Below, one piece after another: positions 1-64,000 of a DNA stretch of 64,000 nucleotides. The number at the start of each line of letters is the position of its first letter. Position 1 is the first letter of the stretch. The stretch covers positions 21,338,437-21,402,436 of the forward strand of contig NC_090409.1 in assembly GCF_036365525.1 (NCBI RefSeq), in the 5' to 3' direction. Source of the DNA: Heterodontus francisci. Its lineage: Eukaryota. The notes beneath the pieces were generated by a model. The model was not told where the DNA came from and did no database searches. It worked only from the letters and a program-made list of their open reading frames with translations. A program made the translations under genes and the position numbers.

Positions 1-1290
1 TTTTCCCACAATATATTCAATTTTCCAGATCTTTTCCTACTCATCTAGCCTATTTATATCCCTTTGTAGACCCCTTATGTCCTCTTCGCAACTTACTTTC
101 CTACCTATATTTGTATCATCAGTAAATATCACAACCATACCTATGTCTATTCATCCAACTCTTTTATGTAAATTGTAAAAGGTTGAGGCTCCAACACTGA
201 TCCTTGAGACACGCCACTCGTTACATCTTACCAACCAGAAAAATGAACCATTTATACCTACTTCTGCTTCCTGTTAGCTAGGCAAACTTTTCCCCATGCC
301 AATATGTTACACCATACACCGTTTCCTGCAATAGGTTTTGATGTGTCGCCTTATCAAATGCCTTCTGGAAATCTAGGTACAGTACAACCACGGGTTCCCC
401 TTTATCTACAGAATATGTTACTTCTTCGAAGAACTCCAACAAATTGGTTAAACATGATTTCCCTTTCACCGAAACAGACTGACTTTGCCTGATACCTTGA
501 CTTTTTTACTCAGTGCCCTGCTATAAAGTCTTTAATAACAGCTTTCCAACATTTCTCTATGACAGATGTCATGTAAACTGATCCGCAGTTTACTGCTTCC
601 TGTTCCCCTTCCCTTTTAAACAAACGACTAGCATTCGCCGTTTTCTAATCTAATGGAGCCCTCTCCGAATTTAGGAAATTTTGGAAAATTAAAACCAGCA
701 GCCCAAGGATGAAATCCATCAGGATCCGGGGATCTGACAGCCCGCAGATCCAACAATTTGCAGTGTATCACTTTCATAGTGATTGCAACTTTCTTGAGTT
801 CCTCGCTCCTTTCCATTTCCTGATTTACAACTATTTCTGCAATGTTATTGTATCCTCTATAGTGAACACCGATGCAAAATACCTGTTCAATTCATGTGCC
901 ATCTCTTTATTTTCCATTACTCATTCCCCAGACTCACTTTCAATAGGACCAACGCATAGTTTGTTAACTCTTTTCTTTTAAAGTATCAATAGAAACTCTT
1001 GTTCCCTCTTTTAATATTTCCAGCTAGCTTTCGCTGGTACTCCAATTTTCCTTCTTGTTTAATGTTTTAGTCATTCTTTGCTGCTTTGTATATTCTGTTG
1101 AGTCTTCTGGTGTGCTACCCATCTTTGCACAATTATATTGTTTTTTTCTTTAATTTTGACGTTGTCTTTAACTTTTTTAGTTAACCACTGATGGTGGGTC
1201 CTCCCCTTTGATTTTGTCATTCTCCTTGGAATGTATCTATTCTGTGTATTCTGCAATATCCCCTTAAATACCTGCTACTGCATCTCTATT
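1..1290 (-). mobile_element. Decayed CR1 LINE ORF2 fragments
   Basis: KGKSCLTNLLEFFEEVT...YLDFQKAFDK (278-469), RSPDPDGFHP and HQWLTKKVK; frameshifts and deletions. Confidence 0.9.
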
Positions 1291-1489
1291 GACCTATCCC
1301 TCACCCTACTTTTCAAGATCACTTTCGTTGTTCTGCTTTCCTGTCTCAATTCTACACAAACTGTTTCTACATCTACCCTGCAGACTTCGATTTCGTCCAC
1401 GCAGGTTGAAAGCACCTCGATCCTGTTTGACAATTATAAAGACTGAGACTTCATTACTACAGTCTGCTCAGTCCCTTTTCCTGCCTCAT

Positions 1490-1742
1490 TCACGGTCACA
1501 CCCTCCTGTTTCTCACCGCTGGCCAATTCTAAGATGGGTGACCGTCTTCTATTACAATGTGTTCAGGTATCACTCCCTTCCCTGATGTTGTGCAGTGTCT
1601 GCAGCTCGGCTTCCAGATCAATAATCATGATCCAGAATTCCTCGAGCTCCGTACACTTTCCACAGACGTGTATGACCTAAATTGTTTTGGCGTCCAGGAG
1701 ATCCCACATTCCATAGCTGCAACACAACATCTGTCATGCCAT
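1490..1742 (-). mobile_element. Decayed CR1 ORF1 N-terminus (Zn-finger/leucine zipper)
   Basis: Minus translation LCCSYGMWDLL...HVCGKCTELEE...DLEAELQTLHNIREG with stops; aligns by eye to the ORF1 at 63444. Confidence 0.75.
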
Positions 1743-2213
1743 TGTTACTTACGTTAGTTATTGAATTTACTTTAATCGCTTTCTTATTTAAATTCGAATA
1801 CATCTTTTGTATACTACAATTTACTGTACATATTTTTACCACCCACAACTAAGAGTTATGCACCCTTTAAATGCACAGTTTTATGTTTGACGCTTTTATT
1901 TTCAGGTTTTAGTTATTTTTATTTATGGATCTTCCTGACTCTGGTGTACTAAGTTGGCTATTAATACTCTATCTCTTACACAAAGCCCTTACCGGCCAAT
2001 CAGCTTACAAATTACAAAACGTGACTAATACTAATTAAACCTTCCACTTACAGATGTATTACCCCAGTTTTGGAACATAAAGGAGCAACATAGTCACTCG
2101 CTATTATTTATGGTGTGTCACCTCGTGTTCCTGTGCTGTTTTAAACACACATCCTCTTTTCTTCGGAAAACTATCTTTGCTACTCTGATCTATTCACTTT
2201 TTTAGTTTTTTTT

Positions 2214-2551
2214 TTAGTGATACAGCACTGAAACAGGCCCTTCGGCCCACCGAGTCTGTGCCGACCATCAACCAGCCATTTATACTAATCCTACACTAAT
2301 CCCATATTCCTACCACATCCCCACCTGTCCTATATTTTCCCTAACACCTACCTATACTAGGGGCAATTTCTAATGGCCAATTTACCTATCAACCTGCAAG
2401 TTTTTGGCATGTGGGAGGAAACCGGAGCACCCCGAGGAAACCCACGCAGACATAGGGAGAACTTGCAAACTCCACACAGGCAGTACCCGGAATTGAACCC
2501 GGGTCGCTGGAGCTGTGGGGCTGCGGTGCTAACCACTGCGCCACTGTGCCG
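2214..2551 (-). mobile_element. tRNA-derived HE1-like SINE
   Basis: Head ggcacagtggcgcagtggttagc (A box) and gggttcaattcc (B box); CR1-derived 3' end gggccgaagggcctgtttcagtgctgta. Confidence 0.9.
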
Positions 2552-2559
2552 ACTTCAGA

Positions 2560-3110
2560 CTTGTCTGAAGTCTCGCATACATTCTGCCAATCTAACAAAT
2601 GCACAGCCTAAATTATTTTCTGAAGTGCCCACAATTAAACGAAATACCTTATCAAAATTTAAAAAAAATGTTTCACAGAGCTTCGTTTGTTTTGTAGTAG
2701 ATACCTCTGTTAATAATGCCAAGGGTCAAATATATTGTTTCAATCATCTTAACGTGTCCTGCCAAATGCTTGTGTGCATGCAGCCAGCCCACAGTTTCGC
2801 TATACTGCCCTTAAAACTGTATAATTTCGTTCAGATTTCCTTTCCTCTGTTTTTCCTCGATATGTATCACCTCAACCTTCTCTGCATCAAATTATTATGT
2901 GCCTGCCTCTATCTAGGTTTTTCTGAAGTCTGTTCCTATCTTCCTCATAGTTTACTATATTTCCGAGTTGTGTGTCACCTGCAAGCTTTGAAATTATGCC
3001 CTGTATGGCGAGCACAGGTCATTTACATTTAAATCAATGGCAACATTGATCAGAATACTGCTCACAGTGTAACTCCATTGTATACTTCTCTCAAGCCTGA
3101 AAAACAAATA
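2560..3110 (-). mobile_element. Highly decayed CR1 RT fragment
   Basis: Remnants such as ttgatgcagagaaggttgaggtgatacat (FNAEKCEVIH-like) and cttggcattattaacagagg. Confidence 0.55.
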
Positions 3111-5464
3111 TTCATCACTTTTGATTTCACAGTCACATCTCCTGCCACAGCAATCTTCTCTGGCTCTAACTTATTCCACTAGGTATCCAACTGAAATTAC
3201 AGCCTTCATATTTGGAATCCAGATAAAATTAGAAATATCTTCAAGACATTCAGCTTTCCTTGAAGTGCTGTCCTTGCTTAATCCTGAGATTCACAGTCAG
3301 CCTCTCTCTTTACCAGCACAGTATCAATATATCTGAAAGCCATCGGTTTCATTTCATACTCTGTCTCTTCCTATGCTTTAAAAAATGTATTCTTCATTTC
3401 AGATTTGAAGGAGCACATGTTTTCACAACTTATTGATACCAATTCCATTCCGGATCCTTCTTCCCCTTCACTATCCCTTCTTCCAGTCTCACCTTCTGCT
3501 GCAATGTCATGATGCACTCTGATCTTTCCCTCTCCGACACTGAAATAACAGTCCATAGCTTCGGCCACTTGCACCCCCACCTCTATGAATTTCGAGCTCA
3601 GCATGACAATGATCACTTCTTCCATTGTCTTCGCCTCCAGACCCATTTCTTTTGAACAAGACTCTTTCCCCACACAGCAGACCCTTTTGCTCGTCTTCAG
3701 TACTTTTCCTCCTTGCAGACCCTCCCTCTGGCCTCTTATTATCTGTCAGTACTATCAATGAGAACTGTTGGCATAACATCAGCTGTCTCAGTTTTTTTGT
3801 TCCCCTTATTCGGTATCACCTATATCCATTTGAACATGTGAAACTATCGGCTCCCAGTCCCAAGCATAACACTGGCATGGAACCTACTGAGAAGAATGGT
3901 GCTATAGATGTTCGGCTTGCCAACAGCTATTACTTAGACATCATGTGCCAATGCTCTGACATTTGCTCCTGCCTTGCCCTGGACCATCACCTCTTTGCCA
4001 AACACGAAGCCATTGTATCCAGGGCTGTCACTGGCCTCATCTAATCTCCTCTTGAATTTCTCCCTTCACGGTCTCCAAGCACATAGTGCCCAACCCAAAC
4101 AGCCTTCTACTACCTTCTTCCCAAGATGCAGCAACAGGACTGTCCTGGGAGGCCATTCGTTTCGGCCTGGTCCAGACTACAGAGCTCATTTCATGCTACC
4201 ATAAACTTCATGTTTCCTCCCCATGCCGGTGTTTTCCAATCTACATCCATGACTCTTCTGATGCCTTCCTTCACTTTAACAGTCTGCATTTTACTTGCGT
4301 AAACATCCCCTTTTCACCATGGAAGTACAACTTCCCTACACCTCTGTCCAACACCAGCATGTTCCGAGGACTCTCCCTGCGTCTTCCTTGAATAGAAGGC
4401 CAGCCCGTCAACATCCACCTCCACCCTTCTCTGACCATTGGAACTATTCTTAAATTGAACAGCATTTCCCTGTACTCCATTCAAGTCCTCCAAATGCAAG
4501 ATGTTGCTATGGGAACCTGCCTGGGTGCTAGCGATGTCTGTCTTTCTTCAGTCCTACTCAGGCCTCTTCTTTACCCTCTTTTTCCAGTACATTCATCACT
4601 GTATCAGTGTGGTTTCAGATCTAACGCTGAACTGGAAAAAATATTTTGCCTTTTTCTTACAATAAATACCCTTTTCTCGCCGTCACATGACCCGTGTGTG
4701 TCGCTTCTCTTCCCTTCGTGGACTTATCTGTCTCCATTTCTGGGGGCAGGCTATTAACTAATGCTCACTCTAAGTCCATTAGCCCCCACATTTACTTTGA
4801 CAACACTTAATCCCACCCCGATGCTCGATTCTCTCATTTTTTCCAACTCCATTTCATTTGTTAGGATGATGTAACCTTCCATTCTAGCGCTTCTGATATG
4901 TTTTCCATTTCCCTCAACCGAGGATTCACCCCCACGAGTTGACAGGGCCTTTAACTATGTCCATTGCACTCATGTATTTCTGAGCTCAGCTCTTCCCCTC
5001 CCTACCTGATCCACGATAGGGATCATCTGCCTCTATATTCAACGACCCATCTTCAGATTTTCCTCCATATTCTGTGTGATACTATAATAAAATACGTCTT
5101 GCTCTCGCTCTCCTTTTGTAATTCCAATTTGGGCGTTTCCGCCATGACACCCTGCCCTTCTCTTCAATCATCCTCTACCCGCACTCCCATTCCCACGGTA
5201 CTTTTCCATGCAAGCACATGGGACGCAACAACTTGGCTTTTACCTTCTCCCTTTTCACTGTCCAAGCCCCAAACATTCCTACAGGTTCAACAGCCATTTA
5301 AGTGTACTTAAAAAAAAATATATGCTGTATGCGCTGTTTCCAATGTGATACCCTCCACAATGTGGAGAGGGAAATGCAGAATCGTTGGTCGCTTTGCTGA
5401 ATAGCTCCATTCAGCTTGTAATTATAAATCGAGCTCCAAGGCACCTGTCATTTTAATTATCCAC

Positions 5465-6215
5465 TTTGCCTCTGAATAATAACGGTCTGGGTTCAACTCC
5501 CATTCTGGGACGACAGCACAAAAATCAAGGCTGACATTCCAGTGCAGCACTGAAGAAGTGCTGCCCTGTCGGAAATGCCATCTCTCACATGAGATGTTAA
5601 ACTGATGCCCGGTCTTCCTTCGCAGGTGAACGTAAATTCCCCAAGCCACAATTTCAAAGAACAGTTAGGGAGCTATCCTCGTCCTCCTGGTCAATATTTA
5701 TCCCTCAACCAGATGATCCAGTCATTATCATATTGTTTTTAATGAGAGTTTGCTGCACACATATTGGCTGCCAGATCTCCTACTTTATTAACTGGCCTAC
5801 AGTTCAGAACTACTGTATTGCCCGCAAACGCTTTGAAACATCCATTGGTCATAGAGAGATACAGTACTGAAACAGGCCCTTCGGCCCACCGAGCCTGTGC
5901 TGACCAGCAATCACCTACTTATAGTAACCCTACATTAAGCCCATATTCCCTACAACAGCCCCACCTCCCCTCAATTCTCCTACTACCGACCTACAGCAGG
6001 AGCAATTTACACTAGCCAATTTACCTATCAACCTGCAAGTCTTTGGCTGTGGGAGGAAACTGGAGCACCCAGTAGAAACCCAGGCGGTCGCAGGGAAAAC
6101 TTGAAAACTCCGCACAGGCTGTATTCAGAACAGAACCCAGTTCACTGGAGCTGTGAAGCTACAGTGCTAACCGCTGCGCCGCCTTGTGCCACAACAGCTT
6201 TATATAAATGGAAGC
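5465..6215 (+). mobile_element. Deu-domain SINE (SacSINE1-like), split by an HE1-like SINE
   Basis: gggttcaactccc B box; gctgacattccagtgcagcactga; atgagatgttaaac; tatttatccctcaacc; tail resumes at ~6195 tatataaatg. Confidence 0.75.
5852..6190 (-). mobile_element. HE1-like SINE, older variant
   Basis: Same head and tail as the 2214 copy, more diverged. Confidence 0.85.
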
Positions 6216-6864
6216 ATTCACTTGTTTCTATTTACTCCTACTCTGACCTTCCTGCCCTCGACCAGCTGAAGAGCTGCAATGAAGCTCCATGTCAGCTAGA
6301 GAAGCAGCACCTGATCTTTCGATTATGCACGTTGTAGATTTCTCGACTCAACATTGAGCTCCACAATTTCAGATTGTAATCACTGCCCCAATGTGTTTAT
6401 GTATCTTCGTGGTATTATGTTGTTCCCTCTGTTTTTGCTTTTGCATGGTTACTGTTCTTATACTGATATTCCTCCTCCCTAGATACATGTTTTGCTTCTT
6501 TCCTTTTTTTCCCATTACCACTCCCTTTTGCCTAGTACCATGAACGTTTTGTTATTTAATCAATCCTGCCTAACACTCCATTACAAACTGTCCATTTGCT
6601 TCTTTTTCCCTTCCTCGCCCTTTTACTTGCTGAAATACTATTCCAATTTTTTCTGTTATGATGTAAGATCTTCAACCTGAACCTTTAACTCTCCACAGAT
6701 GCTTCCGGACCAGCTGAATTTTTTCCAGCATTATCTCTTATTTCCAGTTTCCAGCATATGCAGTAGTTTGCTTTTGTTCACCACTATGTTCTGCTTTTCG
6801 CTCCTTAGACAATATCTTATGCACACTGCCAAACTGTCATTTGTACTTCTCTGTGCTTGCCTAC

Positions 6865-6900
6865 CTGTATCTTTAAGACTCTGGCGCAGATTCTCCAGAC
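6865..6900 (-). CDS. 36-nt micro-exon GLENLRQSLKDT
   Basis: tttgcttcatttttag|gtctggagaatctgcgccagagtcttaaagatacag|gtaggc. Confidence 0.88.
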
Positions 6901-9900
6901 CTAAAAATGAAGCAAATCGAATCTGTCTGCAATTGACTTCGGCTAATTGACGATTCGATCAACGGTTCACAAATGGTTCACAAATGTTTCCCCGCATTCT
7001 GTTTCATTTTTTGTCACAGATGTGTATATCAGAGTCGAAAGTGGAAGAAAAAAATGTATAAACAACTTCAGTATTTGTCGCGAAATCTAAATTTGTGGTC
7101 GGCTGTATAAAGAGTGGTCTGTGCAATTTCCTCTGATTTGCATCCCCTTAAATGTCCAATTTCATGCCAGCTTTTTTTGATTAGATTAGATTAGAGATAC
7201 AGCATTGAAACAGGCCCTTCGGCCCACCGAGTCTGTGCCGACCATCAACCACCCATTTATACTAATCCTACACTAATCCCATATTCCTACCAAACATCCC
7301 CATCTGTCCCTATATTTCCCTACCACCTACCTATACTAGTGACAATTTACCTACCAACCAGCAAGTCTTTTGGCTTGTGGGAGGAAACCGGAGCACCCGG
7401 AGAAAACCCACGCAGACACAGGGAGAACTTGCAAACTCCACACAGGCAGTACCCAGAATTGAATCCGGGTCCCTGGAGCTGTGAGGCTGCAATGCTAAAC
7501 ACTGCGCCACTGTGCCAGCTCTATTGGTATTATGAGATAGGTATGTTTGACAATCCCAAGATGGAAAATTAAAGTGCAATGGGAAAGCATACAGCAATTC
7601 CAACCTCCGTTAACACGAATCCACGGCCCCTAATAAGTAAATACCTATCACTGAAGGGAGGACCGATTGAGAACTGAAACCTGAACATCAGTCATATTGC
7701 AAAATAAAACACCTGGTAACTTGTAACATATTTGAGGGGTGATGACAATCGTGTTCAGCCTCTGTTATAACTTCCATTGCTTAACTAGAAGAGCTGTTTT
7801 ACAGACTGTGGGCCCACATTTAAGACATATCCTGTCCTCTCGCAATGGAAGTTGCACATGGAACTGCTTCCCCTCTGTGGTATATGTAACCTGAACTTTG
7901 AGTTCATTCCATTACCTTTATCCTTCATCTGCAGCCGTTCCTCTGTATAAATAGAGCATGGCATGAATTGATCTGTTAAACCCACTTTACATAAATAAGA
8001 GAAGGAAAGAAATAGAAAAAGAAAGAACAAAATTAAAATCCAAGAAACAAACAAAGATAGAAACAAAGAAAAGAGCAAAAGAAACCCATTTATGTAGCTG
8101 ATTTCCCAATCTCTGGTTATTTCAAAGTCGATTGATCCATTGAAGAACATTTTGGAGAGTTGCCACTTTTGTAAAGTAGGAAACGCGGCAGCCAACTTGC
8201 ACCCGGCGTGGTCCCTCAAAAAGCAATGCGATATTTGATAAGGCAGTCTTCGATTGATTTTGATTGAGAGATATATGCATACTGACCAAAACACTGGAAA
8301 GAACTCCACATCAGTATAATGCTTAGTGCAAAACATGGCATCTCAGAATGTGTGGCTCGCTTTCAGTATTTCAGTGGATTTTAAGCCTGGATTTAGAGTG
8401 CAATTGTCTTGATGGTTAATTTTGGCTCAGAGACGAGGAAGACCTACCTACGATATCAAGATAATTTGCAGCAGTGCAGCAACAAATTGATTCTAAACTT
8501 GCTAACAAACAGCTCAGCTGATCATGCCTTCGGTGAGTTAAGCTATGGAGAGCTGTCATAAATTCGAAGCATATCTACTGCATACAAGCTTATGAAGATA
8601 ATATACACAGTCTTACGAGAATGCATCTTGGTTTGTAAAAAGTTACGTCACATATATGTTTTAATTCGAATTGGGAAAGGAGGCCTCCGCATTTAGGAAC
8701 AGCTTGTTATGTGTAGCGCCTGGAAAGGTATAATGTAGCTGATTTTTCATTGATGTTCATATCATTGTAGCACGAAACAGTGCAGAGGAAACCTGTTTGG
8801 GATATCGTGGTTATGCTGGTCGTTTCAAGGTGAAATTCAATTCTTCCCGCTCCCCTGCTCCTTATCCATTGGCCTGCACTTGCTTCTCCAGTGCATCGAA
8901 TTCTCTTTAAAAAGTTACTATTGCATCTACTTCCAGCACCCATTTATGCAATGCATTCCAGATCACAATCAGTCGCTGCATAAATAAAAACTGCCCATCA
9001 TGTCACTGGTCCTTTTTGCTGATTATCTTAATTCCTTTGTTTTCAGGTTACTGACAACTTCGGCACAGCAAACAGTTTAAATTGTGTAACATGGATTTTT
9101 GTTCAGAAAAAAAAGAGCCTCAGAGTAAAATACGCTGCAGTCCATGACTCGGGTCTTCAAACCGATTATACTACCCATCGCTTTTTCGACCTTTTTTCCT
9201 GCATCTGCAGTTGGTAAACCTTGCAGACTGAGGTGCACAGAGTGGTTGTGAAAGAGTGTTTCGTAAGCAGAATGCTAAATTCAGCGGAGAGCAATTCGAG
9301 TATATAGGAAACAGAACATTCAAGTTCCTTTCCGTTTGAGGCCAACAAAGTCTGGGGCAGAAAATTAAAGCTAGACAACTGCTTGTGAAACTGGAATGCA
9401 CCACTTCTTGCCACTATTGTTAATTTTGTTCAGTGTGTTAGTTTATGATTCACAAGTAAGGCACTGAGAGGTGTTTTACAGCACATTAAGGTCACACCTT
9501 GTAGGTTAATCACCTGATTGACAACAAATGTAAGCGTGCTCAGATCAGCTCAAAGCTCTAAAATATAATTTAATTTTCCTCTCAATCCTCACCGAGATCG
9601 CTGACCTGTTTTTCGAGATTTTCGACTTCTGGAGAAAGAAAAGGAGATAACGATCAGACCTCCAAGTGAATAAACTCCAAGTTAATAAATTACACCCTTT
9701 GAACAAAAGTCTTTCGGTGCATTTCTTTAAACAAACTTATTTGTTTTCTAAGTCTTCACAAAACACAACGTTTGAATTGTATATTGCATTCGCCTCCTCT
9801 TATACAGTCATGAAAAGTCAATGCAACTGACTGCCCGTGGGAGATTATGACATTTGGCTCCTGCATTAGTGATACAAGCCCCAACAGTCTTACCATCATC

Positions 9901-12900
9901 TGAACCTGAATCCTATCATGATGACTAGAGTGATAGCACTGACTTCCTAGATAGTACCATCTGGATAACAGCACCCAAGAAACAACACACCAGTGAGATC
10001 AAGAGCTGCATGTATTTTGCAATAGCGACTAAGACAGAATTCTACCACAAATCGTCATCAAAGCACAAGGTGATGAGGTCTGATTTTCGATTCATGCTCA
10101 TCGAGATACGAAGGAAAATATAGGCTTGCATTCATACCGCTACGTTTAAGGCCTCAGGACATCCACATCCAAATGCCCTTTACAGCCATTCTTACCAAGT
10201 GCAGTTGCGCTTGCAAGTTAAAGGAACGTGCAGCAAGCTCCCACACATACAGTAATGTTCATAGTACAGTGAAAAGGGCAATATCAAGTTAACACACATG
10301 ATACAATGTGAATAATTTGCCTTACCCTCAACAAGGTGATTTTATCTTTGGCAATTAATTTAAATGGGTGTTAACGCAGTTGGAAACTCGTAATACTGCA
10401 AACTTTCCCTTCAACCATTGTCAGCCGAAATGAAAATTGGATAGGCTTTGCAGTAGGCAATTACATTGTAATCTTTAGTTATACTTGTTCTTAAATATTA
10501 ACCTCCTTCACCTTCAGTTTACTGACTCCTTGATGTTTGAAATGTCTGTAGCAGGAAGTGTATGTTGTACTTTCAATTTTAAGGCTATCCTTCTGCGCAC
10601 TTTATCAAAGCATCTCTGCAATGCTTTGCTAATGTGCACATTGTGACTCATATATGGTGGGTGGAGTTCGCTTGCAGATCAACAGTGAATGGGGGAATGG
10701 GCTCGAGGTGAAGAATAAAAGTCTTTTCTTATCGTGTTCTTATACTCACTCTCTCAATACAGATGCCATAATAATACCCTTTCCATTACCTACTTCTCTT
10801 TAAAAAAGAAAGACCATTAATTCTTGAGACAACACAAAAGAAAGTGGACGCTCTAATTCAGAATATAAACAAAATGTGCTGGAAATGCACAACAGATCAG
10901 GTAACATTATATATAGAGAAACGTAGTTAGCATTTCATATCTATGAACTCTCTTTAGAATTGGAAGTTGGACAAGTTCACAGTCAGGGTAAGGGGAGGGG
11001 AAGAATGAACAAAAAGCAAGGTCTTTGATATTGCGTAATGGAGTAAAGATTAAATAACGCCGCAGACAGAAGGAGATGACAATGAAACAAATAAAGAATC
11101 AAAACGTGTTTAGGGATTGTGGAAATGGGAAAACAGATTGTTTCTTTAGAATGCAGTCCAAAAATGGCAGAGTGATGATTTTCTGAAATTGTTCAACATA
11201 TTGTTGATCATATTTAATGGCATAGCAGGCTCGATGGGCTGAACTGCCTATTACTGCTCCTATGTTCCTATATTCCTAAAGAAAAACGCTTTTCTGGAGA
11301 GAAATGCACTCCAGTGAGGTGAAAGCTATAGAAAGTAATGTAGAAAAATTGTTGATCACTTTATGCCGCCTTTACCTTTCTCCTTTCTGCTCAGCTTTTG
11401 ATCTACATATAATTAATTGATAATGTTATTCCGATAATTGTAATTGCATAATGATTGTTGGTAATAATACTTACGCTGGAATGAACGCACTACTTTCTAA
11501 ATATATATAAAATTGATGTATTTAACCAGTCTCTGGTTCGACTCAGGGTTAAATCAAATCATTGTTTGTGTTTGTATAATCAGAAATAAGAACGATCTTT
11601 GAGGGTTAATGAAGATGCCTGTTTATCTGCTCCCACCGATCTACCAATCTAATGTCAACGTTCTCTGTAGGTGATAAGGGAGTATAACTTTAATTATGTC
11701 ACTAAAAAGATGGAATAATTGTTTATATCCGCTCCGTTGTTGAACATGAAATTGAGTGACAGAGAATTTACCACAAAGCAATAGGTCACCGTGTTCCATT
11801 CTTCATCAGGTATTTATCTAGCTTGGAGTATAATGTGAGGAAATGGGGAACTTTCCACTTTGATAGGAAGAATAGGAAAGCGAAGTATATATTATTTTTA
11901 GTGGTGAGAGATTTTATTGGTATGCAGCGTGATTTTGGTCGCCTTATACGCCAATCACCGAAAGTTACCAATTAGAACGCAAATAGTCTGTTCACCTGTA
12001 TAACGTGCAGATGGTAGAATAAGATTAAGGAAGTCTTCCTACAATTATGTAAGGCTCTGGTGAGATCACACATATATTACTGTTTTCAGCTTCGGTCACA
12101 TTACTTAAGGAGGGTATACTTGCCTCAGAGAGAGTGCAGTGAATTATCACCAAATTGATTCCTGGATTGAGAGACCTGTCCTTTGACGACAGTTGAGTAG
12201 GATGGGCCTATACTCTTAGGAGTTTAAAAGAATGTGGGTTCATCACATTTAAATGCATAAAATTCATACCTTGAGCGGGTGGATGCTAAGAGTTTGTTTC
12301 TCCTGGTTGGAGAGTCCAGAAGTGGTTGTCCTTGTCTCAGGGTAACAGGTCGCCACTTAAGACAGAGCTGAGGAATAATGATGTTTGTGACACGTTGGAT
12401 ACCACGGATTCTCAGTCGTTGTGTATATTCAACACTGAAATTAATACATTTCAGGACACTTAGGGAATCAAGGGATGTGGTATATGGCTGGAAAGCTGAG
12501 TTGAGATAGATGAGCAGCCATAATCCCATTCAATGAGGGACCAGGCTCGAGGGCTGCATCTCATTTCCAGCTCCTAATTCGTATGTCCCCATGTTTCCCT
12601 TGAAGGCATCTATTGTATTAGCCCAGGTTCTACATTCTAACACTTGTGGATCATAGAATCATTACAGTACAGATTTTTTTCTGAATTTATTATTTGATTT
12701 ATTAGTGAGTATATTAATTTTATTGCCCTTAGCATCTGTCCTTTCCCCACCTAATTTTTGCCACATCTAGCCGAGCAAATTTATTCAGTACTTTAAAGAA
12801 AGATAATGGGCACCAACTGGCCTTCCCTTTACTGGAGAAAAGAACTCATTCCTATTCAGCTTCTCCTGACAGACATCATGCGATCATCGATTGGTACCGA

Positions 12901-15900
12901 CAGTGACCGTTACAGCGTGCTAATATTCGTAAATACGGGGAAAATTGAATGTGCATAGAATTGGAGAGAGAATAAAATGCATTTTGAACAAGTTCTGCAA
13001 TGGTTCGTTCAGCCTCCTTTTGTGCAGTTGGCTTCTTCGTTCCATGGTAAATTCAAGCTTTCAGCAATATGCGAAATGATTTCACTCATCTTTCAAATTT
13101 ACATTTTGCCACTGTATGAGATTTGTTCAGGCAAAATTATTGGCATGAAAATCGATTTAGTTGGATCAGTAGTGTGGAAGACATATTCATTGTTTCAGGA
13201 GATAAAGGAATGTATTAATGAGATGAATAAATAGGCTTAGCATTCAGTGGTAATACTATCTTTTGATACTCGTGCAATAATGGGCGACATCGAATAATTC
13301 CTTTCCATTTAATTTAAGAGCCAGCATGTGTAACCTGCGAGTAAATGGACACCGGTCATTTTACACTATCAACCAATGTTAAACAACACCCTCCTTCATT
13401 TGAGTAACTTGATCGGTACCAAATAAGTCCTGTTCACCTGAATCTCGGCAACTTTCCTTCAAAGCATTACATTCTGGAACAAAATAATAGGAATAACTTA
13501 AAGATACTGTAGTAATATCCGAGTAGCCTGGATGAGCAATACAGACAACCTGGCTTCAAATCCTGGCATTTGAAATTTGAGAATTTGAATTCCATTTCGA
13601 AATTTAAAATATTTAGTATTCATAGAAGTGACCATGAAGGCACAGGGCTGCAGCAAAACCCAAATGTTTTCACGAATGTCCTTATGGTAAGGAAAGCTGT
13701 CGTTCTTAACAGTTATATGGTAGACCCTCAAAAAAGAGCTTTTGTGACTCAGGATAACTTGGCAGGGCAATAAATACTCGCCTTTCAGGCGACGCCCGAC
13801 TCCAAGTTGTTGTCTTAATAGGAGTGCGCATGTCGTTGCAAATTGACTTCCTGGTACATGCACTCGAGGCTCACCTGATCTCCATCCGTGAATTATACTT
13901 CATTGACATGAATACCTTATTTATACCTAGTCTAAATTCTTTACAATGCCTGAAGCATCAACCCCTTGCCATCGGATGGAGGGAGACCAGATGTTCACGT
14001 CAATGTGAGCATCACCAGAGGGCAAACTGGGTAACATTGAACTTGTGTGGGAAAGTAAAACAGGCAGAAATGCTTTTTGCCATCAGTTTCAGTGCATGTG
14101 CCACATTCAAGAGAAGTGAATATAGGACGCAATGTGAAATGGACGATCAGTCCAATGTCACCTGCTGTGCTTCAGTATCCATCTTGTCAAATTTCATGCA
14201 TATTGCTGGGTATTCACGCTGAAGTGTATAAAGATGATGACAATAACTCACTTCCACTAATACAATGATCAGACTAATATCAAAACCTTCTGAACGCCCC
14301 ATACAATCTAATGAACACATATAATTGCATCGAATTTGCATCTCAGGTAAGAGTGATTCAACATATGTGGTCTATGCCAGTTTTCATGATTGTCACGATC
14401 CTCTTCCCATACTGCTTACCTTACCATATGACCTTTAATTGTTTCCTCCATCATATAGTTATGCAGCTTCCCCATAAATGCATCTACGTTATTCCAGTTG
14501 AAGGAGTGAAAAATTCTACACTTCAACTCACCTCTAGGTAAAGAGGTTAAAAGTGAATTTCTTATTACATTTAGTAGGTACTGTCTGATATTCATGAGCA
14601 CTAATATTATACTCCATCACAAGTGGAATTATCTTCCCTATATCGACCCCCTCCAAGACTAATATTAAATACATCGATTAGGGCACCGATCTGGCATGAC
14701 TTTCCCAGAAAACATAGAGCAGCCTGCACAATCATACTTGGCAGTTGTACATTCTTAGTAATGGCAGCAGCCTTGTGCAAGCATTATGAAGATTCTGCAG
14801 TACACATACACTTTTTTTTTGAACAGACAGCCAACGACCTTGCTCAACAATATGCAATGAAGAATACAGTGTGCAAAGTAGAAGGCACAATGAAATGTAC
14901 TTTTTTTACCCAACGAACAGACAATTCCGCAATGACTGTGTTTACCTTTCTCGTTCTTTTCTATAGCGGCCTCTATTTGGATTGTACAGAAAAACATTAA
15001 AAAACAATGAAATCCACTGCTAGCATCAGTCAACCCTTCATGTTGCTGGCGTCCAGATAGCTATTCTCCTCCACTTTTTGTATATCCCCTACTTCCATGC
15101 TTCTAACATTGATGGTCATGCCATCAGCTACCGCTGAGAGAAGCTCTGTAATCCTTCCATGAATATGGACAAATCTCCGCATCCCGAGCTTCCTTTAAGA
15201 TTTTTTTCAACAATAAAAGTAAGACGAGAAAGATAAGTAGGCTTTTAGACTATTTAAAACCACATCCTTGTGCAAAACGTTGTTCAGATGACCGAATATC
15301 TCATGTGGTCGTACGTTCTTTATAAATGAATATTGCTATATTGCAGATAATAATACCTCAAGTTACAGGACAGCTTACAGTGAGGGGCACCATTTGCTTT
15401 AGCTTTAATGAGGTAAGATTGTTCTATAACTCTAGCTTCACAACTATATAACCCACTGCTGACCTGTATTTGTCAGATTTTCCTTCAATGCCTGGATATC
15501 TGTAATTGCAAAGCAAAACTCTCAGAACTCTCTATCGAATATAATTCCACATTTCCTTTCTCACTTATCGGGCTAGATGCAGATAGTTTTAAGATTGGGC
15601 ACTGGTGTTGAACACTGTGCATCCAGCCCAATTTGCTGTTCTGTCGATTTGGAAGGAAAATACTTGACAGTACCCATTCTACACCATCACACTAAGGTAC
15701 CAACTTCCCCACGATTTTCTTAGCAGCTTAGAGAGAGATGGGACAAAGACCGTGTACAGTACCTTTGATGACCCCAGGCCGTACTGAAGCATCTCACAAC
15801 TAATTAAATACTTGGTTATCTTTAAACTCGACTAACCCTGGCAAGCCTCCTACTTAGTACACTGCGTAAAATCTGGTCATCCAAAACATTTTTCCCCTGT

Positions 15901-18900
15901 CTTAAATCATACCATGTCCTATTGTGCCATCACGTCTGTGCCCAAGGCCTGCTTTATACCACGCTACAATTTATTCTCCATTGAAAGGAATTATAACCTC
16001 TGATGTGAGAATCAAGAATCTTACAATTAGAGATAATCTTTTCAGAAGGCAAATCAGGAAACACGTTTCCATACAGAGTGCCAGAAAAGTAGGGAGTTCT
16101 CTCCTGCAAATATCTATGAACGGTGGAACAATTAAACATTGGCGTTACTGCATTTTGTTTTTTGTTAGGTAAGCGTGTTAAGTGAACTGAAACCAAGGCA
16201 GGTGGATGTATTTGAAGTGCATATTATCCATGATCTGACTAAATGGCGGAGAAAAGTCCAGGAGCTGAATGGTTTACTTCTGTTGCGATCTTCTAGAGGT
16301 TGCGGACAGATTGTTTTCGAGGTTGTACACGATTATGGCATATTTAGATAGAGTAGACACAGAAGAGCTATTCTATTAACTAATGTTCCAAGTACTACGG
16401 TGACACCAATTTAAAGTTTTATGTAAAAAGATATGGAGTGGGGGGCGGGGGGGGGGGGGGGGGTGGTGGGGGGGGGGGGTGTGGTGATATGAGGAAGAAA
16501 ATGATTACACAGCGAGTGGCAATGACCTAGAAACCGATTACTACGAGGATGGTGGGAGCAAAGACGATCAATGATTTCAAAAGAAAGTTGGATGCGCCAT
16601 TGAGGGATATAAACGTGCAGAGGTACGGAGTTAGAACAGAGAAATGGGACATACTGGACTGCTCCACAGAGAGCTGGTATGGACTCGATGGACGGAATAG
16701 CCTTGTTCACTTTCGTAATGAAAACAATTTCTGATGCAAAAACTAGTCAAGTCAGGGGAAAAAGGATGAATTTCAAAGGTAGCCCATTATATCTAGAACA
16801 TTATATTTTACAGAAGAATTACCTGTAAACAGCAAGTTACACTCAAAATTTCAGTCATTAGTGAGCCTATTTCATAGATGTCCACACACTCGAATGTCCT
16901 AGGCCCCAAAACACATATCAGGTCCTAAATATGCGCACATCAACATAAACAATCATGGCCCGAGGGAGGCAACAATTCACACCATATATAGATTCTTTAA
17001 TTCTGAAAATTAATATATCTATACATATAAACATCATCCATGAAAATTAAGCACAGTTAGTTGAAGAACACGAGATCGTGAAAACATTGCATTTTGCATT
17101 GCGAAATACTGTTGCAGTAAAAATGCAATCAAAATTTCAGAAAACGTAGCGAATGTTTCAGTGAGAATAAATTTTAAACCAAAAATGTTCTTTCTTCGGG
17201 ACTAAAATAATGTATTTAACAGTAAAGTCGATTCAGAATCACACACTTACCCTTCTCTTTCTGACTCAGTTGTTGTTCTAATAAATAACAAGGTTTACAA
17301 AGAAAAATAATAAAATTAAAGAACTGCACAGAAATTTATGTACAACGATTTTAGGGAAGAAGCCCATTACTGGAGACGCGTCCATCAATTTCATGCACAT
17401 GGCTGAAATGAAAGGCACCCATGATCATAGTGAGACTTGTGTAAATTTGGGGCAATTTTAACTTTGAGTGTTGGTGTCAGTTACATGAAATCGAATGCTA
17501 TATCGATTATATGCCATGCCAGATTTTCCAATGATTGTCGTAAAAAAGGAAATAAAGCACGACCGATAAATCATAGAATCATGACGGCACAGAAGGAGCA
17601 CATTTGGTCTATCGATTCCATGACAGATCTCCGTACAGCAATCCAGTCAGTCCCACTCCCCTGCTCGATCGCTGCAGCCCTGTAAGCTTATTTCCGACAA
17701 GTGCCCATTAAATTTCCTTTTTAAATCATTGATTGCCTCCACTGCCACCACCTTCGTGAGCAGCAGGTTTCAGGTCGTTAGTACCCGCTATGGAATAAAG
17801 TTCTTCCACCTATTCCCCCAGCATCTTTTTCCCGAATGATAAATCCTAGTGCTTGTACAAACTGGTCAGAAACATGTACACCTCTATCAAATCTCTCCTC
17901 ATTCTCCTTTGTTCCAAGGAGCAAAACCCCACCTTTCACGGCTGTGTATCACTTAGCATTTTAATCGTCCTCTTTACATTATTCAAAGCTGTACATTTGA
18001 CCCAGTTTCTTCAATGGAAAGTACAATTGCGAGGGGTGCAGAGCTGGTGGACCATTCCTTATCACACACTGAACACTATTACATAAAGGTATATGCAAAC
18101 GATTTGTTACAGCACCCGAAATAAAACAGTAGGTAGTGAATCGACAATACATGGTTAACAGTCAAGGATGGGGGCGAGGTTGCAAAAGAAGATGTGTTTC
18201 CAGCCCACAAACGTATCATCTTACCTATGTCTTGCAGACTCTCCTTCAGGGTGTCTAGCTCTTCAGAAAATCAGGAAATAGAACAGTGAGCTCGCATCCA
18301 GAAAGATTTGGATAACATGTAGACTTGGGTTGAGAGGTGGCAAGTAACATTCATGCCACAGCCGTGCAAGACAATAACTATTTCAGAAAGAGAGACATTA
18401 TCCTTTCTTACTCCTTGACAATCAATGGCATTGCTATGACCAAATTCCCCCTGATCAATGACTTAAGGTCACCATGCCCAGAAGCATAGCTGGCCCAGCC
18501 AACCAAATACTGTGGCTACCAGAGCAGGTTAGAGGCTGCAACAATTGACTCACTGCAAAGACGTTCCACCATATCCAAGGCTAGAGTCAGGATAATGATG
18601 GAATATCCCCACCTGTCTGCTTGAGTGCAGCTCCAATGATTCAGGACAAAGCTTTGCACCCCATCTCTTCTCTTCTCTCCCAGGCAGTCCCTCGGAAACG
18701 AGGATGGCTTTCTTCCACTCCAGGGTTGTGGGTTCTTAGGTGACTGAATGGTGCATATTCTGGATCCTTTCACTCTGCCACAGGTTGGGAACGTGATGTT
18801 TGGTGAGGCGAGTAAATGGGATGCACGAAATTGCGAATGCTCTTTTGGCTGTTTGCACTTGGTCGCTGCTTAGGCATGTGAACTTTGTTCGAACTGATTG

Positions 18901-21900
18901 ACACCTGCCTCGATGCTTCTTCTCCATTATGGGCTTTTTGGGCAAGAGATTCCCATGAATCAATGGAGATGTAATTTTTTTCAGGGAGGCTTGAATGACA
19001 TCTATATAATGTTTCCTTTGCCCTCCTGGTAGCCTCTTTCCGTGATGGAGCTCGGAGTAGAAAGCTAGTTATCTGCCACTGACACAATCCGAGAGCAATC
19101 TGTGTCATTGCAGCAACAATCGTTTCCATCTTCCTCGCCACAACACTGCACCTCCTCTCATTGAGGCTCCCTAATAGAGTAGATATACTCTATAGGACGA
19201 GCGGGAAACTATTTAACCAATGCTGCCTCCAATCTATGAACAAGGCCACTCCAACCTTTGTCATCAAGCTGCAATATGCTGAAGACATTGCCATATGTGC
19301 ACATTCAGCGGCCGAGCTTCAAACTCTCGTCGTTACATTCATGAGAAGTATGAAAGATTGTGCCTTAAGCTAAACATCCGGAAGCCAAAGGTCCTCGACC
19401 AACCTGCTTCCACAGCGCAACACTGCCCCCCGACTATTAAGATACACGGGAAGCATTGGAAAATGTGAATCATTTCCCATAATTTGCAAGCCTCCGCTCA
19501 GCAAAGGCAGACATCGACAATGAAACTCAGCATCGCCTGCAGTGTGCCAGTGCAACCTTCAGTCGTCTGAGGAAATGGGTGTTTGACTACAATGGCCTCA
19601 GACCTGGCAGCAAGCTCATGGTCTATGAAGCCACAGTGTTACTTGCACCCTCCACCCCCCCCTCACCTGTATGTTTAGTAAACAGAGAAACTGTGCAGCC
19701 CCTGGAGAAATATCACAGTGGTGCCTCCAGAATATCCTACAAATTCAGTGGCATGGCAGGCGCTCCAATATCATTGTCCTCTGTCAGGCTAACATCCACA
19801 GTATCGAGACACTGGCCATGTCTACTATTGGGCGGGCCACATCATCTGCATGCCAGATACAAGCCTCCCAAAACAAGCACCCCATCTAACACCTTATGCA
19901 TTCACTCCCTCCTACACTGCTGCACTATGTTAGCATTGTGTACCATCTACAAGATGCACGACAGCAACTTACGAAATCTCCTTGAATAGCACCTTTGAAA
20001 GAGTTGAGCAGGGTTGCAGGTCTGGTGAAGGTTGCAGAGATGAGCTTTTCCCAGCACCTTTTCCATTACCACCCATATCCAATTTCACCTCACATACTGG
20101 ACCAGGGTAAACAAACTCATGCATCAGAAAATGCTAACTTAAACTACAGCAGAATAAACAGAGTGCAGGATTGACAGGTATGTATGTCCAAGTTATCAGT
20201 ATTGATAGCACTACTCTGGGTAGTTAGTTTGATCCAGAGGTCTTGAACAAAAATTGCAAATGCTTGGGTTGGACATTGAGTTCAGTGAAAGTTATAATTT
20301 ATTCAAAGCTTTCCAGTTGGAGAACTACATTATTTCTGGACATTCCATACCTTTTTTAAAAGTAATTCTTAGTATACGAATGTCAATTGCGAGACCAGCA
20401 TGTATTGGCCACACCTAGTTACTCGTACGATGTCTTCGTTGAGCATTCTTCTTGAACCTCCATAAATTGTTTAACATAACTGAATGGCTTGCTAGACCAG
20501 CACTAATGAGTTTATGCCGGCTGAGGTCAGAAGTGTGGTCCTTTCATAAAGTATGTTAGTGACCACGTTGGGATTTTAAGGCAATTGGACAGCTTCGTGG
20601 TCACATTTACGGATATTACCTATTTATTGTCAACCTGAAATCAAACCTTCCTCGGCTGATCGATGAACACTCTTTATATTGATTTTGAGACAAATCTCAC
20701 AATTACTGGAGAATTGACATAATCCACACACAACCATACCTGACAACCTTTTGAGAATGTAACAAGTAGGGTAGATGAAGGGGAACCAGTAGGTGTAGGG
20801 TATTTGGATTTCCAAAAAGGCATTCATTAATTAGAATTAGAATTTTTAGAATTAGAATATTACAGCGCAGTACAGGCCCTTCGGCCCTCGATGTTGCGCC
20901 GATCATCTGACCTACACTATTCCATTTACATCCATATGTCTATCCAATGACCACTTAAATGCCCCTAAAGTTGGCGAGTCTACTACTGTTGCAGGCAGGG
21001 CGTTCCACGCCCCTACTACTCTCTGCGTAAAGAAACTACCTCTGACATCTGTCCTATATCTTTCACCCCTCAACTTAAAGCTATGTCCCCTCGTGTTTGC
21101 TATCCTCATCCGAGGAAAAAGACTCTCACTATCCACCCTATCTAACCCTCTGATTATCTTGTATGTCTCTATTAAGTCACCTCTCCTCCTCCTTCTCTCT
21201 AACGAAAACAACCCCAAGTCCCTCAGCCTTTCCTCGTAAGACCTTCCTTCCATACCAGGCAACATCCTAGTAAATCTCCTCTGCACCCTTTCCAAAGCTT
21301 CGACATCCTTCCTATAATGCGGTGACCAGAACTGCACGCAATACTCCAGGTGCGGCCTCACCAGAGTTTTGTACAGCTGCATCATGACCCCGTGGCTCTG
21401 AAACTCGATCCCCCTACTAATAAAGGCTAACACACCATATGCCTTCTTAACAGCCCTATTAACCTGGGTAGCAACTTTCAGGGATTTATGTACCTGGATA
21501 CCAAGATCTCTCTGCTCATCTACACTACCAAGAATCTTCCCATTAGCCCAGTACTCTGCATTGCTGTTACTCCTTCCAAAGTGAATCACCTCACACTTCT
21601 CCGCATTAAACTCCATTTGCCATCTCTCAGCCCAGCTCTGCAGCCTATCTATGTCCCTCTGTACCCTACAACACCCTTCGACACTATCCACAACTCCACC
21701 GACCTTCGTGTCATCCGCAAATTTACTAACCCACCCTTCTACACCCTCATCCAGGTCGTTTATAAAAATGACAAACAGCAGTGGCCCCAAAACAGAACCT
21801 TGCTGTACACCACTAGTAACTAAACTCCAGGATGAACATTTGCCATCAACCACCACCCTCTGTCTTCTTTCAGCTAGCCAATTTCTGATCCAAAGCTCTA

Positions 21901-24900
21901 AATCACCTTCAACCCCATACTTCCGTATTTTCTGCAATAGCCTACCGTGGGGAACCTTATCAAACGCCTTACTGAAATCCATATACACCACATCCACGGC
22001 TTTACCCTCATCCACCTGTTTGGTCACCTTCTCGAAAAACTCAATAAGGTTTGTGAGGCACGACCTACCTTTCACAAAACCGTGCTGACTATCGCAAATG
22101 AACTTATTCTTTTCAAGATGATTATAAATCCTGTCTCTTATAACCTTTTCCAACATTTTACCCACAACCGAAGTAAGGCTCACAGGTCTATAATTACCAG
22201 GGCTGTCTCTACTCCCCTTCTTGAACAAGGGGACAACATTTGCTATCCTCCAGTCCTCCGGCACTACTCCTGTCGACAATGACGACTTGAAGATCAACAA
22301 CAACGGCTCTGCAATCTCCTCCCTGGCTTCCCAGAGAATCCTATGATAAATCCCATCTGGCCCAGGGGACTTATCTATTTTCACTCTTTCCAAAATTGCT
22401 AACACCTCCTCCTTGTGAATCTCAATCCCATCTAGCCTAGTAGGCTGTATCTCAGTAATCTCCTCGGCAACATTTTCTTTCTCTACTGTAAATACTGACG
22501 AAAAATATTCATTTAACGCTTCCCCTATCTCCTCTGATTCCGCACACAACTTCCCACTACTATCCTTGATTGGCCCTGTTCTAACTCTTATCATTCGTTT
22601 ATTCCTGATATACCTATAGAAAGCCTTAGGGTTTTCTTTGATCCTATCCGCCAATGACTTCTCGTGTCCTCTCCTTGCTCTTCTTAGCCCTCCCTTTAGA
22701 TCCTTCCTGGCTAGCTTGTAACTCTCAAGCGCCCTAACTGAGCCTTCACGTCTCATCCTAACATAAGCCGCCCTCTTCCTCTTGACAAGCGCTTCAACTT
22801 CTTGAGTAAACCACGGCTCCCTTGCTCGACAACTTCCTCCCTGCCTGACAGGTACATACTTATCAAGGACACGCATTAGCTGCTCCTTGAATAAGCTCCA
22901 CATTTCGTTTGTGCCCATCCCCTGCAGTTTCCTTCCCCATCCTACACATCCTAAATCTTGCCTAATCGCGTCATAATTTCCTTTCCCCCAGCTATAATTC
23001 TTGCCCTGCGGTATATACCTGTCCCTGCCCATCGCTAAGGTAAACCTAACCGAATTGTGATCACTATCGCCAAAGTGCTCACCTACATCTAAATCGAACA
23101 CCTGGCCGGGTTCATTACCCAGTACCAAATCCAATGTGGCATCGCCCCTGGTTGGCCTGTCCACATACTGTGTCAGAAAACCCTCCTGCACACACTGGAC
23201 AAAAACAGACCCATCTAAAGTACTCGAACTATAGTATTTCCAGTCAATATTTGGAAAGTTAAAGTCCCCCATAACCACTACCCTGTTACTCTCGCTCCTG
23301 TCGAGAATCATCTTCGCTATCCTTTCCTCTACATCTCTGGAACTATTCGGAGGTCTATAGAAAACTCCCAACAGGGTGACTTCTCCTCTCCTGTTTCTAA
23401 CCTCGGCCCATACTACCTCAGTAGACGAGTCCTCAAACGTCCTTTCTGCCGCTGTAATACTTTCCTTGATTAACAATGCCACACCCCCCCCCCCCCCCTC
23501 TTTTACCCTCTTCTCTGTTCTTTCTGAAACATCTAAATCCCGGAACCTGCAACATCCATTCCTGCCCCTGCTCTACCCATGTCTCCGAAATGGCCACAAC
23601 ATCAGGATCCCAGGTACCAACCCATGCTGCAAGCTCACCCACCTTATTCCGGATGCTCCTGGCGTTGAAGTAGACACACTTTAAACCAAGTTCTTGCTTG
23701 CCAGTGCAAGGTTAATACACAAATAAGTATCCACGGAGTTTGTGTAATATATGAGCAAGATGGTGGATTGTTTAACTGACAGTAAGCAAATAGTAGGAAT
23801 AAACGGGGAATTTCCAATTCCAGGCTTTAACTGGTGCAGTGTTGCAAGGATTAGTATGGGGACCTCAACGATTTACAATCTATATTAATGACTGAGACGA
23901 AGATGTCTATAGTAATGTATATAAGCTTGCTGACGATTCTGCCTATTTAAAGCTAGATGGGAATGTAAGCTGTGAGGAGGGCACTCGGAGGCTGCAAAGA
24001 GCTACAACAGGATGACTAAATGTGCAACATGGTGCCGGCTTAAGTATAATGTGGGGAAGTGTGAGCTTATTCACGATATTAATAAGAATAGAAAGGGAGA
24101 CTATTTTTAAAGGCTCGAAACCTCGAAAGTTTGATGCTCAGAGGGACTTGGGAATACTTGTACAGGAAACACATAATGTTAGTGTACAGTTACAACAAGC
24201 AGTTTGGAAGGCCAATGGCATGTTAGCCTTCATTACAAGGGGCGTAGAGTGCAGAAATGAATAGGTCTTGGCACAATTCTACAAGGCTTTGATGAGAGCA
24301 ATCTGGGGTACTATGTGTAGTTTTTATTTGCATATGTAAGGAAGGATATACTTGCATATGATGCGGTAGAATGGAGGTTCACTACCCTGGGATAAGAGCT
24401 TTGTCTATCGTTGAGGAAGTGAGTAAGCTGGGTTTATATTCTCCAGCGTTTACACAAATAAAATGATAAAAGGGGACCTTATTGAAATATGGAAGATTCC
24501 GAAGGGCCGAGACAAGGTAGACACTGAAAGGTGTCTCCATCGGCTGGGATATGGTGGCACATACTCGGAATGATGTGCTAATCATTTAGGAATGAGATGA
24601 TGAGATACTTCTGTAATTAAAGGGCTGTGAACCTTTATAATTCTCTACTGTACAGCGTTGTGCATGCTTCATCGTTGAATATACTTAAGGCAGAGATAAA
24701 CAGGGAATCAAGGGATATTAGCATCTGCCGGGAAAGTGGGGTTGAGACCCAAAGAGCAGCCATGAGCGTACTGAATGACGCAACATGATTCAACTGGCTG
24801 TGTGATCTACCCCTGCTCTTATTTCATATATTCTAATGTTCTTAACCCCAGTGTGAATATTGTTCAGGTCATGTTGCTTGTGAGCACTGACTGATTCATT

Positions 24901-27900
24901 ATATAAGGGGTTTTGAATGGAACTGAACACTGTGCAACTACGAACAAACATCTCCACTTTGCATGACAGAATGATAAATGAGTTAGAGTCTATTGTATGT
25001 TGTGGGAGATAGCTCAAAAATCTTCACCACATTTGTGCAGAACTATTGCACAACTTTCCTCCTGAACAAGTTGTCTGTGAATTTAAGTGTATGTCCTCTT
25101 TTCCTTGACTCCCTTCCATTACAAATCTATTTGACCCCCACACAGTCCTTTCAAAATCCTAGCAACGTCAATTGAATCACGATTTACATTTTCATATTCC
25201 AGATAATACATGCCTAGCTTATGTACTTTTTCCACTTAATTTGTCCTTCAGAGGCCTGGTAACACTGTCGTGCTTGGCTCCTTCTAAGGCAAAAATAGCC
25301 TTTCTAGATTGTCCTGCAAAGAAGTATTTACAAGACCACTGATTTAGTCTAACAAGGGCTCTAGATAGCTGCAGCAAAACTTCCTCCTGTTTATATTCCA
25401 GTCCTCGAAATATATATATAACAGGCATTTTGATTATTTTGTGCACCTGGCAACCCACAATCGCTTTGGACATCAGCTGATCTTCGATTGTCAGCACTTT
25501 GATATATTCATAACTATTCCTTTTTGGTAAATGTGGATGAATTCACACTTAGCTGCCTCGAAAGCCATCTGTCACAGTTGTGATCACTACTTAAATCTAT
25601 TAATTTCTCTTTCTAATATTATTTTCTAGCCTGCACTACTTAGTTTGGTGCCAATACCTGTTTCACTGTCAAACGTGGATCTCTGTTGCGTTGCTGAGTC
25701 CCCGCCCAGATCCGTGTTGAACACCATTAATCACGTTCTTATACTAGAGTGAATAACCTTTATGCCTATTATTTGTGCCTCACCTCCTAACTAATCATCT
25801 AAAGCAGCAGTAACATTCCTAAAATTCTATGAGATTTAATTTTAGCAATTGCATTGTATATGAATCTTTATCGAACAAATTATGGATGTCCATATCAACT
25901 ACTTGCATAGACATTCCCCTGTCTGCTACTTTACATGACCAAACTTTAGAAATCCATTTTTGCTCTCTCTAATCATCTCAAATTCTGAACGTGTTTAGTC
26001 AAAATGTGTCTCGTTATACATTACAATTACTTCTCCACAGAGATATTAGATTAGTAGGCCTGTATTTACTTTATTTATACTGCCTTGAGCATCTTAAATA
26101 TTTGAGTTGCAATTCATTTTTTCGGCTAAAGGGACAATTGCTGAATTTGAATGAATTGGAAGAGAATGACTAAAGCATCGTCAGATATCTCACATCCTCC
26201 TGTTCTGGCGACTTCCCAAACTTTAGTGCCATTATATATTTTTTTTTGTCTTTTGTGTATGTTAATATTAATGTGTTTCAGTCCTTGGTTCATTAATATT
26301 TTCAATGGAAAGTATTTTATCCTCTTCCTCCACTGCAAAGACTGACATAACATAACTATTCATCACGGTTGCCATTTCCTTATTTTCATGAGACATATCG
26401 CCCTCACCTGTTTGAAATGTTGAAATATTACCCTGACTTGGGTTCTTCCATGAAACGTTCAAAAACGTTTGTGTTGAAATTGATATTGCTGGCAAGATTT
26501 TTTTCGCATATCTAATTGCAGCTCTTGCTACCTTTCCGCTGGCCTATGATTATCCTTCTATGTCGCACGGTCCCTGGATGCAGACTGCCCTTTCACATAC
26601 TCCTTCCTCAGGTGTGATGTTATTCTTGAGCTCCTTGACAGGAATTGAAAATGCACAGCAATGTCACAACTGAATTGATTTTGATGTGGTTTGCTGCACT
26701 CACCTTTCAGTTTCTGATTGAGCGTCATTTCTATTGAAAGCACATTCAAAGAATAAGTGCATATTAGTGTATGACAGATGAGCAAACATGTCTCCCAACA
26801 TGATCCGATTCGTCATAGAAAAAAGCTGAAAATAATTAAATGTGAAAATTGGATGTAATAATTGATAAATTGAAAGTGGCAGGACAAATTGATATCCATG
26901 TTTTAAAATTTTATGCCATCCTAGGCTTCATAAAGAGAGGCATATGGAATCGAAGCACGGACGTTATGATAAACTCTCATAATTCACTGGTTAAGTCCAG
27001 TTGAAGTATTGTGCCCATTTCTGAAAACCACATTTTAAGAAGTACTTGGAGAGGGTGCATAGATTTACTGAAGCACTACCAGGGATGAGGGACTCCAGTC
27101 ATAATAGTTTAAAATTGGTCAGTAGAAAGGCACGAAAGATGGGAGGAATAATTCCTTTATTCAGGTGTTTGATGGTGTGTGACAGCGGCAAACATTACAG
27201 ATTATGCAGAAATATCCGATAAATGTGTTTGAAGTAGATTTATATGCAGGGTACAAGTAGGGAAGGACACTGATATTATGTTGTTGTTACATCAATAAAG
27301 AGATGGGCATATATATGTGGGAGGTATAGCCTTCGTTGGTGCTGCATTTCAATGTTCTGTGTTACAAGTGAAGTTTCTTTCTTCACATTCGGTACCCAAG
27401 CATGATTTAGGATTTACCACAGCTTAGAGAGGGATATGTGGAAGCCTGATAGCCCTGCAGTGCAAAGTATATGGAATGCCAGATACAGAAGAGGAGCAAC
27501 GTGTCTTGTGTGGTAGCGCAAAACTAGTGGCATTGCATTGGTCGACCCATATCCGAGCCAAGCGATATGCAGTATTAATGGAATGATGAGGCTATGACGA
27601 TCATGGCAATTATGATGATAATTACATAGAATTATATAAACTTCTCAGTCAATGTTTATGCACCACCCAAGGCTCAATTCAACCCTCTTCAATGAACTCT
27701 ATAAGCATATCATAAGAATCGTTTCGCACTCATGTGTTTATGTAATTTTCCATTAGCTGCAGCATGAATTACTTCAAATTGAATACATTTTCACATTCTT
27801 TCGCCTCTGTGGATAAATAAGTTTCTCGCTAATTATCTGTTGCATTTCTTGTGGCTTCCTTAAATATGTGACATTTAGCTTTGGACAGCCCACAAGTAGA

Positions 27901-30900
27901 CACATTTTCTCTGCTGTTATTCTATTACACTCTTTAATTATTTAAATACCTTTATCAGGTCATCCCTCAGACATCTCTGCTTCGAGGTCAGTGCAACATT
28001 TTACAGTAAATTCCTTTTGTACCGTTGCAGTGTCTCAATGTCATTTTTTTTAAGATGGTGGTCATAACTGTGAATTGTATTCCACGCATGCTGTAACCAA
28101 CATTTTATGCAACTTAACAATAACTAAGAATGATGAGGATAATGGCGATGATGGGCACAATGCTGATCATCATATAATTATAGAACCTTTACTGCGGAAG
28201 TGGATCATTCATACGGTCCTGTTTGTGCCTACTCTTTTGAGAAAGCTGTCCAGTTTAGGCCCACGCCCCACTTTTCCCCATAGCCCTGCAGATATGTTCA
28301 CTTCAACCACCTTTCAAAGATGTCTAAGGAATCTGATTTACCACCCTTTCAGCTAATGCATCCCAAATCATAATGGCTCTCTCTTTCCAACAATTACTTT
28401 TCAGTTCTCCGCTGGTTCATTTCTAAATTATTTTAATCTATCATGTCTGCTTAAGGCTAAACTTGATAAAAGTAAGATTTTGTCCCAACTTTCTCTTCAA
28501 GATCCAAATGTATTTTGAATAGCTCTATTAGGTGACCAGTTAACCTATTATGCTATATGGGGTACCATTGCAGCTTCTGCCCATGGTATCCCTGATATCA
28601 TCCAGGTAACCTTCCTCTGTTCCCTCTCTCAGGCTTTTACATTCTTCCTAAAGTGTAATGGCTATAATTGGACACAATATTTGAAGCCGAGGCATAATAA
28701 CAATATGTACATTTTTTAGCATTATCTCATTATTTCATCCATTGCAGCTGGTTACAAAGCCAAGTTTTCTTAAATTCTTCCTGAACTTGCAGTGCCACAT
28801 TCAAAGATTTGCAAATACGCACCCTAGGTCTCTCTGCTCTTGAACCTAACCCCCTCAAAATAGTGCCATTTAGATTAAACTTCCTCTACATGTGTTTCTT
28901 CCAACGTGCAGCACATTAGTCATATGCACTTTAGATTGCATGTATTATGTGTCTGCCCATTTCAGCGGTTTATCTACATCCTTCTGAAATCTACCATCAT
29001 CTTGTGCATGATTTAGCACCGGTCCAAGTTTTGTAATATTGCCAAAATTTGAAACCTCCATCTCATACCTAAGCCAGGCCATTAATATCATGGAGTCATA
29101 CAGTTATAGCATGGTTACAGTGCAGAATATGGCCATTCGGTATGCCGTGCCTTTAGAAGAGCTGGCCAGCAAGTCCCATCCCCGCCCACCCAGTCGCCAT
29201 AGCCTTGCATCTTTTACCTCTCAGCCTTTCATCCAATTTCCTTTTAATAGACACCGATTCAACCTGGCTTCACCATAGTTTCAGACAGTGCATTCCAGTT
29301 CCTGCACACTGACAGCAGAATAACGTTTTCATCATGGTGCCCATGGTTCTTTAGCCAATCATCTTATTCGTTGTGCATTGGTAATCGTACACTTACACCA
29401 AAGGAAACTTTTTTTCCTTTCTATCGACTCTACCTTAAAGTTTAGATTATGAAAACATCTATCAAATCTCCTCTCTACCTCCTCTTATCCAAGGAAACCA
29501 CGCAGTTTTACCAATCGTTTTAGCTAGAGTTCCTTATTCCCGGAGTAATTCTCGGAAATCGTTTCTGCAACCTATCTAAAGCCTCCACGCCCTTTCTTAT
29601 GTGTGGTGAAACCAATTGGACACCATGCTCCTGTTGAGACCGAGGATTGTAGAAGGTTTACCATAACCACCTTGCTTTGCACTCTATGCCTCGAATTAAA
29701 AAGCACATATGTCATTTTTAACCATATTCTCAACCTGCACTGCCACCTTCGACGATTTGGGCACAGGCAGCCACCAGGTGTCTCTGTTCCTGCACCCCTC
29801 TTTAGAATTCTGTAGTTTAACATATAATGTGGCTCCTCCTTCTCACCTACAAAAATGTATCAATTCACATGTCTTTGCATTAGACGTCATCCGCCACGTG
29901 TCCGCTCATTCCACTAGTCGGTGTATGCGTCTTGAAGTCATAACATGACTCCTCACAAGTTATAATACTTATAGGTTTTGTGCTGTCTAATTTTTTGTAT
30001 TTATTCATGGGATGTGAACATCGTTTGCAAGCCCATCCCTAATTGCCTTTAGGAAAGTGGTGGTGAGCAGTCTATGGGATGTTGGTGCGCCCACAGTACT
30101 CTTTAAAGTTGTTACAAGTTTTTGACCCAGAGATAATGAAGGAACTGCAATATAATTCAGAGTCAGGATGATGTATCTCTTGGAAAAAGTGCCCTGCATA
30201 TATAAAAAATAAAAGCTAATATGTGCATTATGTTAAGAATAATAACGATGATGATGTTATAGAATGAGAATGATGCTGGCGTTAATTGTGATGTTCCTGT
30301 TTGTCAGACTGATTGTGAGCATATGACAGTATTGAGAATTGCTATATTGATGATGATGAGGAGGAGGAGAAGGAAGAGGAACAGGTGGAGGAGCATTATG
30401 GTATTACTGTTCTGCATGCTGATGATTTAGAAGCTTTAGAAACAAAACTGTGACAAGTATCACTCTACAACAGGAAAAAAGAACATTTTTGTTGAAGGAA
30501 ATTGTGTAATGTAACAAATATGAATAACTGGAGTTACTAAACAAAAACCAATCCACCATGAACACTCACCCAATTGCTGGAATTCTCCCTTCATTTTCTC
30601 CAATTCTGTGAAAAGCAACAAGAAAAGGAAAAGATAAATCGCAATATTGTAGCTTGGTGCCAAGAAGAGCAGAGCAGACTAGGAGCACACAGCCAAATTG
30701 GGCTGAATATTACCAGCCCACTGACATCGTAGTCGTGATGGGAGGCTCGAGAAAATGCCTCCGGGAGAGGCCAACAAAGGGTCTTGGGGCCTTGACGCTT
30801 TTGAAGCTCCACCCCATATTACCGGCGATGCTGAGGCCTTTTGGCGCCTCCGTCCCGCCCACCCCTCGTCACTCGGTGACCAGACCGATATTTCAACATG

Positions 30901-33900
30901 TCAATGGCTGTTAATGGACAATTTAATGCCTTACCTGCTGTCGCCGGTCATCCCACTCTGATATTCTGGTCAGTTCCTGGGACTCTTACATCACCGTCTG
31001 GAGATCCAATGCGGGACACTGGTGGGAAGGGGGCAGGAGATATTTTTTCAGGGTGGGAGGGAGGGAGGATTGGACTCAAACTAATGTGATTGCTGGGAGG
31101 AATGTTGGGAAAGGGTAAAATTATAATTTTGTGACATTTGTGGGATGAAGGTCAGGCACACAATGTAAGCATTTTTGTGGTGCACAGGGCAAGGAATGAG
31201 TGCAATCTGATGCAGGGCGGCAGAGGCGTTGGAAGCATGATTATCTTATTTTTTAATGAATATTGTTGAGCTTCCCTTTATAAATTCAAATTATGTTGAA
31301 GGGCTGGAAGTTCTTTAAGAATTGCGCTGGCGCCAGTGCCTGTGCAGTGCCGCTGGACTCCATTGCCCAGATTAGAGTGCCCTCCCACTCACCATCATCA
31401 GGGCGGGGTGGACACTGAAAGAGGGATGAACTTGAAAAGTGGATGTTGGAATTAACAAAGAAACCCATTTATAAAGAAGCAGAGGTTGAAGTTAGCCGAC
31501 AATGCAAGTTAGGATGCCCCAAAACGCAGAAATTAAAATGGTGTGAGAACCACATTTACCTCTTAGTTTCTCAAGGCTCATTTCATCTGTTCAAAAATAT
31601 ACAAAATTAAAATCTTTCAAAAAGCACGGGCTATAGCACCTCCCTTTCACATTCGTCCTGGTGCAAATTGCAGCTGCAGAAATATCAGATATTGTATTGT
31701 TAGGCACAAGGAAAAGGAAAGAACGAACAATAAAAGGGAAGGAATCAAGGTGAAAAATGTGATTTATAAATGACCGTTCACCACTTCAAGACAGCCAATG
31801 CAGTACGCTTGAAATGCAGTTACCCTTGCAAAGTAGGAAACACAGCACCAAATTGACGCATTGAAATGTCCTACAAAAAACAATGACATCATGATCAGAT
31901 GATCTACCTGTGTGATATTGATGGCAAATGCTTATTAGTGCATGAAACAGGGAGTCTCCCTTCCTATTCTTCAAATAGTCCCATTGAATTGGTTACCCGA
32001 CAGGGCAGATGGGTCTTAATATAAATGTCTCATCTAAAATATGTCACCTCCGACGTTGCAGCACCACTGTTATGAATGATTCAGCCTATATTAACGGCTC
32101 AAGTCACTGGAGCACGGTTCAAAGCCACAAATTTCTGCTTCAGGTTTGAAACAGCTGCTTGTATAAGGTATAACGCACCCTAACTACTGGTATTCAAAAA
32201 AGTAGATTGATACATCTTAGCTTATGGTCCTGAGCTTTCTGGCTGGGTGACCATGTTTTGCATTGGAGTTAGAGGAAATGGACATCGGCTGTGCTTCCCC
32301 ATCGATCATGCTTCCCAAATTAAGCATTGCATGTGCCTGCTTTTCGGTGCATTCTGGAAGTTTGATAGCAACTTTCGTGCCTACGCATAAGAAAAATTGC
32401 AGCAGGTACTTCAAGGAAGCGTATTAAAGCAATAAAACAATAAAGCAATAGCCGAGTGCCTCTCGTGCTCAGATTGCAGCCCGAGTAATGACGGTGTAAT
32501 TCTTCTGTACTCCTCTATTTAAGACATTTACATCGGCTTGTTCCTCTTTCAACAGCTTTCTATCGGGCTCTCACTCCTTTAATCTGTTTCAGAAGCTATG
32601 TAATGTAAATAACAGAGTAACACCGAAGTCGAACTATTTGAGGGACTGATAAGGGGAAAGAGAATGGGGATATTAAGCATCCAAAGGAGCGTCATGTTAA
32701 ACCTGAAAAAAATAGGTGATAATTATTCCCGATGCAAAGACATAATGATAATGATTCTGCAACAGTTTGAGTTTTTTGTTGATGTTGTTTTGTTTTACCT
32801 GCCTTTACCTTTTCTTCTGTTCATATGAAAAAAACAAACAAACTGCCATGTATTGCTCATGCAAATACAGAGTTGGACATAAGTGTCGGCGGTGAAGTAA
32901 CAAAGCTCACTGCGAACTTCGAAGAAAGCTGCACATAAAGATATATTGAGCTCTGTGGCGCAGATGTGCCCTTTCTTGCGCTCATTTGAATTTGGCGCAA
33001 CATCAAGCAAAGTTTTGAAATCACTGAAGCAGTGATGCCATTAATCAGCGGAAGTAACCAATTGTGCCAGCGTCACCGACATGCGATTATAGATGCTCAT
33101 ATCGATACACATTGTATTAAAGTAGAAGCTAAAATATGTTTAACCAACGTTTTAAAATGCATTATTTTGAAAATGTATGGAATTTCGTATCATAGTGGAG
33201 GAATGTGCTGGGAAGCAAATAGCACATTACATTTTCAGGGCCAGTGATGATTGTTAACAAAAATCATTAACGTAGAATGCCCTTTAAAAATCCAGCTACA
33301 CTTCCTGCAATGTATAACCTTTACCTTTTACCATGATAGCAAGATAGTTTTCGTTGGTTCAATTATTTCTAATTTATTGCCTTATGGGGGGATCCTCAAC
33401 AGCGCATCCTCTGGAGAACCATGGACTCACTGACAACAACTTCTCTGCATTTAACTGTGTACCAGAGGACACCAGAAATAGTGAGAGTTAAGAGCCAAAA
33501 CATACCCATTAAGGTGAAGGGTAGCACCAACAGGTCCAAGGGATGTGGAGGATTGGATCAGAAAAAAAAATAAAGCTATGGTAGATTCAGAGCGCCAGAA
33601 ATAGCGGAGGCACTAGGGGAGTACAGAGAGCGTAGGGGAATACTAAAAAAGTAATTAGGAGAGTGAAGAGGCGATATGAAAAAACACTGACAGTCAAGAT
33701 AAAGGAAAATCCTAAGGCTTTTTGTAAGTATATTAAGGGCAGGAGGATAACCAGGGAAAGAGTAGGGCCCATTAGGGGCCAAAGTGGCAATCTGTGTGTG
33801 GAGCCGGAGGACATAGGTAAGGTTTTAAAAGATTACTTTTCATTTGTTTTCAATATGGAGAAGGATGATGTAGGTGTAGAGATCAGGGAGGGGAATTGTG

Positions 33901-36900
33901 ATATATTTGTACATATTAGCATTGAAATAGAGGAAGTATTAGCTGTTTTAGCGGGCTTAAAAGTGGATAAATCCCCAGGTCCAGGCTGTGAAACAAGGGA
34001 GGAGATAGCAGGGGCAGTGGCATAATTTTTCAAATCGACTCTGGCTACAGGAGAGGTACCAGAGGATTGGAGGACAGCGAATGTGGTACCATTATTCAAG
34101 AAGGGTAGTAGGGATAAACCAGGTAATTACAGGCTGGTGAGTATAACATCAGTGGTAGAAAACTATTGGGAAAAACTTCTGAGTGACAGGATTAATCTAC
34201 GCTTGGAGAGGCAGAGATTAATCAGGGATAGTCAGCTTGGCTTTGTCTGGGGGCAATCGAGTCTAACTAACTTGATTTAATTTTTGAAGGCGGTGACTAG
34301 ATGTGTAGATGAGGTTAAAGCAGTTGATGTAGTCTGCATGGACTTCAGTAAGGCTTTTGATAACGTCCCACATTGGAGATTGGTTAAGAAGGTAAGAGCC
34401 CGTGGTATCCAGGGTAACTTGGAAGATTGTATCCAAAATTGTCTTAGTGGCAGGAGGTAGAGGGTGATGGCCGAGGGTTGTTTTTGCGAGTGGAAGCCTG
34501 TAACCAGTGGTGTACCACGGGGATCGGTGCTCGGACCGTTGCTGTTTGTAGTGTACATGAATGACTTAGACGTGAATATAGGACGTATGATCAGTAATTT
34601 TGCAGATGACACGAAAATTGGTGGCGTCGCAAACAGTGAGGACGAAAGCCTTAGATTACAAGGCGACATAGATGGATTGGTAAGATGGGCGGAGCAGTCG
34701 CAAATGGAATTTAATTTTGGGAATTGTGAGGTGATGCATTCTGGGATGACAAACAAGGCAAAGGAATATACAATGGACGGTAGGACGTTTGGAAGTACAG
34801 AGGGTCAGAGGGACCTTGGTGTACTTGTCCATGGCTGACTGACGGGAACAGCACAGGTAGATAAGGTGGTTTGGAAGGCATATGAATTACTTGCCTTTAT
34901 TAGCCGAGACAGAGAATATAGGAGCAGGGAGGTTATGATGGAGCTGTATAAAACGCTAGTTAGGCCAAAGCTGGAGTACTGTGCACAGTTCTTGGCACCA
35001 TGCTATAGGAAGGATGTGATTGTGCTGGAGAGGGTGCAGAGGAAATTTACCAGTATGTTGCCTGGGCTGGACCATTTCAGGTATGAAGAGAAACTGAAAA
35101 GGCTCGGTTTGTTTTCCTTAGAACAGAGAAGGCTGAGAGGGGACATGATTGAGGTATACAATATTATGAGAGGCATTGATAAGTTAGATAGGAATAAACG
35201 TTTTCCCTTAGCAGAGGGATTAATAACTAGGGGTTATTGATGGTAAGAGGCGGGAGGTTTAGAGAGCATTTGAGGATTTTGCTTCACTCAGCGGGTGGTT
35301 GAAGTCTGGAACGCATTGCTTGAAGAGGTGTTAGAGGCAGGAACCCTCACAGCATTTAAGAAGTATATTGATGAGCACTTGTAACGCCATAGCATACAAG
35401 GCTATGGGCCAAGTGCTGGAAAATGGGATTAGAATAGTTAGGTGCTTGATGGCCGGCATATACACGATGGGCCAAAGGGCCTTTTACTGTGATGTATAAC
35501 GCGATGACTCTATGAGAATGTGATGTCAGTTTCGGAGGAGTAATGACAGCGAACGGCTGCGAACACCAACAGATCCAACGTCCTTGCAAACACAAAATGC
35601 AGGGCGAGATCTTTGTTCTTTCACCGGGCATACGGTTTTTTAAAGCAACGAACCAAACGAGCAGATAGTAACAGGACTGTCTGGCCCTTGCATTAATCGA
35701 CGCTTTTTGAAGGAAATGAAAGTTCTCAATTTTTTATACAATTATCTATAATCTATCTGTGCACCCACTCCTGTAAGTGCAAGGATATAGAAGGGTTTGG
35801 CAAACAAGGGAGGGATTTTAACATCAGGCCATTGACAGACCGGGAGCCATAAATCACAGTGATAAAAAAAGCGAATCGTACTTGATGCGAGTTACATTTA
35901 AGGCTGCAGAGCTTTGCAGCATGGGAAGCATACACAAGGTTTAAAATTGGCTTCAAAGATTTATCTAAATGTTCAATTGTACAGGAGTGAATACCACACA
36001 AAGGTATGACTTATGAAAAGTTACAGACATCTCAACTCACCTAAAGCTTCAATCTTCTTCAGCGTGTTTTGCAGTGCTGAATGGCAAATAAAAGCTTGTC
36101 ATCCGTTTATATTGGAGGCCAAATAACATTGTCAACTTTGTGCACAGAGCTGGGTGGATCTTATATACAAATGGCTTGCTAATCTTATATACAAATGGCT
36201 TGCTAAACGTAGTGGCAACATAACATGCTGAGGGTCACAATTTGGGGTGGAGCCTGAAAGAAGCACTAAGTAATTCCAAAGTAAGTAATGCCAGTGTGGT
36301 TCTACCCACTGAAGAATCAAACGATCAGGTTCCAAATATAAAGCTAATCAAATCCAACAATTTGCATTCAGAACTCAGCAACAACAAGGAGCAGGAGGAA
36401 ACCACAGATCCCTCACAGGTGCAAAAAAACAACCCACTACCATCCTAGATATAGTCGCTATCAATTTTCCATAAGCGCAAAAGGCAGGGATGGCCACTGC
36501 AACCCAGCTCAAGGATGAAGATGGTGGAGAGCAACGGAAATCTGGTAAGTTTCAGGGGCTTCGCTGGGGGCAGTCAGTCGGACCCCGGCGAGGCAATTGT
36601 GTCAGTTAGGGTGCGATGACTTCTGGGGAGGCCCTCTGTGGGTTACTGGGTGCCTCACCAGGAGGGCCGCCTCAGGCAGTCAGAGGCGTCATAATTTTAT
36701 CAGGCGGATTTCTGAGGCCTTAGCCGCCGGCTAGACAACCATAAAATCCCTGTGGCGGACGGTGGAGGTCCGTAAGTGGCCATTAATTATCCACTTATGG
36801 GCCTTGATTGGCTTTGGGTGGGTGGGCTGTTTCTGAATGTCGCTGCCTTGCGTAAATTGACAGCAGAGGCGGATGTGGATCAGTAAGTGACCTCAGCCTT

Positions 36901-39900
36901 CCACTGAATATTCTGTCCCCGTCCAACCCCGCCACAAGTCCACTATTTTGGGGGGCAAAAGATTCCAGCTAATGGCGTCAGTTGTAACTTGCCACTGAGA
37001 TCTCAGTGGGAACTTCCGTTCTTCACGTGAACACGTGGTCACACAAAATTACACCCAAGGAAATGCAGAATTCAATGATAATAACATGACTTAACCATCT
37101 ACTATAATACAAAACAATATGTTATTTTGATAATTAACAGCAATGATCATGCAAATAAATACTCATGGTTGTTATTATAACAGGCTAATGCACATAAAAT
37201 GATGTTGCAGCTCTTGGTCCTTGAAGGGGTTAAGTAGAAACGAGTTCAGTTTTAGAAGAGCGTCTGAGCAGAATTTAACAGTCAGCTTGAGGAAAGAAAA
37301 ACACATGCTGCTTTGGTAAAGGACATGATTAAGGAGCGAAGGTTGGAGCCCAGACCTGAAGGCCACTATTTCCGAGGAGGGTTGGTGTAATAGGAAGCAA
37401 AGAAATAAAAGACAAACATTTGGCAACAGTTTGGAGCCATCTGGTATATATATTGATAGGTCTGAGGATGTATGCTCATTGGAATGTGAAATCAATCACC
37501 ATTGCTTTTATGATCAATCATATAAATCATTCATTGTTTGAACACACTGTATTATAGGAAGTGTATATATATATGTCTGTGCTCCTGAATGTAAAGTTGG
37601 AGTATTACATCAGAATACTAGAGATGGTGCCTCTCCCTGCATACGCTTAAATATATCGATTGAACCTGTATCTGGATCTCCTCGTTTGGTGGCTAAGATG
37701 TACCACAACATGCCTGAAGCATCCCCCTGGACATCGAAGTGATCCAGAGGTTTTACTTGCTCACTGCTCACGATCATGTGCAGTTAACACAATGAAGCTG
37801 TATTCTGTGAGCAGACGGCAAACTAACATTTGTAATTTACCTAATTCTTTTTCCTCCGTTTCATCTTCTGTAAGACAGCGACAAATAAAATGTTCAGGCA
37901 TACATGCTTTCCGTGCCTGAAGATTATGTAACAGCAGAATAGTTTGGCGATGATTTTGTCATTGTTGGACAGGCTAAAAATGAACAACATCGATTTGGCT
38001 GACAATTAAGCACAGTGCTACAATTTACTTTATACTCTGGATAGTGGAAAGGTTATGTAAGTGGAGGCCGATTAAATGTCATCTGCTTTGCACATATGAA
38101 AGTAAGTTAATATTCCGGGCTCTGACATGCTTCACTTATTCACATGTCTGGACCGTGGCAGTGAAGAGGAAACCTGATGTCGGATGTTTACAGTTAGTCC
38201 CTAAGCAGACTGGTTGCACTAACTTGAGAACGGGGATATACTGGCTAGCAATTATTTATCTGCAGGATGCAATTGAATTTTTCCATGAGACTGTACTGAT
38301 GGTTAATCGTGTACAGATGACAGATTGAGGAAGTCATACGTGTCGTCTTCTAACTCTCTTCAGCTATACTCAACCAGAATACACACGTCCGCAAATTGTA
38401 TTTATATAGCACCGTCACTGTGGTAAAATGGTCCAAATTCCTCCGTACCAAACGTTATCAAATAAAAATGCCATAGCCCAACGTAAGAGGATATTAGGGC
38501 AAGTGACAGAAAGCTCATTCAAAGATGGTGGGATAGTCTCTGATGCGACATTTAGGGGAAAAGACATATAGAGAGGCACATGGTTTCAGGTGCAAATTCC
38601 AGAGCTTCGAGCCTTGGTAGCTGAAGTTATGACCACCAATGGTAGAGCAATTAAAATCAGAGATGCACAACACAACAGAATTATAGGCGTGCGGATATCT
38701 GCAAGGGTTGTAGCAATGACAGGTTGACTTACCGAGAAAGGCAGTATTGAGGCTTTGAAGGAAACAACGATGAGAGTTTGAAAACTGAGCTGTTGCTTAT
38801 CTGGGATTCAATACATGCCAGTGAACGCCTGGGAATTCGTTGAACAGGACTTGGTGCAAGGTAGGACACAGACAGTAGAGTTCTGGATGAGCTCAATTTT
38901 GTTTCTGAGGGTAAAGTGTAAAAAACCAGCTGGGCATAAATTCGAAAAAAATACCTCAAGAGATAGCAACGGCAGGACCGCATCGGCCAGTGTTATGGGA
39001 GTGAATATAGGTAGTCTTTGTGAAGGAGTGATTATATGATCGCTGGGTCAAACATGACACCAAGGTTGGGAGCACTCGGCATCAACATCATAAAACTACC
39101 AAGAAGAGGGATGGTGTCGGTAGCCAGAAAATGGAAATTGTTGCAGACACCGAGATCAATAGCCTCCAAATATTTAGTTCCAGGAAGTGCTTCGCTATGT
39201 ACACTGAAGGGTGTCAAAACATTGTGGCAATTTACAGATAGTGGAGCGGCCAAGCGACATGGTGGTGATGTAGAGCTGGATATCGTTAGCGTGCAGGGGA
39301 AAACCTGCGCTCTGTTTTATTATAGTACTTCCGACGGTCAATATGGTGATGGGAAATAGGAGGGAACCCAGGATAAATCACTGGGGGATACCACAGGTAA
39401 GGTTGGAGGGCAGGAAAAGAAGCTATTACAAGTAACTCCCTGTCCACGAATGGATAGCTACTAATTGAACCAGTCGAGTGCGGTCTCATCCAAGTAGATG
39501 ACAATGGAGAGGGGTTCGAGGATCATGGTTTTGCACATTGAGTTAAAGGCTGTAAACTGGTCGAGATGGACAAGGAATAATGCTTCACCTTTGGGACAGT
39601 TACGTGAATTGCCATTTGTGACTTTGATAACAACCGTTCTGGTATTGTGCAGGTGTGGAAATACAATTGAAATTATTCCTACACAGAAGCCCTGCAAAGA
39701 CAGAGTCAGATTGGACAAATGATAGAACGTCCAAGGACCTTGAAAAAAAAAGCTTGGTTTTGGAGATTAGTTTTCAAGTGCAGAGGGCTCAAGGATGGTT
39801 ATTTTCTTCAGGTAAAGTGTGCTCGGAAAATGATTAACGGCGAAGTGGATCGTACATGAGAAGAGAGAACGGTTAACAATATCAGCTCATTTCGGAGCCA

Positions 39901-42900
39901 GGACTGCATTTGAATGGTGAGCAGCTCAATCTCAACAGTGTAGAGCGAGCAGGAGGTAGTTCTCAGAGACCACATCAGCTTGGAGAGGGCGTGGAGGGAT
40001 ATAAGAGAGAAGATAATGATGTGGTTTCAGTGCTCGGACAAGGGAGAACCTTACAGAATGTCTGGTCTTGTGGCATATCAGAAAGGAGGGAAGTGGAAGA
40101 GATAATTGCATGGATAGTTTTAATCTTAGTGATGAGGAAGGCCATGAGCTCCTCGCACTTCTTGTTGAAGATGAGGGTTGAGGAAGGAGACCCTCCTGTT
40201 AAGAAGATCGTTTGATGTGGAAAGGAAAAACAAAAACGTGTGCTTTTTTCACATTCCAGGGCGATCCTGGAATAGCAAACACTATAGGTGAACTAGAAAA
40301 GCATCTGATCATGTATTACACAACCTACCAGATCTTGGAGTGAATGGCTAAACCAGTTGTCCAAGGTATCTATCCAAGTTTGTTGCCCTTGGACTAAGTG
40401 AGCAGTGATGTGGGCCGTACTAGTGGAATTGACAGCCGCAGGAGAGAATGATGAGTTTAATAGAAATTAGTGCATCAAATGTGGAGATGTAACATTTAAC
40501 ATTTCTGTACTTTTAAAATGTGTCAAATATAGGGCCAAGGTTTATACAGTGACATTTTAAAAGTGCAGTTGCAAGTCAATTTTGAGAGATTTTTTTCCAG
40601 ATTGTACAAACAAATAGGTCGGCTTGTGGGGGGAGGGGGGGGGGGTCGGGGGGAATGGGGATATGGGGGTTGACCTAAACAAGGAAATGAATTGATATGA
40701 TAAGAGTCGTGAGGACACGTGAGACGGCAAAGGCTGTAAAAGAAATGGTAGGAGATTTTAAATGAAGGGACAAATTAAGTTAAGGACCTCAGAAGAGCAA
40801 AAGAATGAAAGTTGAAATCACCGAGGCTGAGAAGCCACTCAGTGAACAGGCTGAAAGTATAAAGCACCGAGGATTATACCGTGAGTTTTTTTTATGTTAC
40901 GTGGGTTGGCATTAGAGAACAGGGATTTGAAAGGATAGGCATGAGACGTGGGTAAAGAGAAACAACAGGTACCAAAATGTGTAGAAGGTGCCAGTTGAGT
41001 AGGTGGACAGATTAATGTGTGATCTCATGATATCAGACACATGGTCAGGGGGCAAGGCAACTGAGGGAATTTTAAACCCCATAGGGAGACTTCATTTAGT
41101 GGGATGGTGTTAATTGCCATCCTCCTAGTTTCTGTCAAGGTTATTATTTTGATTCAATTATCCACACTAAGAGTATGGATGACAAATGCCTTCTTCAAAA
41201 TTAAATGAAATTCTACGGAGAAATGCGGTGAAGGGCAATGATTGCTGATCTGCTGGGAGAGTACACAGTTTAAGCACCGGGAAGGTTATGTTTGACGAGA
41301 ATGGACCTTGGTAAGATTACCCTACTCTTCATGCACTGAGCGGTCAGGTCATTGATTAGGATGGGGCTATTGCGTTTGCTGCTCATCTGGAAATTATTCA
41401 AGCACTGCTCGTATGTTAGCTCCAACCACCTTCGGTTCACCCATTAAACATGTGCTTGCTGCCTTCATACATTCTCAGCCCACTAATGGCATAATCCTAA
41501 ACTTTTTATTCCCGTTTTCAAATAAAGCAATCGTCTCACTCCTCTCTATTTGCATAAACTCGCCCAGTCTTACAAATTTACGAAAGTTCTGTGCTACATC
41601 TGTTTTGATTACTTGAACATCCCCGAATTTAATCACTCCAAAAACGACAACGCGTTTTGAGATGCCTTTGTCCCGAAACTCAGACATTTCCCTGAAAATC
41701 TTACCACCCTCTCTACCTCCATCTCCTCCATTAATATGCTCCTTTAAACGGTCACTTTGACCGACATCTCAGGAATATGTATGACGTTAAATGTGCCGTG
41801 TAAAGCCATGTGGTTGTTATTGCCTCACAACTGCTTATTAACCTCAGTTTCACAATTTTCAATTGAGATTGCTCCACTAGTTCTTTTGCAGGAGAGCCGT
41901 AAAAATCTACACAGTGACGAAAGGCATTCTGACGTCACCACTGAACAACATGATTCTAATTGTCAAACTTCGTGGCCTTGTTTTAGACTCAACTCTTTAG
42001 AATCAACTCTTTTGTCCATCTTAAACATCTAGAATAGACCCAGCCTTAGTCGTTATGCAAGAGAATACATGATGACACTGTGCAATCTGTGCACATAAGT
42101 TTGCCTTTTGTACCTACTATAAGTCTCATGAAACTGCACTGCACCTGACCACTGTCAATAAATCCGTCCTTTGGTACGGTACTGGGAATTGAACACACGA
42201 TGAACACAGTCTAGCCAATGATTTCTAAACATAGAGATTTCATATCCCGGTGTAATAGATGGAAACAATAATACATTACTGTTAACTAGTGTTTGTACCT
42301 ATTCACGAGCTTTACTGATTAGATGGGAAATACAATGAAACCCTGCCATGCTGACATTTATCAGGATGAATACGCTTAATGAGGTTAGATCCTGGTTGAT
42401 CTGCACCTTAACACAATTGTAATAGTATATTCGAATAGTAACGACAGGCATCATGTCCTGCTTCTGCTCCTTTGAAGATTTGTATGATGTCAGGATTAGG
42501 AAGAAGTTTTTTTAAAAATTCCTGTTTGACTGTTGTGCATAAAAGAAGAGTGGAGTCATCTAACAGCTTGTCATCAGTTATTATATGAAATTTTATTTGG
42601 CAAGACCTCCAGTTTCACATCTGATGGCTCACATCTTCTGACTTCCTCTAACCAGTTTGCAATCAAGCACTGGCCCGGGTGAATGACTTCCTCCAGAGTT
42701 CACCAACAAGAGAAAAATGACCTAATTTAAGAAGAAAGTTGACATATTTGTCAGAAAACCTTTCAAGCTGTCTCAGCCCACTCCATTTAGTAAATTCCGA
42801 CTCAGCAACATGGGTACTGAATTCATCTCGTCCATATACTGTCTCCTTCAATAGGACTGCGGTCCACAGTGCCAAATTCTGTTTATATCATGTAAGAATC

Positions 42901-45900
42901 AACCATCTTCCTTCCCTATCTCAGTAACTTCCTCCAATTGAACCTCATGCCTGCACCATCTCTCTGTTCGCTTAATCCTTCGAAGTATCCTTCCCTCGTG
43001 CACAATACGTTTCCGCACAGAAGAACATCAGTCGTCAAAACTGATCACGCCAGTTTTTATGCTCTACATAAAAATCCTCTCACTTTACTTCATTCAAATG
43101 TATCAACATGACCTGCCATGTATATATAAAGTTAACATTGCACACAATGTTGCAGCGGTAATTTGAAATAAAGTTAATTATATTCTCGGAAACAATAATG
43201 AATTATCTGTTGAAAATCCATTGCTCTGGTGGAGCCTCCATGTCCTGTCCCTTCTGTGAAACCCTTACAGTATTTTTAGCACATTCCTTTCATGGCAGGT
43301 AATGAAACTGTATTCAGCATTTAGAATCGGGTTGAATGGTATACTATGGCATTGACCTCTCTGCTGTTACATATAATTAAATAGATACTATAACAGAAAC
43401 AGGACATTCCGTCCAACTGGTCTTGCCAGCATTTATATTCCAAGCGAGTCTCTTCCTATTCCACTTCAAATCAGCCTATCAGCCACTACATTATTTGCAT
43501 CTGCTTATGTGATGAGCACGGCTGAAGAAACATTCATCTACATTTACTACAAATTGACATTTATCGATATCGACTTATTTTTCCCTTCAATATACATTTC
43601 CTTTCGACTTGCACTCAAGCAATTCAATGCAGGCACTTAAAGGAAGTGCCACCATTATGAACACAGTAATTGTTGCCGTTGTAATACTTACTGCAATTTT
43701 GCAAACGTACTTTGTATTCTAAAGCAGAAAAAGGATACTTGTTCATCACGTGATATTATAAGCGAACAAAATTACAGTAGAACATTTTCGGCAAGATTCA
43801 AAAGAAATGCTCAAAGCTCTGATAGGTTCTGAGAGAGAAAAAACAATTTCCCCTGGAAGAATTATCGATAACCAAATGACACAGATTACACTGATTGGTG
43901 GAAGAAACAGTTGGTGGACACGGACATTGTTCTTTATGCAGCGAATTGTTATGATCTGCATTGCCCTCCTGACAAATACTTTAGGGATAAAATTTGCATG
44001 GCTTTGCCGAAAGTGCAGTGGCGAATGGAACGTCTGGGGTAGCTGTTCCAAAGACCAAACACAGGATCAAAGGGCCAAACGGCTTCCTTCCGATCTATGC
44101 AGTATAAAGTGCATCTAACAAGGGTAAAATTGGACGTGGGCGGGAAATCCAGAAGAATATCTCCTGTTTCACCTTATGTGGAAGATGTGAGATTGAATTC
44201 TACTCAAAATGGAATTCAATACCGTCTGTTTTGCGATACCATGAATGTTTAATGTGATCGTTACAGCTTTCATTATCATAATTTAAAAAGAGGTACAATG
44301 CAGATTGGTCAATAAAGTAAAAAAAAACTATTCATTTATATGGGAATTTTCATGACAGCAGGACATCCCAAAATACTGAATGTCTTTTGCAACTTTGCAG
44401 GGTTGTCATACAGGAAATGCAGCAAAGAAATTTGCACAAAGCAAGTTGTAATAAGATAATAACTAAATAACATGTTTTGCTGATGTTGGTTGAGGCATAA
44501 ATATTGGTCAGAAGTTTTTTTCCCATTTTTGAAATTTTGTCATGGGATCTTTTAGTCCACGTGAGATGGCAGATAGGCCTCGGTTTTCATCACCGCTGGA
44601 TGTCGGTGCCTGCGGCAGTCTTGCAGTCCCTCCCTACTCCACTGCAGTGTTATTCTAGGCTTTGTTCTCTGGTCTCGAGGGTGAGCATTGATTGATACGT
44701 ATTTGGATCGCTGATATCAGTTTATGTGATTACATCGGTGGGTATTAATACTGCAGTCGTGTTGAATACAAACCGTAGCAAGGCAAGACTTGGAACTGAA
44801 ATGGGTGGGAAACATTGATTAAAGTAACTATTGAATCTGCTTCTGCCAGATTTCTAGCAATGCCTTCCAAATCTATAGGGCGGCACAGTGGTCCAGTGGT
44901 TAGCACCGCAGCCTCACAGCTCCAGCGACCCGGATTCAGCTCTGGGTACTGCCTGTGCGGAATTTGCAAGTTCTCCCTGTGACCACGTAAGTTTCTGGTT
45001 CCCTCCCACCGCCAAATACTTGCATGTTGATAGGTAAATTGGCCATTGCAAATTGCCCCTGGTGGAGGTAGGTGGTAGGAGAAAGGTGTGGATGTGGTAG
45101 GAAATAAGGGGTTGATGTAGGATTAGTATAAATGGGTGGTTGTTGGTCGGCACAGACTCGGTGGACCGAAGGGCCTGTTTCAGTGCTGTATCTCTAAATA
45201 AAAATAAATCATCATTGCTTAAGCAAGTTCTCAACATTTGCCCTCTCCTTCTCTTGTGAACCAACATGCAACAAATTCCTTTGGTTATAAATTGTCATTT
45301 TGGTTTCCAAAAATATTTCTGATTACCAAGGATGAATATGGCTTTACAGATAATCTTAGAGAGTAATAGTATGATCTTTGTATGGCACGTGGGCGTCGCT
45401 GGCTAGGCCAGCATTTGTTTTCCATCCCGAGTTGACCTTGATTAGGTGGTTACATGGTTTTGTGCATTGCTGAACATTTAAAAGTCAACCACATTGCTGT
45501 GGTGCTGGTGTTAGATGTAGACCAGACCAGGTAAGAAAAACACATTTCCTTCCCTGAAGGGCATTATTGACTCAGATGCTTTCTTACAACAATCTGCAAT
45601 ACTTTTATGATCAAGATTAAGCTAGCTGTTTTGTTCCTCAAATTCAAATTTCACCATCTGTCGTGGCGGGTTTCGAACCCACGTCGCAGAGAATTAACCT
45701 GTCCTCTGGATTACTAATCAAGTGACACGACTACCCTGCCACTGCTTCGCCTGTTATGAATCGGTACAAAGGAATACAATTCAGACCGTCGACCAATGAC
45801 ATCTCTTTGGTAGGGCCATTCAATAAGTCATACTCTACTGCACTTTCTTCATAGCGATGGAAATTATTGTCGGCCAGACATTCATTCAATTTGTGATTGA

Positions 45901-48900
45901 AGTTGATTTTAGTAGCCTTTTGGACAGTGAATTCCAGATCACAAACGTTTTTAGTGCAAGCTTAGAATCGCCTTATGCCTCCTCTGGTTATTTGATCAAT
46001 TACGTTAAATTACCCGACACTGGAGAAAGACTTTTTTATTTAATCTGTCAAACCCATGATAATTTTCAAAACCTCCGTAAAATCTCCTTTTCGGCTGCAA
46101 CTTTCGAAGGAGAACAACTCCAGCTTCTCCAATATCTACTTATAACCGAAATTTCTCACTCTATGTTCCATGCCAAATAATATTGGAGAGGCAAGCTGAA
46201 TATAAAGAATGCTGAGAACATCTAAATTTAGACAAATAGGGGCCAAGTGGGGTTATCATAATAAATTAATGTACAAAGAAAGGCTAACATAATACATAAA
46301 AAATAAATGGTTAGCCATTCTGTAGACAGGCCAACCAGGGGCGATGCCACATTGGATTTGGTACTGGGTAATGAACCTGGCCAGGTGTTAGATTTAGATG
46401 TCGGTGAGCACTTTGGTGATAGTGATCACAATTCGGTTAGGTTTACCTTAGCGCTGGGCAGGGACAGGTATATTCTGCAGGGCAAGAATTATAGCTGGGG
46501 GATAGGAAATTATGATGCGATTAGGCAAGATTTAGGATGCGTAGGATGGGGAAGGAAACTGCAGGGGATGGGAACAATCGAAATGTGGAGCCTATTCAAA
46601 GAGCAGCTACTGCGTGTCCTTGATAAGTATGTACCTGTCAGGCAGGGAGGAAGTTGTCGAGCGAGGGAGCCGTGGTTTACTAAAGAAGTTGAAGCGCTTG
46701 TCAAGAGGAAGAAGAAGGTTTATGTTAGGATGAGACGTGAAGGCTAAGTTAGGGTGCTTGAGAGTTACAAGCTAGCCAGGAAGGATCTAAAGGGAGAGCT
46801 AAGAAGTGCAAGGAGAGGACACGAGAAGTCATTGGCGGATAGGATCAGGGAAAACCCTAAGGCTTTCTATAGGTATATCAGGAATAAAAGAATGACTAGA
46901 GTTAGATTAGGGCCAATCAAGGATAGTAGTGGGAAGTTGTGTGTGGAATCAGAGGAGATAGGGGAAGTGTTAAATTAATATTTTGCGTCGGTATTTACAG
47001 TAGAGAAAGAAAATGTTGTCGAGGAGAATACTGAGATTCAGGCTACTAGGCTAGATGGGATTGAGGTTCACAAGGAGGAGGTGTTATCAATTTTGGAAAG
47101 TGTGAAAATAGATAAGTCCCCTTTGCCAGATGGGATTTATCCTAGGATTCTCTGGGAAGCTAGCGAGGAGATTGCAGAGCCTTTGTCCTTGATCTTTATG
47201 TCGTCATTGTCGACAGGAATAGTGCCGGAAGACTGGAGGATAGCAAATGTTGTCCCCTTGTTCAAGAAGGGGAGTAGAGACGGCCCTGGTAATTATAGAC
47301 CTGTGAGCCTTACTCATTTGTGGGTGAAATGTTGGAAAAGGTTATAAGAGACAGGATGTATAATCATCTTGAAAAGAATAAGTTCATTAGCGATAGTCAG
47401 CACGGTTTTGTGACGGGTAGGTCGTGCCTCACAAACCTTATTGAGTTTTTCGAGAAGGTGACCAAACAGGTGGATGAAGGTAAAGCAGTGGATGTGGTGT
47501 ATATGGATTTCAGTAAGGCGTTTGATAAGGGTCCCCATGGTAAGCTATTGCAGAAAACACGGAAGTATGGGGTTGAAGGTGATTTAGAGCTTTGGATCAG
47601 AAATTGGCTAGCTGAAAGAAGACAGAGGGTGGTGGTTGATAGAAAATGTTCATCCTGGAGTTTAGTTACTAGTGGTGTACCGCAAGGATCTGTTTTGGGG
47701 CCACTGCTGTTTGTCAGTTTTATAAATGACCTGTATGGGTGTAAATGGGTGTAGAAGGGTGGGTTCGTAAATTTGCGGATGACACTAAGGTCGGTGGAGT
47801 TGTGGATAGTGCCGAAGGATGTTCTAGGGTACAGAGGGACATAGATAGGCTGCAGAGCTGGGCTGAGAGATGGCAAATGGAGTTTAATGCGGAAAAGTGC
47901 GAGGTGATTCACTTTGCAAGGAATGGGCTAATGGGAAGATTCTTGGTAGTGTGGATGAACAGAGAGATCTTGGTGTCCAGGTGCATAAATCCCTGAAGGT
48001 TGCTACCCAGGTTAATGGGGCTGTTAAGAAGGCATATGGTGTGTTAGCTTTTATTAGTAGGGGGATCGAGTTTCGGAGCCACGATGTCATGCTGCAGCTG
48101 TTCAAAACTCTGGTGAGACCGCACCTGGAGTATTGCGTGCAGTTCTGGTCACCGCATTATAAGAAGGATGTGGAAGCTATGGAAAGGGTGCAGAGGAGAT
48201 GTACTAGGATGTTGCCTGGTATGGAGGGAAGGTCTTACGAGGAAAGGCTGAGGGACTTGAGGTTGTTTTCGTTGGAGAGAAGGAGGAGGAGAGGTGACTT
48301 AATAGAGACATATAAGATAATCAGAGGGTTAGATAGGGTGGATAGTGAGAGTCTTTTTCCTCGGATGGTGATGGCAAACACGAGGGGACATAGCTTTAAG
48401 TTGAGGGGTGATAGATATAGGACAGATGTCAGAGGTAGTTTCTTTACTCAGAGAGTAGTAGGGGCGTGGAACGCCCTGCCTGCAACAGTAGTAGACTCGC
48501 CAACTTTAAGGGCATTTAAGTGGTCATTGGATAGACATATGGATGAAAATGGAATAGTGCAGGTCAGATGGTTTCACAGGTCGGCTCAACATCGAGGGCC
48601 GAAGGGCCTGTACTGCGCTGTAATGTTCTAATTCTAATTCTAAAAAAAAGAAGGGCAGTTTCGATTATGTACCAACATAATATATTGTTGTGGAGGCTGA
48701 CACATGGTTGAGATAGCAACTGAGTACTTTTCATCTGTACTTATAAGAGAAGAAGATACTGCCAAAATTGCAGTCAAGGGGAAGGCAATACAGTTTTTGC
48801 AGAGGATGAAATGCATATATTAATGCTTGGATTTCCAGGGTAGAATTTCAAAGATGCAGGAAGCCAAAGACAGGAAGGTGGCAGGATCAGTTGAGAAGGC

Positions 48901-50255
48901 TGGTAAAAAGCATATGGGTTCTGTTGCTTTATTCATAGAGGGATAGAGTAAAAAGGGAAGCAAGATATCCATTCGGTGGTGAGTAATTCAACTTATGGCT
49001 CCTCATCTACGAAACACGTCAGGAACGTGATGGAATAGTCTTCACTTGTCTGGATGGGTTCAGCTCCAACAACAATCAGGAAGAACAGCACTATTCAGGG
49101 AAAAACAAGCGCTTGTTTGGCACTCCATCCATCACCATTAACACGTGTGTCACGCCAGGTCCTCTCTGCACCTTTGATGTAATTTCTAATGCTTCCCCCT
49201 TCTGCAGATTTCATCGAGCACGTGTCAACCTATCTCATCCATCGTTTCTTTGCTGACAGAGAGGATACCCCGCTGTGATAGCTAGAATTTATTCGCATTT
49301 AGTGGCTCAGTAGCAGGCCATTCTGCCCAGCAGGATTTTGCAATCCATGCCAGCCTTGTGGTATGATGTTCAGTGAGAAGTCCCCAACACCTGGCATCTA
49401 TTGTGAGTTTAATTGCAGAATGAGGGGAGGAAAACGTGCTTTTTGAGTGTGTGTGAAATGAATGAAAGTTAAAGACATTTTAAACTGGCACGTACTTACC
49501 TTTCTCTCTTAGGGTCTGATTTTGTTCTGTGATGATAGTAGCAATAATAATAATGATAATAATAATTGTAATAATAATAGTAATAATAATAATACACTTT
49601 CAAAAATTTCTTAAGATGCCATGTTTCTATCAAACCATGGAGCTAAATCGCCAGGCAGTGTCAAATGGGCCCATTTTCTTATTCCCCTATTTAGTAATGA
49701 ACACTCTCTTATTATTTCCCCAGCTGACTTCTTGCGGGCCGTGTAAGGCCAAAACCTGAGGACGGACCTTATTATTTCAATACTCTCCATCTGCTTTTTG
49801 ATGCCAATGGCGCAGCTTGGAAGATAATATGCATACGACGGGATGGAAAGTTGGCTTGGCCAGAAGCGCAGAGCGTACAGTATTGTTGTTGGCCCTGCCA
49901 AATATCCACTTTGGGAGGCGAAGTCATCAGTTAGGCAGGGTTTATCATGGATGGTCGATGCGATTTCGCCAAAGTTGTGTCACATGCAGAGGAAGGGCAT
50001 CATACTTGGGAGGCACACTGTGACACAAACGTTCATTTCTTAGTTGGGGTAGAAGATGTCTTACTAACACGAAGGGGGTAATTTCAGAACTGCAGCATGT
50101 TATACTCCACGTCTGCTATTCAGGCACATTGACTTAATTGGAAGTGATTATCGGGCCAGGTATTTAGCGTGTGCCTGATGTGAAACCGCTCATGTTGCAG
50201 TGCCATTTGTCCAAATTACCTGCTTCTTCCAATGATTCTTTCAGCTTTATCAGTT
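6865..50255 (-). CDS. Partial host gene: array of at least 16 symmetric phase-1 micro-exons encoding a ~162-aa heptad coiled coil; both gene ends not found in the window
   Basis: 16 AG-exon-GT units of 36, 27 or 18 nt, all on the minus strand, all phase 1-1 and stop-free when joined. Strict 27/36 alternation from 31586 to 6865. Hydrophobic residues fall at positions 2,5,9,12,16 of the 21-aa unit. Confidence 0.9.
7179..7516 (-). mobile_element. HE1-like SINE with (TCTAA)n tail
   Basis: Near-identical to the 51804 copy; ttagattagattag tail. Confidence 0.92.
7916..7942 (-). CDS. 27-nt micro-exon EERLQMKDK
   Basis: ctctatttatacag|aggaacggctgcagatgaaggataaag|gtaatg. Confidence 0.88.
8140..8310 (-). 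mobile_element. Deu-domain SINE 3' fragment
   Basis: gtaggaaacgcggcagccaacttgcac is the reverse complement of the conserved 3' block. Confidence 0.6.
9593..9628 (-). CDS. 36-nt micro-exon EVENLEKQVSDL
   Basis: tctccttttctttctccag|aagtcgaaaatctcgaaaaacaggtcagcgatctcg|gtgagg. Confidence 0.9.
10860..11210 (-). mobile_element. Penelope-like 3' terminal fragment
   Basis: aaaatgtgctggaaatgcacaacagatcagg...ctgaaattgttcaac, reverse-complement counterpart of 6350-6780. Confidence 0.6.
11376..11402 (-). CDS. 27-nt micro-exon DQKLSRKEK
   Basis: attaattatatgtag|atcaaaagctgagcagaaaggagaaag|gtaaag; 18/27 nt identical to the 17251 exon. Confidence 0.85.
11770..12600 (+). mobile_element. Old CR1 3' region
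   Basis: tggagtataatgtgaggaaatgg..., gctctggtgagatcaca, CR1 3'UTR-like end. Confidence 0.75.
13438..13473 (-). CDS. 36-nt micro-exon ECNALKESCRDS
   Basis: cctattattttgttccag|aatgtaatgctttgaaggaaagttgccgagattcag|gtgaac. Confidence 0.85.
13510..13750 (+). mobile_element. Decayed tRNA-SINE of a third family (same as 45375)
   Basis: gcttcaaatcc, gaatttgaattc, gtgaccatgaa, aatgtccttatggtaaggaaa. Confidence 0.5.
15960..16720 (+). mobile_element. Two old CR1 3' end fragments with a G-rich run at 16438-16480
   Basis: CR1 3' motifs tacacagcgagtgg, ttcaaaagaaagttggat, ggactcgatggacggaatagcc. Confidence 0.6.
17251..17277 (-). CDS. 27-nt micro-exon EQQLSQKEK
   Basis: ccttgttatttattag|aacaacaactgagtcagaaagagaagg|gtaagt. 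Confidence 0.9.
18225..18260 (-). CDS. 36-nt micro-exon ELDTLKESLQDI
   Basis: ctatttcctgattttctgaag|agctagacaccctgaaggagagtctgcaagacatag|gtaaga. Confidence 0.88.
18290..20000 (+). mobile_element. Fragment of a second CR1/L2-group LINE family, split by an RTE insertion
   Basis: gatttggataacatgtagacttgggttgagaggtggcaagtaacattc (DLDNI.AW..WQVTF-like); resumes after 19887 with tgtgtaccatctacaagatgcac. Confidence 0.7.
18667..19876 (-). mobile_element. RTE-clade LINE with inverted 5' segment and 11-bp TSD
   Basis: 18667-19066 minus: FYSELHHGKRLPGGQRKHY...SWESLAQ plus RTE 3' end. 19070-19876 plus: YRTSGKLFN, LQYAED, MPDTSLPKQ. TSD gcaccccatct at 18656-18666 and 19877-19887. Confidence 0.85.
20831..23706 (-). 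mobile_element. Young CR1 LINE, 5'-truncated at the start of ORF2, (ATTCTA)n tail
   Basis: Whole EN-RT region present; 3' stem-loop ggccgaagggcc; tail ttagaattagaa. Confidence 0.97.
20912..23684 (-). CDS. CR1 ORF2 (APE endonuclease + reverse transcriptase) with one frameshift in the 15-C run at 23484-23498
   Basis: LKCVYFNARSIRNK...VAISETW, GDFN, SDH, QHGF, DFSKAFD, KFADD; 856 aa open downstream of the run. Confidence 0.93.
24850..26520 (-). mobile_element. Highly decayed CR1
   Basis: RGLEYKQEEVLLQLSRALVR; EMATVMNSYVMSVFAVEE. Confidence 0.7.
26704..26730 (-). CDS. 27-nt micro-exon EMTLNQKLK
   Basis: tgtgctttcaatag|aaatgacgctcaatcagaaactgaaag|gtgagt. Confidence 0.88.
27640..29990 (-). mobile_element. 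Stack of several decayed CR1 3' halves
   Basis: Repeated CR1 3' starts (catagaattatata, tatagaacc, catggagtcatacag) each followed by RT C-terminal remnants. Confidence 0.6.
30240..30430. repeat. Degenerate (GAT)n/(GAG)n low-complexity tract
   Basis: gatgatgatg...gatgatgatgaggaggaggagaaggaagagg. Confidence 0.7.
30570..30605 (-). CDS. 36-nt micro-exon ELEKMKGEFQQL
   Basis: ccttttcttgttgcttttcacag|aattggagaaaatgaagggagaattccagcaattgg|gtgagt. Confidence 0.9.
31560..31586 (-). CDS. 27-nt micro-exon DEMSLEKLR
   Basis: tatatttttgaacag|atgaaatgagccttgagaaactaagag|gtaaat. Confidence 0.8.
31785..32145 (-). mobile_element. Deu-domain SINE
   Basis: aatgtctcatctaaaatatgtcacctccgac, gtaggaaacacagc, ctcaagtcactggag. 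Confidence 0.75.
32799..32816 (-). CDS. 18-nt micro-exon EEKVKA
   Basis: tttgtttgtttttttcatatgaacag|aagaaaaggtaaaggcag|gtaaaa; a competing internal donor aag|gtaaag is also present. Confidence 0.6.
33490..35515 (+). mobile_element. 5'-truncated CR1 with disrupted ORF2
   Basis: IKENPKAF, PLFKKGSRDKPGNYR, SGVPRGSVLGPLLF, NFADD; 3' gggccaaagggcc and gactctatga tail. Confidence 0.95.
36041..36076 (-). CDS. 36-nt micro-exon ALQNTLKKIEAL
   Basis: ttttatttgccattcag|cactgcaaaacacgctgaagaagattgaagctttag|gtgagt. Confidence 0.85.
36158..36205. repeat. Perfect 24-bp tandem duplication
   Basis: atcttatatacaaatggcttgcta x2. Confidence 0.95.
37841..37867 (-). CDS. 27-nt micro-exon KDETEEKEL
   Basis: ttttatttgtcgctgtcttacag|aagatgaaacggaggaaaaagaattag|gtaaat. 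Confidence 0.8.
   Translation of the reverse strand, partial: KMKRRKKN
38390..40440 (-). mobile_element. Decayed L2-type LINE
   Basis: Minus strand GIPQ..ILGSLLF, LHANDIQLYI (YADDTQLY-like), ELIQNS; 3' end gctatataaatac. Confidence 0.75.
41440..41800 (+). mobile_element. L2 3' fragment
   Basis: ttgaacatccccgaatttaatcactcc; ctctctacctccatctcctcc...gctccttt. Confidence 0.55.
43692..43718 (-). CDS. 27-nt micro-exon EYKVRLQNC
   Basis: cctttttctgctttag|aatacaaagtacgtttgcaaaattgca|gtaagt. Confidence 0.8.
44328..44685 (-). mobile_element. Deu-domain SINE
   Basis: catgggatcttttagtccacgtgag...ggcctcggtttt; gatgttggttgaggcataaatattgg. Confidence 0.75.
44878..45208 (+). mobile_element. HE1-like SINE
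   Basis: gggcggcacagtggtccagtggttagc...gaagggcctgtttcagtgctgtatctctaaataaa. Confidence 0.9.
45375..45745 (-). mobile_element. tRNA-derived SINE of a third family; 3' tail shared with the second LINE family
   Basis: B box gggttcgaaaccc; core ccttcagggaaggaaa...cttacctggtctgg; tail aatgctggcctagccagcgacgcccac resembles 57048-57076. Confidence 0.7.
46322..48645 (+). mobile_element. Young-subfamily CR1, 5'-truncated, several stops/frameshifts, (ATTCTA)n tail
   Basis: Closely colinear with the 20831 copy from VDRPTRGDATLDL onward. Confidence 0.97.
49500..49526 (-). CDS. 27-nt micro-exon EQNQTLREK
   Basis: (att)n...catcacag|aacaaaatcagaccctaagagagaaag|gtaagt. Confidence 0.85.
49530..49593. repeat. 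(AAT)n microsatellite abutting the 49526 splice acceptor
   Basis: gatgatagtagcaataataataatgataataataattgtaataataat... Confidence 0.9.
50220..50255 (-). CDS. 36-nt micro-exon (E)LIKLKESLEEA
   Basis: ccatttattttcag|aactgataaagctgaaagaatcattggaagaagcag|gtaatt. Confidence 0.85.
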
Positions 50256-50339
50256 CTGAAAATAAATGGTAACAATTAATTATCTTCTTGTTTCATGCTT
50301 GCTCTACTCACTCTGCACGCGGGAGTTCACATTACTCTT

Positions 50340-51120
50340 CCATGGTGGCGCGCATTGGCTATAATAGAATGCTGGATTTGGTATCTCGATGTCCAGAATA
50401 CAGGGAAGTAGAAGTCATGCTTCAGCTATACAAAGCCCTGGTTAGACCACTACTACATTGCTGTAAGCACTTGTAGGCAGAGCACCTTAAGGAGGAGACA
50501 CTGGCCTTGAGGGGAGTACAGCGTCGATTTAACAGAATACACCAAGACTCCAGAAGACCGCGATGAGAAGAGAATACACATAATAGAGTTGTACTTCTTG
50601 GAATGTAGAAGGTTAAGGACTGGTTTGATCTAGGTGTTAGGGGGAGCAGATAAGGTAGACAAAAGACAAGCGATTTACAGCAATTAGGCAGCCAAGAAGT
50701 AAAGGTCTGTAAAGCTAACCCCGACCAGGCCCAAATGCTGGACCCGGTAGTTGGGCCCGACCTGACCCGAACCCAATGCATGCCATCAGGTCCTGTCGGG
50801 TTCGGGCCGGGTAGCAGGCCTTTACATCAGTAGGGTAACTGCAAGGCTTATTCTCATGAATGGAGCTGGATATTTCAGAAGTGAAATTGGGAACACTTTC
50901 ACATGCAAAAGTTAATAAAGGTGTGAAACTATGTTCCGCAAATGTGAAAATAAAGCCAGATCTATTGTTAATTTTAAATTTGAGATTGATTTATTTTTGT
51001 AAAGCAAAATTATTTAGATAAATAGGACAAAGGCATTTATGTGAAGTTACTTTGCAGATCACCATGATCTAATTGAATGGCAGAACCGCCTTTGGTGCAA
51101 AATGGATTCATGATATTCCC
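50340..51120 (+). mobile_element. Old CR1 3' region
   Basis: EYREVEVMLQLYKALVRPLL. Confidence 0.75.
50700..50824. mobile_element. Short hAT-like MITE inside CR1
   Basis: Terminal inverted repeats taaaggtctg / caggccttta (9/10); internal cccgac and gtcggg subterminal repeats; no clear TSD. Confidence 0.55.
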
Positions 51121-51803
51121 TCTGTGCTTTGACTAATCCTCGATTGAAATATTGTTTTCAGATTTATTTGCTGAAAGCTTCAGCTTCTATTTTAATGTTT
51201 TGAACCCACATTCTTGATTCCCCCTCCAGAAAGCTTTTTGTAGGGTTAACTGATCAAACCATGTTCACATTATAAACACTTCAGTCAATCGTCTGTATGT
51301 TCAAAAGTGTCTTACATCACCAATGTGTGAACCGGGCAATGCATGAGGTCACACTAGTTTCCACAGTTTTTAAAACAGGTAGAAAGTGATGCCAAGCACA
51401 AACAATTGATAACATTCTTCTTTGCCTATTCCAAAACAAGTTCATGATGATAACATATCCTTTCATATTGGCACATTTATTTTTCAGTAAAACAGTGCGA
51501 CCAATAGCATCACACGTTATTTTCACAATTCCAAGTGTAAAATGTCAGGTATCACACTTCAATGGAACTTTTGCAGCCCAGAATCATTCACTGCAACAAC
51601 TCGCTGCCAGTGGTAATGCTTCCTTCGAGCCTCTTCCCATGCTGCTCCAACTAATCTTGTCAGCATATTATTTTATTCCTCGTCTCACCCATGTGCCGAT
51701 TAGCTTTTCCTTAAGTACATGTATGCTTTGTGCCTCAACAATCCTGTGTTAGCAAGTTTCACACTCTCGCTTGCTGGCTACAGGGCATTCAGACAAGATG
51801 GAG

Positions 51804-52154
51804 TTAGATTAGATTAGATTAGAGATACAGCACTGAAACAGGCCCTTCGGCCCACCGAGTCTGTGCCGAACATCAACCACCCATTTATCCTAATCCTACA
51901 CTAATCCCATATTCCTACCAAACATCCCCACCTGTCTCTATATTTCCCTACCACCTACCTATACTAGTGACAATTTATAATGGCCAATTTACCTATCAAC
52001 CTGCAAGTCTTTTGGCTTGTGGGAGGAAACCGGAGCACCCGGAGAAAACCCACGCAGACACAGGGAGAACTTGCAAACTCCACACAGGCAGTACCCGGAA
52101 TCGAACCCGGGTCCCTGGAGCTGTGAGGCTGCGGTGCTAACCACTGCGCCGCCC
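51804..52154 (-). mobile_element. HE1-like SINE, young, (TCTAA)n tail
   Basis: Intact A and B boxes; inserted in an old CR1 endonuclease fragment just before KGGGVA. Confidence 0.93.
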
Positions 52155-52501
52155 AAAAAAGTTGCGACAAAAAAGGAGGAGGAGTTGCGATGTGTATGAA
52201 AGAAACAATTATAAAATTTAGAAGGGATGATACAGTGGAAGGATATTCAAACGAGACCGTATGGGTCGAGCTGAAGAAGTAAAAAGGGACAATCACACCA
52301 GCAGGAATGCATTATGGAGCCCAAACAGTCAGAGTGCTATAGAGGAGCATATATGTAGGCAATCTGTAAGAAATGCAGAAATGGTAAGAATAGTGGGGGA
52401 TTTCAACTACAATAATATTTGTTGGCATAACATTAGTGTGAAAGGCAGAGAGGTGCCAGCATTTTCAGAATTCATTCAGGAGTAGCTGTTCCAGACAGCA
52501 T

Positions 52502-52850
52502 GCGGCACAGTGGTGCAGTGGTTAGCACCGCAGCCTCACAGCTCCAGGGACCCGGGTTCGATTCCAGGTACTGCCTGTGTGGAGTTTGCAAGTTCTCCCT
52601 GTGTCTGCGTGGGTTTTCTCCGGGTGCTCCGGTTTCCTCCCACAAGCCAAAAGACTTGCAGGTTGATAGGTAAATTGGCCATTATAAATTGTCACTGGTG
52701 TAGGTATGTGGTAGGGAAATATAGGGACAGGTGGGGATGTTTGGTAGGAATATGGGATTAGTGTAGGATTAGTATAAATGGGTGGTTGATGTTCGGCACA
52801 GACTCGGTGGGCCGAAGGGCCTGTTTCAGTGCTGTATCAATCAATCTAAC
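52502..52850 (+). mobile_element. HE1-like SINE, young
   Basis: gcggcacagtggtgcagtggttagc...gggttcgattcc; inverted relative to the 51804 copy. Confidence 0.93.
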
Positions 52851-53554
52851 CCAACAAGTCTGAGGGTATGACGCTGTAAACTTGATCGGGGCATCGGTAG
52901 GGGAGCCCTTTGGTGGGACTTCTTCTATTTCTGTTAGATTTGGGCATGTTATGGAAAAGGACAATGATAAAACAGGAATAACAGTTTGCAATAGGGTAAG
53001 AAAGCATTTTTAGCAGACGGAGATGTGATTTACGTAATGTGGACTGGAGACTTCTACTTGAAGATATATCAGTGTCAGACTAATGTGCGGTATTCAATAA
53101 AGATCTAGTGTAAGAAATGGTTGTCTAATACCTTTATAAAATATTAAGATACGTTATTGAACATTCTCGAAATAATTCTCTATCTCTCTCTTATTAAGAA
53201 ACATTCTATAATGATCCGCTGGCCCGACAGACACGGGACGGTGTATGACTGATATCTCTGCCACTGATATGAGTGTAGTGCAGGATCTGAAAGCAGACAT
53301 TCCTACAGATGATATGATGGACCTCGTATCCCATCTAGACGACATTTTGACAGAAATTTGAAAACGTTGACGAGCAAGTGAACAGCCACAAGACGACTTT
53401 TGGGGCAGAATTATGGACATGGGAGGTGCTAACTTCAGTACCTGTCCCTTCATGAATCGGCAATTTGAATAGTACAACTGATTAACATGCGATATCCTTC
53501 AGTCCTTAGAAATAAGTACATCAACAGGTGCACAGGACTTTTTTTTTGTTTCAG

Positions 53555-55160
53555 TCCTCGGATTCGGACGTCCAGTTATTGCCCATCCCTATTTGCCATT
53601 GAGAAGGAGGTGGCGAGATGCCTCCTTGAACGGCTGTAGGCCTTGTGGTCTAGATTCTCTCACAGTGAAGTTAGGAAGAGAGTTTCAGGATTTTGACCCA
53701 GTGACAGTGCAGGACCGGCAATACAGTTCAAAGTCAGGATGGTGTGTCACTTAAAGGGGAACTTGCAGTTGTTGCTGTTTCCATACATCTGCTGCCCTTG
53801 TTGTTCTAGATGGTAATGGTCGCGAGTTTCACTCTCGCTTCACGTCTGAAGTTCTGCTCCCTTGTCCATGTTTGGAAAAAACTGTAATGAGGTCAGGACC
53901 TGAGTAGTCCTGGTGGAACACTAACTGAGCGTCAGTGAGCAGGTTATTGCTGAGAAAGTGTTGCTTGATAGCACTGTCAACGATCCCTTCCATCACTTTG
54001 CTGCTGGTCTACAGTAGAATGATAGGACGTTTTTTGGCCGTGTTGGATATGCCCTGTTTTTGTATGTAGAGGACATATATGGGCAATTTTCTAAATTTTC
54101 GTGCAGATGCCAGTGATTTAGCTGTACTGGAAGAGCTTCTCTAAGTGTGCTGCTCGTTCTGGAGCACAAGTCTTTCAGACAACAGTTGGAATATTTCACG
54201 GCCAATAGCTTTTGCAGTATCCAATGCCGTCAGCTGTTTCTTGATATCAGTTGAAATGAACTGCATTGACTGAGGACTGGCATTTGTGATTCTGAGGACT
54301 TCAGGAGGAACCCGAGATGAATCATCCACTTAGCACTTCACGCTGTATGTGGAATCAAATTCTTCAGTCTTGTCTTTTGCATTGAAGTGCTGGACTCCCT
54401 CATCGTTGAAAAAGAGGATATCGGTGGCGCCTCCTCCGCTTGTTAGTTGTTTAATTGTCCACCACCATTCTCAACTGGATGTGGCAGGACTTCAGAACTT
54501 AGATCTGATCCCTTGGTTGTGGGATTGCTATCCCTGTCTATCACATGCAAATTCTGCTGTTTGGCATGCAAGTAGTTCTATGTTGTAGCTTCACCAGGCT
54601 GACACCTCATTTTTAGATATGCCTGGCATGTGCTCCTGTACTCTTCATTGAACCAGGTTTGGTCCCCCATTGATGTTAATGGTAGAGTTGGCGATATGCC
54701 GAGACATGAGTTTATAGATTGTTGTCGAGTACAATTCTGCTGCAGCTGATAGCCCACAGCGCCTCATTGATGTCGAGATTTGCTTTGTTAGACCTGTTCA
54801 AAATCTATCCCATTTAGCCCGGTGTTAGTGCCACACAACACGATGGTGGCAATCTTCAATGTGAAGGCATGACATCGTCTCCACAAGGACTGTGCGCCGG
54901 TCACTCCTGCTAATACTGTCATGGGGGACAGTCATGGACAGATGCATCTGGGACAGATATATTAGTGTTGACGTGTTCAACTATGTTTTTTCTTCTTTTG
55001 CTTGTTCCCTCAGCACCTGCCACAGACCCAATCTAGCAGATGTGTCCTTTATAACGCCAGCTCTGTCAGTAGTGGTGCTACTGAGCTCCTATTGATGAAG
55101 GACCCCAACCAGAGTGCATTCTAAGCCCTTGCCACCCTCAGTGTTTCTTACAATTGGTAT
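53555..55160 (-). mobile_element. Second CR1/L2-group LINE family, internally deleted
   Basis: ITNASPQSMQFISTDIKKQLTALDTAKAIG; 3' end matches 56850-57080 and 30005-30200. Confidence 0.75.
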
Positions 55161-55702
55161 TTCACATTCATCAGCTATGGATGTAAATCTTCAGTCTTCT
55201 TCAGATAGAAGGAGAGAAGGAAAGCTTTCCGAAGTGAAGTCTATGCTGGCTTCTGCCTAATATTTTGGTTAGCTCAAGAAGGCTGAGGATCCTGAGGGCC
55301 ACAAAAACTTCACCTGCCCCACCTGTTGGGAAGACTGCCACCACTGTTCTTCACCACTTGTGATCTGGGATCAGTAAGCCATTCAACCTGTTATGGTTGT
55401 ATGTATTTCTCTCCAAATAGCTGAGGAATCATCATATTTTAACTGCTGCTTCTTTTAAACTAGTTTCAAAATGCATATAACATAACCTCCCTTTATATAA
55501 TCTGCGACTAACCAATCAAATCTTAGAGTAATGTCATTATGGGAATTTACACTGGTCAAGTCTTTAAATTCGGGTGGCAGTGACGAACCAAGCTCGTCCA
55601 CTAAGGTCAAGCAAGAAGTCACGAGCTCGAACACGGACAGGCCCATTTTCCCTGCCGAACCTCGGGCTCTGGAAAGGGACTTTAGGGTGACAGGAACAGT
55701 TA

Positions 55703-56612
55703 AACATAAGGAGCATGAGTAGGCCATTCGGCCCTTGGAACCTACTCCAACATTCAATACGATCATGCTTGATCATCCAAACTTAGTACCCTGCTCCCGC
55801 TTTCTTCCTGCATCCCTTCATCTCTTTAGCCCTAAGACCTATATCTAACTCTTTCTTGAGCATGTTTAATGATTTGGCCTCAACTGCTTTCTGTAGGAGA
55901 GAATTCAACAGGTTCACCACTCTCTGGGTCAAGAATTCACTCGTCCTATCAGGCCCTGAGGATTTGTCAGCCTTCAATCCCATCAATTTCCCCAACACCA
56001 TTTCCCTACTAATTCTGATTTCATTCAGTTCCTCCTGCTCACTAGACCCTATGCTCCCCAACATTTCTGGGAGGAAATGTGTGTCCTCCTCTGCGAAGAC
56101 AGGACCAACGTATGCATTTAATTGGTCTGCTATTTCTTCGTTCCCCATTATAAAATCCCCCGTTTCTGACTGTAAGGGACCCACATTTGTCTTGACTAAT
56201 CTTTTTTCTGTTCACATATCTCTAGAATCTTTTACAGTCTGTTTTTTTCATGTCCTCTGCAAGCTTACTCCCATGCTCTGTTTTCCCCTGTTTTAATTAA
56301 TCCCTTTGTCCTCTTTTGCTGAATTCTAAACTGCTCCAAATCCTCAGGTTTGTTGCTTATACTGGTCATTTTATATTTCTCCTCCTTGGATCTAATAGTG
56401 TCCCTGATTTATTTTGCAAGCCATGGTTGAGTCACCCTTCCTGTTTTATTTTTGTGCCAGACAGGAATGAACAACTGTTGTAATTCATCCATACGCTCTT
56501 TAAATGCTTGCCATTTCCTATCTTCTGTCACCCCTTTAAGTAACGTTCTCCAATCCATCATAGCCACCTCGCACCTCATAACATCGTAGTTTCCTTTATC
56601 TAGATTCAGGAT
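55703..56612 (-). mobile_element. CR1 with large internal deletion
   Basis: LNLDKGNYDVMR...PWL; GLKADKSSGPD joined almost directly to FLTQRVVNL, so the RT core is missing. Confidence 0.85.
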
Positions 56613-56849
56613 TTTAGACAGTAAATATGAATACTGACCCCTCCTCCTCACACCAAAATGCAGAATTTTAAAAATCTCAAACCTAGAGTCGGAGAAAGGT
56701 GAACTTAAAGAGTTATTCGTAGCTCCATTCTCCCTATAGTTAAGACCGAGAAATGGAGCAGAATATTTGGACTGAAGGTACGCTTGAGATAGAGGATGAC
56801 CTTTCATCTACACTATCTGGAAGTCCATCATCTACAAGGCCATACATCA

Positions 56850-57085
56850 AGGCACCACTGCAAGTTCCCGTCCAAGTCACACACCACCCTGACTCTGAAG
56901 TATATCGCAGTTTCCTCATTGTCGCTCTGTCAAAATTCTGGAACTCCGTTCCTAACAGAACCGTGGCTGTACCTGCGTCCCGAGGACTGCAGCAGTTCAA
57001 GAAGTTGGCTCACCACCACGTTCTCGAGGGCAATTAGAGATTATCAATAAATGCTGTGCTAGCCAGGGGCGCCCACTTCCCACGC
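56850..57085 (+). mobile_element. 3' end of the second LINE family
   Basis: SKFWNSVPN...GLQQFKKLAHHHVLEGN; aataaatgctg tail. Confidence 0.75.
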
Positions 57086-58913
57086 ACGAGGAAAACAGGA
57101 GGGAACTTAAGAAGGAGAATATTGACTTTCACCATATTACTGTTAACAGGAAACAGATCCCCACTGAAAGCACGAGATCGTTTGTGGATAGGCTCGATGA
57201 TTACTACCAGCAAACGAGAGTTGAAGGGGCCTCTTTCTGAATGGCCTCTAGCGCATTTGTTAGTTATAATGTAAAGGCAATGCCCTTGGGATGATTTGCT
57301 CCCCATTCCAATTCGACCGGGGAACAATTCTCTATAAACGTTGTCTGAGCACCCACGAATTCGAAGGTACTGGTCGTCAAATTCCAATTCCATCACCAGA
57401 AATCTGGTCCACCAGGAACTCAGTGCTGAGAAGGGACACCGCGTTATGCTGTATTAATTACAGGCACCTGGACCACTGTGCCTGTGACTGATACAATGGG
57501 CCCATTGTGGAGGCTGACAACAACAGTGAACCCTGTTGCCCTCACCGCCCCCCGCTCCTCCTCCTGTGTCGCTGATTTCTGATCCCATCGAGCAGTGGCT
57601 TGAAAGGATGGAGGCAAAAATAGAGATCATGCAAATTAGCAACAGAGCTTGGCCTGTTGCTGTGGTGCATCAGGTACCTGGGCAATTACCTCCAAACCTC
57701 ATGTGACTCAAACAGGCCTCTGTCAGAGAGGTGGTTTCCCTTTTCCAAAAGGATGACAGTTGGACACGCGCAGTCTGCACTATTGATATGGGAGGCCTTT
57801 TATCCATAACTCATAGACAGGAATATGGAAACATGACTGAGCTAGGCGATGTTATCAGACCAGTACATGTTCCTATGAAGCAGTACCCTCACCCAGTGAG
57901 CGTATAACATATATTCAAGTCATTGTTAAAGGAGGGCACTGTTTGGAAACATTCAACATTAGAAATTCGGTTTCAAGGAAAAGTTAAAAAGTTTGAAAAC
58001 AGGTGGAGTTTAATCTAAAATGCTCCCTTCCCTGACCAAACAGTTTTCCTTTCAAGTTGATAACGTTAGGACTGATTTTTTTTTGTTGCTTCCAATTCCC
58101 AAGAATTAAATAAATAATAATAAATAAACCTTGGGTTTATGGGTAAAAAGGGCTCCCACACTTGGAAAAATCGTATAAATTTATTCATTGGCCATTACTA
58201 AATTTCGAATTTCTAGATTGACAGATTGGGCATATTAACCATTGGGTTCTTAAGCACAGCAGAATCATTGATGTTTTGTTTTTTTTCTCTTCAACGGGTG
58301 ACAATGGATTCCCGAACCACATGACTCCTGACACCGCCGCTAGAAATCAATGTCACAAATTATTGACTATGTGAAAGAACGACTTTGCGACTTTGCCTTT
58401 TAAAAATTTGGCTCTAACACACATGTCATTTTCCAAGATGAAGTACTGGAGAAGGGAAGGTATGGAAACCACCTCGAAACGTTAAACCAACGAGCCTGGG
58501 CATAATTATTTGTGAGATTTAATTAGGTAAAATATATTGATGTGAGTTACTATTCCAGGATTTCAGAGCAAAACAAGTTACCTGGATTTTAAGGCGACAA
58601 TCAATTTTTCATTAAGCAAATTACTGAAAAGCAGTCCAGGTGGTTACTGGAGGCGGTACAGTGTAGATTTATGAGGATTTTGCCAGGAATGGAGAACATG
58701 CGTTATGAGGAAAGATTGGATAGGCTAGCCTTGTATTCTTTGGAACAGAACAGACCGTAGGGATACTTAATTGACGTGTGTAAATGTTTGAGAGGTCTAG
58801 ATAGATTGGATAGAAAGACCTATTCCCTTTTTTGAGGGGTATTGGAAAAACGTAAGGGATTGAATCTGGTATATCGCCAAGGCCTGATGGCCTGCACGCT
58901 AGAGTTCAAGACT

Positions 58914-60322
58914 CCCCTTGTTCAAGAAGGGCAGTAGAGACAGCCCTGGTAATTATAGACCTGTGAGCCGTACTTCAGTTGTGGGTAAAATGTTGGAAAA
59001 GGTTATAAGAGATAGGATTTATAATCATCTTGAAAAGAATAAGTTCATTAGAGATAGTCAGCACGGTTTTCTAAAGTTTAGGTCGTGCCTCACAAACCTT
59101 ATTAAGTTTTTTGACAAGGTGACCAAACAGGTGGATGAGGGTAAAGCCGTGGATGCGGTCTATATGGATTTCAGTAAGGCGTTTGATAAAGTTCCCCACG
59201 GTAGGCTATTGCAGAAAATACAGAAGTATGGGATTGAAGGTGAATTAGTGCTTTGGATCAGAAATTGGCTAGCTGAAAGAAGACAGAGGGTGGTGGTTGA
59301 TGGTAAATGTTCATCCTGGAGTATAGTTTCTAGTGGTGTACCGCAAGGATCTTTTTGGGGCCACTGCTGTTTGTCATTTTTATAAATGACCTGGATGAGG
59401 GTGTAGAAGGGTGGGTTAGTAAATTTGCGGATGACCCGAAGGTCGGTGGAGTTGTGGATAGTGCCAAAGGATGTTGTAGGTTACAGAGGGACATAGATAA
59501 GCTGCAGAGCTGGGCTGAGAGATGGCAAATGGAGTTTAATGCGGAAAAGTGTGAAGTGATTCACTTCGGAAGGAGTAACAGGATTACAGAATACTGGGCT
59601 AATGGGAAGATTCATGGTAGTGTAGATGAGCAGAGAGATCTTGGTGTCCAGGTACATAAATCCCTGAAAGTTGCCACCCAGGTTAATAGAGCTGTTAAGA
59701 AGGTATATGGTATGTTAGCTTTTATTAGTAGGGGGATGGAGTTTAGGAGCCACGAGGTCATGCTGCAGCTGGACAGAACTCTGGTGCAGCCGCACCTGGA
59801 GTATTGCATGCAGTTCTGGTCACCGCATTATAGGAAGGATGTGGAAGCTTTGGTAAAGGTGCAGAGGAGATTTACTAGGATGTTGCCTGGTATGGAGGGA
59901 AGGTCTTACGAGGAAAGGCTGAGGGACTTGAGGTTGTTTTCGTTAGCGAGAAGGAGGAGAAGAGGTGACTTAATAGAGACATATAAGATAATCAGAGGGT
60001 TGGACAGGGTGGATAGTGAGAGCCTTTTTCCTCGGATGGTGATGGCAAACACGAGGGGACATAGCTTTAGGTTGAGGGGTGATAGATATAGGACAGATGT
60101 CAGAGGTAGTTTCTTTACACAGAGAGTAGTAGGGGCGTGGAACGCCCTGCCTGCAACAGTAGCAGACTAGCCAACTTTAAGGGCATTTAAGTGGTCATTG
60201 GATAGACATATGGATGAAAATGGAATAGTGTAGGTCAGATGGTTTCACAGGTCGGCGCAACATCGAGGGCTGAAGGGCCTGTACTGCGCTGTAATGTTCT
60301 ATGTTCTATGTTCTATGTTCTA
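58914..60322 (+). mobile_element. Young-subfamily CR1, 5'-truncated, (TTCTATG)n tail
   Basis: PLFKKGSRDSPGNYRP to the 3' end; frameshift near 59355. Confidence 0.97.
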
Positions 60323-60329
60323 TAACTGC

Positions 60330-61900
60330 AGATATAGTATATGGGCTAGCAATGATTGTGCAAAATTCCTTAGATTTGCGAGTGTTTGCATCAGATTTGA
60401 TGTTGGCAAATGTTACACCGCTTTTCAAGAAAGGATGGAGGAATAAAACAGAGAACTACAGGACAGTTAGCCTAACATCAATCGTTGGGAAAATGCTATA
60501 ATCTATTATTAAGGAAGTCGTAAAAATGCACATAGAAAAGTACAGTATGATTGGAAGACGTCAATATGGGTTTAATAAAGGGGAATCCTGTTTAACAAAT
60601 TGATCACAGTTTTTCGGCAATGTACCTAGCAGGGCAGATAAGAGGGCGGTGGGTGGGTGGGGGGTGGGGGGGGGGTGGGGGTGAGGGGGGCACTCTAGAT
60701 ATAGAGTACCTGGATTTCCAAAAGGATTCGATAACGTGCCACACAAAAATGTTGATTGGCAAGATAAGGTTTCATGGAGTTGGGGTAACATATTAGCATG
60801 GATAGAGGATTGGTTAACAGACAGGAAGTAGTGAGTGGGCATAAATGGGGCATTTTCAAGTTGACAGGCAGTAACTTGTGGACTGCCACAAGAATCACTG
60901 CTGGGGCCTCAGCTATTTACGATCTATATTAATTACTCAGATGAAGTGACAGAGAATAATGTGTCTCAGTTTGCTGATGACACAAGGGAGGTGGATAGGT
61001 AAGCTGTGCGGAGGGCAGAGAGAGGTTGAAAAGATATATAGCAGGTTAAGTGGGTGTGAAGCACGATGGCAGATGGAGTATAATGTAGGAAAGTATGATG
61101 TTATGCACTTTGGTCATAACAATATAAAAGGAGAGTATTTTTATATGTTGTGGAACTTTTAAATATTGATGTTCAGAGAGACTTGAATATGCTTGTACAA
61201 GGAACACAGAAAGTTAGCATACCTGTACAACAAGCAATTAGGAAGGCAAGTGGCCTTCATTGCAAAGGGATTGCAGTGATGGAAAAAATAAATTTTGCTA
61301 CAATTCTACACGGTTTTGGTGAGACCACATTGCAATACTGTTTGCAGTTTTCTCCTCCATGTTTAAGGAAGGATATTCTTGCATTGGCAGCAATGCAGAA
61401 CAGGCTTACTGGATTTGAGCCTGGAATGAAGGCGCTGATCTATGATGAGAGATTAGATAAATTGGGCCTGTATTTCCTGGAAATCAGCCAATGAGAGGCG
61501 ATCTGATTGAAACATATAAGATCTTAAAAGGGTTGTCAAGAGTAGTAACTGAAAGATTATTTCCGCTGGTCATGGAATCTAAAACACCGCGCCACAGACT
61601 TAGGATAAGGCACCAATCTTTTAGGACTAATATGACGGTTAATTACTACACTCAAAGAGTTGTGAATATTTGGAATTCTCTATCCCAGAGGGTTGTGGAT
61701 GCTTCATCATTGACTACATTTAAGGCTGATCCAGACAGATTTTTGGTCATTCAGGAAATCAAGGGGAAAAACCAGCGGGCAGCAAATTGGAGTTCAATAT
61801 TAAGATCAGTAATGATCGATTTGAATGGTGGAGCAGGCTCGATGGGTCATGTGGTCCATTCCTCCTCCTATTTCTTGTGTTCTTGTGTTCTTGTGTGCAT
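60330..61900 (+). mobile_element. Old CR1 RT and 3' end
   Basis: ANVTPLFKKG...NYRTVSLTS; RGDLIETYKILKG; ttcttgtg tail. Confidence 0.85.
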
Positions 61901-62136
61901 GACCAGGCGGCATAGAATTCGGGTACGAGGTAAAATATTTATAGGGTCTTTGAGGGTTTTTTTCCACCAGAGGGTGGTCAGAATCTCGAGCAAGGGTTAT
62001 TGAGGCAACATTTCACATAAAAATTAAAGTTCAAAACAAGTACGTGGATAAGCACTGGAAGTGCCATACACTTCAAGGACCAAGAGCTGGAAAGTAAGTT
62101 TTATGCAGGATGGCTAATTTTCATCTGCTGCAGCAC

Positions 62137-62612
62137 GATGTTGCCTGGTATGGAGGGCGCTAGCTATGAAGAGAGGTTGAGTAGATTAGGATTATTTTCA
62201 TTAGAAAGACGGAGGTTGAGGGGGGACCTGATTGAAGTGTACAAAATCATGAGAGGTATAGACAGGGTGGATAGCAAGAGGCTTTTTCCCAGAGTGGGGG
62301 ATTCAATTACTAGAGGACACGAGTTCAAAGTGAAAGGGGAAAAGTTTAGGGGGGATATGCGTGGAAAGTTCTTTACGCAGAGGGTGGTGGGTGCCTGGAA
62401 TGCGTTGCCAGCGGAGGTGGTAGATGCGGGCACGATGGCGTCTTTTAAGATGTATCTAGACAGATACATAAATGGGCAGGAAGAAAAGAGATACAGACAC
62501 TTAGAAAATAGGCGACATGTTTAGATAGAGGATCTGGATTGGCGCAGGCTTGGAGGGCCGAAGGGCCTGTTCCTGAGCTGTAATTTTCTTTGTTCTTTGT
62601 TCTTTGTTCTTT
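62137..62612 (+). mobile_element. Short young CR1 3' end (different subfamily), (TTCTTTG)n tail
   Basis: MLPGMEGASYEERL...FFTQRVVGAWNALP; gggccgaagggcc. Confidence 0.95.
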
Positions 62613-63043
62613 GATAGGCCAGATTGCTTCCCTCCATTCTGTAAATTTATATGATTCCGAATTTTGTTAATTCCCCTATCATGTGAAAACACAATATCAG
62701 GTTCCCCGTGCGCAGATGACTTCCAGTTCTCCCTCACTCCACCACTTCCCTGTCTCTGACGAGATGAAATTGGCTGCCACCTAATAGTGTGACAACTGAA
62801 GCCCTTACTTCTAATTACCACGATAAACTCTGTTCTATAATTACCGACTCCACCACATTCTGTGGCAACTGTCTGAGGCTCCAACAGGGCGTGTTGCAAA
62901 CTCGATGACACATTTAATCCCGAGATGAATTTCAAATTACAGATACATTCCATTACCAAGACCACAGTCTCCATTGGACCATTGCCTGCCTTTATCCCTG
63001 CCTCAGTTACTCAACTGTTGAAACGCTTCTCCTACCACTTGCT

Positions 63044-63257
63044 TGAGTTTCAGTTTAAAGTAACTTACCTTTTGTTTCGGCAGCTTTTTTTTTAAGCAAC
63101 GACAGTGCGAGCGAGGTGGCAGCTGGGAAGGTGAGTTTCAGTATAAAGCAACTTACCTTTTGTTTCGGCAGCTTTTTTTTGAAGCAGCGATAGTGCGAGC
63201 GAGGTGGCAGCTGGGAAGGTGAGTTTCAGTTTAAAGTAACTTACCTTTTGTTTCGGC
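63044..63257 (+). repeat. 88-bp tandem repeat, ~2.4 copies, in the CR1 5'UTR
   Basis: tgagtttcagt... starts at 63044, 63132 and 63220. Confidence 0.92.
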
Positions 63258-63443
63258 GTACACGGGGACAGCTGGGTAAGTAAACTTATATATTCGGGCA
63301 GTGGCTAAACACGAAACACTACACGTGTAGTGTCTCCCACCCATCCTCCTCCTCTAACCAAAAAAAAGGACTCTTGTGTGGAGGGTTTGGTAAGGTAAGG
63401 TTTTCCTTTTTATCTAATCTCTTGTCAATTTAATGCGGAGGGG

Positions 63444-64000
63444 ATGGAAGCTAGGGCAGTTGCATGCTCCGGTTGCAGGATGTGGGAGATGAGGGTCACC
63501 ACTTGTGTCCCTGCTGACTTCACCTGTGAGAAGTGCACCCAACTCCAGCTCCTCGCAGACCGCATTAGGGAACTGGAGCTGGAGCTGGGTGAACTTCGGA
63601 TGATTCAGGATGCTGAGGGGGTGATAAAGAGCAGTTACAGGAAAGTAGTGACACCTAAGTTACAGGATAAAGGTAGCTGGGTGACCGTCAGGGGAGGGAA
63701 AGGGAATAGGCGCACAGTGCAGGGATCCCCTGTGGCCGTTCCCCTCAATAATAAGTATACCGTTTTGGATACGGTTGGGGGGGACGACCTACCAGGGGAA
63801 AGCCACAGTGGCCAGGTCTCTGGCACTGAGCCTGGCTCAGTGGCTCACAAGGGAAGGGGGGAGAATACGAGAGCGATAGTGATAGGAGATTCAATGGTTA
63901 GAGGAACAGACAGGAGATTCTGCGGTCGCCAATGAGACTCCCGGATGGTATGTTGCCTCACGGATGCCAGCGTCAGGGATGTCTCGGATCGAGTCTACAG
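63444..64000 (+). pseudogene. CR1 ORF1 (Zn-finger/leucine zipper + SGNH esterase-like) with a premature TGA at 63933-63935
   Basis: CSGC...CEKC, IRELELEL, IVIGDSMVRG; the frame continues DSRMVCCL after the stop. Confidence 0.88.

Follow-up and report, generated by a model that had tools for sequence, protein, structure and literature searches.

A predicted megabase gene of 27- and 36-nucleotide exons in Heterodontus francisci, encoding a coiled-coil rod with a C-terminal B30.2 domain

The presence of very short, splice-bounded units on the minus strand of a 64,000-nucleotide stretch of the Heterodontus francisci genome, referred to here as the window, raised the question of whether they belong to a gene and, if so, to what kind of gene. 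A first-pass annotation had read 16 of them as phase-1 exons totalling 486 nt and spelling a coiled coil. Calling units by a simple splice-site score with a cut-off of at least 6, we found that 14 of the 23 AG..GT units on the minus strand had a length divisible by 9 and a final G, whereas none of the 18 plus-strand units did, so that the presence of the array was borne out far above chance. The best 16 units, namely eight of 36 nt, seven of 27 nt and one of 18 nt, are indeed stop-free when joined but amount to 495 nt, and with two further 27-nt exons (14972-14946, which has a weak acceptor, and 11402-11376) the full set comes to 18 exons, all in phase 1, with a joined length of 549 nt and no stop. 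All 18 lie outside repeats. The hydrophobic period of the 18-exon set is 3.48 (power 1.97, equalled in 0 of 2000 shuffles), which confirmed the proposed heptad pattern. With this set the coding share of the 43-kb array is about 1.3%, the original estimate having been about 1%; the 43 kb proved not to be the whole array, an underestimate of scale of about 25-fold.

As seen in the window, the array extends from 50255-50220 to 6900-6865 on the minus strand, to which all positions in this paragraph refer. It opens with a 36-nt phase-1 exon encoding a 12-residue heptad block (50220..50255; AG/GT splice scores 2.5/4.8), which together with the following 27-nt phase-1 exon of 9 residues (49500..49526) makes three heptads. 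Then come a 27-nt exon of a class with a final A (43692..43718), which groups with 12 paralogous exons upstream, an acidic, linker-like 27-nt exon (37841..37867), a 36-nt exon (36041..36076), the sole convincing 18-nt unit of the window (32799..32816), a 27-nt exon with good splice sites and a borderline profile score (31560..31586), and exons of 36 nt (30570..30605) and 27 nt (26704..26730). A LINE-type retrotransposon ORF of 886 amino acids with endonuclease and reverse transcriptase (20912..23572) is intronic and outside the coding chain. The 36-nt exon at 18225..18260 opens a strictly alternating 36/27 run, continued by 17251..17277 (27 nt), 15464..15499 (36 nt), a probable 27-nt exon that restores the alternation (14946..14972), 13438..13473 (36 nt), a 27-nt exon recognised by pattern and profile and missed by the plain splice scan (11376..11402), 9593..9628 (36 nt), 7916..7942 (27 nt) and the window's last exon of 36 nt (6865..6900). 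A would-be 19th exon (18580-18554) was left out because it falls within a repeat; also left out were two 36-nt units at window-relative 1340, which has a stop, and -3098.

The array runs on past both window edges, which are not gene ends; the whole window (1..64000) is predicted gene interior. When 984 contiguous kb were scanned, the array was present throughout, with 218 exons and 2,186 codons without a stop, and it was still running at the edge of the scan, where the upstream-most exon lies at C39:21991589. Introns reach 41 kb, and no coding exons other than micro-exons were found in the exon scans. Among strong AG..GT units on the minus strand of the 984 kb, 81 of 469 were 27 nt and 68 of 469 were 36 nt long; the plus strand gave 10 of 330 and 5 of 330, respectively. 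The phase-1 frame was open in 76 of the 81 27-nt and 65 of the 68 36-nt minus-strand units, and units of 21 nt (n=6) and 24 nt (n=2) were at background among the 469. In the 218 catalogued exons, of which 48 had been added by hand and chosen as stop-free, the predicted frame has 0 stops versus 202 and 138 in the other two frames; junction codons start with G or A and therefore cannot be stop codons.

The coding content of these exons follows a regular pattern. Hydrophobic residues occupy positions 2, 5 and 9 of the 36-nt exons in 93-96% and position 4 of the 27-nt exons in 88%. A 36-nt exon supplies core positions 2, 5 and 9 and the next 27-nt exon core position 16 of a 21-residue pair spanning three heptads. 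The alternation is kept from one end of the scanned array to the other: neighbouring 36-nt exons occur once, compared with 25.5 times expected from shuffles, and surplus 27-nt exons, some of them Ser/Gly/Asp-rich, break the heptad register. A beta-layer reading of the 9-residue exons, which applies to trimeric coils (PMC4786415), would require a trimer and is retained as a lead only. Since the 36+27 pair equals three heptads and 36-36 neighbours are nearly absent, skipping a single exon would preserve the frame but lose the coil register; 12 or 9 residues are not whole heptads, and thus only the 36+27 pair keeps it. The first-pass suggestion that any exon can be skipped accordingly holds for the reading frame and not for the coil. 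An HMM of the 21-residue unit retrieved no homologue at a significant score, and a profile of the unit used without bias correction scored on three of four homologues (elephant shark, skate and Narcine) and on none of four unrelated coiled coils. A pattern search proved uninformative, with 272 matches versus 1,218 in the control.

Sequence comparison within the array has shown that the predicted rod grew by tandem duplication of 5-exon (48 residues) and 7-exon (69 residues) units. In six duplicated 5-exon units pN/pS was 0.22 in the predicted frame, while the two alternative frames gave 1.07 and 2.18; of 48 columns, 6 varied at the first, 10 at the second and 20 at the third codon position. 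For a seventh unit two exons were predicted, and both were then located with AG/GT. Among nine exon sets, dN/dS was 0.10-0.26 in five, two pairs of which overlap, and 0.45, 0.80, 1.02 and 1.26 in the remaining four, all small. By the pN/pS contrast, purifying selection specific to the predicted frame acts on the duplicated exons. An origin of the array in chance splice-like signals or transposon fragments is most improbable: a few transposon-derived 27-nt units do pass the scan, on both strands, and were excluded from the exon list, but the length spikes at 27 and 36 nt are strand-specific, selection is frame-specific and all 18 window exons are non-repeat. The initial reading, in which a cartilaginous fish carries a coding, symmetric phase-1 micro-exon array for a coiled coil, is supported, and the window exons look like real exons of one predicted gene of more than 1 Mb.

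The first-pass annotation had pointed to B30.2 or lectin (CTLD) exons downstream. A single-exon B30.2 was found 465 kb downstream of the window at C39:20873656-20873136, with a phase-1 acceptor, a stop codon, poly(A) signals downstream and a Pfam SPRY match at E 3e-15, though no Pfam PRY match; the terminal exon found is B30.2, which does not support a lectin domain, and the exon scans, which used splice sites and patterns and covered both sides of a 100-kb downstream gap, brought no lectin-like exon to notice. The structural model of the exon (pLDDT 80.7) resembles TRIM7, the first Foldseek match, and butyrophilin B30.2 domains, and the closest PDB sequences are BTN3A1 B30.2 domains (E 1.8e-25 for alpaca-type BTN3, 6e-37 by profile). 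Ten 24-36-nt phase-1 exons precede it, one of them a clear array member; the four 24-nt exons occur only beside the B30.2 exon. The link from array to B30.2 crosses the 100-kb gap (C39:20.908-21.008 Mb), which is outside the exon scan and contains two pattern matches. From this layout, the array most likely ends in this single-exon B30.2, and we infer that the window exons join to it.

Alternatively, the region may be divided among a number of tandem genes or contain duplicates that are in part dead, and no single transcript would ever connect the window exons with the B30.2 exon. Two exons, at C39:21873147 and 21874052, are near-identical to 22197654 and 22198510 of the neighbouring gene, so the 5′ part of the array could be a separate duplicate, and both the long introns and the four exon sets in which purifying selection is not clear fit such a division. 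It is nevertheless unlikely, as the 984 contiguous kb contain no stop, no second B30.2 or B30.2 remnant and no other terminal exon, the alternation rule applies throughout, and splice sites are intact in 218 of 218 catalogued exons, although this was a selection criterion. We put a probability of roughly 0.78 on the window lying inside a single gene of at least 1.12 Mb, in which about 230 micro-exons have been counted to date and whose product would be a segmented coiled-coil rod, at least about 2,270 residues long, with a B30.2 (PRY-SPRY) domain at its C-terminus.

Several known systems resemble this predicted gene in part. In chicken BG genes, of the butyrophilin family, 13-36 exons, each 21 or 24 nt long, are reported (PMC4046983), and like the shark array they build a long coiled coil from many tiny exons; their differing exon numbers among paralogues and their alternatively spliced tail are matched by what is predicted for the shark gene. 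As described there, however, each BG exon encodes one heptad and the series follows IgV and transmembrane exons, with no B30.2 mentioned, whereas about 230 predicted shark exons of 27/36 nt, departing from the rule of one heptad per 21- or 24-nt exon, would act in pairs over more than 1.1 Mb and lead to a B30.2 end, and no Ig exon was found in 1,024 kb. Butyrophilins (BTN/BTNL) share with the shark gene small symmetric coiled-coil exons, heptad-coding, followed by a C-terminal single-exon B30.2, in the shark on the inferred joining to the window exons; but they have a few heptads as opposed to about 300, and in the shark no Ig or transmembrane parts were found in the spans scanned and the B30.2 belongs to a long-branch group and lacks a Pfam PRY match. 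TRIM-B30.2 proteins, including fish finTRIMs, likewise combine a coiled coil with a one-exon B30.2 of similar fold, but their coils come from few exons of about 96-234 nt (PMC2657112), unlike the shark coil, for which micro-exons only, and no RING/B-box, were found in the scanned sequence. C-type lectin receptors with a stalk, such as CD23 and CD209, carry their lectin domain at the C-terminus; the terminal exon found here is B30.2. Enterophilin-1, for which there is an SNX1 link, has a long leucine zipper and a C-terminal B30.2 and is not known to carry a RING; it is mammalian and much shorter than the shark rod.

Named relatives came from cartilaginous fish only. Gene models with the same B30.2 subfamily are XP_042192744.1 (1,697 aa, 'nuclear-pore anchor-like'), XP_007898089.1 ('myosin-2 heavy chain-like'), XP_055510696.1, XP_038668997.1, XP_038672308.1, XP_069775385.1, XP_042191567.1 and XP_078422387.1, and the relatives' rods are made of 9- and 12-residue blocks. 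Just one gene is modelled long, most public models being short (175-460 aa) 3′ fragments; their names are automatic only (TRIM39-like, A33-like, myosin-like), and none describes the exon array. In an unrooted B30.2 tree, a 100/100 branch separates the 11 family rows from the 19 rows with Ig and the 30 with RING. The Heterodontus francisci genome has six B30.2 exons of the subfamily, five of them with micro-exon pattern matches upstream. The B30.2 exon or alignment, searched against longer proteins, matched generic TRIM or multi-B30.2 proteins only (best 16 of 529; best 11 of 7,990), in searches reaching to at most 2,000-2,255 residues, below the predicted length, and the elephant-shark protein as query recovered only its own two models (best 2 of 7,999). 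Its N-terminal 432 residues had no match in the Heterodontus francisci genome in a stricter-than-usual search, and residues 1-420 had no usable Atlas match, neither result amounting to absence. No description of this gene family was found in a literature search at abstract level.

These data bear on where the product may reside. A true butyrophilin/BG-type receptor, with leader, Ig and transmembrane exons in the 166 kb upstream and the rod as a giant cytoplasmic tail, is possible, at less than even odds. Small symmetric coiled-coil exons before a one-exon B30.2 reproduce the butyrophilin tail layout, BG genes have many micro-exons (PMC4046983), BTN3A1 B30.2 is the best PDB sequence match and N-glycosylation sequons are depleted in the elephant-shark protein (2 vs 9.6 +/- 3.0). 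On the other hand, the IgV/IgC exons that had been expected upstream gave no tblastn match below E 0.3 in 1,024 kb, a span outside which lie the 166 kb upstream and the 100-kb gap, with fish butyrophilin Ig queries and a B30.2 control at E 2e-27; no homologue model scanned has an Ig domain; and in the tree the B30.2 of the family stands on a long branch by itself and does not fall within the 19 rows that have Ig. A giant TRIM with a RING/B-box exon farther upstream is improbable: one family pair does lie on contig C29, which has most SPRY and RING matches of the genome, and TRIM7 heads the model-based Foldseek matches, but no RING was near any C39 array (best 150 of 623 candidates), the same 1,024 kb gave no RING/B-box/TRIM coiled-coil match, RING/B-box was absent in six of six family models, and fish TRIM coils lie on 96- and 234-nt exons (PMC2657112).

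An extracellular stalk, type II membrane-bound or secreted, that displays B30.2 outside the cell with lectin-receptor geometry appears equally remote from expectation as a RING-bearing form. A bowfin protein among the matches does combine a transmembrane segment, coiled-coil repeats and B30.2, and two homologue models start with short hydrophobic stretches, but starts of this kind probably come from reading pyrimidine tracts, as six of nine minus-strand 'leader' candidates finish where an already known micro-exon inside the array has its donor. The rod also shows no enrichment of sequons (16 vs 11.7 +/- 3.2), besides their depletion in elephant shark. A signal peptide on two homologue N-termini was set aside as a probable pyrimidine-tract artefact, and the exon scans, in which the most upstream exon is C39:21991589, yielded no convincing leader or hydrophobic exon. 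A soluble cytoplasmic rod without membrane anchor, Ig or RING, acting as a scaffold or filament with B30.2 heads, is a further possibility, with a probability slightly above that of the receptor. Hydrophobic 19-residue windows are absent, the maximum being 0.67 for the rod of 2,186 residues and 1.59, at the first residues, for the elephant-shark model of 1,697 aa; SPRY is the sole Pfam match of that model, and the rod has no excess of sequons. Against it, the array's 5′ end is beyond the scan and public models may be 5′-truncated.

For the megabase gene with its rod and terminal B30.2, a mechanism can be proposed, with a cytoplasmic location as the best guess. Parallel coiled coils would form between chains, the surplus 9-residue exons serving as hinges, and B30.2 heads, held together at the tip of a rod of about 300 nm, might bind a partner with added avidity, by analogy with butyrophilins and TRIMs. 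Rod length would differ between paralogues via exon duplication and probably between transcripts via in-frame skipping, which would shift hinges too. If spliced as predicted, a gene that exceeds 1.1 Mb and has some 230 coding exons or more is absent from annotation or mislabelled in fragments, and the same would apply to four or more similar loci of this genome; the BG/butyrophilin micro-exon principle would be enlarged about tenfold and follow another code, one that uncouples the reading frame from the heptad register, and the distinct B30.2 lineage added to shark genomes would bear on B30.2 exon shuffling among TRIM, butyrophilin and other proteins. Sharks and chimaeras split at least 420 million years ago. 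More speculatively, cartilaginous fish may have an undescribed family of megabase genes dating back to at least that split, every member comprising hundreds of 27/36-nt exons, with a two-exon splicing code and no Ig, membrane or RING part. Few vertebrate genes would have more exons than these; skipping a 36+27 pair would shorten the rod by three heptads and skipping a single exon would gain or lose a hinge, cells could make B30.2-tipped rods of chosen length and flexibility, and adjacent arrays might share one promoter with B30.2 exons as alternative ends.

The earlier idea of a length-tunable segment can be compared with the available gene models. Two elephant-shark models are 11 pure indels apart, 9 of the 11 being of 9 or 12 residues, and models in three other species have internal in-frame differences of 6, 7 or 9 residues. 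At the level of models, such block differences fit exon skipping, and to this extent tunable length is retained, with the qualification that single exons break register. The predicted fold of the Narcine homologue, represented by isoforms only and given no weight here, has three long helices at low confidence (mean pLDDT 49), with the B30.2 not resolved.

A splice-site scan of the window, run with approximate, unfitted vertebrate consensus weights, found that 14 of the 23 strong AG..GT units on the minus strand, but none of the 18 on the plus strand, combined a length divisible by 9 with a final G. The best 16 exons sum to 495 nt, so that the 486 nt of the first-pass annotation was not reproduced, and two further exons recovered by pattern and profile extend the set to 18 exons and 549 nt. 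The stop-free coiled-coil chain which that annotation described did hold up: neither set contains a stop in translation, and the 18-exon set has a period of 3.48 with a power exceeding all 2,000 shuffles, while the run alternating from 18260 onward has a period of 3.50. The micro-exon array of the window is a real feature. The long ORFs with Pfam matches (4 of 17 ORFs tested) are retrotransposon pieces, including an intronic, minus-strand LINE-type ORF of 886 aa with endonuclease and reverse transcriptase (20912-23572), and further RT fragments lie at 47299, 58903 and 59334. An 88-nt tandem repeat of 2.4 copies at 63044-63257, which is probably transposon-derived, carries a strong minus-strand splice donor, giving two 54-nt pseudo-exons.

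The window occupies C39:21,338,437-21,402,436 in a genome of 6.0 Gb. Stepwise scanning of the flanks showed that the exons, originally placed within 43 kb (6865..50255), run through 984 contiguous kb of contig C39 (21.008 to 21.992 Mb) with no end met. The unbiased length spectrum of the minus strand has spikes at 27 nt (81/469 units) and 36 nt (68/469), which the plus strand lacks (10/330 and 5/330). Our catalogue, built from 172 score-selected units, of which 2 were discarded, and 48 more entered manually, holds 218 exons (138 of 27 nt, 75 of 36 nt, two of 18 nt and one each of 15, 39 and 42 nt) encoding 2,186 codons. The predicted frame has no stop, whereas the other two contain 202 and 138; a stop in the predicted frame occurred in only one of the 172 score-selected units. 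Two additional exons were located by prediction and 10 more adjoin the terminal exon, bringing the array to about 230. A 27-nt phase-1 AG..GT unit within a common LINE mimics the array exon length; it occurs on both strands in several flanking stretches (for example, at window-relative 133787 and 74595) and was left out of the catalogue, and its sense-strand copies could be exonised.

Recent tandem units in the array made a test of selection possible. Among six 5-exon units, pN/pS was 0.22 in the predicted frame versus 1.07 and 2.18 in the others, these being pairwise and hence non-independent values, and the variable columns agree, with 6, 10 and 20 of 48 falling at codon positions 1, 2 and 3. 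Per-exon sets gave dN/dS of 0.10-0.26 in five sets and 0.45-1.26 in four small ones, and in every one of the nine the exons were more alike than their flanks. The coding frame is under selection. The array has grown by unit duplication, and its exons follow a heptad code: 36-nt exons share the consensus L-x-x-L-K-x-x-L and are hydrophobic at residues 2, 5 and 9, the common 27-nt exon has a single hydrophobic residue at position 4, and a 36+27-nt pair yields 21 residues, or three heptads. Neighbouring 36-36 exons occur at 1 of 217 junctions, compared with a mean of 25.5 and a minimum of 14 in 5,000 shuffles. Where additional 27-nt exons follow one another, some of them rich in Ser, Gly and Asp, the resulting repeat units measure 48 and 69 residues; since each is one short of a heptad multiple, we read these runs as putative hinges.

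A SPRY search of the genome, in which 150 of 254 candidates were scored, revealed the downstream B30.2 exon that had been anticipated, on the strand of the array at C39:20.873 Mb, 465 kb downstream of the window. This phase-1 terminal exon of 172 codons follows 24-36-nt phase-1 exons and matches Pfam SPRY, with no PRY match; its predicted fold resembles the B30.2 of TRIM7 and butyrophilin. No further B30.2 exon was found in the 984-kb array, and a pattern search of the 100 kb between the array and the B30.2 region returned two micro-exon matches. The B30.2 exon lies at the downstream end of the array, and we infer that array and B30.2 exons would be joined in one transcript; to a single rod-plus-B30.2 gene we assign a probability of about 0.78. 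In such a protein the chains may pair as parallel coiled coils interrupted by hinges, the B30.2 domains could bind with avidity, and splicing might tune rod length. Just upstream of the B30.2 exon (C39:20.884-20.899 Mb), phase-1 exons of 24 nt form two duplicated pairs; the main array has no size class of this length.

Scanning met no N-terminus; if the two loci are separate, it has to sit at a coordinate lower than 22.16 Mb, where the B30.2 of the next gene lies. In 1,024 kb, tblastn gave no match to butyrophilin Ig or to TRIM RING/B-box queries (the B30.2 control gave E 2e-27). A soluble rod is our leading, if tentative, reading of the N-terminus; a butyrophilin-type receptor ranks almost level with it, and a TRIM protein or an extracellular stalk is improbable. 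The rod shows no excess of sequons and the elephant-shark protein is depleted of them, a pattern that weakly favours a cytoplasmic location. Two homologue models start with a hydrophobic, signal-peptide-like stretch, but in the array scan pyrimidine tracts read upstream of internal exons gave similar starts in 6 of 9 candidates. Of the suggested BG/butyrophilin likeness, the design survives: the tail of BG or butyrophilin (PMC4046983) resembles the rod in its way of working, and butyrophilins with variable heptad numbers occur across jawed vertebrates, according to PMC12841164. However, the array exons do not encode one heptad each and no Ig domain has so far been found in the 1,024 kb, so we do not class the gene as a member. 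A bowfin (Amia calva) model, MBN3300211.1, combines a transmembrane segment, coiled-coil repeats and a C-terminal B30.2 in a lectin-receptor-like layout, with B30.2 replacing the lectin.

Six B30.2 exons of the subfamily rank highest among 27 genome matches, and micro-exon pattern matches cluster upstream of five; genome pattern searches gave 70, 39 and 18 matches versus 14, 0 and 0 in controls. Besides the window's terminal exon (C39 20.87 Mb, minus), they lie at C39 22.16 Mb (minus; array 22.16-22.66 Mb), 25.64 Mb (plus; 25.02-25.65 Mb) and 28.02 Mb (plus; 27.30-28.02 Mb) and, on contig C29, at 27.32 Mb (plus; matches 24.65-27.32 Mb, spanning about 2.7 Mb if one gene), each of these arrays ending at its B30.2; the sixth, C29:24242874 (24.24 Mb, plus), has no pattern match upstream. 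A lone micro-exon-like match at C29:29765352 (minus) has no subfamily B30.2 nearby, and 2.7-50 Mb of C29 holds most of the genome's scored SPRY and TRIM-type RING matches, a large TRIM-B30.2 cluster. An exon pair in the 5' part of the array (C39:21873147 and 21874052) nearly matches, at similar spacing, a pair at 22197654 and 22198510, which precedes the B30.2 of the next gene by 37 kb. Either the neighbours have exchanged sequence by duplication or conversion, or the two form a single larger locus.

All named relatives are cartilaginous fish. The homologues are from catshark, skate, Narcine, basking shark and elephant shark, with two further fragments derived from Logan, and a search mainly of openly accessible papers returned no published description of the family. 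Of the 60 B30.2 domains placed in a tree, 11 rows belong to the family (3 are from the Heterodontus francisci genome and 8 are homologues selected on score and inspection). A 100/100 branch separates them from the 30 rows that carry RING and the 19 that carry Ig; being unrooted, the tree names no sister group. Predicted isoforms differ from one another in internal blocks, of 9 residues in catshark, 6 and 9 in Narcine, and 7 and 9 in elephant shark. The 1,697-aa elephant-shark protein has two predicted models that are 11 pure indels apart, 9 of them of 9 or 12 residues.

Follow-up and report, generated by a model that had tools for sequence, protein, structure and literature searches.

A predicted 1.16-Mb gene of Heterodontus francisci that may join about 250 micro-exons into a segmented coiled coil with a terminal B30.2/SPRY domain

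Introduction

A 64,000-nucleotide stretch of the Heterodontus francisci contig NC_090409.1 (here the window, positions 1..64000) carries a series of tiny putative exons of 27 and 36 nt. A preliminary description of this DNA interpreted them as two-exon modules, each encoding 21 residues or three heptads of a coiled coil, and proposed that splicing could encode both the length and the register of the rod. To what kind of gene do these exons belong, and is the number of modules set by splicing or in the genome?

Results

Micro-exons within the window. The exons proved to be real, as all eight of the peptides that had been reported earlier map to the minus strand, flanked by AG and GT and in phase 1-1 (Table 1). 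Between positions 6865 and 31586, the described alternation of 27- and 36-nt exons holds, but it comprises twelve exons and not ten. It is also strictly local, the order just upstream in the window being 36, 27, 27, 36, 18, 27. The overlooked module 3 breaks the alleged invariance of L16 and K19, which gene-wide occur in 41 and 39 of 45 modules, respectively; its 27-nt exon is the lowest-scoring exon of the window (16.6 bits with the trained model). An untrained scan for splice signals and composition returned 18 rows on the minus strand and 1 on the plus strand of the window, the former including one nested acceptor and two 54-nt artefacts of a tandem repeat. These two calls belong to an 88-bp tandem repeat (63044-63257) and were dropped from the catalogue. 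Three sequencing runs of the same sample gave coverage on repeats and on 0 exons over window positions 9000-16000, which has no bearing on expression.

Table 1. Features of the predicted gene, in window coordinates except for the last row
Feature	Position	Strand	Remark
36-nt micro-exon	50220..50255	-	phase 1; 5' of alternating run
27-nt micro-exon	49500..49526	-	
27-nt micro-exon	37841..37867	-	consecutive second 27; alternation broken
36-nt micro-exon	36041..36076	-	
18-nt micro-exon	32799..32816	-	alternation broken
27-nt micro-exon	31560..31586	-	start of alternating run
Module 1, 36-nt exon	30570..30605	-	
Module 1, 27-nt exon	26704..26730	-	
Module 2, 36-nt exon	18225..18260	-	
Module 2, 27-nt exon	17251..17277	-	
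Module 3, 36-nt exon	15464..15499	-	overlooked in first reading
Module 3, 27-nt exon	14946..14972	-	overlooked in first reading; I16, N19
Module 4, 36-nt exon	13438..13473	-	
Module 4, 27-nt exon	11376..11402	-	
Module 5, 36-nt exon	9593..9628	-	
Module 5, 27-nt exon	7916..7942	-	
Module 6, 36-nt exon	6865..6900	-	27-nt partner 2.8 kb past window start
Terminal B30.2/SPRY exon with stop codon	contig about 20,873,136-20,873,656 (L084:4700-5220)	-	SPRY match

A gene-wide array. The sequence predicts that the window exons form the middle part of a single 1.16-Mb gene; the window lies wholly inside it, contributes about 5% of the array and contains neither gene end. The predicted array consists of 249 micro-exons on a single strand, 159 of them 27 nt and 83 of them 36 nt long, with introns that reach 41 kb. 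Joined together, they read through 2,483 codons with 0 stops (the plus-strand control gave 1 match) and yield a 2,483-residue segmented coiled coil followed by a B30.2/SPRY exon. Over 1.46 Mb, the trained exon model found 202 matches above 16 bits on the minus and 1 on the plus strand, a contrast that is partly circular, as the model was built from minus-strand matches. Overlapping alternatives and low scorers (24 on the list) were dropped, and a few were later re-admitted; also left out were LINE-derived 51-nt calls and a 27-mer that proved to be a dispersed repeat (27 matches, 15 on the plus strand). Across the 1.16 Mb, the array shows no second terminal coding exon, stop or change of strand.

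The 5'-most micro-exon found, at contig position about 22,038,472, has an in-frame ATG at codon 2 that is a possible start. In the 122-kb 5' gap, short-word tblastn and a scan for an ATG followed by a donor gave only noise for a first exon. No promoter was found, and no CpG-island window passed the thresholds. Pfam searches of 94 of the 97 non-repeat open reading frames of this gap revealed no Ig, RING or B-box domain, the sole match being one DUF below the cutoff; about two thirds of the gap are repeat-masked and were covered by tblastn instead. Over 1.81 Mb, N-terminal segments of 260 residues from 9 butyrophilins and 10 TRIMs matched only B30.2 exons. Hydrophobic stretches above 690 kb, in a scan as far as 764 kb, resembled translations of pyrimidine-rich introns.

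The module and its coiled-coil pattern. The 21-residue, three-heptad module of 36 + 27 nt was borne out gene-wide, accounting for 45 of the 82 intervals that separate one 36-nt exon from the next. Of the 83 exons of 36 nt, 78 precede a 27-nt exon and 0 precede another 36, and 158 of 248 transitions alternate, compared with 106 ± 7 in shuffles. In the 45 pure modules, the hydrophobic core (LIVMF) that had been described is present at positions 2 (43/45), 5 (43/45), 9 (41/45) and 16 (44/45) but not at position 12 (13/45); position 19 is Lys or Arg in 42. The d positions 12 and 19 are thus weak as a coiled-coil core, and we counted this against a self-pairing rod. The earlier heptad arithmetic is correct: loss of 9 or 12 residues rotates the core stripe by ~206 or ~154 degrees and loss of 21 by 0. 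No pairing of exons creates a stop, and 83% create Glu or Asp. The weight of the heptad register is, however, lessened because hinge-like exons interrupt the rod. Fourier analysis of the whole rod (first catalogue) revealed no 3.5-residue peak (amplitude 0.03); a segmented rod should give this outcome, which does not, however, prove that the rod is segmented. A single-chain model of the homologue P0175 showed two long helices at a mean pLDDT of 45, a poor single-sequence fold. A CD23-like C-type-lectin neck was considered and dropped since the array terminates in a SPRY exon.

Selection and growth by duplication. Comparison of neighbouring paralogous exons (45 exons) gave a pN/pS of 0.21, with a pN of 0.061 and a pS of 0.296, the latter close to the intron divergence of 0.27-0.32 (Fisher p=4e-21, the pairs not being independent). 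These substitution patterns indicate that the array is under purifying selection, which extends to the 5' tandem block. By intron-flank paralogy, 70 of the 249 exons have a downstream copy, of equal size in 68 cases. In the 3' half, 12 of 13 copy offsets equal 21 or 42 residues and represent about five events; in the upstream part, offsets of 48 (31/70) and 69 residues (13/70) are frequent. As judged from these offsets, the whole two-exon module is a unit of DNA duplication by which the rod has grown, and an alternative unit of 48 residues comprises five exons, one of them rich in Gly/Ser/Asp. A rule under which additional 27-nt exons would be paired (18 residues, a heptad plus a hendecad) was rejected because an overlooked class of 27-nt exons ending in A turned up in about 15 tandem copies; with this class included, the tandem units are 48 residues long and carry a hinge-like exon. 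Module number varies, and the evidence for this variation points to genomic duplication of whole modules.

The terminal exon and its relatives. The terminal exon matches SPRY (E=3e-15) and gave no match to Pfam PRY. A profile search aligned it along 160 positions with B30.2 structures of butyrophilins (BTN) and TRIMs. Among solved structures, the BTN3A1 B30.2 domain is the top match (E=3e-33), and TRIM7 reached 4e-28. Only two B30.2 exons occur in 1.46 Mb, ending this array and that of an upstream paralogue; three paralogues lie on the contig. In a quick tree of hand-picked rows, 13 coil-type B30.2 rows split from 7 BTN, 15 TRIM and 2 NLR rows with an SH-aLRT of 100. The B30.2 domains of the paralogues cluster with proteins of sharks, rays and chimaeras that are poorly annotated, and separately from those of TRIMs and butyrophilins; class IV TRIMs are the nearest outside this clade, which holds 4 of the 129 scored B30.2 matches of the genome and whose members automatic annotation gives TRIM-like names.

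The joined protein aligns from the rod into B30.2 with annotated proteins of a skate (P0175, 36.5% over 326 columns, E=6e-65), a catshark (P0193, 28.8% over 601) and a chimaera (P0094, 30% over 576). SPRY is the sole Pfam family in each of seven annotated homologues. At 202-1,697 residues, annotated homologues are shorter than the joined protein, and P0292 and P0297 lack B30.2. P0094 and P0175 start with a hydrophobic stretch that could reflect either a membrane anchor or an artefact of annotation, and P0193, P0184 and P0178 start straight in the coil. Undescribed chondrichthyan coil-plus-SPRY models such as XP_042192744.1, XP_038668997.1, XP_055510696.1 and XP_069775384.1 share the B30.2 branch, align collinearly and retain a recognisable module of 12 + 9 residues, but they are shorter and often fragmentary. 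We found no close full-length orthologue, the best identity (52%) being to a 129-residue unnamed piece. No title or abstract start in the literature searched, which mostly excludes subscription papers, describes this coil-B30.2 family.

Isoform gaps. The suggestion that 36 + 27 pairs are skipped together found no support in four homologue isoform sets, where none of the ten distinct internal gaps (9, 9, 9, 12, 11, 8, 8, 7, 6 and 23 residues) equals 21; the test is weak, being based on predicted models of other genes. Most likely, the heptad register is kept by selection on duplications and not by co-ordinated splicing, and single-exon skips, which preserve the reading frame, are probably tolerated at low levels.

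Discussion

Our preferred reading, to which we assign a probability of roughly 0.6, is that one 1.16-Mb gene encodes a likely soluble, self-pairing hinged rod of ~2,480 residues with a B30.2/SPRY tip. All 249 exons would be joined into one transcript. The sequence pattern suggests a parallel homo-oligomer with a positions 2, 9 and 16 and d positions 5, 12 and 19, in which salt bridges may link acidic g1 with basic e6 and basic g15 with acidic e20. An alpha helix rises by about 1.5 Å per residue, which would give a rod near 370 nm. The protein would reside in the cytoplasm and bind a partner through B30.2, the rod acting as a long spacer or tether that holds the domain at a distance. A function for such a rod-B30.2 protein can be suggested by analogy only.

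Rather than one 2,656-residue protein, the array might represent a set of smaller genes or transcripts, or exon copies that are in part unused. The shorter homologue models, some of them without B30.2, make short or split transcripts conceivable, and the long introns could conceal promoters or poly(A) sites; nevertheless, the lack of a further terminal coding exon, stop or strand change and the purifying selection on the 5' tandem block make this an unlikely alternative. Comparably unlikely is a RING-less innate-immune sensor or decoy whose rod adds avidity and spacing to B30.2, like the coil of TRIM5 or pyrin. Class IV TRIMs are indeed the closest outside relatives, the TRIM5-alpha B30.2 binds viral capsid (PMC3137616), and rapid length change through duplication recalls BG tails (PMC4046983); yet no RING or B-box was found over 1.81 Mb, and so few clade members are unlike the large TRIM expansions. 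We give very little credence to a membrane-anchored butyrophilin- or BG-like receptor with the array as cytoplasmic tail and overlooked Ig and transmembrane exons. Small heptad exons ahead of a B30.2 exon follow the butyrophilin plan (PMC4046983 and PMC8813856), and the BTN3A1 match and two hydrophobic N-termini fit as well, but no Ig match appeared in the 5' gap or the whole 1.81 Mb, the B30.2 branch is separate from the 7 butyrophilins of the quick tree, and three homologues begin in the coil.

It is doubtful that regulated skipping of 36 + 27 pairs sets an in-register rod length while skips of one exon change register or stiffness. In favour, all exons are phase 1-1 and stop-free at all pairings, homologues have many annotated isoforms, a long Atlas SPRY-plus-coil cluster is named 'isoform X51' (a lead only), and introns from 36 to 27 are shorter than those from 27 to 36 (medians 1,650 and 2,887 nt, p=0.005, first catalogue), a difference that might link the two exons of a pair. 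The counter-evidence is the absence of 21-residue isoform gaps and DNA duplication, which already accounts for module number. Slightly less probable still is the fuller conjecture of an ancient chondrichthyan family of megabase genes encoding a ~370-nm ruler from ~250 interchangeable, frame-safe micro-exons, in which pair skips would set length and single skips hinge or register, each junction would supply a Glu/Asp salt-bridge residue, and a B30.2 sensor would sit at a chosen distance.

The closest designs to the shark gene are chicken BG tails and the enterophilins. Enterophilins of the guinea pig are soluble proteins with a long leucine zipper and a C-terminal B30.2. This architecture fits the shark gene by description, with solubility of the shark product presumed, but enterophilins are mammalian and much shorter than the shark rod. 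An interaction of enterophilin-1 with SNX1 is cited in a review (PMC13749957). In chicken BG genes, according to PMC5938342 and PMC4046983, a long coiled-coil tail is encoded by 13-36 tiny split-codon exons per gene, exon number differs between genes, a true heptad is spread over two exons, and a soluble tail form, the 'zipper protein', affects actin-myosin. The split-module design had been thought unknown elsewhere; this is only partly true, since the BG heptad already spans two 21-nt exons (PMC5938342). BG exons are of 21 nt (sometimes 18 or 24) and encode one heptad, whereas the shark gene uses 36 + 27 nt and has about seven times more; 21-nt exons number 0 among its 249 (one weak candidate was not kept). 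BG proteins have an IgV and a transmembrane segment without B30.2, in contrast to the shark gene, which has B30.2 and no Ig found.

Butyrophilins, which carry a transmembrane segment, also place heptad repeats before a terminal B30.2 (PMC8813856 and PMC12841164), as does the shark gene directly ahead of a B30.2 strongly similar to that of BTN3A1. However, they have few heptads, a B30.2 of another branch and IgV-IgC domains, which were not found here. Class IV TRIMs (TRIM39/69, A33-like) share a coiled coil and B30.2 (about 35-44% identity) but carry RING/B-box, none of which was found in the shark gene, whose rod is >10 times longer and whose B30.2 lies on a separate branch.

If the gene model is true, sharks, rays and chimaeras have a conserved B30.2 family that annotation shortens and mislabels as TRIM, golgin or trichohyalin, and one member would spread about 250 micro-exons across 1.16 Mb and reach a golgin-like rod length. 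BG and butyrophilin tails follow a 'heptad exon' design, which would be extended to a two-exon, three-heptad module that is the duplication unit. The predicted gene would offer a test case for how the spliceosome copes with exons of 27-36 nt when hundreds of them follow one another, and for coiled-coil register as a limit on exon skipping.

Micro-exons in the window

The eight peptides quoted in the preliminary description all lie on the minus strand, each between AG and GT and each beginning with a split codon (phase 1-1). An untrained score gave 18 minus-strand rows versus 1 plus-strand row in the window, and a model trained on minus-strand hits gave 202 versus 1 over 1.46 Mb. Between 6865 and 31586, the reported alternation of 27- and 36-nt exons was confirmed, but we found twelve phase-1 exons instead of ten. 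The 21-residue module (a 36-nt plus a 27-nt exon) that had been overlooked carries Ile at position 16 and Asn at position 19, so the Leu16 and Lys19 described as invariant are not. Directly upstream, the five further exons of the window follow the order 36, 27, 27, 36, and 18 nt, and strict alternation therefore ends exactly at the boundary first drawn. The micro-exon module is thus genuine and ordered, but it had been miscounted and over-idealised. The window also contains an 88-bp tandem repeat (2.4 copies) that includes a perfect donor motif and imitates 54-nt exons, as well as two LINE-type copies on opposite strands. One of these, a young-looking insertion in the 8.4-kb intron separating modules 1 and 2, is presumably CR1-like, judging from its reverse-transcriptase motifs.

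Features of the window and of the contig carrying it, G000:C39 (L-numbers denote loci along the contig; coordinates above 64,000 or called extended carry the window numbering on along the contig)
Feature	Position	Strand	Remark
Overlooked module	window 15464-15499 + 14946-14972	minus	absent from the first count
LINE-type insertion	window ~20900-23750		
Second LINE-type copy	window near 46300-48650	opposite to the other copy	
88-bp tandem repeat	window 63044-63257		
Tandem block of 48-residue units	extended 140,000-400,000 (L018-L064)		
Second paralogue, 27/36/30-nt array	22,160,826-22,592,503 (L126, L155, L161-L179)	minus	
Coil-type micro-exons	22.90 Mb (L180), 23.00 Mb (L158)	plus	2.6-2.7 Mb ahead of the B30.2 exon at 25.64 Mb
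Third and fourth paralogues	25.64 Mb (L147), 28.02 Mb (L154)	plus	intact B30.2 exons

A predicted megabase coil-B30.2 gene and its paralogues

Walking outward from the window (G000:C39:21,338,437-21,402,436 in a 6.0-Gb genome), we followed the same exon type on the same strand over 1.16 Mb. The final catalogue, whose thresholds were set by hand and which may omit a few genuine exons or contain a few spurious ones, comprises 249 exons (159 of 27 nt, 83 of 36 nt, and 7 of other sizes) without a stop in 2,483 codons; the plus-strand control gave 1 hit. Introns span 105 nt to 41 kb, with a median of 2.6 kb. The 3′-terminal exon encodes a SPRY/B30.2 domain (Pfam E = 3e-15), and the conceptual protein, rod plus this exon, has 2,656 residues. 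Joined from rod into B30.2, it aligns continuously with annotated skate, catshark, electric ray, and chimaera proteins. Neighbouring copies in the tandem block differ at 29.6% of synonymous and 6.1% of non-synonymous sites (45 exons of three classes), and its introns diverge by 27-32%, similar to the synonymous value. We regard this structure, predicted from genomic sequence, as well supported (probability of about 0.85). The window exons belong to a much larger object, a predicted coil-B30.2 gene of about 250 exons from a chondrichthyan clade that seems not to have been described.

Some 122 kb 5′ of the main gene's first micro-exon lies the B30.2 exon belonging to a second gene, whose own array extends at least 430 kb beyond that exon. 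In the two 5′-most candidate exons of this array, and likewise in the main gene's first exon, codon 2 is Met, a hint that translation may start within the array. Residues 1-40 of P0184, an annotated catshark homologue, show 9-residue repeats with Met first in each, consistent with tandem 27-nt exons that would offer alternative starts. The third and fourth paralogues have 27/36 exons upstream of B30.2 and closely similar 3′ micro-exon series. The plus-strand micro-exons at 22.90 and 23.00 Mb would either make up part of an even larger gene or mark one more paralogue; they stand head-to-head with the second.

Module, register, and growth of the array

Successive 36-nt exons are separated by 21 residues in 45 of 82 intervals, by 48 in 16, by 39 in 9, by 30 in 6, and by other distances in 6; nowhere in the 249-exon catalogue does one directly follow another. 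The pure modules, 37 of 45 of which lie in the 3′ half of the main gene (window included), are hydrophobic at positions 2, 5, 9, and 16 in 41-44 cases. Position 12, also assigned to the core in the preliminary description, is hydrophobic in 13/45, and position 19 is Lys/Arg in 42/45. With positions 2, 9, and 16 as a, g1 is Asp/Glu in 39/45, e6 Lys/Arg in 33/45, g15 Lys/Arg in 19/45, and e20 Asp/Glu in 25/45. Complementary g/e pairs are commonly read as marks of parallel homo-oligomers, and the g1-e6 and g15-e20 charges are complementary in this way. Because 227/249 exons end in G and most start with AA, AG, or AT, most junction codons read Glu or Asp, and no exon pairing yields a stop.

The tandem block holds ~15 copies, mostly 8-19 kb apart, of a five-exon, 48-residue unit, in which the module is joined by a short helical exon, a Gly/Ser/Asp-rich exon, and an extra 27-nt exon; one exon class ends with a Cys codon plus A (donor A|GTAAGT). 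This composition suggests a rod that hinges probably divide into segments. When intron flanks only were compared, 70/249 exons had a downstream paralogue. In the 3′ half, 12/13 offsets amounted to precisely 21 or 42 residues, the length of 2 or 4 exons, and correspond to about five events; in the 5′ block, 48 and 69 residues were common. One module pair is 95% identical across 3 kb, others 79-83%. The offsets indicate that heptad register is maintained through DNA duplication.

Relatives and interpretation

Of the 97 non-repeat ORFs of the 5′ gap, the 94 scanned gave no Pfam match to Ig, RING, or B-box; the other three crossed locus borders. When 9 butyrophilins and 10 TRIMs were compared with 1.81 Mb by their first 260 residues, they matched B30.2 exons only. 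The best single-domain relatives in a 1.84-billion library are chondrichthyan coil-plus-SPRY models with misleading names. A quick tree was built from 37 B30.2 domains picked by hand among ~290 fetched proteins. In it, all four genes of the contig belonged to a set of 13 coil-type rows that fell on one side of a branch (SH-aLRT 100), with 15 TRIM, 7 butyrophilin, and 2 NLR rows on the other; every named coil-type member is a cartilaginous fish, which points to a shark as the source of the genome. Most of the genome's 129 scored B30.2 matches cluster apart from this clade on another contig, C29, likely a TRIM/butyrophilin-rich chromosome. Further Atlas protein clusters of long SPRY-plus-coil chordate proteins (1,277-1,802 residues) serve as leads only, and the family may extend beyond cartilaginous fishes. 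No description of this chondrichthyan family was found in the mainly open-access literature searched. PMC5938342, PMC4046983, and PMC8813856 describe BG tails built from 13-36 exons of 21 nt per gene, with the heptad spanning two exons, and a soluble zipper protein. PMC12841164 treats butyrophilins across jawed vertebrates, PMC3137616 deals with fish TRIMs, and PMC13749957 mentions enterophilin-1.

Several mutually compatible alternatives concern what such a gene would do. The array may be split into shorter transcripts, the product may act as an immune decoy or sensor, or a membrane anchor may have been overlooked. The rod may also be a splice-tuned ruler, as in the earlier proposal that exons could be skipped in pairs and that splicing could encode both length and register. 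Annotated isoform models usually rest on RNA junctions, and the annotated sets of four homologous genes contain 10 distinct internal gaps (9, 9, 9, 12, 11, 8, 8, 7, 6, and 23 residues); a 21-residue gap is not among them. These gaps, taken from models of other genes, weigh somewhat against paired skipping, and we consider splicing control of length and register in the giant gene improbable.

Most likely, the product would be a soluble, parallel, hinged coiled-coil rod of at most ~370 nm at full extension. Its mode of action would resemble that of the BG zipper protein and of the enterophilins, soluble proteins with a long leucine zipper and a C-terminal B30.2 domain; membership in either family is not implied. 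The rod would carry B30.2 domains at one end and, by this analogy, may act as a spacer or tether.
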